Assembly: GCA_964016885.1 (NCBI GenBank)
Contig: CAXHJY010000639.1
Location: 65,660-129,659 of the forward strand
Direction of reading: 5' to 3'
Source of the DNA: Eledone cirrhosa
Lineage: Eukaryota
Length of the DNA stretch: 64,000 nt
Every line of letters starts with the position of its first letter. Position 1 is the first letter of the stretch. The notes beneath the pieces were generated by a model. That model searched no databases and had not been told where the DNA came from. It saw only the letters and a program-made list of their open reading frames with translations. Made by a program: the position numbers and the translations under genes. Positions 1 to 64,000 of this stretch are shown one piece after another.

Positions 1-1296
1 AACAGATAGTGTGAGAGTCAGGTCAATCGACACTATCCTCTTCTTACAAGAGAACATTGTTTTTTTTTTGTTTTTAAAAGATGACTGCTATTCTACCTTA
101 CAAAGTCCATAAAATAGGTACCAACAAAAATACATGTCATTTCATAAACTTCACAGAGAAAAATGTGTGCAAAATAGAATGATTTTGTTTTTAAAGAATG
201 ATTTCTAACTTAGGCACAGAGCCACCTATTTGGAGTAAGTTATAGTAGATTAAATCAAACCCAGTACGTAACTGAAGGTAAAAGTGAGCTTAGTGGAAGT
301 TGAATTGAGAATGTAAATGAATATAACTAAATATCACAAGGAATTTTGTTTGACATTCTACTGACACAGTTATAGATTTGCTAAAGAGAATATTGAGTAG
401 TAGCTATACAGATATAGATAGACATCTAATGTGAATGGATGATCAACAATTTAGAGCTACTGACAGTAATTTAAGAATTGGTAGAATCAGATCTGAATAT
501 GAAGACATAACCACAGAACTAAAATGATACCTTATTGCAAACCCTGCATGGAAATAGCAGAAAATTTAATATATGATGATAGTGATAACATATTAGACTA
601 TTGTACATTATTCCCTCCTTTCCTTTAACCCATAACTCCTGGTGGATTCATTAAGGCACTGTAGTGAGTGAGATACAGCAATTCTTGGGCATTTTAAAAA
701 CTTGGTGGAGCCCATCTCCTTTCCATGTCTGAAGACAGCTGATTTCTTTCAGAAAAGTAGAGAGAGCGAGAGAGAGGGGGGCGGGGGGGGGGGGATACAG
801 AGGAATAATCGACCCCAGTAATGAGCTGGTACTTTATTTATCAACCTAGAAAGAATGAAAGACAAAGTTGACCTTGAAGGGATTTGAACTCAGAGTGCAG
901 CGAGCCAGAACAAATACCACAAAGCATTCTTTCCAAGTTTCTAACAGCTCTACCAATTCGCTGCCTATATTATTATGTTAGCTGCTAAAATAGATCAATC
1001 TTTATAAGTTCCATGTTGTCACATGAAATTTCTTAGTCACTGTTTGTACACACTGAAAATATTTTATTAAAAAAAAAAATATGTTTTTAAATACTATTCT
1101 TCATATCTATTCATTTTGTAAAACAATTTTTTTAAAATATACTTTTGTTAAATTGTTTCACAAAATTTTAGACTTAACAAATGTAAGTTGTAGAAAGAAA
1201 ACTATTTATATCACATTATCTCATATAAAGTACCAGTAATGCACTGGGTAATTGCTGGCCTTGTGCTTAAAGTAGAAACAATTATCTCATATATGT

Positions 1297-1484
1297 GTGG
1301 TGAATTGGCAGTATCGGTAGAGGGTCAGACGCCATGCTTTCCAGCATAGTTACATCCTTTTACGGTCTGAGTTCAAATCCCGTCGAGGTTAACTTTGCCT
1401 TTCATCCTTACCAGGTCAATAAAATAAAGTACCAGTAATGAACTAGGTAATTTCTGGCCTTGTGCCAAAAGTAGAAACAATTAT
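1297..1484 (+). mobile_element. tRNA-derived SINE, family 1 (Meta-domain-like core); extra tail copy at ~1226-1285
   Basis: A-box-like tggcagtatcgg, B-box gagttcaaatcc, core ctttgcctttcatcct...ggtcaataaaataaagtaccag. Flanked by catatatgtgt on both sides. Multiple copies in window. Confidence 0.8.
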
Positions 1485-2560
1485 TGCATATATGTGTAAA
1501 CTGCTGAAGCAAGTTTTTATTTTTTTAAATTTTTTTTATTAAAGATTATTATTGCCTGATATAAATATTTTTTTCTTTTAAATGGTAAAGTTAATAATTA
1601 TGATGCATTCTTTTGAAACCACAGTCATTTACTCTTTCGATGTTTGAAACTGCTTGACTAAATCTAGTTATGTGTTTGCTTTCATCCCTTTTGATACGGA
1701 TTTCAAATTTTGTTTGCATCAAATTTGGCTTTTACCCTACCAACATTCTCCATCGTTTTTACTTCAACTTTTCCATGCTAGCATAGGTTGGACAGGACTT
1801 TTTACAGCTGGAAGCCCTTCCTGACACTAACCTTTTTAGTCGCCTTTTACATAATTTTTAATTGGATAATTTGAGGAGGCAAGGCAGCAAACATGACCTT
1901 TTTGCAAGACCTCTGTCATTGGTGGATGGAAAGTGAGAAAGAAACCATGACTCCTAGATTATTCTCAGACCAGACACATGATCCACATGCTTCCAACAGA
2001 ATGGACTTTTCCACAAGCACCCAAGAGTGAGGTGGTAATTATAAACTGGGTGATAAATTGAGCTTACCATCTAAGAACAGGTACAGTCTATCTGACAGCT
2101 TCTGCTCAGTTTAACATCTACCCAATTTCACCCTGGGTCAATCTGAGGCTATAGTAGAAGACGCTTGTTCAAGATGACATGTAGTGGGATTAAATCTGGA
2201 ATCACGTCAATGTAGAGCAAACTTTTTTCCCACACAGTTACACCAGTAATAAGAAAACCTTTCGTAAAGAGAAAAATAATTTATTAACTGTGGTTGACCA
2301 GTACCTCTATAAAGCCCCACTATATCAGATTGATAGGCATCAGCAGCTATAAACAAACTATATTTTTCCTCCACCTCTTTTTTTTATCTCTTTGTCCTAC
2401 CCTCATCTTCCATAGTAATTATGATTTTTATTTCTTTTCAAGCTTGAATGTATTGATTTTCAATCTTTAATCTATTGGCTTAATGTTTAATTTTGTTAGC
2501 ATAAGGTTTGGGTCAGGATATTTTATTTCTGTTTTGGAATATAAGTAACATGATGTGTTT

Positions 2561-2753
2561 ATAATAATTGTTTCTACTTTTGGCACAAGACCAGGAATTA
2601 CCCAGTGCATTACTGGTACTTTATTTTATTGACCCCGTAAGGATGAAAGGCAAAGTTAACCTCGGCGGGATTTGAACTCAGAATGGCAAGGGCCGTAACT
2701 CTATGCATCAAAGCATGGCATCCGACCCTCTACCGATACTACTAATCCACCGC
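2561..2753 (-). mobile_element. SINE family 1 copy
   Basis: Reverse-complement match to 1297-1484 over its full length. Confidence 0.8.
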
Positions 2754-3859
2754 ACTATTTATAATAATACTGGCACTAAAGAGTCAGCTTTCTCAAATAT
2801 AATGTCCTAGTGTTCGATTTTGGAGTAGGTATTTCTTCTTTGGTCTGTAGCTGGAACTGGTTATCTAATTTTCTGCCAAATGAATGTATTATTTACAGCA
2901 AAATAATAGTTTGGAAAAGTGAGGTTAATAGATAAAGTGTCACTTATTATATGGGACAAATTTAGTAGTGTGAAACTTGCATCAACTTTATATGTTTCAG
3001 AACATTCTGAAATGGCTTCTAAGCATGGATTGATAGTTTTGCTGCATACCCATCCCCTCTATTTTTCTACAGTATTTTTATAAGTGAGATCTTCAATTGC
3101 TTTCAGCCATTGATAATTGGTGCTCTTGTTTAAAAAAGTGTCTATTATATTTCAAAATGCATGAACTTTTGTTTGCTGCAAAATTGCTGAGTGAAAAAAG
3201 AAAAAAAACACCCACCAGGTTATTTGACTGGAATAAAACTCAATAATTACACATTAAATATATTAAAAACAGGAATAAGGGCAATAAAATGTGGAGCATA
3301 CCACCTAGAATATTCAAGATACCGTCATTAAATAAAGGTTAAATATAATAAAAATATTGATGAAATTTCTTGTAAATATGACTGCATTCAAGTGGTTAGC
3401 AGTGTTTGTTTTTATCATTATCTTAATAATAATTTCCTTTTTTCAATTCATAAATTTACTATTTATTCAAAGCTTTATTTGGCAATTGACTACTTATTAA
3501 TCTGATAAATATTAGATACTCTTGAAGCTATTTTCTTCATCATATTTTGAATAATATTCACATTCTGAAGAAATGTAAATAGAAGCAGCCAAAGCTAGCA
3601 AGAAACCATTGTATACTTAGAAATATCATTGCAGTAGACTAATTCAATAGTATTTGTTATATGACTCTGTTGAGCTGAGTCAGCTGTCTTTTAGATTGTG
3701 CTGAGCATATCTTCAATGCCTACTTCTGCCCACTCATTGCCAGTTGTCTTTGTATGCTTGTTTGCAAGCCATGATGGGATGGATAGTATGTGTGAGGTAT
3801 CATGCAGCAACTCCTCCACAACAAACGTGTACATGAGACAATGAGAGAGAGTCACTATA

Positions 3860-4035
3860 TGCTCATTAGACCTGTTAGAAATAGCAGCTAAATTTCCCTC
3901 AAATCATACTGTCTTTTAAAAAAAGACACATTGGATGATATCGTCATGCACTATATCTGAATAAAAGATGGCATGATCATAGCTGGAATGCTTTTAATAA
4001 CATGTTTGCTTAATGAGGACCAATTAAAGCAGTAA
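3860..4035 (+). repeat. Dispersed unclassified repeat family (gacctgytagaaatagcagc...ggtcatggctggaa...); further copies near 14330-14525, 43115-43300, 43395-43770, 44175-44345 (+) and 50300-50460, 52930-53140, 56800-56920 (-)
   Basis: Recurrent diverged ~180 bp motif seen by eye on both strands. Boundaries approximate. Confidence 0.6.
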
Positions 4036-7000
4036 CAATGAACTTGTGCAGGATCTGGTAGAAAAAAAAATTGTGGTTTTAACCAATGAGAGTTTTTGTT
4101 GGAAAAGATGACAGTCAATCTCATAGAGTGAAATAATCTTAAGACACTGGAATATTGTAATTTAAATAGGAATCCTTTAAAATGGGTGGTTTTGTTTCAT
4201 AGAATCAAAGGCAGTTTTGGGTGGGTTGATATTGAGTTAAAATGAAAATGTTTACCAAACTTTGACACTAAAAACAGTAAACTTTAAGAATTTCCAAGTA
4301 AGATAAGATGGAGTTGTTACCTGCCTTCAGAAACAGAAACTGTTAAGAAGACTGTCAGATGAATTGTGCCTTTTTTTCAAATGGTCAGCTTAGTCACACA
4401 GTGTTATGGTTCAATCTGATTAATATACATATCTAAGGTCTGAGGAGGCTTCTATATGTTAGCACTTTGCTCAAGTTTCATAGTATTTAATGGAAGACAG
4501 ACAAATTCTCCTGAATAGGATGCCAGTCTATTGCAGTTAACTTTTCCAAAGGAGGTATTCCCAAAAGCTATATTTTTGTGTCCAGAAATGCACTGATACA
4601 CCTGGGGTACTCAGTATGCTCGGTAAAATGGTTGGCATTAAGAAGGACTCCCCAGCTGTTGAAACCACAGTAAAATGGAGCAAATAAGCAAGACACAATC
4701 GCCTGAGCCATCTAACCCCTGACCCTGACAATCTGTCCAACCCATGCCAGCATAAAAAAGCAAAGAAAATAAAACGGATGTAAAATGATGATGAAGAATC
4801 TACACGCAAGTGGTACAATGCTTTATTCATTGAACCATCTAATTTCTATAAACCCTAGTAGGTTTTGAGTCATTAATTCTACTTTGTTTTCCAGTTATCC
4901 CATTTAATACTCTTTGATGTTAAAGTAGACTTGTCATTTATTTTTAAATATCTAAATGCTACCAATTAGATTGATTTTAGTTACATAATTAGTTACATAA
5001 TAAGCCTAAAAATTTAAATAGGAGTAGTATAAATCTAATCAGGGAAAATTATAAATTCATTATAATCTGTAATTTAATAGTTTGAACCTTACAAAAAGGA
5101 TTTCTGATAATATTGCAGTCCTTTATTATAGAAGTTTAATTTTATATGGTAGTAGTGTTCATATTGGTTTATAAACTTAATACATACTATAAGACTTAGC
5201 TGTAATGGCTAGCTGTTTCTCATTATACCAGATTACACAGTTCATTTTTGTTTGTTTTTTGTTTCATAATTTTTCTATTTAGTTACTATTGTCTTGTTGC
5301 TGTCTGACATAAAATTATTTTCCTATATGTACCTAACATAGATATTAATTATTACAATTATGTGTCATTTCTTTTGCTATAGTCTAAGTTGCCCCATTTA
5401 TATGTTAGAAGTATTTATCATAGAAGAACAACAAAAAATAGCTATTTTGAGTGATTTCAAGAATTTAATTGTACAAGTTTGTTTTATAAATTGGCTTCCA
5501 GTCAAGTTAGAGCATTCAGTTAACATTTTTTTTATTTAGGTGCTTTCGTGTGTGAATTATCTCCTGCAGCAGACAAGATAGATTTATAGTTAAATTACTT
5601 CCAATGATATAATTATGGCTTAATTAATTGAACATCTTATTAACTAACTTGATAAGACATTGAATGATTAAATATATGTTTCTATGTGCGCATGTGTGGT
5701 TCTTACACAATATATAAAACTTTAAAACATGCATTAATTGTGAAATGGAATATTTTCCTGTTTTCTGTTAAAAAGTCTGTTTTTATATTCTTCTTTTATG
5801 ATTTTCAACTTAATTATTTTCATGGTAAATACTGAATGAACTTTTTTCTGACCTTCATAGCTTTGCTGTAATCTTTACTAATAAGCTTATTTTTCATTAT
5901 AGCTGGTGTCCTAATAATAATTTTAATACATTGCAAAAACTCTTATATGTCTGAACAGTTTTTTATAGTTACCTTTTTTTTTATTGTTGATACTTTATGC
6001 AATAGAAAAATAAGCCAATATCTTCAGACATCCAACTCAAATAAATGTAATATTCATTATTTTTCTTCTACAAAATTAATTAAAGTAAATCCTGAATTCA
6101 AGATTTTCTTGTCTTTAAAGCTTAGAAATTAGTGTAATTTATAATTAATTGTAAGTGATATGAAATTTTGTTTCTTTTCCGTTCTTACAAAATGTCTCTA
6201 GCATGGAAAAGCAGATGTGATGATGATGATGATATTAACTATCACTGTCACTGCCTTACACAACTTAATCTCTTCTTACTGTATAACCCCGAACAATCTC
6301 TGAACTTTCTGATACTTCAAGTCACATATCATGTTGGATCATTGTTGTGTGTTCACTGCACCTCTCTTCTCCAAGCATCTTGTCCCTCACTAAGTTTGGC
6401 CTGCCAACAGAAGCTGTCTTTTTGTAAGGATGCTGCTGTCAGGAATCAAGGTATTCTATTTACCCAAGCAGCCCAAATTTGAAATGATGTTTCTTTAAAT
6501 TTTGGATAACATTTTCTAGTGTTATAATAAACGTAAGAAAACAACAGAGACTCCTTTTTTGTATAACACCATTAACTGTTGGAGGATTAGTTAAAATGGT
6601 TATTAGTTTTTGACTGCATCTTTGGAAGTCTAAGAAAGAGCAGAAAATATTTCTTTCAATTTATTTTTATTGGCTTTTGTTAGCTATTGACCTAATTTGG
6701 AATAACTTTATACTACTGCTTGTTGATATTTTTGTTGGGAAGTTCTCAACAATTTTGTTTGGGTGGAGACAGTGATGGCTGTTTATACATACATACACAG
6801 GTGTGTGTATGTATATACACACACACTCGCACAAACAAACAAACATATATGCATATATATGTCAGGTTGCTCTTCAGCACTGGGTTATATGTTACCAAAC
6901 ATATAACCCAGTACAATCTATGCATTCTCGGGTTGTCAACAACTAAACCAGCAACCCCACCAAGCTTGCTTGGTGAGTGAGGGTGATTTTTTTTTTTTTT

Positions 7001-7932
7001 TTTTTTTTTTTCTGAAAAAGTACAGACATCGCTTGATATGTGACATTTTTTGCAATGCATGATATTGCTGGCCATAGGCAAGTCCTTAGCAGGACTAAAA
7101 AACCATGTCTGTGATTGTTCACACTGACATTACTCGAAATCAAGTTGCAGCCATTATATATATATATATATGACAAGAAAAAAAAGAAAAAAAAAAGTAC
7201 TCAGTCTATCCTGTAAGGCGGTCATGCTGGTGACAATAAAAAGTGCCCAGCCCACCCTGTAAGATTTTTTTTTTTGATGCCATGATAAATACCACCCAGT
7301 ACACACTGGGCTAGCATTAGGAAGAGCTTTCAGCCATAGAAATCAAAATACAGATCGATATGAGCAAGACTGAAAAAATGGACATTAAGTAATGATGATG
7401 ATATATGTAAAACTAATGAGCAAAAAATCAATACATGTTTATTATGTTTGAATTATTTTTGCAATAAATTTGCTTAGGTTTAGCTGGGTTCTAACAATTA
7501 TCACGTCTTCAGATGTGCACATATGCGGATAGGGGACAGATATATAACCAGACTGGTTTTGTACCTGTCGGCATATGAATATGTTTACTGGGTGCATTTT
7601 ATTGTGGTATCAGCACTATAACTTTACAGAGTATTTTATCATGGTACCAAGGCTGTTGTGTTCTTAGCAGAGCGAAGAGAGATTGTACAGAAATAGGAAA
7701 TGAGAGTATGACAGAAAAGGTTCTGGAGAGGAAGTAATGGCAGCTACATGTTTGTTGCTGAGATGAGAGAGAGGGGAGGAGACAAGGAGAGGAGAGAGAA
7801 CAAGTGTTAGGTTGTACATATTGCTAGAAGTGGCTTTGAGATAGCTGGCAACTCAGAAGGGGTTATGGTAGAGGATGTATATATATATATTTAAGAGGGT
7901 GTTAAAGTTTGCTTGAAGCATTGTGAAATGTG

Positions 7933-8068
7933 TAAAATACGTAGTTTAGAAAGCCACAACAATGCAGATGGGAAATCTCGAGGTAGGAAGTGAATGATAT
8001 CTATCATTCACTTCCTACCTCGAGATTTCCCATCTGCATTGTTGTGGCTTTCTAAACTACGTATTTTA
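7933..8068. repeat. Perfect inverted repeat, 67 bp arms, 2 nt loop
   Basis: 7933-7999 is the reverse complement of 8002-8068. Confidence 0.95.
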
Positions 8069-9730
8069 TATATATATTTATTAGTACACTCGGCAAAAGT
8101 GGTTGGTATTAGGAAAGGCATGCCAAAATGTATTTTAGTGAGATATAGTCACCTGAGCCACCTGGGAGAACAGTAGTTCTGATAAATTACTGACTTTGAA
8201 CATGGAAAAACAGGCATAAAATGATGATGATGATATATATTTATTTTTTTAATCATTTTATTAGACATACATTAAGTTTGTTAATAAAAACTATGAAAAT
8301 AGGCTCAATCCCGATTAACACTTCATTGATCTTCATGAGACTGAGATATAAATCTTATATTTTCCTTGGTGTGTTTACACTTGTTTTTCTATGTTTGTAC
8401 TAATCCATAACGTTGGATCAGATATTTTATAGCTGAAAGCTCTTCCACGCAGCCATGAAGTGGGAGAATTCTGTTGATAAAATCTTAAGCTGATTTTCCC
8501 TCACTTCATCTCACCCCACCCTTTGCACTGGTACAATTGCTGTCACTTGAATATTTTACATGTGTAATTAAGTTTAATGTTGGGTTTTATAAAATTGATC
8601 TCTTTTCATATATCTTCATCTGAGGACTGATAAACATTGATTCAAATTGTAGTATACAGTTGAAATTTGATGTTACTTTGTACAATGATTAAGAAAAGTG
8701 AAATTGCTTAACTTAGAATCAAATCTACATTGCAGACTCAGTTTATTGGGAGCTATTCCTAATAATTTTTTGTTTTTTACCCCAAACTATAACTCAGTGG
8801 AAATTTGTCTTTACCCATGTTTATTCTAAGGGAATCAAATTAAACTTACAGAAAGGGACTGAAAATGCTATAAGAATTTCTCTTTTTCATTGGATGAAAC
8901 ATTTAAAATAAAAAGAATAACTGTACAAATTACTGTTATATTTGGGGAGGGTCATGTCCTAATATTGCCAGAAAAACTACATCACCTGGAGAGATAACTC
9001 TTTAATTTTAATGTGTCCCTCGAAAATTCCTTCACAGTAACAAAATATATTTATGTATTTAGTACTTGTCACTTCATTTCTCGCTTCCCAAACGTTGCTT
9101 TAAAATACCAGTCCAGGACAGTGGATTGGTGAAATTGTTAGAGCATCAGACAAGATACCTTGCAGTGTTTGTTCTAGTTCTTTGCATTCTGAGTTCAAAT
9201 CTTGCTGTGGTCTGCTTTGGTGGTTTAACTTCATCACCTGGCCCTCAAAACCTTTATTAGAGTCCACTCGGTTGCAAAGATTTGGACTGTGATTCCAGTT
9301 TGAGAATACCTTCTCACCTGGATCATGACCCTGCTCTTCTCTCCCTGACTGAACAGTAAAAAAGTGTAATATATATGTGAAATTTTGTTGTTATAGAATC
9401 AAAACTTCCTAGAAAGATTTTATTTAGCACACACTGATAATTTTCCTATTCCTATTTACCCTTATATTTCTATTGATCTCTATTTTGATTTACATGACAA
9501 ATGTCTGAAAATTGATTAAATGTTACAGCTGTTATGGTGCATTAATTTTAGTTTAGATTCACTGCTCAGCTTATTTCCATCTGGTTTTACTGAACTGAAA
9601 GGCAGATTCCCTAGTAATGCAGTTTTTACTTAATTTTTTACACCAAACTACCTGAGACTGCTGCTAATTCTACAATTCAAAGCTGTTCATTTTAATGAGT
9701 TTAAATTTATTTAAAATGTTTTCACCATAA

Positions 9731-11198
9731 TCTATACATATATATAAAACTGAAATTGTCTGTGTGTGTGTGTGTGTGTGTGTCCTAATTTTTGCAAAGT
9801 CTATACAAATCCACATTTCTACTCCGATTGACTTCAAACTTGCATTTATATATTCCTTGTGGTCTAAAGATATTAACTGCAGCTTTTATTTTTCAATTTT
9901 CTGTTGTTAAAGGGATGTTAGGCGCAGGTTAGCGATCTCTCTCTCTTTCTTAGTCTATCTTTTTAGATAGATACATAGCTATAACGTCGCGCCCTTATAA
10001 TATCTGTCTGTATGTCTGGCTGTCTCCATTACGACATTATGAAAACATTGTTCTCATTACTGACATATTATCTTCACTATTTTCCGTTCATTGCCAGGGA
10101 ACATCTTCACGAACCAAAGTATCGTGTTCCTGTTTTCCTTCGGTTGCAACGTTTTTTGAAATATTTACTTCTGCGTTCACAGATTGTTTTTTTTTTAGTT
10201 TCAGAAGATCCCGTTAAGGGTGAAAGCGGCGATTCTTTGCCTAAACTTTAATCTGTTATTTTAATATATATATATAATTATATATTCGTGTACAGATATT
10301 TTTGCATACACAAAAACAAAATATAAACAAACGTATTTATTTCACGAAAGCACAGACGGTTTATCGTCATTGTTACTGCCGATATGCCACCCAAAAAGTC
10401 CCACTACTTTTGGCACAAGGCCAGCAATTACATAGTCAACGGTTTGGAAATCACATGCATCACTGACGAGTTTACTCCTTACTCTACCAGTTAGTCTTAT
10501 TGAACTTCGTCCTACTTTTAGGTCATGCCTCGAAGGAAGAGATACTCCAGTGGCCGAAATACTGTGAAAGTGGCAAGATAAACAAGGCGGGCAAACGAAT
10601 CTTCAGTGGAATCTGCTATTCGACGGTCGCAAGATGCTGAACGTACTGCCACCAGAAGAGCACTTGAAACAAACAACCAACGAATCATTAACTGAACCGT
10701 GTCAGCTTTGCAATGTCTATCAATAAATCCCAGGGTCAGACTCTAACTGTTGCTGGCCTTCTTTTGGAAGAGTCATGTTTTTCACATGGGCAACTATACG
10801 TTGGCTGCTCAAGAGTGGGAAGCAAGACAAATCTCTTTGCATATGCCCGACACAGAAGAACAAGGAACATTGTGTACAAGGAGGTGCTACAATCATTGTT
10901 TAGGTAGACGAGGCAGAAGGGGATATACACGATTGGCTGAAGAAGGACAAAACTGTGTTAGTAGTACGACCAACGGCTGCTATCACACCAACAGCAGCAA
11001 AAACAATAACAAAAAAGAGAGGGAACGCAATTACATGCTTTTGAAAAATCTTAATGGAAAATCATTTGCCTAAGCACAAAATATAGACACCATCCCCAAG
11101 CGGAGGTATTCCGTACTTCTCTGTACTGTTTCAGAAAGGAGGGATAAATATGCCAATCTATGTTTAGAAGCCCGCGCAGTGCCAGGCCATTCTGCTAG
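9731..11198 (+). mobile_element. Internally deleted non-autonomous Helitron
   Basis: 5' A|TCTATACATATATATAAAACTG..., 3' GC-rich hairpin region then CTAG|T, i.e. inserted in an AT target. Retains PIF1-helicase C-terminal motifs FAMSINKSQGQTL...FSHGQLYVGCSRV (10707-10900) and a basic RepHel-like N-terminal remnant from 10525. Confidence 0.9.
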
Positions 11199-12189
11199 TT
11201 TTATGTAAAATCCTCTAGTTTTGTTCCAAACACCAGCTAAAGTTAATTATATTACTAAATTTTTCCAAATTCTTCATTATTTTCAAAATTATTTGAAAAT
11301 CATAGGTAGTGTATTTTATTAGAAATATGGTGACAGAAGAAAAAATGTAAAATATTTAAATGGAAATTGGTTAGTCATATTACTGGTACAATTCTCAATG
11401 TGCATAAAAAATGTAACCATTTTTTTTATTTGCTAGTTTACAATTAACTGTTTTTCCATAAATCTAAGATCGTATTTCTTAATGAAAATTTAATATCCAA
11501 ATTCTTTGACTAAAAAAACTGGTTCTACTAAAATTCCTTACAGGCAAACTATGTGTCTGGGGTATAAAGCACTTGACTGTTTTCACTGTTAGTGTTCAGA
11601 ATGAGATTTTGTTGACTAAATTAGATAAATAACTAGCTAGCTTTTTCTTAAAGTTTAGCTTAAGTGTAACATTTACTGCATAAATTTCAACATTACTGAA
11701 AATAATGATATTTTTTTTTAGAGGAGGAAGGGCACACCCATGACCTTTTGCAGAGTATTCAAGACTGTGGGGAAGAAATTCATATATTATTCTCAGACAA
11801 GAAATCTGGTGTAATTATTTGCAATACAGTGTACTCTACTAATGGTGGATTAGGTCTAATGACTGAAACTCTCATTAGCTGTGAAAATAAGATGGTGTTG
11901 TTGATCATGCTGTTCAATGAACTTTCTCCCTCTTTATACTGTGTCATTTCTCTGTGATGTCCATCATTTTATCTATTTCATATCAAATCTTTGTTACTCT
12001 TCTACCTCTTCCAAAATCAATCTGTGGTTGTTTTTAACCCATCATCTATCATCCCTTCTCATTTGTCCACACTTAACATAGTCATCCTTGTTGCATATAT
12101 TATCCAGCACCTTTCATATTCTGTTAAAATTCTTAATTCACTTATACTTAATTTTTCTTGTAAGATAACACACCTAATGAACAATACTC

Positions 12190-12750
12190 AACTTATTCTA
12201 ATTAGTAGTAGAGGAGGTTTCTAAAAGCATAGTAACTAGAATAAGAACAAGATGACAACAAAAGATTTCTCTCTGTGAACAAAAGGCTGACTGAATGATG
12301 CCTCTGTGTGAAGTGTGATATTGGATGGAAGTGAGGCATAGGCAATAAATGCAGAAGATATGTGAAGACTGGAGAGAAATGAAGTGAACATGCTTCGATG
12401 GATATGTAATTTTAATGTGTATGAACAGTAAAGTATGGATGAGCCATGAGAAAAATTGAGTGTAAGAGGAATCAAATGTAGTGTGCAAGAGAAAAGACTG
12501 CGTTGGTATGGACATACTATGTATATGGATGATGATCGATTGGTGAAGAAGTGGCAGGAGTTCCTAGTGGTAGGAAGCTGCAGTAGAAAGAGACCAAGGA
12601 AGACTGGGCAAAAGTGGTGAGAGTTGATCTCAAAATGCTTTACAGAGGAGATGACAAAGAAGCACAAAAGGTGGAGGGAGGTTGTGTTGGAAAAGACCCA
12701 TCAAACCCCTGCAAACATGGAAAAGTAAATGTATGATGATGACGGTGATT
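12190..12750 (+). mobile_element. Old decayed RTE LINE 3' fragment
   Basis: Degenerate match to the RT C-terminus (…gactgcgttggtatggacat…) of the younger RTE copies, ending in gatgatgac. Confidence 0.7.
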
Positions 12751-13642
12751 CTTGAATCACTTTAGACTGATAGCATCTGCTAACTATGTTTCATTGAAAA
12801 CCATAGTGAAATGAAACAGAGAGAGATAGAAAAGAGGCGATTCTAACTGGCAGTCCACTTTTAGCTTTGATTTAGTCAAATATATACTCACCAATGTTAA
12901 TATTGAATATGTTTTCATTGTTTCAAAGCAGAAGTATACAAGTCTTACAAACACATCTTTGAAATATCTATGACCATAAAACTAAGAATATAATAAACAA
13001 TATTGAAATAGGACAGTTGAAATTGAGACCATGTGTCTTGATAATGCTGAATTTAAATTGAAGAATTGATTGGATGCTTCTTTTGCTATATTTTCAACAG
13101 ATATGGTGAACGATGTGCACACCGTATCTATGTAGTAGATATAGAATGGTTAAGTTGGCGAAGTTGTTAATGCATTCAAAACCACACCAGGCATTTCAGT
13201 GTGTCTCGAGATGGGACATTAAATTCTACTTGTCCTATTTTACTTTTCTGGAGAAGTGGTACCTGCTCTGGATTAAAAGTCACTAGTGTTGGATAAGCAT
13301 CCATATGGAGGAAATGAGATTTGTCTTTCATTTGTTACAGTGTTAAAGAGACTGGTGGTATACACCATACCTAGGTTCTTGGTTGTTCCTGATAGGATTA
13401 TTATATTTTTTATTGTAAATGTTATCATGTCTCTAAAGACTGGCTCTTTTAATTCTCTTGTGCTACATTCCTAATGTCATGTTTGATAATTAGTTCTCAA
13501 GTCTTCATTTAATTCAGGTAATTGTGAATGAGAGGGAACAGTTATTTCAACTGAATATCCAATGTTGTTTTCTATCAAATTTTACTAGGTGAAATAATGT
13601 TTTCTTTTTTTTTTTTCTATTACAGAGTTGCTCACTGACACA

Positions 13643-13832
13643 ATGTCAGGTCCACCACCACCACCACCACCACCTCCTCCTCCATGTGCACCACCACCTC
13701 CAAAGTTTGGTGCCAAAAAACCATCCAATAATAATGCCAAACCTGTTGATAGAAATGCTTTACTTGGAGAGATTCATAAAGGTACAAGACTCAAAAAATC
13801 CTCAACCAATGACCGCAGTTCACCAGCTGTTG
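13643..13832 (+). CDS. WIPF: WIP/verprolin-family gene, first coding exon (poly-Pro + WH2 domain); exon starts at 13626
   Basis: Acceptor (t)n-ctattacag|13626. ATG at 13643 gives MSGPPPPPPPPPPPCAPPPPKFG...DRNALLGEIHKGTRLKKSSTNDRSSPAV, the typical WIP/verprolin N-terminus (R.ALL..I.KG..LKK..TNDRS.P). Strong donor G|GTGAGT at 13833, phase 1. Confidence 0.92.
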
Positions 13833-15156
13833 GTGAGTACAAATGAATTTATCATAAGTTATTATTTCATATTTATATATATGTTATAGCAACTGAAATT
13901 ATCATGTTTTAGCAATTGAAATTATAAAAAACACCAAAAGAATTTTGGACAATTATACTTTATTCTTTTTAACTTAGTGCAAACTTGATAGAAATTTTGG
14001 TTATCAAAATTTAAGCAAGTATTGCACCAAGAAAAATATAGACTTCGGCAATAAAGGAGAGTAAGAATTTATTGGCTTTAACATATGTTTCTGTGTCTAT
14101 TATAATAGTCTACATATGCTGATTACAATATATATTGTTCAATCATATGCAAAACTTAATTTTCACATGTCTTCAGAAAGCTTAAAATTGTTTGTGGTAG
14201 TTATCAAGATTATACTTATTAATCTTTGTTACATTTTTGTATCAATATCAATTCTCAACTTACTATCATTTCTACATATATCACAGTGAACAAAACTATA
14301 TATTACTATCATCTCTATCAGTGTCTACATGGTCACTCAACCTGCTAGTAATAGCAAACAATTTCACCTCAAACAGCACCCTACCATCTTAAAAAAAAAA
14401 AGAACACATTGGAAAGAGTAATGAAGTCTTGGATATATTATCTGAAAATAAGATGGGATGGTCATGACTGGAACACTTTGATCATAATTCAATTTGGTCA
14501 GCGCTGACCTGAGGATAAGCAACACCAACTATACTGTATATACATGTCCCTGCCAATATAGCTGTATGCTATATCATCTGTACACATGTTATCCCATCTA
14601 ATGCACATTGGATTTTACAATTACACATATTCATTCATATTTTTTTTTTCTGCAAAATTAACTGCTTTATATTTCCTGTTCATTAAGCAGTGTAGTTTTG
14701 CTTACTTATGTTTGTTGTTAACTAATTTAGTGGTGAAACTAAAACAAAAACTAATGTTCTATTTTTGTTTTTAAATTTTTTCTGATTTGGTTTTCAGTTT
14801 ATTGTAACAATTGGGATAACATTTGGATAATATTCACTGTTTTCTTTCATCAGAAGAGGCAGTAGCATTTTTAGTCACTTCCTAAACAAGTAGTTGGTAT
14901 AATTAACTAGGCGGGATTTTGTGCAGTTTAACCCTTTTAATACCAAACTGCCTGAAACTACCCCGGATTTATGATACAAAACTGCTCATTCTAAAATGTT
15001 TATCCATATATTAAAACCTTTGATCCAAAATTTTATTATATAAATTATAATCAATTATATAAATTTTAATCAATTTAAGCGTCTGTATAGAACTAGAAAG
15101 CTGTTATGTAAAACATTACTTAACAGTACATCAGTACAATGGGAAATAATATATAT

Positions 15157-15683
15157 GGATCTTATTTAAACCTTAACCTTCTCGCTAACTACCTTAACCT
15201 TAATTCTGTCGTATTTTTCAAAACAAATCTTCTTCTTATATATTTTATATATATTTTGTTATGCTGGCTAAATTATATGCCCCAAATACGAGGACTTTAT
15301 TTAAACTCTTAACCTCTGCTCCCTTCTATCTTCACCCCCCCCCCCTCTATATCATACTGGTTCGCCACCAATCCCTTCCTCTCTCTCCAAATATAAAATA
15401 AATCCTGCAAGTACGAAACCTCAAAAATCGCCAACCCTATTCAGGATAGGCTGCTATCATGGTGTAATGTAACGTACAAATATTTCTTCACTCTTCTCAC
15501 CATTTTAATTCCCTAGTCCATTCATCAATCTGTATCATTTCTCCCCGAATCCAATCTTTGCTTTTCTATTCGATAATTCTAGCGTATTTTTCAAAAAAAA
15601 TCTTGTATTATTGTTTTATGCTTGTTAAATTATGCCCAAAATACGGGGATCTTATTTAAACCTTAACCTTCTCGCTAACTACC
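15157..15683. repeat. Local direct duplications (ggatcttatttaaaccttaaccttctcgctaactacc; gtatttttcaaaa...cccaaatacg)
   Basis: 15157-15195 recurs at 15647-15683, and ~15211-15315 resembles ~15583-15670. Confidence 0.6.
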
Positions 15684-15719
15684 CAATATCCCTCCCACCC
15701 GCCCCCACGCACCACCATT

Positions 15720-18700
15720 ATTACGTGGGCCAATCATAAGTCAGCGGCCTATGCTATCGCCTACCTGGTTGCCTTTCGATATGATGGATGGACTACGGAA
15801 TTTTGGAGAGTTTGAATAGAAAAAATCTGGACACTCAGTGACAATGCCAAAGATAAAGACAAATTCACCTCATGGACGAGAATGCAAGGACTCCTCCTCT
15901 TTGTTTCGGCCGCGGATGGCTAACATACCCCCGCGCCCCACCGCTCCCACCCTCCAAACGCAATCCAAAACTTCAGAGTTGGTACCAACAAGGTTGTAGA
16001 AATGCTTGAACGTAAGGAGGTCGATGTTTGTTGTATTCAAGAGACCAGGTGGAGGGGTGGGTCTGCTAGATTCATCGTGGGTAAAGAACGATGCTATAAG
16101 CTTTTCTGGGTGGGAAATGACAATGGGTTGGGTGGAGTAGGAATCATGGTAGCAGAAAAGTGGGCAGATAAGATAATAGACGTGAATAGAGTGAACGACA
16201 GAATAATTAAAATAAGACTTGTCCTCAATAGAACTACTGTGACAGTAATATCTGCGTACGCACCCCAATCCGGACTGCCCGGCACTATAAAAGACAGATT
16301 CTATGAGACACTGATGCTCACTACCTCCCAAATAACCGACAGTGACTATATAATTATTGCTGGCGACCTAAATGGTCACGTTGGACAACGTTGTGACGGC
16401 TATGACGGAATCCATGGAGGCTATGGGTTTGGTACTAGAAATGAGGAAGGCTCCAGAATCCTGGAATTCTGTGACGCAAATAACCTAACTATCTGTAACA
16501 CTAACTTCAAAAAACGAGACAATCACCTGATCACCTATAGATCGAGGGAACACACAAGCCAGGTAGATTATATCCTTACCAGGAGACGTGACAGAGTGTC
16601 TGTTGTAAACACTAAATCCCTCCACCATGAAGAATGCACCTCTCAACATAGACTCATAATTAGCAACCTCATAGTCAGGACGAGACGTATTCGACAACAG
16701 AAGAGGACTATCCTCAGGAGAAAAATATGGAAGCTAAAGGACCCCACAGCCAGTAATAATAAATTTAAAAGCATATTACTTGATGCTTTTGATAGTAAGG
16801 AAGAGCAATTAGTCGTACAATATAGAGGAACAGTGGGAATTCCTGAAAGCTAACCTGCTGAAGGCGACAGATGAAACCTGTGGCTGGAGCAGGCCTATAG
16901 GCATGAGGAGAGTAACTTGGTGGTGGAACAGTAAGGTGGAGAGGTCAATCAAGGCCAAAAAGCAGGCTTGGAAAGCATGGCGGGATGGGGGAAGTAGAGA
17001 AGACTATCAAGTGGCCAGGAGGGAAGCTAGGAGACAAGTGTACTTCGCAAGAAGGGAAGCAGAGGAAAGAAAGTTCAAGCATGTTCTACAACGCGAGGAC
17101 CAAAAACGTGAGGTGTTCAGGATTGCTCGGCAATGTGTCAAGGAAAACAGTGATATTGTCTGGGAGAAGTGTGTCCTTAATGATGATGGTGTACTTGCCA
17201 TCACTGACGCTGATAAGAAGGTAGCTTGGAAGTGTCACTACGAAAGGCTACTAAATGAGGAGAATAATTGGGAGAAAGACAGTCTCCCCCACATCGACCC
17301 AATAGAGGGACCAGCAGTGCAAGTTGAAGGTAGTATAATAAGTAAGACGATCAAAGACATGAAGACGGGCAAGGCGGCCGGGCCTTCGGAAATAGTTGCC
17401 GAAATGCTGGAAGCATCTGGAACGGTGGGACACACTATGGTCACCCGGATAGTAAACCAAGTCATACAGAATGGGGTCGTTCCGAAGGACTGGCGCAGCA
17501 GCATCATCATTAACTGCTACAAGGGTAAAGGTGATGCCCTAGATAGGGGAAACTATAGAGGCTTTAAATTAATTGACCAGGTCATGAAGGTCACAGAAAA
17601 AGTAATAGCGCAACTAATCAGAGAGCGATTCGATGTAGACGAAATGCAGTTCGGGTTTGTGTCAGGTAAAAGTACAACAGACGCTTTTTTCATTGTACGA
17701 CAACTACAGGAGAAGTACCTAGCTAAAAGTAAACCCCTATACTTAGCTTTTGTTGACTTGGAGAAAGCCTTTGACAGAGTACTCCACTCAATTATCTGGT
17801 GGGCCCTTAGAAAACTAGGTGTTGATGAATGGCTTGTGAGAGCTATACAAGCCATGTATAAAGAAACAGTCAGCAAGGTTAGAATTAACAACGAATATAG
17901 TGAAAAGTTTAGCGTAAAAGTTGGTGTTCATCAGGGCTCCGTCCTTAGCCCCCTACTATTTATTATTGCCCTTCAGGCTATAACAGAAGAGTTCAAGACC
18001 GGCTGCTCATGGGAACTCCTATATGCAGATGATCTAATGCTCATAGCTGAATCAATGGCTGAACTAGAGAAGAAATTCCAAACATGGAAGCATGGCCTGG
18101 AATCAAAAGGCCTTAAAGTTAACTTGTCTAAGACTAAAGTTCTAGTTTGTAGGAAGGAAAATAGGGCACCGGTCCCATCTGGGAAATGGCCATGCTCAGT
18201 GTGTAGGAAAGGAGTAGGTAGAAACTCCATTTTTATGTCCCAAATGCAAAGTATGGGTACATGAAAGATGTAGTGGGATCACAGGTAAGCTAACTAAGAA
18301 TATAGATTTTATATGTGGCCGGTGCTCTGGTGCAATAAGTAGCAGCAAGTGCCCACAGAATACTAACTCATTCCATTGCACAGATGGTTCTATAGAAATA
18401 GTGGACAGCTTCCGTTACCTGGGTGACAAAATCAGCAGTGGGGGAGGGTGCTCTGAAAGTACAGTAGCTAGAGTCAGAACGGGATGGAAAAAGTTCAGAG
18501 AGCTTATACCACTATTGGCCGCTAAAGGGTTCTCTCTAAAAATGAAAGGCAGGCTGTATGATGCCTGCATACGAACAGCAATGTTACATGGCAGTGAGAC
18601 CTGGGCATTGTGTGCAGAGGATACGCAGACTGGAGAGAAACGAAGCTTGCATGCTCCGCCGGATGTGTAATAGAAATATACGTGAACGGCAAAGCATAAA

Positions 18701-18937
18701 CGAACTAAGGGAGAAATTAGGAATAAGAGGGATCAGATGTTGTTTACTCGAGAGAAGACTACGTTGGTATGGTCACGTGATGCGCATGAAAGACGACAGC
18801 ATCCAGCCGTAGAAAACCCGCCAGACAGTCCTATGCGAGCAAGACGACCACTCTTGCCTCAAGTGGGAAAACTCCCGTCCAAACCCATGCAAGCGTGGAA
18901 TATGGACGTTAAACGATGATGATGATGATGATGATGA
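15720..18937 (+). mobile_element. Near full-length but defective RTE-clade LINE (APE endonuclease + reverse transcriptase + Cys-rich insert)
   Basis: ORF 16002-16853 has APE motifs (CIQETRW, SAYAPQ, GDLNGHVG, DYIL, SQH). ORF 16903-18264 has RT motifs (QFGF, FVDLEKAFD, GVHQGSVLSP, LYADD). Several frameshifts; (GAT)n tail ends ~18937. 5' boundary approximate. Confidence 0.93.
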
Positions 18938-19238
18938 TACATCCCCAATCTATTGCAAGTGAAATCATTTCATAAAAATATAATTAGTCAAGGGTAAGAA
19001 AAATTTGAGGAAGAATCTTGAGATATCATCAGATAAGCTCTCAAATTTCAATCCTCTACTTTCTTAACCAGATCTGACAACATGTCAAACACTGAGCAAT
19101 GTTACAAAAAGAAGACTATGCTAACTTCGAACTGGAGATATACCATTGAATTACATTTTATCACAAACTGGTGGTAGAAAATCACCTCTGTGTTCTTTGG
19201 CACTATTTGTTCCAATGTAAAAACTATTGGTCTGATAT

Positions 19239-19616
19239 CATCATCATTTTACGTCCGCTTTTCCCTGCTTGCAAGGGTAGGACGGGAACTGGCTTGATTT
19301 CTACAGCTGGATGCCCTTCCTAACACCAACCTCATTTACAGTGAGTGCTGGGTGCTTTTTTTTTCCGTGGCGCCTACACGTTCACTTTACAGTATGGGCT
19401 GGGTGCTTTTTTGCCGTGGCACCTCCACGACCACTTTACAGTGGAATGATAGGGACTCCAGTTCCTATCATCTCATTTCTACAGCTGAGTAAACTGGAGC
19501 AATGTGAAATAAAGTGTCTTGCTCAAGGAAACAACACATCACCTGGTCTGAGAATTGAACTTACAACCTTTCGATCGCAAGGCCAATGCTCTAACCACTC
19601 AGCCATGTGCTTCAAC
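19239..19616 (-). mobile_element. tRNA-derived SINE, family 2 (CORE-like centre, RTE-derived tail) with 11 bp target-site duplication
   Basis: On minus strand: A-box tggctgagtgg, B-box gttcaattc, ccttgagcaagacact core, RTE-like 3' end and (GAT)n. TSD TGGTCTGATAT at 19228-19238 and 19617-19627. Confidence 0.9.
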
Positions 19617-19630
19617 TGGTCTGATATATA

Positions 19631-19965
19631 TGGAGGCACATGGCTTAGTGGTTAGAGCATTGGCCTTGCAATCGAAAGGTTGTGAGTTCAATTCTCAGAC
19701 CGGGTGATGTGTTGTTTCCTTGAGCAAGACACTTTATTTCACATTGCTCCAGTTTACTCAACTGTAGAAATGAGATGATAGGACTGGGGTCCCTATCATT
19801 CCACTATAACGCGGTCGTGGAGGTGTCACGGAAAAAAAGCACCCAGCACTCACTGTAAATGAGGTTGGTGTTAGTAAGGGCATCCAGCTATAGAAATCAA
19901 GCCAGAATAAGTTCCCGTCCCACCCATGCAAGCAGGGAAAAGCGGACGTAAAATGAAATGATGAT
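19631..19965 (+). mobile_element. SINE family 2 copy, head-to-head with the previous one
   Basis: tggcttagtggttagagc...gagttcaattctc head, same core and tail as 19239-19616. Confidence 0.9.
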
Positions 19966-19974
19966 ATATATATA

Positions 19975-20769
19975 GTAATATACGTGAACAGCAAAGCATA
20001 AACTAGTAATATACGTGAACGGCAAAGCATAAACGAACTAAGGAAAAAATTAGAAATAAGAGGGATCAGATGTTGTTTACTCGAGAGAAGGCTACGTTGG
20101 TATGGTCAGTGATGCGCATGAAAGACGACAGCTGTATAACAAAGTGCAGACCCAGAAAAACCTGGGACGAGCTGATAAATTCCGACCTCACACACTTACA
20201 CCTCTCCAAGACAATGTCACTGGACCGAGACCTTTGGCGGTACTCAGTAATAGAGAAGACCCGCCTTACCTAAATACAAAGTAAAACCTACTACAGTCAG
20301 TAGGCATCTCTAACAAAATACACCCCCATCCCACCACCCCCACCCCATCCACACCGCCCTTTCAATGTAAAGTTATGTTGGTGCCACAACATCCAGGCCG
20401 AAACAAATGAGATCGTGTAGGTGTCACGACAAAAAAACACACAGTCCACGCTGTAATGTGGCCGTGTAGGCAACACGGTAAACACTTCCCAGTCCCACAC
20501 TGTAAATGTGGTTGGTGTTAGGAAGGGCATCCAGCTGTAGAAAACCCGCCAGACAGTCCACGCTGTAATGTGGCCGTGTAGGCAACACGGTAAAAACCTC
20601 CCAGCCCCACACTGTAAATGTGGTTGGTGTTAGGAAGGGCATCCAGCTGTAGAAAACCCGCCAGACAATCCTATGCGAGCAAGACAACCACTCTTGCCTC
20701 AAGAGGGAAAACTCCCGTCCAAACCCATGCAAGCGTGGAACATGGACGTTAAACGATGATGATGATGAT
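19975..20769 (+). mobile_element. 5'-truncated RTE LINE (RT end + 3'UTR with internal tandem duplication)
   Basis: Matches 18670-18800 and 63405-64000. ~110 bp duplication (20442-20552 vs 20553-20665); (GAT)n tail. Confidence 0.88.
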
Positions 20770-21885
20770 ATATATATAGAACACTTGTAGTCAAAAACAA
20801 CGGAAGTCAACAAGATCTATCTCTCTCTCTCATATATATATGAGAGAGAGAGATAGATCTTGTTGATTGACTACAAGTGTTCTTGTTCAAACAACAGAAC
20901 AACCTGGTTGTGAAATTGACGTGTAAGTAGTTGACCAATCCACAAGCTTGTGCATTGTTAACAGAATATTCAGGGAGACAGTGAGTGACAAGACTTGCTT
21001 GTACATTTCAATTACAAATATAACTCATTTTTCCAGCTAAGTAGACTAGAGTAATGTGAAATAAAGTATCTTGCTCAAGGACCCAATATGCTGTCGGCAA
21101 TTGAACTTACGACCTTACAATTGTTAGCCAAAACCCCTAACCATTAAGCTACACATCTTCACACACACACATATATATATATTGTTGGGTTAATAAAAAT
21201 TAGCACCATCCCTGTCTTTATTAGGGTCTCCTAGACAAGAGAATGAGATGTTTGAGTGAGGTTAGAATAAACAGATGTCAGGTTTTAATTGTTGCAAGTT
21301 AGCAGGAAACATTGCTAATTAAGTATGGAGTTGCAAAGGGTTATAGTCATGAGGAAAAGAATTGTAGAGTGTTTAATAAGAATGTTGAATAGGAAATTAT
21401 AGTAATAGTATCATGAGAAATGTATGCAGTGTGTGGTTTTAGGTAGAAGGTACATAGTTAAAAAGTTAAAACAAAACCCCACCAAAAATCATTGGCTTTA
21501 GAGTTAGACAGGGTTGGAAAGAATTTCGATGTGTTGGTTTATATAATGAGCAAACAGCTTTTTCTTCTCTGGATACACTATCACAGGTGACTCATCTGGG
21601 ATTACCACATTAACTGCTATTCAAACAACAAAACAAACTTTTCAATACAATTTTCAACTAGGTAGAGTCTCTATAAGATATTACTAAATGTTGTTCATAT
21701 ATAAGGTGTGCACTGGCTTCAACTGTTACTTTTCCCTGTAATTTTCCAACTAATCATTCACATTCTCACCTATATTTGTTGCTCCTTTATTTTAATCCTG
21801 AATTTACATGTTTGTATTTTTTTAACCTGAATTCTAATTTTTGAATGTGTGTGTAGTTTGGACTTTAACTTTTTTTTTTCCATAG

Positions 21886-22002
21886 GGAATAAAAAGGCTT
21901 CACCATCCTCAAAATACAATACAATAGGTGTACATACACACCGACAACATCAACAGCAACAAGTAAAGGATACTGCATTATGGAGAAGAGGAAGCCAAGA
22001 TG
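21886..22002 (+). CDS. Candidate cassette exon A of the WIP-like gene (117 nt, phase 1-1), not in ORF track
   Basis: Acceptor (t)n-ccatag. Open in phase 1: (G)NKKASPSSKYNTIGVHTHRQHQQQQVKDTALWRRGSQD(G). Donor GATG|GTAGTT. Length divisible by 3. Confidence 0.62.
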
Positions 22003-23616
22003 GTAGTTGACAAGTACATTAGTCCCATGTAGTGCTTCTATGTTTCCAGTTTTTGCCATATTTTTCATCATGTGATATTGACTGCCTGCTTTCACTCTTC
22101 TAATATTTGTTGCTGACTTATGCTTTTGTCTATTTAGTGTTGTCTACATTAATACTCTTAATCAAGATGATGTTGCACGAATAATGACATTAATAATATT
22201 AATTTCAATGGTGTTATGATAATAAACTAATAACATATATATATATATTTTTTTTTATGTTAAGCATAACTTCAAATATTCCAAAAGTGAAAAGAAGTTG
22301 GTATCTTTGAATATTCCATTGGAATTTTTAGCAGAGTTATTTGAATTCAGTCTAGTTTCAACAGTCATGCTATATTTGTAATAGGGAGAGCAACATGGTA
22401 AAATCTGGGGGAATTGCCTTTTCAGATAACTAATAGATTCTGAAGGAGGATGAAAAAAATATTTGGTTGATGTATTTGGGTGATTTTGGTGATGGTGTGA
22501 AACAAAGAAATATACATTAAAGCTGGAGATTCACAAAAATTTAGAGATAGAACTAAATGGAAGAGACACAATTAATTGAATCAACACATATGGGAGAGTG
22601 TAGTCAATTTAATTGTTCCAGTACTAATTATTTTATTAAGATCAGATCTTCAGCAATTTAGAGAGATAGTTACCTTTATCTCTATCAGTTCTGTTATCCC
22701 TGATAATGATGATAATAATGATAATTTTTTTTCACAAAACATTAATCCCAAGATTTGATGAGGAAGGAAACAAGTGAGATGTGATATTTATAACTTTCCC
22801 AGGGGCATTAGTAATGTAAGTGAAATTAAATGATGCCAACTTAAAGTTGAAACTAGGTCATAGACTCAGTTTGTTGAGGACCTAGCATATAGCGCAACAC
22901 CTAATAATTATAAACAGCTATCAATATCATAGGAAAATATTTATTGCTTAGAACTAAATAAATATACTGGGAAAAATACTTTATGAACACTTTAGTCAGA
23001 TATTTTGGAATGTCATAGAAAAGTATATTGTTACTATATTTTTTATTGAGTAATCTAAATATAAGAATCATTATGACAGTTGTTTTTATTTTTTTTATTT
23101 TGCTGTTGGAAAAGATCAAAATAATTTTTTTTTGCATTTTTAGTCTAATTTAGTATATTGTATAACTTAATGCATTTTAATGCTAAATATCAACATGGTT
23201 ATAATTTTCAAATGAAAACTTCCTCAATATTAACTTACTAACAAGTCCACCACCAGGTTTGCTAATGGTGTTTATTTAATAAACAGTTAGTTTCTAAAGC
23301 ATAGTAGACACCTGATTGGATTGAACAAAAATCAAGCAAACTTATCTGAAATGACTGGTTGTCTTTTGTTTTCTTTAAGTCTTTTGGCTTCTATGTATTA
23401 ATTTTAATTTAGAATAAGTGCGGCTTTTTTTTTTTTTTTTAAATTGATAGTTTTCTCCAAAATTACTGTATATACTTGAATATAAGCTACCCCCCCCTCT
23501 ATTTTATGTCTGAAAAGTGAATAAAAATCCAAACACCGTTTATAAGCAGAAGAGTCTAATCAATACATGTTTAGATGGTGTACTTTTGAAATTATTTATG
23601 AAATTTTAATAGTTTG

Positions 23617-24965
23617 ATGTTCTTAGCCCTCTCATGTTCATCATAGTCCTGCAGGCAATAACGGAGGAGTTTAAGACCGGATGCCCATGGGAACTCCTGT
23701 ATGCTGATGACCTCACACTTATAGCTGAATCTATGGTAGAACTAGAGAAGAAATTCCAAACTTGGAAGCAGGGACTAGAAAGAAAGGGTCTCAAAGTCAA
23801 CATGACAAAGACTAAGGTCCTTGTAAGTAGACGAGAAAACAGAACCCAGATCCCCTCAGGGAAATGGCCTTGTTCAGTATGTATGAAAGGTGTAGGTAGG
23901 AACTCCATTCTCTGCCCCAAATGCAAACAATGGGTACACAAGAGATGTAGCGGGATCTCAGGAAGCTTAATTAAGAATGTAGGCTTCACATGCAGCAGCT
24001 GTACTGGGACAGCAAGCAGCAAACAGCCACAGGAAACAAGTACCACCAATCTCTGGGAGGGCTCTGTAGAGACAGTAGACAGCTTCTGCTACCTAGGTGA
24101 CCGAATTAGCAGCGGAGGTGGGTGTTCAGAAAGTACAATAACAAGGGTAAGAACGGGATGGAAGAAGTTCAGGGAACTACTACGACTGCTAGCTGCAAAA
24201 GGCTTCTCCCTCAAAATGAAAGGCAGACTGTATGATGCGTGTATCCGAACAGCAATGTTACATGGTAGTGAGATCTGGGCGCTGAAGGTGGAAGACTTAC
24301 GTAGATTAGAGAGAAACGAAGCCTGCATGCTCCGATGGATGTGTAATAGTAATATACGCGAACGACAAAGCATAAATGAATTGAGAGAGAGACTGAGCAT
24401 AAGAGGAATCAAATGCTGTGTGCAGGAGAGGCGGTTGCGTTGGTATGGACATGTGATGCGTATGAAGGATGACAGCTGCATAAAAAGGTGCAGAGCACTA
24501 GAAGTTGATGGAAACCGCGGAGTGGGGAGACCCAAGATGACCTGGGATGAAGTGATAAAAGGCGACCTTACCCAATTACACCCCTCAAAGGCGATGACAC
24601 ACGACCGTGACCTCTAGCGTCACGCAGTAATACAGAGTACCCGACCTCCCATGGGTACAAGCTGAAGCATATAGACAATATGCCCCCACACCATCCCACT
24701 GCAAGGTGGTCGTGGAGATGCCACGGCAAAAAAGCACCAAGCCCACACTGTAAAGTGGATGTGTAGGCGCCACGAAAAAGCACCCAGCACTCACTGTAAA
24801 TGAGGTTGGTGTTAGGAAGGGCATCCAGCTGTAGAAATCAAGCCAAATCAGTTCCTGTATGAGCAAGGCATGGTCAGCCGATCAGACACTGCTCACAACA
24901 GGACAACCCGTCTAACCCATGCTAGCGTGGAAGAACGGACGTAAAACGGTGATGATGATGATGAT
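23617..24965 (+). mobile_element. 5'-truncated RTE LINE, second subfamily
   Basis: ORF 23634-24617 continuous (LYADD, WPCSVC...CPKCKQWVHKRC, RLRWYGHV). 3'UTR differs from the 15720 copy and ends in (GAT)n. Confidence 0.92.
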
Positions 24966-27015
24966 GTTTAAAGTGTCATTTAGAGTATAGGTTTTGTTTC
25001 ACAACTCCATTACATAATGCATTTTTATCATTTGATTCATTTTATAAAGTTTAAAAAATATCTCTCAAATTTTTGTTTACTTCTGGCCACTCACAGTTGG
25101 GAGTATTTGAATGAAAGACACGAATAAGAGAACTTCCTACAGAGATTCATAGAGTAGAAGAGGAAGGTAGAGACATCAAGTGAGAGAAGACAAAAGCAAG
25201 AAGGGTGAGAGAGAACAGGAGCAATAAAATATAAGTCAGAAGTAAGATTTCAATCTTACATAAGATTGAAAGAAAAAGTATTATTAAGTCAGAAAAACAG
25301 TCAACATGTATGTATGTGTGTGTGCACAAGTACATGCATGTATGTGTAGGGGATATTTATGTATTAAAAAGATTGAATTATAAAAATTTGTTGGAAATAT
25401 TTTCAAGGGAATGCATAAATAACACTAATGATGTAGAAAAACTGTTCATTGTAAAATAATCACTTCAGATAATTTAGCACCTTATTTATGTAAAATTTGA
25501 AGTTCATGAAAATCGACAAAATATTGACCTTGGATATAAACTTGCCCCCCCCCCCTTTTTTTTTACTACCAATCTTTTTTTATTTTTGGGATCACATATT
25601 TCTTGACTTATATACGAGTATATACAGTACTTATAATTTCATATATATATATATATTCAGTGTAATAATATATTATTCCAATCAATTTTCTCTCTGTGCA
25701 AACAATAAAATGCCTATTAGCATTTTAATTCAATTCAAGCTCTCTAACTGCTTTTTATTAGCTAATAGCTATTTCTCTTAATAATTTTGGTTACATTTCA
25801 CTATAAACAAATCAAATTAAAAAGGGTTCAATAGAGATAGACTTTCTAATTCAAGTTTCATTATAATTTCTTTTATTTTTTTTATTTTGCAAGATTCAAA
25901 GCAGCTTGATAAGACAAGTAAACTGTATGGAGTATGTCATCTGCTAATGAGCTTCTCTCTAAAACCATTTAAAAACTTGCATCTCTAGTTTGTTTGCCTT
26001 TATTGTCTAAACTAAGTAGCAACAGATGACAGAGATAATTAATTATATTCTTTATTGTTCTAGCACTGATTTATCAACTTGTACTTCAAATGATCATGAT
26101 CAATCACACACACACAAAATAGTTAACAAAAAAATTAGTTTCTCATTCGTCTCTCACTTTATTTCTTCTGTGTGCATTTGCTAGTCATCTTTGCAAGTAT
26201 TGCTAAAAAAAAATTTTTGTTTGTTTTTTAAATATTAGTTTTTAAGTTGTATGTGTATGTTTGCACTTTTTATGCTCTCCCATCAAATTTGTTTCATTAA
26301 AATGCTGAATTGTAATGATTATATGAATATATATATATGCATTCTTTCTGTTTTTATCAGTTTTAGCCAAATTAGCCACATTAGCCAAATATTCTTGAAA
26401 AGTACCTAAAATTAAAGTCAATTAACTACAACTTTTCACAATGATCTGTCCACTAGTAAAGATACTAAAAACATTTGAATTAACAAACCCATTCTCTGCT
26501 AGGCCATTACAGGATGTTAAGAGTTAATGGAATTTTTTTTATCACTCTTTTACAGCTGAAACTACTTTTATGAAATGTTTTAAATTAGTTTTGTAATAAA
26601 ATACTTGTGTATATGTCTAATTTAGTAGATGACTGCTATGTGTGTGTGCACAAGTATGTGTGCATGTATGTACGCACAAATGTACATTTTGTAATTTTTA
26701 AAAAATTCATTGGCAATGCAACTTCTTAAATTACTTTGCCTCTCAGTTATTTTCTCCAGAAACATTTAAAATCTAATGAATATAATTTTTTTTCTCTCTC
26801 TCTTGTATTTTCTATATGCATGTTTAATTATTGACAGTTTATTTTTTTAAATTATATTTCTTGTTTTGCTAGTTTTTCAACTGTCTGTATTGCCACTTAA
26901 ACATCATGAGGTCATTGTGTAGTGGTTGTTATTTTCTCCAGATTATTTTTAATATGATTATCCATTTTCATGTTAATATACATACACTTGGAAATTTTTA
27001 TTTTTCACTTTGCAG

Positions 27016-27360
27016 ACTGCTCAGCTATATTAATTCAAAGAAAGAAAATCCTTGAGAAAAAACAAAAAAAAATGATTACAAATCATAAAGTAAACTCATT
27101 CAATAATAATGCTAAGACAAGTTATTCAATTACAGCTGCTACCAAGAACACTAGTGTCCAAAATAATTTGCCTGTTTTTTCAAAAATCCTTCCAGCTACT
27201 ATTTCTGAGAACAATGATATTAGTCAAGGACTTAGCCCCAATAGCCTAACTAACATTGATTCTGTAAACAATAATGAATTTAACAAACCAATAGATTGGC
27301 ACATAAAACGAGGCCTTAATGAAGCTAACATACGGTGGATTTCAAATCTGAAAAAAAAGG
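27016..27360 (+). CDS. Candidate cassette exon B (345 nt, phase 1-1), Asn/Ser/Lys-rich
   Basis: Acceptor tttttcactttgcag. Open phase-1 frame DCSAILIQRKK...NIRWISNLKKK(G) within ORF 26970-27416. Donor AAGG|GTATAT. Confidence 0.7.
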
Positions 27361-27980
27361 GTATATATGTTATTGTCGTTCGTACCTTAGTTAACCTCTG
27401 CTTTTTGCCTATTTAACGAGCCTCAAACATTTGACGTCAATCTTGCACTATAATGGTTTAAACCTCTTCACCTGTTTTAAATTTTTATTTATTTCTTAAT
27501 TTAGTTTTTCTGTTTCACTTCAGTTTTTCCCATTATAGTTAATATGTTCCCTTGTGCAAGTTATAATTATGTTTAATAGATTTCGCCAGACCCAAGCGAT
27601 AAGAGAAAATGTTCATTAATCATTGTGGTTTTCTTGATCTTCTATTTTATGAATATTAGGGAACTTTCCTTACCCACATTATATAAATAGCATAACCTGA
27701 ATATCAAAATAGTAATAAGTTAATTTTCATGTGGTCACAAAAAAATTACATGGAACACATCATGTTACTCATGTAATTCAAATACCTGGGATTTTTCAGA
27801 TTCCTACCATAATAAAAAAAATACAAGCCTATTCCAGAACTTATTAGATAGAAATATTGTTTTCTCAATCAATATTTGTCAGCTCAAATTATAAGCTCAT
27901 TTAATGTATAATTGGGATTGTCCTTCAAGTGGACACATAGGCTTTGTGTGTGTTTCTGTGTGAGAGAGAGAGAGTGGCAT

Positions 27981-28082
27981 AGATAATTGTTTCTACTTTT
28001 GGCACAAGGCCAGCAAACTAATCAGTGTATTACTGGTACTTTATTTTATCGACCCCGTAAGGATGAAAGGCAAAGTTAACCT
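27981..28082 (-). mobile_element. SINE family 1, 3' fragment
   Basis: Match to the tail and core of 2561-2753. Confidence 0.75.
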
Positions 28083-28290
28083 TAATGTGCACAAGATAGT
28101 GCTTAGATATCCTTCATACATTTTGTGATCAAGTAGATATATGATCCTGTTTAAGATCCTCTACACTCTGCCTACTAACATTAAAGTTATTGTAACACAC
28201 ATTTAGAAACTGCATTTTACCTCAGCACATTTCTAGACTACCATTCTCTTGTTCATGTTTATTTTTTTTTTGTGTGTGTATGGTTATATA

Positions 28291-29741
28291 TCTATTATAT
28301 TATCTATAATATTATAAAGCTGAGTATCGTGTGTATGTATGTATGTCTCCTACACACCTCTCTATAGTTTGTTAGCTTTACTCTCTCCGTCGCTCTTCCC
28401 TCTCTCTATAATAGATCATTCCCCTTCTCTATAATTTAACTGCTTCACTCTCTCTGTCGCTCTTCACTCTCAAATATTATAAAGTTGAGCGTCTTCTCCG
28501 TCGCTCTTCCTTCTCTATATAATAGATCATTATAAAGTGAAGCGTCGTCTTTCTCTCTCTCTCTCCCTCTTTCACTTTGTCTATAATTTAACTGCTTTAC
28601 TCTCTGTCTCTCTTCACTCTCTATATGACAACACTCTTTTACTTTCCGTTTTAATTGTATCTCTCTCTGTCTAACGGCCTATCTCTCTCTCTTTTCCCCT
28701 CTCTCTGTTTTTCTGTCGTCGCTCGCATAAGTAACACACATACACACACACACACTTTCTGTCGTCGCTCGCATAAGTAACACACCCACACACACACTTT
28801 CTGTCGTCGCTCGCATATGTAACACACATAATATATCAAAACAAAACAGACACACATGCACATACACACATACACACATACACAAACACACATACACACA
28901 CATATCTATACTTTATATGTATGTATGTATGTAAGATCATTCCCCCCTCTCTATAATTTAACTGCTTTACTCTCTCCGTCGCTCTTCACTCTCTATATGA
29001 CAACACTGTTTTAGTTTCCGTATCTCCCTGGTGGACGAGGTTGAGAGGACTGAGGACAGATGCCTTTCTCTCCGGACAACAATTGATTCCATTCTTTAAG
29101 TATCACTTTAGAAGGAGAATCAGGGTGGAGAGAGAGGCACTGCACCCCAGTAAATTTACTGAAAGGTGGGTGAATGAAGCGAAAATGGCCCGAGTGATTG
29201 GACCTTCTCTGTTTATAAGCCTGTAGGTTGAGGAAGAGAGCAAAAGGAAGAAAGGAGCACTTGCACAACACGCTCCTTGAGTTGAGGGTTGTTCTATCGA
29301 CGGGGTATTAAACAACCCATTTGTGGCGCCTCCCCCCTATTAGGGATTTCGATTGTTGAAATTGTTTGTTTTTATATTTTTTTACACGACTGTATGTAAA
29401 ATCCCCGGCATGTCTTTGTATTGTCCCCTTTCTTGTTGCGCCCTTGTGGCTAATAAAGAAATCAATATATACACACATATACACACATAGAGAGAGAGAG
29501 AGAGAGAGAAAGATTAGGAAAACTACACACACACATCTACAGAGAGAGACAGAAAAACAGAGGGAGGAGAAAAGAGAGAGATAAGCCGTTAGACAGAGAG
29601 AGATACAATTAAAGTGTTAGTTATTCAGATAGAGAGAGAGAGTCGGAAGGACAATGGGACACAGGAGGGTGTGTGGTATCTTTGCAGTGGAGTGGTGAGG
29701 GCAGGTATACCTAGCCGGGCGCCAACCGGACGAGCCAGCTA

Positions 29742-29742
<1 letters not shown>
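28291..29742 (+). mobile_element. Non-autonomous Helitron-like element with internal tandem repeats
   Basis: 5' A|TCTATTATATTATCTATAATATTATAAAGCTG followed by a gtat microsatellite. 3' gccgggcgccaaccggacgagccagCTAG|T. Internal repeats of ctctccgtcgctcttc and ctgtcgtcgctcgcata. Confidence 0.78.
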
Positions 29743-29788
<46 letters not shown>

Positions 29789-29881
29789 TGTGCGTTAATA
29801 TAAGTATATGTATTTATGTATGTATACGTGTGTGTCTGTGTATATATATATGTATGTGTGTGTATGAAGGTAGATAAGGTT

Positions 29882-30145
29882 GTCATCATCACCATCATTT
29901 TATGTCCGCTTTTCCCTGCTTGCAAGGGAGGGGGGCGACTGGAACCGATTCTGGCTTGATTTCTACAGCTGCATGCCCTTCCTAACACCAACCTCATTTA
30001 CAGTGAGTGGTGGGTGCTATTTTCCGTGGCGCCTACACGTCCACTTTACAGTGTGGAATGATAGGGACCCCAGTCCCCATCATCTCATTTCTACAGCTGA
30101 GTAAACTGGAGCAATGTGAAATAAAGTGTCTTGCTCAAGGAAACA
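29882..30145 (-). mobile_element. SINE family 2, 5'-truncated
   Basis: Same-orientation match to 19239-19530. Confidence 0.85.
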
Positions 30146-30419
30146 GACACTTTTGTTTATGTATATTGGGAATGAATGCTTAAACAAGAAAACTGCTTAC
30201 TAGAGAGTTTGAGTCAATGGCATCCTTTGAATTGTACAGCATAAATATCCAAGCAGGGGAATATGGTATATAGGTCCAGAAGAGATCACGGAGTATATTA
30301 ATATATATATATTTATATATATATATATATATAGTAATAATAATAAATTTGAAGACTAAAATCCAAAGAGGGCTCGATAAGGATAAATATATATCAGATA
30401 TATAAGAACCGTAGAGCAA

Positions 30420-30545
30420 ATATTTATTAAAATAACAGATTAAAGTTTAAGCAAAGAATGGCTGTTTCACCCTTTCAGAAGATCCTGTTAAGGGTGAAAG
30501 CAGCGATTCTTTGCTTAAACTTTAATCTGTTATTTTAATAAATAT
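30420..30545. repeat. Imperfect inverted repeat, ~55 bp arms, ~15 nt loop
   Basis: 30420-30474 pairs with 30490-30545. The loop and right arm also occur once at 10200-10265. Confidence 0.9.
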
Positions 30546-30649
30546 ATATATGTATGTATGTATGTAAAAGGTAAACCGAAATAACAATCCGTACAGTATA
30601 TGGAAGAGATATATTAGGTTAACGCTTGATATAGCAGAAAGAGGGTTTT

Positions 30650-30677
30650 GACGTTTCGGACGCTAGTCCTTCCTCAG
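30650..30677 (-). ncRNA. Minimal hammerhead-ribozyme-like motif in a probable Penelope-like pLTR remnant (~30550-30720)
   Basis: Minus strand CTGAGGA-A-GGAC-tagc-GTCC-GAAA-CGTC: CUGANGA and GAAA boxes, 4 bp stem II, palindromic ACGT in place of stem III. Stem I is very weak. Confidence 0.6.
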
Positions 30678-30752
30678 AAGAAAGAATGTGAAATAAGATA
30701 GATTTAGGGGATGGGCAGGTTAGAATTGGAAAAAATGTCTTTAGATAGAAAT

Positions 30753-30860
30753 TAGGAAAAGAGTGAGGACCCTGACGGCTGAGCTCCAGCCGTTTCAACA
30801 GCTAGATCTAGCTGTCGAAACGGCCGGAGCTCAGCCGTCAGGGTCCTCACTCTTTTCCTA
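30753..30860. repeat. Near-perfect palindrome, 54 bp arms, no spacer
   Basis: Centre AGA|TCT at 30806/7. Only two mismatches (30788/30825 and 30797/30816). Confidence 0.95.
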
Positions 30861-31130
30861 TTACCCACTCTACTACCCTAAGTATCGAGTACTCTGGTGC
30901 GTTATGGTCCACCTGGTTTCTTACCACACTTTCTTTGTTATATATATATATATATATATTCAAAATAAGGAAGTGGGGTACAGGACTGCTAGGTTGTGAT
31001 GGTGGAGGTGGTTGGGGCATGCACAGTGGGGTTAAAGCAGTGATGCTGAGAATCATCATCATGTATGTATGCTTGCATGCATACATACATACATGTGTGT
31101 TATATATATATATATAAATATATATATATA

Positions 31131-31399
31131 TCATCATCATCATCATCGTTTAACGTCCATTTTCCATGCTAGCATGGGTCTGGACGGGAATTGTCCCACT
31201 TGAGGCAAGATTGGTTGTCTTGCTCAGGACTGTCTGGCGGGTTTTCTACGTCTGGATGTCCTTCCTAACACCAACCACGTTTACAGTGTGGACTGGGAGG
31301 TTTTTACCGTGTTACCTACACGGCCACATTACAGCGTGGACTGAGTGTTTTTTTGTTGTGACACCTACACGACCTCATTTATTTAGGACTGGATGTTGT

Positions 31400-31400
<1 letters not shown>
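31131..31400 (-). mobile_element. RTE 3'UTR fragment, antisense
   Basis: Reverse complement of the 3'UTR in ~20380-20769, starting with (CAT)n. Confidence 0.85.
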
Positions 31401-31472
<72 letters not shown>

Positions 31473-31831
31473 ATATGTATATATGTGGTATAATATAAAT
31501 TGTCTTATTTTCTGTGTGTGTCAGGTAAATGAAGTCTGATTGAGATAATTATGTGATTGGTTTCATTATAAACTAGTACTATTTACTCATTTTAATGTCA
31601 AATCTCAACATATTCCTTTTAAATAGAATTTTCTGGAGGGAAATTTAATTTTTTAGAGAAATCATGAGTTTTTTTATTTTATTTTACTCATTTACTTTAC
31701 TATATTCATTTTCTTTTAAAATCCATTAGTTTTAAATTTTTAAATATTTCATGTAATTAACATCCATTTAATTAACATCAACACCAGATTAGCTTAATTT
31801 CATAATGAATTTTATAATTTACCAATTTCAG

Positions 31832-32509
31832 TTCGTCGGCTATCGACGCTTTCCTTCCCCGTGATGACATCTTCCAAGTCCAGCTTTGAAATATCACCAA
31901 CTATGCAGTATTCTTCTCACACATCTTCTGTGCCTCAACATTCTCCTAACCAATATGTAGCCCACTTAAAAACAACAAAGGCAGAAACATCACCATCTTG
32001 TTATACTTCAGCAGTGTCTCATCAACATAAGAGTTCTGTTAATGAAGCTGAGGAGCCTCATCAAATGAAATCTGAAATGATCTCTACTCCATCTTACAGA
32101 ATTATTCAAGAGTCCTCCTCAAATGATATAAATACTACTAGCTTTAGTTACTCTGATAACTATCTATCTCCCAACCAATATTCTAACCCATATACTTCTC
32201 AGAACATTGAGAATAATGTCAGTGTTACTTCAACATTGCCAGCACCACCATTGATTGAGCAGATCCAATCTAATTTGAAAAAGTTAAAAAAACACAGTTC
32301 CCCTAAAATGGCTAATACTAGGACTAGCTGTGGAAATTCATCCAACCTGAAAATAATTCAAGGTTCTCCTTGCCATACATCATCAAAAGCTGCTAAAACA
32401 CTTGAACAGCAGCTTCATTCTCTGCGCAAGATCTCAGTCAACCATAAGACTACATCTTTTGAACCTTCAGCACCAGTCTCAGAATGGAAGCAGAAATTTA
32501 AAATAGATG
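31832..32509 (+). CDS. Candidate cassette exon C (678 nt, phase 1-1), Ser/Thr/Pro-rich with WH2-like motifs
   Basis: Acceptor tttaccaatttcag. 226 open codons in very AT-rich DNA (VRRLSTLSFPVMTSS...PPLIEQIQSNLKKLKK...EWKQKFKID). Donor GATG|GTATAC. Confidence 0.8.
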
Positions 32510-33143
32510 GTATACAATGCACGGTTATTAGTTTAGAAATTTGTCATTGGCACTTTGCATAACATTAGCTCTTTACATAACATTTAATTATAGAATTACT
32601 TATTTCCTTAAATGTAAACCTACAGTACTACCTTACAGAAAATTATATTCAATAAGAACTGGTTACCTTTTCATAATTGTGTATGTGTGTGCATGTCACA
32701 GATAGCATTTCACCAGTCACCATTCTATTATTTTAAAAACTGACTGGGAGAAATACCCAGGGTTGCTGGCTGCATGAAAAATTCATGCAGTTAAGCCTAG
32801 AACTTTTAATAAATAGAATTACTCCTGTAGTATGGAGTGAAAATGATTAGCTAAATAATTAATTCTGGCCAAGAAATGCAGGAGAGATAACTCCTGGATT
32901 TGAATTAATTAAAATCAATTAAAAACAGAACGTAGAGGGAGTGAGTCAAATCCTTGTCAGTATCATGACCACTCTGCATGTTTTTATCTTGCTTGAAAGC
33001 ATTGTCTTTTCTAATGTAACAAACCCATGATGACATAGACATATAGCAGTTTAGTGGATGACAACTGAAGAGAATGACTTGTGGGTGGGTACCTGGGATA
33101 ATTGTTGCATGAAAAACAAATAGTTAAGTGGGTAGTAAATTAA

Positions 33144-33374
33144 CCCTTTAGCATTTACATTACTCTATATATACTATTGTATTTTCATGGTAAAGGCTTT
33201 ATCTCACATAATTACCTCACATAATCTCTCCCATACTATCGAATCTATGCAATTTTGATATTATTTATTTTGGGAACAATATCTTAACATCAGTATGAGT
33301 GGCGGGTTACAGCCGGTTTGAACAGAAAGAGGTGAGAGAATCTGGCCAGATACAGCCAGTTTAAATGCTAAAGG
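33144..33374 (+). mobile_element. piggyBac-type MITE
   Basis: TTAA|CCCTTTAGCATTTA ... TAAATGCTAAAGG|TTAA: terminal inverted repeats with TTAA target duplication. Confidence 0.85.
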
Positions 33375-33959
33375 TTAATGTAGTGAGGTAATTAATTTTA
33401 ATTCTTTTTTTTTTCTGGACTATATTATGTTAACATCTACTTTTTCTATTACATTTGTGTTCAGAACCTACAGGTGTCAACTTAACCCTTTCATCTTTCT
33501 GGTTTTAATAGAATAATAAGCAGTCAAATACTATTGTTGATTTAATCCTCTATACACCATTCCAAAATGTATTGCCTTAAGCTAGTCAGAAAGAAATCAA
33601 TATTACTCTGACTTTTATTTTAATTAGTGTGTCGATACGATTTTTTTTAATGATATACTGTAAATGAAACTTTGTAGACAAAGAATTTTCTTTATCTGAC
33701 TGACTTCGTTTTGTGTTAGGTGCTAATTATATATAACCATAATCCTGATTTGTTAATATAGTAGCAGTTTTAAGAACTTAATAACTTCAGATTTCCATAA
33801 AAATTGGTTATCACTTGTTTTTTTAATCAAAAACATTTATTTATAGATGAAGTGTATTGCAAACTTGTAGCATTGAAAATTAATGTTTTTTTTTTTTTTT
33901 TTTTAATATACTTTTCTATTCTGTTTTTAATTATAATTTGAATAATTTGAAATTTTCAG

Positions 33960-34748
33960 CTCCCAATTTCAATAGATTTTCTGCTTTTCGGTTGAATATT
34001 CGCCAGCCTGGAACTCCTCGGCATAGATCTGCAGCTATGTCTCATTTTAGACCAGTCGCCTCAACAAATACTCAAATGAGTTCTTATAATGTTACTAAAT
34101 CTTCAAATATCATTGCAACTAATTCTAATAATGTTTTAACTATTGGTGCTAAATTTAACAACTTCAACCAACAAACATATCCAAAAAAGACTGAAAAAGA
34201 ATGTGTTATCGTTGAAAAGCCTCAACAGCCCTACCAGAAATATAAAAGTTCAGTAACTGGAACTTATGAAACTGCATCAGTTATAGAACAACCCAAGAAT
34301 ATAGCATACAAAGTATCTAACCAGCCTTCACCAAAATCAACTATGTCGCAATCAGTGTCTGAGAAAAAACCTGCAGAATTTCTAGAAATTACTCTTAAAT
34401 CAACAAAATTTTCATCATTATTTTATGGTGCTAAGAAAGATCCCAAAAAGGATTACTCACCATATGGAAATTACAAACGATCACCTTATGGAAATCCGTC
34501 TTCTTTACTTAAGACTAATAATAATTTAAACCCTTATGTAAGATCTGTTTCCTACCATGGGCCAATTTCTGATGCTTCCTACACATCTCCACAAAATTCA
34601 GGCAGCTATTTCCAACCATTCTTCCGGCCTTCGTTTATGTCCAATTCTGAGAAAGTATACTTTGAAAATAACTATCAAAAATCAGCTTCAGCGCCATCTC
34701 TAGTACAAAGCCGTATCCAATGGGCATTGAATGTGTCTTCATCTGATG
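33960..34748 (+). CDS. Candidate cassette exon D (789 nt, phase 1-1), Ser/Tyr/Pro/Lys-rich
   Basis: Long T-rich tract then ttttcag acceptor. 263 open codons (APNFNRFSAF...SLVQSRIQWALNVSSSD). Donor GATG|GTATTG. Confidence 0.8.
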
Positions 34749-37700
34749 GTATTGTTGCTGTTGTGTTCCTCTTATGCACATAGTTTCCTTCTGCTATACA
34801 GCCCATTTGTACCCACTGCTTTGTATACCATTCTATGGTTTAGTGACAAAACTTCAAACTGTGACACCAAGAGAGATTTTTTTTTTAATGAACAAAGCTG
34901 ACTTTATATTTTTACTCATAAATTGTAATTTCTGATTAATTACATCTATTATTGATATTAATAAGAGTAATGAAAGGCCAGCATTGATATAATACATGAC
35001 AAAATATTTGTGGTGTTTAGCTAGGTCTTTTTATGGTCTGAGTGCAAGTCAGTCATCTATATTAGTACCCTTATAAATATGTGCCCTTATGATAATATTA
35101 TGAATCATTATTGAAGCTAATAAGCAGTTCATTAAGTCGCAAGAACTTCAGAAAGTTGATATTAGATTTAAAAAGTAGGGAATTAAAAGTTTCAACAAAG
35201 TATCAATTTCTATAATCAATTATAGTGGGGTTAATCAAATACTATTTTTAATGAGCTCATCTATTTTTGATTTGTTAAACCACTTGCCAGTTCCCCTTCT
35301 TCTGTGGTCACAAATTCACAGAGTAAATTAAAAGTTTATTGTGAGACTATAAAAAATCCTGTACTTATTTGAAAGCATAAAGTAATAATGATTTTAATTA
35401 CTTAACATTGCTATAACTTAGTTGTAAACTGTCTATTGTCAGTGGTATAAATATATTGTATATTTATCAATAATTTGTTTTAACATCATTGCCTCTCTCC
35501 TTATGTTCTTTTAGCTGAATTCATTCTGTTGTAAGCATTCAGGTTAGGTCTACAATCCAAGGATAACTTCCTCCTTACTTTCCACCTGTCTTGGAGGCCC
35601 TGACGAAACTATTAAACAAATTTCAAAGTTCAGAAGTTACATCTTATTAGTAGTTGTCATTTAAATCTTTCATTGGGGTTTATAAACATTAACACTACTA
35701 CACTTCATTTCTCTCCGAGTTGTTCATCTGGTCAGCATGTGTGATTGTCACCATTAGTCAATGGATGACTGTTTCACCAAGATTGCACATCCACCATTCT
35801 GCTTCCCATGGTTTCACTTAGTGGCTTCCAATCCTTGGTTGCTAACCTCTTTATCAAGAGGTTGTTTTATTCAGCCATTGGGCAAAACCCTATATGGGAT
35901 ATTGATGGGTGATGTGATCAAATCAGACATGTCCAAGCATGCTTGACTATATAGTGAATAATTGCAGCAAAAGGTTTGTTTTCAATTCCCTTAAGTGTAG
36001 ATAGTTAATGAAATAGAGATCACTTGACATTTTATTTGCTAACAAATAGACTCATAATAAGTGTATTTGTATATGAAAGTAAAATGTGACTGATGTAATT
36101 TCAATAGATATGTTAGGAATTGCATGTTAAATAGATGATTTTGTGTATTAAACCAAAATATGTATAATTAGAATGACTTTCATATTGTATATTATTTGAA
36201 GCACAACATATGACACTTAGTTTATATGAGCATTGTTAACTTTATGGAAGAACTAAAGAGGATTTAAAAAAGAATTATGAAATCTAATTTCAATCATAAA
36301 GCTAAACTATTCATCTGGAGTATATTGGTACTGCACACATCAAAATATTGCTACTCTCTTTCAATAATATATTTTATCCCTGGAGATATTTTAACTGTGA
36401 TGTTAATACTTTCTCATCCAGATTCCATAGTTCCATAGCATATTTAAAATGGCTAAGATTGTGAATCATAAGCAAGTTTGGTGTTTGTTTAAATATTATT
36501 TCTAACTAAGACACTATCAGTTGTGCAGGAGTGATTCTGTATAACTGACAAACGTACAGTAGTAGACTTGAACCTATCTGTGTTGCCTGTTTACATATAG
36601 GTAAAATGAACTAAGAAGGGTTAAGTGTTTTTACAAGAATGTATTTAAATGTCATTGATAGGGTATGAACCATCGATTGCTTGCATCTATATTACTTTCT
36701 TATCTGCAACTCTGACTTCAATCAATTCAATCAATATACAAGAATATCTAGCTGTATTGAATTTGTGATCCAGTACTGATAATTTAACTGGTTAGTTCCA
36801 ATCGACATGTCTAAGAACAAGTTTTCAATTGCTGAATACTTAAAAAAAAAACACAAGTTGAAAATAGTTTGTATTTAGTTACATTTTGGGTTCAAATTCA
36901 ACCAGGGTCAACTTTACTTAACCTTTTAGTATTGATAAAATAATAATAGACTAAATCTCATCTTGAGCCTATGTTGAAAACATATTTTAGGTTTTCTTTG
37001 GTGTGACATACTTATTCTTATTTACTCTTACCTTGGCTCAGTCACAGTTCAAGCTTTTAGTTGTGAAATTCATTGCATCTTTGTATTGTTTAACATGTTC
37101 CCTCTTCACATTAGTTAACAATTAGCACATTGTTTGCTGATAGTTAGTGAGAAATAATTATGTAGAAACATAGCTGCTATAGTACTCAATATCAGAGGGT
37201 TTCAAAACTTTTTCAAGTTTCCTCATAAGAAACCATTCTCAGTCGTAGCACTCATACAGTATTAAAAAGTATCATTGAAAAAAAAAAGCAATACAAAATA
37301 ATATGAATAAATTAAATCCATTGATCAATATGAAAGTTAATATTAATGCAAAGAGTATTAAAAGCTTACTAGAAATAATTGTGCATTGAGGAAAACCTGG
37401 TATTATTATTTCCCTTTTTCCAGCAAGTATGGGAGACAAATCTGGACAATGTTTTGATTTTATTCTGAGCTCCTCGGCAAAGCATTGACTTCACCAGTAC
37501 TTGCTAAGTAAATATTAACTGAAAAATATAGAATTATGTAGAAATTAAATAATTCATAGACATCATCTTCAGGGGAAGCTATTAGGTAAGTTAAATTAGT
37601 GAACAGGGAAATGACATTTACATGCTTTATTTATTTGTAAATGTCAATAAAACTTAGTAGTAATGTGTAATTGAGACAATTTAATTACAGTTTCATCATT

Positions 37701-39343
37701 TCCACAACATTTCTCAAAACAATATCCAACTTTTTAAAGTTTAACTGCCATATATAGTTTTAGATGCTAAAGTTCGTAATTACTTCCCTGATTAGTAAAG
37801 ACTCAATTTTATGAATTGATAAAATGTAACACACTATACTTCAATGAGATCTAACATCAACCTTCCATTTCCTTGCATTTTAGCTACCCACACCTGAAAA
37901 GCAGTACCATTCACTTTGGGAAGCATTCTTGTAGATGAATCAATAGAAATGCATTTGATATTCTTGTGCACTTTTAAAAACCTTTTATATAGTTCTTATT
38001 TCTGTTTTGTAATACTTTTATACTATAAATGATTTATTGATTGCTAATAATATTGATATGTATTGCCTGCTTGTAATTTTCTGTGAACATAAGTATATTT
38101 GGAAAATATTATCTTTGCAAATAAGAACTGTTATGATTTTAAATTGCCTAATCGTTTTTTTTTATTTATTTATTTTTTAATCATTAATATTGTTATTTGC
38201 AAACCAAGCAGATCTTAAATTGAAAATCTTCTTTTATAACAAACCATGGGAAAGCGGGTGTAAAACGATGATGATGATTATGATGAATTATATATTTACT
38301 TATATAGTTATGACTAGTATACAAAGTTATGTCCCTTGTGACAGATTTGTTTCCCTTGAAAGTATTTGTCAGCCTCATTATTGCGATTATAAATCATCAT
38401 CATTATCTTAACGTTCATTTTTCCATGCTGGCATGAATTGGAAGTGGTCTGGTTATAAAATATTCAAATTTTACAATATGAGATACAGAAATGATTGATA
38501 TACAGGGCCAAATCATCAAGTAATGCAAGCTGGGAAAATATTACAGAGAGTAGTGAGCCAGACTGGACACATTATGGTGTCTAGATCAATGCTTCATGTA
38601 TCTAAGTTCAAATACCACTGTAGCTTCGGTTTATTTTTCATTGTCGAATGTACTCCTCCAACTAATAGTTATACCTAAAATGGAAATGATTAATGTGTGT
38701 ATTATTATGGGTACTATTGTGTATTATAGTGGGCGTGGTGGTAATTTTTTTCTAGTGTATAACTGTGGTCCTCTTTTAATCTCTAAATGGAATCATTTCT
38801 TTTATGACTCTAATGTTGTTGGGTGAGACATGGATGTTACAAATTCCTATTTCTGCTTCTCTTTTAATTCAGAGCTTTCTTCTGTTATTAATTAACTTAT
38901 TTATTTCTCATAGTCTATGGTTCTCTGTAGAAATAATGTGGTGAATCCTGTCTTTGAAATATCGGGGAGAGCTTTTGCAGAGCAGTAGGTATTGATATGA
39001 ATGACTATATGTCATGTTTGATACTGGGTATAGAGAGAACATAATTCTAAAGACCATAGTTTTCATAGAAGTAAGAGATTTTACCATATGTACAAATAAG
39101 AGATTTTCACACATGAACATTTTTCAGTAAAAATGTTGGGGATGTTGAATTGTTTTTTATTTTTTTTTAAATAAGTACAATATTGTCTTTGATTTTAATA
39201 TTTATATTACATAAATTGGTTATATATATATATGCTTTTTATATGTTTACTACCATTTTTTTCTCATCTGGTATATGTGGTGGGTTCTGTAAATATACAT
39301 ATTTTTCTCTGTTAGTATTTCTTGATAATTTTTTTTATTTCAG

Positions 39344-39439
39344 CTAGTCAAATTACGGATAATAAAGAGGATTCAGTTCGATCTTTGGTCAAAGATCGTA
39401 TCCATTCTTGGGGAGGAGGACATTATTATAAAGATGAGG
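39344..39439 (+). CDS. Candidate cassette exon E (96 nt, phase 1-1)
   Basis: Acceptor ttttttttatttcag. Open phase-1 frame ASQITDNKEDSVRSLVKDRIHSWGGGHYYKDE(G). Donor GAGG|GTATAT. TGCATG at 39512. Confidence 0.7.
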
Positions 39440-42302
39440 GTATATCCGACTTTATCTTCAAAAGCTTTGATGTGTTGGTAGCAGTCATCACAACAACTAG
39501 TTAGCAGCACCTGCATGTATATATGTTCAGTTAAATATGTCTGTCACTGAATATTGCAACAGTTTTACCCACTATTTGGTTCTACTTCCTTTTAAGTTAA
39601 ACTATGTATATACTTACTTAGTAATGGTGTTTCCTGAAGATGTCATATGCACTATAGTAATTAACAAAACTTTGATTCAGTATAAATATTCTAAAGAACT
39701 TCTATTTAAATAAAATACTTAAGAGAAGACTATCAATAAATGCACTCGTTGAATGACCTGTAGTTGATTCTCCAATATGGAATGTTAGTGGAGATATCAG
39801 TTGCACAGGATCAAATATATATATGGCTTGCAAATCGTTAGCTAAGTTATAGGTATAAATGATTTAGAGGTTAATATTACAGTTGCTAATTATCCAAGTT
39901 AGATATAAATTGTTAAGCTTTTACTAACCTTATGTCATAAACTCATGTTCCTATAAAAATATAGAAATATATAACTATTAAACTATTATTCACTGAGAAC
40001 AAACTCTTTCATACAAGTAGGAACGGTTTTCTTCAAGCGAAAAACTCATATGTTTGTGATGAGTTTATATAACTGTGCTTAAATGACTGAATAGGAGAAT
40101 AGGAATTTATAGAACATTCTCATGTGTTTATTTGAGTTAATATCATTTTAAATGTTTAAACAAACATTAAACCAATTAAACCATGTGGTATTAAATATAT
40201 TTAAAGATTTTAATCTTTGATTTATGCAATATGTTTAAATATTCATCTTAATATTCTTCACAATTCAAGCTAGTTGGCATCATAATCCATGCATGTTATC
40301 AAACTACTTTGGTTTGAAAATAGTACCTGCATCAATTATTCAATATATATGTAGTTTTGTTGGGGTTTTTTGCAGAGTTTTTCTTTAAAATATTTTCATT
40401 AACACATAAACATTATGATAAGGAATCACTGAAGCAATATATTTCTATTTTATCTATAGTTTATGAAACCCCATGTATTAAGATAAGAACTTATCATTTA
40501 ATCTTTAGCGAGCTTCAGGCATCTATGTCACCAATAGAGTAATCTCCCCATAATACATAATGCAATGTCAAGGGAAAAAATTCATAAAAAAATTCAGTGG
40601 GCTAAAGGTTAAAAACACTAATGCTGAATTATAGAAGTCAGGAAATGAAAGCAAAAACATTATTTTTGTTCTATTTTTATACGTAATTCCTGTTTTGTTC
40701 CTTTTTTCTGTTGTCATAGGTTCTTGTGTACCCTCATTTGTTATCAATATATTTACTGGTTTTATTTATTGTTATCTGTTTTTATTTATTATTTTTGTCA
40801 CAGTGATAATATTGAGCACTACGTAGTTGTGTATACACAAAAGCACACACACTCACATATATATATATGCATATATATTATATATATCATCATCATCGTT
40901 TAACGTCCATTTAAACGATGATGATGATATTTTTTTCTTTATTTTGGTGTGATAAATTTACTTTTCTCTCCCTAATTTAGTAATTAATTTTATTTTATTT
41001 TCAGTAAATTGCATGTTTATTAAATATGAATTCTAATGTTTATTCTTGCTGATTTTTATATCCCAAGAAAAAAATATAACATTTTCATTCAAATTAAAAA
41101 TATATTTGTTGGTGGTGGTTGTGTGTGTGTGTGTGTGTGTGGTGGTGGGGGGGGGGTATTGAATATTTGGAAAGTGATTTTATAACTTTCTTTCAATTTT
41201 TCAGTGGTTTTGTTAATGCCTTTTGTAATACCATAGACATTGCAACATGTTTGTTCTTTTCTGTATAGCAACATCACATCATCATCATTACTTCATTTGA
41301 TGAATTTTCATTACATACTTTGACTGTACAGCTCTGCATACCATGCTTTGTTTTGTTTTTGTGCTTATGTTTTTCTATTGTATTGGAAGTACTCTATGTA
41401 ATATGTATAGAGTGTTGGACCAGTGTTGTTTTCTCTAAACATTCCATCATCATCATCATCATGATCCCATCATCATCATTTATTTGGAGCTGTGTGTGAT
41501 TGTGTATATACTCTATAATTTGTCCACAATTTGTTTCTCTCAATGATCAATAACTGAGTCATTATGATTTCATAAATCATTTAGCAGGTATTGGTTACCT
41601 TTATGTAATCACTTGTATGTTAAACTATTGACTGTGTGCTAAACTGTTGACTTAGTTCTTTATTTTGGCAGATTAACTACATCACATATTGATATTTGTA
41701 CTTAATGTGATTTACAACTATCTGAAGATTAATCAAGTGCTTTCACAATCTACTGCTTTCAGTAGATAGTTAGTAAATAAAAATTCAACCTATGAGAATC
41801 ACATTCAACAATTTTCAGTTTGTTGTTACCAAGGAAACTGTAATGTGTTGGGAAAGGGTATTCTTATAACTGTTGTTGTTGTGTAACCCCAGGTCAGTTC
41901 AGATGAAACAGACATGATCAAAGGCATTCCACCTGTAATTATGTCTATATTTATATCAGAGACTACATTATTCAATGTATCCTGATTTTTATTAAAGCCA
42001 GTGAGATACAATTTAAAGAAGATTTGGTTGCTGTTTCTAGTAGATTCAGCAACTATGCTTTCTTGTTAGATTATGTCCTATGTTTATAATATAGTTATTT
42101 TATTGAGTAAAAAAAAATTGGCAGGCTACAAACTGTAGAGGAAACTGTGTTGTAGATAAAAATTGTGCAGAAGCACATCATGATGATATGCATTACTGAG
42201 TTGGTTCTGGGTTCAGTTTTGATGCATGGCACCTTGAGCAAGTATGCTCTACTCTAACTTCAGATTGAATTTGGTAGATGAAAACTACCAAAGCCCGTCA
42301 TT

Positions 42303-42335
<33 letters not shown>

Positions 42336-43435
42336 CTCTCTCTCTCTGTCTGTGTTTATGTCCCATAACTTAGCAGTTCAACAAAAAATAAATTGATAGA
42401 ATAAGTATCAGACTTTAAAAAATAAGTACTATGATCATGAAGATGGTTCCCCAGTATTACCATTGTCTAATGATTGAAACTTTTATCATCATCATTTTAC
42501 ACTAGATGGATCTTCCCCTGCAAAATCTGTTTCCAATTATTGCATTTATTTTTTCATCCCCTCTGTATCTGTAAAAGAATAAAAGAATTTAATCAATCCC
42601 AGAATATTACTGGTATATATTTTATCCACTGCAGATAGTTAGAGTCAAGTTGACCTATATATGATTTTGAATCCAGTACATAGGATATATTGAAATACTC
42701 ACAAGGCATTTCATCTGTTACACTGTTCTTTCTACCACTCCACTGCACTATGTTTAACAAAGACAATGAAGATATCATTAGTTGTGTTAAAATATTCATG
42801 CTTCAGAAACAGGAAAGATATCAGTTTAATTTGAAAAACTATTCAAGGTATTGATAATCAAATTAAAAAAATTTCTTTATATATCTTCATTTTACAACAC
42901 AAGTAAATTACATAGCCACATATCAAATTACTGGTCATCTAATCCTTGCTAGCAGGGAAAACATACATTAAATGATGATGTATGTATGAATTGTTTGATT
43001 ATATATAATCAATGGATGGATGAATTCATTTGGTTTCAAGTAGGGTAGTTGTGATATTCATTCCTTTTTCAAATGAAGTGATATAGCTACTATTGGTAAT
43101 TATAAATCCATTCAGTAATTCAACCTGCTATAAATAGTAACCAAATCTTCATAAAATCACATCTTTCTGTATTAATATAGAAAAGACACATTAGATGATG
43201 ATGTCCAAGTCACCTGAAAAAGAAGACAACATAATAATGGCTGGAACATATTTGATCATAGGTCTTCTCAGTCATGGCTGACCTGGGTCTGTACAACAAA
43301 TTCACCTTTACCACACTAACATTACATACCATCTCTATATAATAACCATTACAAAAGTACACAGATAACAAGCATTGTTAGCTGCCTATATACATTGTTT
43401 TGACCTGTTAGAAAAAGCAATCAAATATACTTTAA

Positions 43436-43643
43436 CCCTTTAGCATTTAAACCGGCTGTATTCGGCCAGAACTCTCTCACCTCTTTCTGTTCACACCAGC
43501 TGTAACCAGCCACCCATACTGATGTTAAGGTATTGTTCTCAAAATAAATAATATCAAAATCTCATAGATTCAATATTATGTGAGATAAAGCCATTACCAT
43601 GAAAATACTATAGTAAATATAGAGTAATGTAAATGCCAAAGGG
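43436..43643 (-). mobile_element. piggyBac-type MITE, opposite orientation, nested in the dispersed repeat
   Basis: TTAA|CCCTTTAGCATTTA ... TAAATGCCAAAGGG|TTAA. Interior is the reverse complement of 33144-33374. Confidence 0.85.
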
Positions 43644-44792
43644 TTAAATAACATCCTACCATCTTATAAAAGAAAGCACACAATAGATAATGTAGTACTA
43701 GATATACTTTGTTTGAATAAAAGATGGAATAGTCATGGCTGGATCAAGGCTGACCTGAGGCTCAACAACAGCAGCCAGATTGTAGATTCAATTTACTGTG
43801 TCTTCTCAATGCTTGCTTTAAAACACATTTTTATTTTGTCAAAGGCATGAACATCACATAATATTATTTACCTCACTAATTACAAATGTGACATGTACTG
43901 TATTATACAGGGGCTGCAACCTGATTTGGATTCTTAGTTGAAAGCATTTCAACTTTCACTGACAGTAAATAGTTATGATTGTTACAAAATTCTATGTTTC
44001 TCTTGTACTTAGTGAAAAAAACCCAATATCTGTTATCGAAAAATAAAAAAATTTAGTTGTAGAAACTGGAGGTTGATCAAAAATGAATTAATGTGGAAGT
44101 TATTCTAAAACTAATTAATAGTAGAATATTATGTTTAAACATCAATATTATCAAGTCAATTTAAGAGCTATGTATTTGCTAGAAATAGCAGCTAAATCTC
44201 AACTCAAATCACATGCTAACAGCATCTTAAACAAGGTAGAACACATTGGATAATGTAGTCCTATATACTGCTAAAAAGATGGGATGATCATGACTGGAGT
44301 GTCTTTGATTATAGGTCTACTGACTTAAGGCTAAACAACAACACTTAAAATCAAGCCTGGAGCCTAATCAGGCTGGTGTTTATCCTGATTTCATTGATGT
44401 TAAACAACTGAGAGCGCAAGATTCAACGTGGGCAGGATGCCAGTCCATCACAGGTTTAACTCCCAGCTTCTGCTAATGATAATGTTGTTTATACACACAT
44501 TTTATTATTCATTACTAGTGGTAAAATGTGTGTATAAAACCAACAAACTACCTGCATCAGTTGTTAGCTGTTGGGACACTGCATCCTTCAAAACTTCCAT
44601 GCTTCCCAAAATTCACCAACACTAGACCTGATATTCCCCCTACATACACACGCACGCATGTGTGTGTCTATCATGACTCATACACTGTTCACTTTCATGA
44701 CATTTGTACATTATTCTATGTACTATACATGCACCTTTGATGAGTTGTAGTGCATCTGAGCACTGTCCACAATCATTTTCATTATGTTATAT

Positions 44793-45210
44793 TATTGACC
44801 TTGCCTAATTGCACCTCTCAAAGGTGATGGCACAGGACCGAGACTTCTGGCATTATGCAGTAATACAGAAGACCCAACTTCCCACGGGTACAAACCGAAG
44901 CTGAAGCATATAGACAGTATGACTCCACCCCGCTCCCACTGTAAAGTGGCCGTGTAGGTGTCATCACAAAAAGGCACCCAGTCCACACTGTAGAGTGGTT
45001 GTGTAGGTGCCATGGTGAAAAAGCACCCAGTACTCACTGTAAATGAGGTTGGTGTTAGGAAGGGCATCCAGCTGTAGAAATCAAGCCAAAATCAGTTCTG
45101 TATGAGCAAGACATGGTCACCTGACCTGGCATTGCCCACAACAGGACAAGCTGTCTAACCCATGCTAATGTGGAAGAATGGACGTAAAACAGTGATGATG
45201 ATGATGATAT
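44793..45210 (+). mobile_element. RTE (second subfamily) 3' end fragment
   Basis: Matches 24560-24965 and ends in (GAT)n. Confidence 0.85.
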
Positions 45211-45879
45211 TAAATCAACTTGTGTTACAAATGTAATTATCAAAATTTCTGCTAATCAAAATATTGGCACAGTGGGTCATAAATTCAAAACTTATTTACT
45301 CAACATTGTTTTGTACCCTTAGGCAAGGTATAGCATATTATGTTTCTTTATCTCTTAATCTCTCATCTTATTTCATGGAAGAATAAATATATAACTATAG
45401 AAATATGCAAATATCGAAATTTGCATAAACAATAATTGCATGAAATATTGTGATGGCAATGTATTTGTTTTGCAAGGTTTTTGATATGAAATCGTGTAAA
45501 TATTGTATGTTAAAAAAAAAGGTGTGGAAAACATTAGGAAACATGTTATAAAACGGTTGTGTTTAAATTTCTAAAGAAAAAAAAAACCTTCCAATACAGA
45601 AACAGATTTAAATGTCAAGAAAGCAGTGTTGAACCTGAGTAAGAAGTGCTTTTTTTTCAAATTGCTGAAAACAGAAGCAGTAGCAGTTGCAGCTGAGGCT
45701 GCAACCCCAGTAATGGTTCATTTTTGTGTGTCTTTCTGCCTTATTTATTATATTGAGAATTCTAGCCAAATTGTATATAATAAATCAATAAAATTTTTGT
45801 TTTGCATTGAATTATTAGAGTTCTGATAGCTAGTAGAGAATAAGGATTAGTTTACAATATAATGTTGTGTGTGAGAGAG

Positions 45880-46575
45880 ATCATGATGTTTACGGCTGCT
45901 TTTTCCTGTTTGCATGGGTTTAACAAGTCCTCTTCAAAACTGTCCTTCTACTTGTGTTGCTTTGTCATCTCATTTGTGAGGTTCAACATCATAAGATCAG
46001 CCTTTATTCCACTTGGAACTCCTAGAGCATTTTTGCCCAACTGTCATCATTCATATACATTACGTTTATACTAGCACAGTCTTCTTTTCTTTGCAAATAA
46101 CACCCGATTCCGCTTTTGCCCAATTTTTCTCTTGACTCATCTGTACTTCGTCATTCATACACACTAATGTTATACAGCCAGTGGAGCATGCTTACTTCAT
46201 TTCTTTCACACATCATCTGCATTCAATGTCCATGTCTTACTACCACACAGCATTGCACTACATACACAGACATCATAGAATCTCCCTTTCATTCAGATAG
46301 AGATTCCCTTTATATCTGCAGAAGTATCAGCTTGCTTTACCTTTTCGACCCTATTCTTATTCTACCTATTATGCTTCCAGTACACCCTCTCCCACTGCTA
46401 ATTAGGTCACTTTGGTAACATAAGCTATCAACTACTTCTATGGTGCCTTCTGAGCATTGGAAATATATTATTTTACTGGTGCTTGTACTCTGACTATCCT
46501 GTGCATCTGCCACATAGAAAATCTACCTTCTCTGTTAGCCTGCCTGCAATTCCACTACATATGTTGTGTACTCAC
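45880..46575 (-). mobile_element. Old decayed RTE LINE 3' fragment, antisense
   Basis: Degenerate reverse complement of the RT C-terminus and Cys-rich region. Confidence 0.65.
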
Positions 46576-47593
46576 TCATATTTATTGATTTATTGAGGAT
46601 GATATGTATATTGTCCAAGCAATGAAAAACAAAAGCACATAAAAATGATGGTGGTAGTAGTGTTGATGATGATAATGTAGTAGTTTCCATAAGCAAACAA
46701 CTCAACAAAGTTGTTAGTTCCTGTTACTGTTGAGTTGTTCTGTTAGTGAAATGTCACTTGTCAACTGCAAACCTCCCTGCCTTATCAACTAACAGCTGGG
46801 TGTTGACAGGTGACAATTGCCAACTATAATTAAAACTGTTATTTCACAGTTATGGTATGTGTGTGTGCATGTATGAGGTATCATCACCATTGTCCGTATC
46901 ATCATCATTTGTCAATATAATCTGTTACATTATGTAGAAGTGTCAACCTTTTTGCAGTGTTAGTCATATACATATATATCCTCATTATCATTGTTTTACA
47001 GCTGTTTTTCCATGCTTGCATGTGTGTAATTATACATACATGTGTCTGTGTGTAAACATACGTATATATTCATTTATCATCATCATTTTACATCCAATTT
47101 TCATATTAGCAATGGGTTTGATGGGTGCCATAAACCAAACCAGTACTTAATTAGCATTACTATCCTCCTAAGTGGGTCAGCGGACCACATTTTGCTCAGA
47201 CACATTCTTTTTTTTACATGGTTTTTACAGCTGGATGCCATAGTGTATCAGGTGTTTTTCATTGTGGCATCATCACTAGGGAGATTATCATGACCATTGT
47301 GTAACTAAAGAATCTTCTCTGTCCCTTTTTTGGGGTGGTAGGCATGGGTGCACTTCGTAACGTCATCTTATTGTTTGAATGTCAACCATTTTATAGAGTG
47401 TATTGAGTACATTTTATAATGACACCAACACCAAGGCAAACAGGATCCAAAGTGAAAACAGAAGGTAGGTTTAAGGGGAACAGAGATGTATGACAAGTGT
47501 GGTGGGGTAAACACTGATGGAATCATGGAAGGGAGTAATGAAGAAAATAAGGAGTGGCTTTATGAGGGATTACTGGTAGGAGGTTGAATAGGC

Positions 47594-47990
47594 ATCATCA
47601 TCACCATTTAACGTCCATTGTTCCACTCTAGCATGAGTTAGATGGGTTGTCCCGTTGTAAATCAAGCCAGAACAGGTGACCATGTATTGCTCATACAGAA
47701 CTATTTCTGACTTGGCTTCTACAACTTGATGCCCTTCCTAATGCCACCCACATTTACAGTGTGGACTGGTTGCTTTTTGTCATGTCACCAACACGACCAC
47801 TTTACAGTGTGGACTGGGTGCTTTTTTCGTGGCACCAAAACAATCATTTTAGTGTGGACTGGGCGCTTTTTGATATGGCACCAAAACGACCACTTTATAA
47901 TGTGAATTCGAACACTTGCACTTTAAAGTGTGAACTGGATGCTTTTTGTCATGCTACAGAGTGGACTGGGCGCTTTTATCTCATCATTGT
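47594..47990 (-). mobile_element. RTE 3'UTR fragment with expanded ~45 bp subrepeats, antisense
   Basis: (CAT)n start, repeated acagtgtggactggg...cttttt...cacca units. Confidence 0.75.
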
Positions 47991-49400
47991 TTAATGTCTG
48001 TTTTGATGATGATGATGATGATTTATGGTGCAAAGGGATAATTTTAGATACAATTTACTTAGTGTTGGCAGTGTGGAGTTGAAAGTAAATGTGAAAACAT
48101 TCTCCACATCAGTACAACATGCAGAACTATCATCCTTGAAAAGTGGAGGAAAGAGGTTTTCCACAAAGGTAGAGAGCATTGACAAAAGATAAAAAATATC
48201 AACCGTAGTATGAGAGAGCTTGCAGAATGTGCACAGTATAGAGGCAGCCGTCATGATTCAGATGATGGCCTTAAAGGATTATTATTATTATTATGAAAGG
48301 TCTTGTAGATTGTCCGTATTGGTAAAGTACCGGACAAAATGGTTTGTGGTATTTAGTCACGACTTACTACATTCTGAGTTCAAATCCCACAAGGTCAACT
48401 TTACCTTTTATTCTTCCAGAGTTGATAAAATATAGTAGCAGTTAAGTACTAAGGTCAATATAATCGATTTCTACTGTATCAAATTGCTGGCCCTGTGTTA
48501 GTGTTTGAAAGAATTATTATGAAAGGTCTGGATCTTGAGGTAAGGACATTCTTCCTAGAACTGGATGGTAGATCAGTGGTCTTGGAAGTGAAGGTACTAC
48601 TTAAGTGTTTAAGACTGAAGCCAGGCAACCAGACTTGTTCAAGTGTCTGGAAACACCCTCCTGCTCATTAGTATAAGTGAGCAATAGGAATGGCATCTTA
48701 AATGTGGAATTAGCTGGCAGGCTTGATTTTGATTTTCCAAATATGTGCTTGGACTAATTGCATTGGGTGGTCCAGGAGGTATCTAAATCTGTTGGGCTAC
48801 AATATAGAAACTGTCAAGTAGTTGGCTTCAGATCACAAGTTTGTGATCTTCCCGGTTAACAGACAAGGTCCCAGTTACTGGCTGCTGAACATCTCGTTCC
48901 TAATCAAACCTTACAGGGCCTGGTTATTACTGTTGTTTTTGTGTAACTGGTGTGGTAAGATTTGCTTTGAAAAAAATTTGGTTACTATTTCTAGTCAACC
49001 CTCCTTTGTTGGTTTGTACCATTAAACATATCTTTTCTTTGGTGTCATCTCTGCTTTATATCTGTTAGAAAAGGAGATTCTAGAATTTCTGTTCTTCTGT
49101 TTGAACTATAGTTTAATGTGACAATGTAAAAAATGAGAAAGTTAAATTAAAATAAAGAAAAATCCATTATATCTTCGTTTCACCTTAAATTGTGCTTCGA
49201 GTTCCCAGAGATTCTTGTGACAAAACACAACCATAATATATTCTAATATTAAACTTCTCTCCCGCTCGCTCACCTCCACCAGCTTCTGTTAATATAACTA
49301 TCCAACTTCTACCTGGCTGTCTAATCTATTTATCTATCTACCTGGTGTGTGATGTTATTTCAAGTAGTTACGTTTCACGTCCACGCACATGCAATACCGT

Positions 49401-49592
49401 AACCGTGTTTTCATCCACTTCTTAACTTCGCAAACTATTGCTATAGTTTGGTATTTTGTTTAATAAAAAAAATACCTCGTGTACAGAGTCAGTAATAGCG
49501 GAACTGTGTTTTCATCCTCTTCTTAACTTCACAAACTAATGCCATAGTTTGGTATTACATTTTATGAAAATACTTCGTGTACAGAGTCAGTC
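49401..49592. repeat. Direct tandem duplication of ~100 bp
   Basis: aaccgtgttttcatcc...cgtgtacagagtcagt present twice with few differences. Confidence 0.85.
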
Positions 49593-51348
49593 AGTTAGAA
49601 TCAGAAGCTAAGTAATTCAAATTGTAGAAGCAGTAATGTTATTTGTAAAGTCTTTATTCTTTCATTTTGCTTTCGTTTTCGTTACTGAAAGGAAAATCAC
49701 TAAGTTAATCAAACAATAAAGGTGCTCATACAATTTTTTCTCTTTATGATCTTATTTATTTGTTTTTCTTTCTCTGTCTCTCTCTCTTACAATCGTTGTA
49801 CCTATTTTCTTTCATAGTCTGTATTGCAAAGCATCTTTTCATTGTGATGTGAATGTACATATATCAGTCTCTTTCATTTTTTGTACCCCTCTTTGCCATT
49901 GTATTCTCTCTCTCTCTCTCGTTCACACTAATTTACTCTGAAGAGGGAGATGCACTTACTATTTTAAATAAATACAAAAAATAACTACAGAAATTTGGCT
50001 TCTTATCACCAACTACCACTGATCGATACTTGCACCTACCCTCCTCTCCCCTCTCACTCTTTTCATACAGTAGTATTCGTAGTAGTTTCTTTATGTCGGT
50101 GTTACATACATGCTGCTGCTGCATAAACGTACTGGACACATGAGCACAGCTGAGTTATCACCATCATTACCACCAACTACTAGCACCATTGACACCGTCT
50201 AATACTGCTGTCTCTACCGTCCGTCTTTTACCCGAACACTTCAAACACTCTACACGGAAAAACTGCTGAATGAGTGAGTGATATATTACTTCTATTCCAT
50301 TCATGGTTGTTGTTTTTTAACCCCAGGTCAGTCGTGACCATCATGTCATATTTTTATTCAGACATACCACATCTGGGACTACCACTAACCAATATGTCCT
50401 TTTTTATTTATTTGAGATATATTAGTTGTCATTTCTAGCAGGTCAAATGATCAAGTAAAGACCCGTTGGGTGTTTATTTTCAGTTCATATTGATTTCATT
50501 CTTATCGTCTGTCTAATCCTCCAGCTTCTCTCGTCTTAATAGTTCATGTTCCCACTCTATATCATTGAAACTCAATTTGTTCCTCTATGCATATATGTAA
50601 AATATAGGTATGCATACATGTATGTTGCATGAATGCATGTTTGATACTTACTACATATACATATATGTATGTTTACATACGCGCACACACACATGTTTAT
50701 ATATATATATATAATCATTGTCTCTGACCAAGCAGCAAGGTACACCATGCTTGACCTTCCTGTCTTGTTTCAGCCAAAGTGCATAATCGTCTGTTCTTAA
50801 AAAAAAAAGACTAGGGTGTAATTTGAGAAAGTTTTGGCTGCCATTTCTAACAGGTCATGATTTGATGCATGTTGTATATGTTTGTGATGTTGCTCTTGTG
50901 TATCTATGTATCTGGGGATAACCCTGTGTCGATTGTGTGTCATGAGCTGTGCTGCTATTAAATATACTAAATGTATCCATAGTTATGTGTGCGTGCGTGT
51001 TATGTCATGTATGTCTACCGGTTTCAATTTAGGTGTGCGTGTTTATGTGTTCTTTTCAAATAGTGTATTCTTTTAAATCTAAACTATTTCATTTCTTTAC
51101 ATTTTTAATATTATTGTTAGTCATATTTAATTTTCTTTTTGTCAGAATAGTCCATATATAATATAGGTGCGAGTGAGCTAAACTCTTGGATTTGTCATAC
51201 GTGTTAGTCTGTGCCCTAAATGTGGTGGCGGTGGTGCTGACTACATTCCAGTAGTCGCAGCACAATTCCTTAACTCAACCCTAACAATCCTCCATATCTA
51301 AGTAATCATATAGTGTGGTTCATATTCCTTTCCTACTTACTGTTGCTG

Positions 51349-51394
<46 letters not shown>

Positions 51395-52432
51395 AATGAA
51401 AGTATATAAATTATTGTGAGCGTGAAGCCAACAGTGACTATAACGTCAAAATGGAAAAATAGTTATATATAGAGAGAGAGAGACGACACACATACATATA
51501 TACACACTTACATATATACACATACACACATTATATATATATATATATATACACACGCATAATACACACACACAGACAGAGACAATTATGAGATAAAAAT
51601 TCAGTCAAACTAAAGCACATAACCTGCCGACAAGTCTATCTTGTATTAAGAAGTAGGAAAAATATGTTACTATATATATATGACAGTAATGTTTAAGGGT
51701 TGCTATATACATATCTAGATTACTATCCTTACAGATTACTATCTATAACTGACAGCCAAAAGTTAATATAGTAGTTGAAGGATTTCTTGTCTAGTGATCC
51801 TATGAGTACACAGTTGAAACTCCTCAGTAACAAGACTCATCATTTAGTCATATTAAAGAATATTAAAACCCTATTTCGGTTTGAGTACCCATTCTCCCGT
51901 TCATGGAGATATTATCTAGCATCTGAAAACTCCGAGTGCCTAGGAAGATGTAATCCAATTTACCGTGTGTTTTACATAATATGATATATAAACTTTCAAC
52001 TTTATTCGTTTGAAGGAAAATAATGAATTCCCGAGAGTTCTTCAATAAGAACTAAGTGCTAGTGTTTGAAATTTCTTTACTGGGTTTTGAAGTCTAAAGG
52101 CACACTGGGAAGACCTTTGTTACGGCTTGTTCAAGATTGCAACTGAATATCCCTTATCATTTCTTCTGTCACTCTGTGTTGGGTGGGACGTGTAATCATG
52201 TTTTAAGACTATTACCACTATGCGAGCTGTGTCAGTCAAGCGTTTTGTTTACTTTTTAATAAGTAGCCAGATTGTGCTACTTTTCAGAACTTTTTATTTA
52301 ACTTAGGCTACTTGCTATAAAATTTTTTTTTTTAAAGTAACAATCGTATGGAATACCATACTGTATTATCAGCTAAATAAATTTGACGAGCAGCAAGCAA
52401 TAAATTGGTAACCTAGTGTTACACAATAGAAA

Positions 52433-52597
52433 AATAATTGTTTATACTTTTGGCACAAGGCCAGCAATTATCCCAGTGCATTACGGGTACTTTATTTTAT
52501 CGACCCCGTAAGCATGAAAAGCAAAGTTAACCTCGGCGGGATTTGAACTCAGATCGTAAAGGGACGTAACTCAATGCTGCAAAGCTTCCGACCCTCT
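52433..52597 (-). mobile_element. SINE family 1 copy, head truncated
   Basis: Match to 2561-2730. Confidence 0.8.
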
Positions 52598-54243
52598 AAA
52601 AAATAACATAAATTGTTTTGTGTATTTAAAAAAAATGACCAATTAGTGGGGAAAAACCCCACTTGTGTATCTTCCAAACCTTAAACTTTATTTCAAAATC
52701 CCCAACCAATCCCATCAAGAGCTTTGGTTGGAGAGAGAATTTATTAGTGTAAGGGCATATTGACTGAATTCATAAAAACAATACTTCAATAAATATGAAA
52801 CTTGTGTCTAAATTATTTTAGTAATCAAACTGCCCACCATCTCTCATACACAGTCAAATTAAATGTTCTAATTTTATCAGACTATTATGCTTACACTCAC
52901 ACAGCCATATTCTACATATGTCTGTAGTATTGTTGTCTTTGTTTAGCCCCTGATCAGCTCTGATCTTGCAAGCCTATGGTCAAAGGCATTCCAGCAATGA
53001 CAGTCCCATATATTTCCAGACATAGTGTGTGTGTATATATATATATATATAGGACTGCGATATTTAATGTCCTTCTAATCAAATGACTAGGGTGTGATCT
53101 GGCTTCTATTTTTAGTATGTTTAGTGACTATATAGAGTCTTATTAAAAACCACATGTTTCTGTTTACTGATACACTGTCTAATAGATCTATTATAGTATT
53201 TGGTCCTATTTCAAGTGATGTGGATAGAAAAAGAAACTAACAAGCCTATAATGATGCAGACAAAAAAGAAAGAAAATGCATCCTCTTAATTCTTCACTCT
53301 TACTCCTCTATTTTATACACAAAAGGGTTAAAAAGCTGGTGGGCCATCACACTTTTAGTGTCTTGTTCAGTGCTGACCTACAGATATTTCATTATCTCCC
53401 TTTACGTTCTCAGTTCAAATCTTGCAGGTGTTCATCTTAATTTTCATTTTTCTTTACCAGTAATATTCTCAACATGATTTCAATCATGTTAATTCAAGTA
53501 GCTACATCTCTCCCCCTTATGACCTAAACATATGTAACCCTGTGTTAATTAATCAGTAACTTGAAAATATACCAATACATTTCAAATGTGCTTTTATCTC
53601 ATTGAAGTCTAAGTTAAGCAATTTTACCTTTTGATAAGTCATCATTAAATGATAACTTTATATCGTTATCATTAATGGTTTATCATTAACGATAAATTAG
53701 AAACACTATTCTTTAATTTTTCTTCTCTCTCTCATTTGTTTTGAAACCTTGAAATTCCTCAGCATTTTCTACATTCCTCTCTGTGTATAATCTGTATTTG
53801 TATTTTTTATATTTTTATGTTTCTCACTCTCTTTTATTCCCCCTACCCAACTTTTTCTTTCTCTCAAAAATGTTTGAATTTTTCCACGTATAAAAAAAGG
53901 AAAGCAGAAATGTGATGTTTTATTTGATGTACAAACATTTTAAATGTTTTTTTTTTTTTTTTAGAGCAACATACTTCCACTTTCTAAATTATTGTCAATT
54001 ATAAAATTTTAAATCACTAGAGGATTGCAGGAGTAAAACTTAATTTATGATAATTTCTTTTCAATTTTCTTTAATTTATCTTCAATTTTATTTTCTTGCT
54101 TATTATTTTCAATTTTATTTTCTTGCTTATTATTTTCAATTTTTTTCTTGCTTCTTGAGTAGTATATTAGTATATTTGGAAGATAGTTGAACTGTAATGA
54201 TTTCCATTATAAGTATTGACAATTTCTTGTTTGTTATTCTCAG

Positions 54244-54381
54244 GTAAAAAACCAAATGGAGGCTCACCACGTGGTGTCGGAGGTTTTCCTCCAAACAAAG
54301 TTGGTGGCATTGCTGGCGAGTTATTCCCTGGAGGAATACCGAAATTACAAAACAAGAGTCAAAAACCAAGAATACCAGCAG
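54244..54381 (+). CDS. WIPF: WIP/verprolin-family gene, Gly-rich exon with second conserved motif (138 nt, phase 1-1)
   Basis: Acceptor ttgttattctcag. GKKPNGGSPRGVGGFPPNKVGGIAGELFPGGIPKLQNKSQKPRIPA matches the WIP motif GGLF.GG(M/I)PKL that follows WH2-1. Strong donor CAG|GTAAGG. Joins in frame to 13832. Confidence 0.88.
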
Positions 54382-55209
54382 GTAAGGAAGGCTTCCTCAA
54401 CTTACAGGATTAATGACATTATCTATCTGACTGTCTGAAAATTTGCATATATAGAACTGTTAAGTTACTATTATATTAAATATTTGTTACATACACATAT
54501 GTCTATTATTGATAAGAGAGTCAGAGGGTGGCAATACCTATGATCTTTACAGGCCCTCACAAACTGGTGATGTTGTTGAAATTTATTTAAATATTTGTAT
54601 GACATTATTTACAGTAAAGTGTGAACAAAGATAACATTTTTTAGGAAGGAGCATGAAATAGTATTTAGTAAGGGTCTGGTAATTAAGACTTAGTGAGGGG
54701 TTGCTGGGAAGCATAGAGATATGTGGCTCTAGGTGAAGAAGAGATGCAGTTAACTATTTCAGAAGAACAGCAACCATTATGGTTGCAGTTGAAGTTGTAG
54801 AAAGAGGATTCAGTACATATAAAGGCTAGTGATTGCAGTGTGTTGGTGAGTTAGTCAATTAGTTGGTGGACAGATGTAGGCTGCATAAGACATAGTGAAA
54901 GTAACCTGTTTAAGAGATCAGTCACTCTGAATAAAAATACAGGGTAGAGAGAACGCTTAAGTCTGGCCAGGCAACCTCTAAATCTGGTGGCACAAATAAT
55001 GCACCCAGTTCATGCTATAAAGTGGTTGGTTATAGGAACGGTATCCAACTAGAAAAAAAATTGCCAAAAATATGACTTGAATAGTAGTCTAATACAAGTT
55101 TTACTTAAACCCTGAAAGGGCTCAATATACATTGAGTTGAATAGATAATCTTAGGTTTGGTTCATTAGTCCAATTCTGAGGTTATTGAAAAATAAATACA
55201 CCTCTTTAA

Positions 55210-55417
55210 CCCTTTAGCATTTACATTACTCTGTATATACTATTGTATTTTCATGCTAAAGGTTTTATCTCTCATAATATTGAATCTATGAGATTTTGAA
55301 ATTATTTATTTTGAGAACAATACCTTAACATAAGTTTGAGTGGCTAGATTTGGCCAGTTTGAACAGAAAGAGGTGAGAGAATTATGACTGGATATGGCCA
55401 GTTTAAATGCTAAAGGG
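55210..55417 (+). mobile_element. piggyBac-type MITE
   Basis: Same TIRs and interior as 33144-33374; TTAA on left, TTAT on right. Confidence 0.85.
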
Positions 55418-55793
55418 TTATACTGAAAGGTAAGTTAAACACTAGACTAATAAGGTCATATTTTGCCTGTTCCCATGGTTGCTTCACATTCTTTCTAAAA
55501 TCTTACGTCTGATACCACAAGTGTTGTTGTATACTCATCCTAAGGTCATGTCCTAACTGATGTCTCAAGTGTTGTGGCATACCAATCCCAAGATCATGTT
55601 CTAACTGATGCTTCAAGTGTTGTTGCTCAGTCATAACCAAGTATTTATTAAAAATTCAAATATAATGTGTATACAATATTAGCACAATATTCACCCTCGC
55701 CAAACACCCTGCCAAATAGTTAAAAAAAAGTAATAAATTGTGTTGGAAAGTAGCCAGAGTGAAAATGTTTAAGTAAATTTTAAAAATATATAC

Positions 55794-55979
55794 ATAATTG
55801 TTTCTACTTTTGGCACAAGGCCAGCAATTACCCAGTACATTACTGGTACTTTATTTTATCGACCTCGCAAGGATGAAAGGCAAAGTTAACCTCACCGGGA
55901 TTTGAACTCAGATGGTAAAGGGAAGTAACTATGCTGGAAAGCATGTCCGACCCTCTACCGATACTGCCAATTCACCGCC
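55794..55979 (-). mobile_element. SINE family 1, full-length copy
   Basis: Complete head, core and tail; atatatacataa repeated on both flanks. Confidence 0.85.
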
Positions 55980-57524
55980 CTGATATATACATAAAATATA
56001 TACATAATGATTGCCTAAGCCAGTTCTGATTTACCTAGATGATGATTTAATATGATATTCAATAGGATACTTTACCTTTAAAAATACAAATTTTAGAGTA
56101 GCAAGTAGCTCAAATTAAAAAAAAAATAGTATAGTGTCCTGAAAAGTAGTGTAATCTGCTACTTGTAGCCCAATCTGATATCTCAGATTACCTCTAGCAG
56201 CCCATTTTCTGAAGGGATGAGAGGTACAATACCAAGTTCATCTCACTTTAAATCATCTTTCAACAATTGTCTTTCAACCATTGCATGGTTATGGTGCTGT
56301 TAGCAAGCAATCCCCTGCCTAGTCTAATGCCACAGGTAGAGGTGGTGTGTCATCATGAAGTGCTTTTTTCTGCAAGTGCATCATGAAATGTAGGCTGCAT
56401 TTTTAGACATGTGACCTATATTAGTGAAACTTGTATGAGCATTAGTCAGTGTCTCGTGAATCGTCCCAGACATGAAGGTTTCTCTGATTGTTATTCGACT
56501 TGCTAGAAACAGTAGCCAAACCTCCCTCAAACCATACACCTTACTATCTTAACAAAGGAAGAACATACAAAATAATATTCTAGAAAAGTTGTATAAAAAA
56601 TGGCTGATATACCTCTCATAATAAGTTGGCTCAATCAAGGCTGACATAGAACTAAAAAAACAACACTTCCACATAACTCTCATGTGGCTACATAATAGCT
56701 AACATTAGTTAACTCCAATAAATGTAAGCACGTTTTTGTTTGTTTCACTGTGTAATTATGTTATTTGTGTTAGACATGACCATTACAACTTTTTTAAAGC
56801 TTAATGTATCTAGGACTACATTATCCGATGTGTTGTTCCTCTTTTTTTTTTAAGGCAGTAGGATGTAATTTCAAGGACATTTGGCTGCTAATTCTAGCAG
56901 TTCAAATAACCACCTAAATGCTCCTTCATTTATAAACCAGATAGTGCACAGTTACATTAATGCATAGTCACACTCAGTTTATCATTAGCACATGAAGTAT
57001 TCCACTTACTCATATATATCTCAGTTCTTTGATCTATTGTGTCATTTTGCATTGAACCAATCTGTTTGAACAGATAGTCTTTTTAACATGTCATAGCTCA
57101 CGGTATGTTTATACCAAATCAGGAAATAGGTGTGTGTGTGTTTGTTTGTAAGTACATATATTTATTCTTATATCTATATGTATACATTAAACATATGAAT
57201 GAAACCAGGTTTGGGAATTTAAATATCTCACATAAATTTACATATGTAAGACTACATATTTCCAACATATTCATTTTGAACTCTTGTGGTTTTATAATAC
57301 AAGTATACAACCAAAGACTATGTATATATATATATATCTCAGAAAAAAGAGAATCAGTGTTGCGACGAAAGGAAAGGAATTGGACATATTACAATTGTTT
57401 CTCGGGCGACCAGCTCAAGGCGCAATTGATAAGGTGATCAAACCTGACTCTGAATTTGCGCGGTCCTCGGATACGTCTCGATTCTATGAAGCAGATTTTC
57501 CTATTCATATGTATATATGTAAAG

Positions 57525-57675
57525 TGAATGTGTAGGCACTACGGAAAGAAAGCACCCAGTACTCACTGTAAATGAAGTTGGTGTTACGAAGGGCATCCAG
57601 GTGTAGAAATCAAGCCTGAATCAGTTCCCGTCTAACCCTTGCAAGCAGGGAAAAGTGGACATAAAATGATGATGT
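57525..57675 (+). mobile_element. SINE family 2 / RTE tail fragment
   Basis: Matches 19835-19965. Confidence 0.75.
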
Positions 57676-57677
57676 TG

Positions 57678-57947
57678 ATATATATACATATATATATATG
57701 TATGTGTGTGTGTATATGTATGTATATATGTATGTATATATATATATATGTATGTATGTATGTATATGTATGTATATATATGTATGTATGTATATGTATG
57801 TATATATATGTATGTATGTATATATATGTATGTATGTATATGTATGTATGTATGTATATATATGTATCTATGTATATGTATGTATGTATGTATATGTATG
57901 TATGTATATGTATGTATGTATATATGTATATATATATATATATGTAT
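57678..57947. repeat. (TA)n/(TATG)n compound microsatellite
   Basis: Direct reading. Confidence 0.95.
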
Positions 57948-58519
57948 CCCAGTACAACCTGTCTCATGGTCGGGTCGTTGGCGACTAAACTGGCAACCCC
58001 ACCAAGGTTTCTTGGTGAGGAGGGTGACTTTGGACATCCTGCAGGACTAAAAACAAAACCTGTCAAAGGGCAAAGGAGCTCTTAAGAGTCAATGGCCATC
58101 CAAAATCACTGGGAGAGATGACCCCTTAGCCTTTGTCAAGGCAGAATTCTAGGAGAAGGCAAACTCTGATATAACACCTGCAACTCTGATGGTATCCAAT
58201 GATGTTGACTTGTTCTTCTTTTTGGTAAATATCATCTTGATTAAGAGAGTCGGACTGGCTTTGTGCAGTGCCTTTGCTCACTATAAAAGCTTCACGGCAC
58301 AGGCATTGCTTTATATCTGGAGATCTCTCTGCACTTGTTGTCACATGGTACCATGGGCCTAGCACTATGTTTCAATAATTGTCACAAGTGTAGTGTTTGT
58401 ACCAGAGTTTTCAAGTCGCTGGCTGGACTAAAAAGTCAAACTCGTTCAGCGCATTGGTAGGGGTTCTCCTACATGGATATAAAGCAGTGGCCGTACTCGA
58501 AAACGAGTTGGCAGCCCCC
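57948..58519 (+). mobile_element. GC-richer repeat, possibly a non-LTR retroelement 5'UTR; older copy at ~6907-7130
   Basis: cccagtacaa...actaaac.ggcaaccccaccaag...cttggtgag..agggtga...gcaggactaaaaa is shared with 6907-7105. The 5'UTR assignment is inference. Confidence 0.5.
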
Positions 58520-62307
<3,788 letters not shown>

Positions 62308-64000
62308 GGTCATGAAGGTCACGGAAAGAGTAATAGCGCAACTAATCAGAGAGAGAATTGACCTAGATGAAATGCAGTTCGGGTTTGTGTCAGGCAAAAG
62401 TACCACAGACGCTCTTTTCATAGTACGACAACTACAGGAGAAGTACCTAGCTAAAGGTAAACCCCTCTACTTAGCTTTTGTCGACTTGGAGAAAGCCTTC
62501 GACAGAGTCCCCCGCTCCATTATCTGGTGGGCTCTTAGAAAACTAGGCGTTGACGAATGGCTTGTGAGGGCTATACAAGCCATGTATAAAGAAACAGTCA
62601 GCAAGGTTAGAATTAACAACGAATATAGTGAAGAGTTTAGCGTAAAAGTTGGCGTCCATCAGGGCTCTGTTCTCAGTCCACTACTATTTATTATTGCCCT
62701 TCAGGCTATAACAGAGGAGTTCAAGACAGGCTGCCCATGGGAACTCCTATACGCAGACGACCTGACACTCATAGCGGAATCAATGGCCGAGCTAGAAGAA
62801 GAAATTCCAAACATGGAAGCACGGCCTAGAGTCAAAAGGACTTAAAATTAACCTGGCTAAGACCAAAGTACTAGTTTGTAGGAAAGAAAACAAGGCGGCG
62901 GTCCCTTCTGGGAAATGGTCGTGCTCGGTGTGTAGGAAAGGCGTAGGTAGAAACTCCATTTATGTCCTAAAATGCAAAGTATGGGTGCATAAAAGATGTA
63001 GTGGGATCACAGGTAAGCTAACTAAGAACATAGATTTTACATGTGGCCGGTGCTCTGGTGCAATAAGTAGCAGCAAGTGCCCACAAACTACTAGCTCTTT
63101 CAATTGCGCAGAGGGTTCTATAGAAATAGTGGACAGCTTCCGTTACCTGGGCGATAAAATCAGCAGTGGGGGAGGGGTGCTCTGAAAGTACTGTAGCTAG
63201 AGTCAGAACTGTTGGAAAAAAGTTCAGAGAGCTTATACCACTATTAGCTGCTAAAGGGTTCTCACTAAAAATGAAAGGCAGGTTGTACGATGCCTGCATA
63301 CGAACAGCAATGCTGCATGGCAGTGAGACCTGGGCATTGTGTGCAGAGGATATACGCAGACTAGAGAGGAACGAAGCTTGCCATGCTCCGCTGGATGTGT
63401 AAACAGTAATATACGTGAATGGCAAAGCATAAACGAACTAAGGAAAAATTAGAGATAAGAGGGATCAGATGTTGTTTACTCGAGAGAAGGCTACGTTGGT
63501 ATGGACACGTGATGCGCATGAAAGTCGATAGCTGTATAACAAAAGTGCAGGGCAATAAAGGTAGACGGTAGTCACGGAATAGGCAGACCTAGAAAAACCT
63601 GGGACGAGCTGATAAACTCCGACATCACACACTTACACCTCTCCAAGACAATGTCACTGGACCGAGACCTTTGGCGGTACTCAGTAACAGAGAAGACCCC
63701 GCCTTACCTAAATATATAGTAAAACCTACTCCAGCCAGTAGGCATCTCTAACAAAATACACCCCGTCCCACCACCCCCCACCCCACCCGATCCACACCAC
63801 CCCGTTCTATGTAAAGTTATGTTGGTGCCGCGCCATCGAGGCCGAAACAAATGAGATCGTGTAGGTGTCCACGACAAAAAAACACACAGGTCCACGCTGT
63901 AATGTGGCCAGTGTAGGCAACACGGTAAAAACCTCCCAGACCCACACTGTAAATGTGGTTGGTGTTAGGAAGGCATCCAACTGTAGAAAACCTGCCAGAC
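62308..64000 (+). mobile_element. RTE LINE (same subfamily as 15720 copy): RT, Cys-rich region and 3'UTR, runs off window end
   Basis: ORF 62312-62845 has RT motifs nearly identical to 17583-18090. Several single-base indels downstream. Confidence 0.92.

What the first reader, a model, noticed from the sequence alone, without database searches (positions are those of the whole stretch)
13833..54243. Modular WIP/verprolin: five frame-preserving cassette exons (up to 675 aa) between the two conserved N-terminal motifs
Seen: exon 1 ends in phase 1 and joins in frame to 54244, giving a canonical WIP. Five open segments in between (21886-22002, 27016-27360, 31832-32509, 33960-34748, 39344-39439) each have a pyrimidine tract + AG, begin and end in phase 1, and are multiples of 3, so any of 32 combinations keeps frame. 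Known: in vertebrate WIP the WH2-1 and GGLF.GMPKL motifs are separated by a short Gly-rich linker. Inference: a lineage-specific combinatorial or mutually exclusive splicing module that greatly lengthens an actin regulator, possibly in muscle or neurons.
Basis: partly seen in the sequence, partly recalled or inferred. Interest (0 to 1): 0.85.

Follow-up and report, generated by a model that had tools for sequence, protein, structure and literature searches.

The report
Conserved optional exons in actin regulator
Five open, frame-keeping segments lie inside the first coding intron of a WIP-like actin-regulator gene, and the two longest are kept as open frames in related animals, so they are likely optional exons that would add extra docking motifs to the protein, although no RNA was seen joining them.

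Summary
Observation confirmed: all five segments have AG/GT ends, lengths divisible by 3 and an open phase-1 frame. Segments c3 (31832-32509) and c4 (33960-34748) are coding. Stop-free frames this long arose in 0 of 200 simulations. Relatives keep them open at 74% (c3) and 71/39/40% (c4) identity, with 4-15 in-frame indels, and lose the frame just past the donor. c1, c2 and c5 have no homolog data and rest on splice sites.

c3 has a conserved WH2-like motif; c4's most conserved block holds an RVxF-type RI[QK]W. The cassettes are not homologous to each other.

Not shown: any splice junction, the tissue, use of '32 combinations', or the WIP C-terminus (contig ends).

Verdict: likely regulated cassette exons adding disordered, motif-bearing modules to a WIP-like protein; a new variant of a known kind.

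The parts
13626..13832 (+). First coding exon: acceptor at 13626, ATG 13643, poly-Pro, WH2 (13742-13819), phase-1 donor
   Evidence: PF02205 E 2.9e-8; human WIP peptide 2a41_C, E 1.9e-5
21886..22002 (+). c1, 39-codon candidate cassette; Trp codon 21981-21983; weakest class of support
   Evidence: no homolog search run
27016..27360 (+). c2, 115-codon candidate cassette; second-strongest acceptor of 50 in the intron; Trp codon 27336-27338; single copy
   Evidence: no homolog search run
31832..32509 (+). c3, 226-codon coding segment, Ser-rich, likely disordered; single copy; Trp codon 32485-32487
   Evidence: (74% to P0001/P0004)
32251..32289 (+). WH2-like helix + LKK motif inside c3, kept in the relative; below Pfam detection
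   Evidence: Pfam no hit in 12, 80
32510..32570 (+). Intron flank after the c3 donor: still recognisable in the relative but in a shifted frame after 7 codons
33960..34748 (+). c4, 263-codon coding segment, Ser/Asn/Lys-rich; single copy
   Evidence: 71%, 39%, 40% to P0014, P0015, P0016
34679..34732 (+). Most conserved block of c4 (13 of 15 columns invariant in 4 sequences), with an RVxF-type RI[QK]W at 34712-34723
34749..34830 (+). Intron flank after the c4 donor: recognisable in a relative in a shifted frame; read-through tails vary among relatives
39344..39439 (+). c5, 32-codon candidate cassette; open in phase 0 as well; Trp codon 39409-39411; weakest class of support
   Evidence: no homolog search run
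54244..54381 (+). Next exon, Gly-rich linker + GELFPGGIPKL, phase 1-1, strong splice sites; single copy
   Evidence: no Pfam or PDB match

Best explanation
The five segments are likely alternatively included cassette exons of this WIP-like gene that would insert disordered, motif-bearing modules between the WH2 exon and the exon at 54244. Shown: the anatomy, and that c3 and c4 keep an open frame in relatives and lose it just past the donor. Inferred: the strong 13832 donor and 54244 acceptor give the short default form; the weak G|GTAT/GTAG donors with conserved intron flanks are used when tissue-specific splicing factors are present; since every join is phase 1 and makes no stop, one cassette or a small subset can be added. 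Predicted function: c3 would add a second actin-binding WH2-like site, c4 a PP1-type docking site, and each cassette ends in a Trp-anchored short motif placed just before exon 54244. I expect a few tissue-biased isoforms, not all 32.
For: Anatomy. Frames of 220 or more codons in 0 of 200 simulations. c3: 147 of 199 aligned residues identical to P0001, 4 in-frame gaps. c4: 211/296, 86/223, 89/225 identical with 7, 14, 15 gap events and islands of invariance. Read-through tails of P0001 and P0014 match the window's intron in another frame a few codons after the donor; within one cluster the tail is a stop in 4 members and a read-through in 2. All 36 donor-acceptor junction codons are sense. Both listed single-base differences inside c3 are synonymous, and none of the 12 listed indels falls in a segment (40 of 155 substitution rows were shown; one sample). 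Trp within 10 residues of the end in 5 of 5 cassettes, with only 6 Trp in 670 residues; 1 of 20,000 family-wise shuffles. c2, c3, c4 are single-copy, so not transposon frames.
Against: No spliced product seen: none of the 11 c3/c4 homolog proteins continues into an exon-54244-like sequence; 10 read through the donor like genomic DNA and one is cut earlier by a frame break. Protein searches can only return open frames, which biases towards conservation. Two of 7 members of the P0015 cluster (P0018, P0020; 3 and 2 contigs) are halves of a c4 homolog broken at an A-run, either an error or a real null allele. The homologs carry no context, so their place in a WIP gene is unknown. c3 and c4 acceptors are weak. 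c1, c2, c5 have no conservation data. The motifs are regex-level: RVxF occurs in 25% of shuffled c4 and fails the stricter extended consensus; the c3 motif gets no Pfam WH2 hit and its regex was fitted after seeing it; the 10-residue Trp window was chosen after seeing it.
Confidence: 0.66

Rival explanations
1. c2, c3 and c4 are alternative first coding exons. An upstream non-coding exon or internal promoter would skip the WH2 exon, translation would start at a Met inside the cassette, and the cassette would splice to 54244, giving WIP forms with a swapped N-terminus.
For: Exon 1 has its own acceptor, so it can be skipped. The Met at c4 residue 26 opens a block kept in all 4 aligned sequences, and the Met at c3 residue 24 opens 17 identical residues. 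The shared terminal Trp fits 'one at a time'.
Against: c1 and c5 have no Met. This model does not need the acceptors to be in phase, yet c2, c3, c4 all are and are stop-free before the Met (about 1 in 27 by phase alone). Homolog starts at Met may only reflect the gene caller.
Confidence: 0.13
2. The five form a strictly mutually exclusive cluster: each transcript takes at most one.
For: Same phase, similar weak donors, and a Trp at a similar distance from each end.
Against: No pairwise homology (all 10 cassette pairs p > 0.1); no steric block; 0 of 40 docking-flank pairings below p 0.05; frame cannot enforce exclusion.
Confidence: 0.09
3. Only c3 and c4 (perhaps c2) are exons, of a separate nested same-strand gene or as terminal exons with intronic polyadenylation, giving a truncated mini-WIP-like form; c1 and c5 are chance.
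For: Homologs read through the donor; short 1-1 candidates occur by chance; a truncated mini-WIP exists in mammals (PMC3397550, passages).
Against: Post-donor tails shift frame between relatives; no AATAAA within 1.5 kb after c4 and no excess after the others; no start or stop exon of a nested gene was evident in my scans; c1 and c5 share the Trp pattern.
Confidence: 0.1
4. All five are chance open frames in AT-rich intron.
For: No spliced product was seen.
Against: Simulation and frame conservation down to 39% identity with about 15 in-frame gaps.
Confidence: 0.02

Closest known systems
WIP/verprolin family (human WIP, WIRE, CR16; Drosophila Vrp1)
   Same: N-terminal poly-Pro and WH2 like human WIP's, then a Gly-rich linker and a second conserved motif. 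The V-domain with two WH2 stretches in residues 1-112 is described in PMC3397550 (passages); Vrp1 has two N-terminal WH2s and several splice variants (PMC2931478, passages).
   Different: Up to 675 extra residues could sit between the two N-terminal motifs. The passages read describe only a C-terminally truncated mini-WIP. The C-terminal WASP-binding domain could not be found here.
Tissue-regulated cassette exons encoding disordered, short-motif-bearing segments (general class; recalled, no call)
   Same: Symmetric phase, weak donors, conserved intron flanks, low-order composition (16-28% order-promoting residues), conserved islands.
   Different: Five in one intron, two over 670 nt, unrelated in sequence yet each ending near a Trp.
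Mutually exclusive tandem exon clusters (Dscam type; recalled, no call)
   Same: Several same-phase exons in one intron.
   Different: No homology among exons, very unequal lengths, no docking pairing found.
SFM actin-filament-binding motif VxxLxxxFE (PMC13364712; abstract, sections 6, 7, 11 and passages read)
   Same: c3 and c5 end in loose V-x-x-[W/R]-x-x-x-[F/W] patterns.
   Different: No strict match in any cassette; the c3 P8 Phe is Ser in the relative.

Membership tests
WIP/verprolin | N-terminal poly-Pro followed by WH2 | tested here: met
   PF02205 33.5 bits over cut-off 23.1 (12); PDB WIP peptide E 1.9e-5 (39). Two other loci in this genome have similar WH2 tails, so this alone is not diagnostic.
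WIP/verprolin | Second WH2-like motif after a Gly-rich linker | tested here: inconclusive
   GELFPGGIPKL resembles the recalled motif; no Pfam or PDB match.
WIP/verprolin | Central Pro-rich region and C-terminal WASP-binding domain | tested here: inconclusive
   Contig ends at the window end; no convincing next exon in 54382-58500; a recalled motif pattern gave 5 hits against 58 for its control, none plausible.
Alternative cassette exon | AG/GT ends, symmetric phase, open frame | tested here: met
   5 of 5.
Alternative cassette exon | Frame conserved in relatives, ending at the donor | tested here: met
   Met for c3 and c4 only; one broken c4 variant; c1, c2, c5 not searched.
Alternative cassette exon | Inclusion and skipping junctions in RNA | not testable with these tools
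   Needs RNA reads; see Tried and rejected.
Tandem mutually exclusive cluster | Homologous exons; steric or RNA-pairing exclusion | tested here: not met
WH2 domain (c3 motif) | Amphipathic helix + LKKT-like tail scoring as PF02205 | tested here: inconclusive
   Pattern present and conserved with a shorter linker than exon 1's; no Pfam hit.
RVxF PP1-docking motif (c4) | [RK]x0-1[VI]{P}[FW] in a conserved disordered stretch | tested here: inconclusive
   Short consensus met in c4 and in 5 of 5 c4 homologs scanned; it occurs at random in about 25% of proteins and the extended consensus is not met (PMC4794898 passages).
SFM | VxxLxxxFE | tested here: not met
   0 strict matches.

The most novel reading that the evidence does not exclude
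This lineage turned the short linker between WIP's two N-terminal motifs into a splice-controlled toolbox: five unrelated exons that each converge on a Trp-anchored docking motif beside the second motif, with c3 adding an extra WH2 (a tandem-WH2, possibly nucleating form) and c4 recruiting PP1, so that splicing switches WIP between a plain WASP chaperone and tissue-specific actin/phosphatase scaffolds.
Probability: 0.22. Interest if true: 0.78.

Novelty: new variant of a known kind. Interest (0 to 1): 0.52.

Why it matters
WIP's N-terminal V-domain is described as compact (112 residues in human). A set of large optional exons inside it, one conserved to 39% identity, would give a single-gene route to several actin regulators. 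It yields precise tests: named junctions and three named motifs. The shared terminal Trp in unrelated exons hints at a common partner. As it stands it is one gene's exon anatomy without RNA or function.

Tried and rejected
RNA: no RNA holder listed; the 3 runs laid cover introns evenly and behave as DNA of one sample. An octopus long-read annotation in the supplement of PMC9699675 could not be opened (218 MB file) and may bear directly on the junctions. Complex prediction of c3 residues 130-225 with an intronless actin-like protein of this genome: no answer, score 0.01, alignments not used, no evidence either way. Homolog searches: c4 among 460-2000-residue proteins, 0 of 1272 candidates; exon 1 among longer proteins, 0 of 1 candidate, so the collection did not even return the ordinary form and these blanks are weak. 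c3 profile-free search gave 3 hits, 2 of them unrelated repeat proteins that I dropped. ESM Atlas: no usable hit twice. Metagenome scans: 0 of 47 and 0 of 73 stretches confirmed. Exact look-up of 5 window frames: 0 found. Rest of the gene: not reached. Docking-site pairing and shared flank words: nothing beyond T-rich words. Splicing-factor motif counts near background; TGCATG lies within 250 nt of 3 of 5 cassettes, not tested further. SFM and tandem-duplicate models rejected. Earlier findings: 5 look-ups empty; the sixth gave 3 archaeal notes that do not bear. Literature: searches (listings only, except papers cited) showed no report of these exons; the library lacks most subscription papers.

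Full report
Observation. The coordinates are right. Exon 1 starts its frame at ATG 13643, encodes poly-Pro and a WH2 motif (PF02205, E 2.9e-8; human WIP peptide, E 1.9e-5) and ends in phase 1 at 13832. The exon at 54244-54381 is phase 1-1 and reads a Gly-rich linker and GELFPGGIPKL. The five segments between them (c1-c5) are 117, 345, 678, 789 and 96 nt, each between AG and GT and stop-free in the phase-1 frame; together 675 codons, and all 36 possible junction codons are sense. Acceptors are strong for c1, c2, c5 and weak for c3, c4; all five donors are weak next to those of the flanking exons (hand-set weights).

Chance. In 25001-54243 there are 2 stop-free frames of 220 or more codons on + and 0 on -; 0 of 200 Markov simulations gave one. 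Short symmetric candidates are common at loose thresholds (29 on +, 12 on -). Among strong acceptors 3 of 50 on + and 0 of 38 on - open a 1-1 exon, and these are c1, c2 and c5. So c3 and c4 exceed chance; c1 and c5 alone do not clearly.

Relatives. c3 has a homolog cluster of 2 proteins (P0001, P0004) at 74% identity with 4 in-frame gaps. c4 has three clusters, at 71%, 39% and 40%, with 7, 14 and 15 gap events and islands of invariance. All are unnamed and look genomic: they read through the donor. That read-through is informative. The tails of P0001 and P0014 match the window's intron in a shifted frame a few codons past the donor, and within the P0015 cluster the tail is a stop in 4 members and longer in 2. 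Coding constraint therefore ends at the proposed donors while the flank stays recognisable as DNA, which is what regulated exons usually show (recalled). Against: P0018 and P0020 are halves of a c4 homolog broken at an A-run (3 and 2 contigs); protein searches only return open frames; and no context ties the homologs to a WIP gene. c2, c3 and c4 are single-copy in the genome.

Same-species reads. Contigs of three runs of one sample cover all five segments unchanged. A second form differs at two listed sites in c3, both synonymous, and none of the 12 listed indels lies in a segment (40 of 155 substitution rows were shown). This is weak and possibly not independent of the assembly.

The cassettes share no sequence homology (all 10 pairs p > 0.1), yet each has a Trp 7-10 residues from its 3' end, with only 6 Trp in 670 residues; 1 of 20,000 shuffles matched this over all residues and both ends (window chosen afterwards). 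The Trp of c3 and c4 is kept in relatives. c4's most conserved 15 residues (13 invariant in 4 sequences) contain RI[QK]W, which fits the short RVxF PP1-docking consensus but not the extended one, and the short one appears in 25% of shuffles (PMC4794898 passages). c3 holds a conserved helix + LKK pattern like exon 1's WH2, below Pfam detection. No strict SFM is present (PMC13364712 sections 6, 7, 11).

Mechanism. Most likely these are optional exons of the WIP-like gene. Strong outer sites give the short form; weak cassette donors are switched on by tissue factors; each inclusion inserts a likely disordered, mostly basic module with a short docking motif. Splicing, tissue and binding are all inferred. 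I find no support for a classical mutually exclusive cluster: no homology, introns of 1450-5013 nt between cassettes, 0 of 40 docking pairings below p 0.05. The 32 combinations are possible by frame and nothing more. The main rival is translation starting at Mets inside c2-c4 with the WH2 exon skipped; it does not explain the in-phase acceptors or the Met-less c1 and c5.

Known context. WIP's two WH2 stretches lie within residues 1-112 and the isoform described is a C-terminal truncation (PMC3397550, passages). Drosophila Vrp1 has several splice variants (PMC2931478, passages). [quoted passage not shown] Searches showed no report of these exons. Family membership is met for the N-terminal WH2 only; the contig ends at the window end and the WASP-binding domain was not found.

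Verdict. Real feature; c3 and c4 coding about 0.93, c2 about 0.8, c1 and c5 about 0.65; splicing into this gene as internal cassettes about 0.75 including the strictly exclusive case. These odds are my judgement.

Noticed in passing
window 15924-18670 (+): Near-complete LINE in the intron: endonuclease and reverse-transcriptase frames in three overlapping pieces.
   Followed up: partly
window 23613-24617 (+) and 62309-63402 (+): Further 3' fragments of the same LINE family; the first has RT and PHD-like matches and very high read depth.
   Followed up: partly
window 58523-62307: 3.8 kb TA microsatellite near the contig end, which may explain why the gene is broken in the assembly.
   Followed up: no
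L006 1495-2625 (-): Intronless, divergent actin-like gene, 76-79% identical to four conventional actin exons of the same genome.
   Followed up: no
L018 and L020: Two other poly-Pro + WH2 exons with WIP-like tails, possible paralogs or other verprolin-like genes; L019 looks like a tandem-WH2 WASP-type exon.
   Followed up: partly
window 41269 and 46322 (+): Two more strong acceptors that open symmetric frames (phase 0-0, 129 nt; phase 2-2, 93 nt); not compatible with phase 1, likely chance.
   Followed up: no
window 53965: The highest-scoring acceptor-like site of the intron lies 279 nt before 54244 but opens no usable frame.
   Followed up: no
window 31764-31777: Cluster of small indels between two forms of the same sample, just upstream of the c3 acceptor region.
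   Followed up: no
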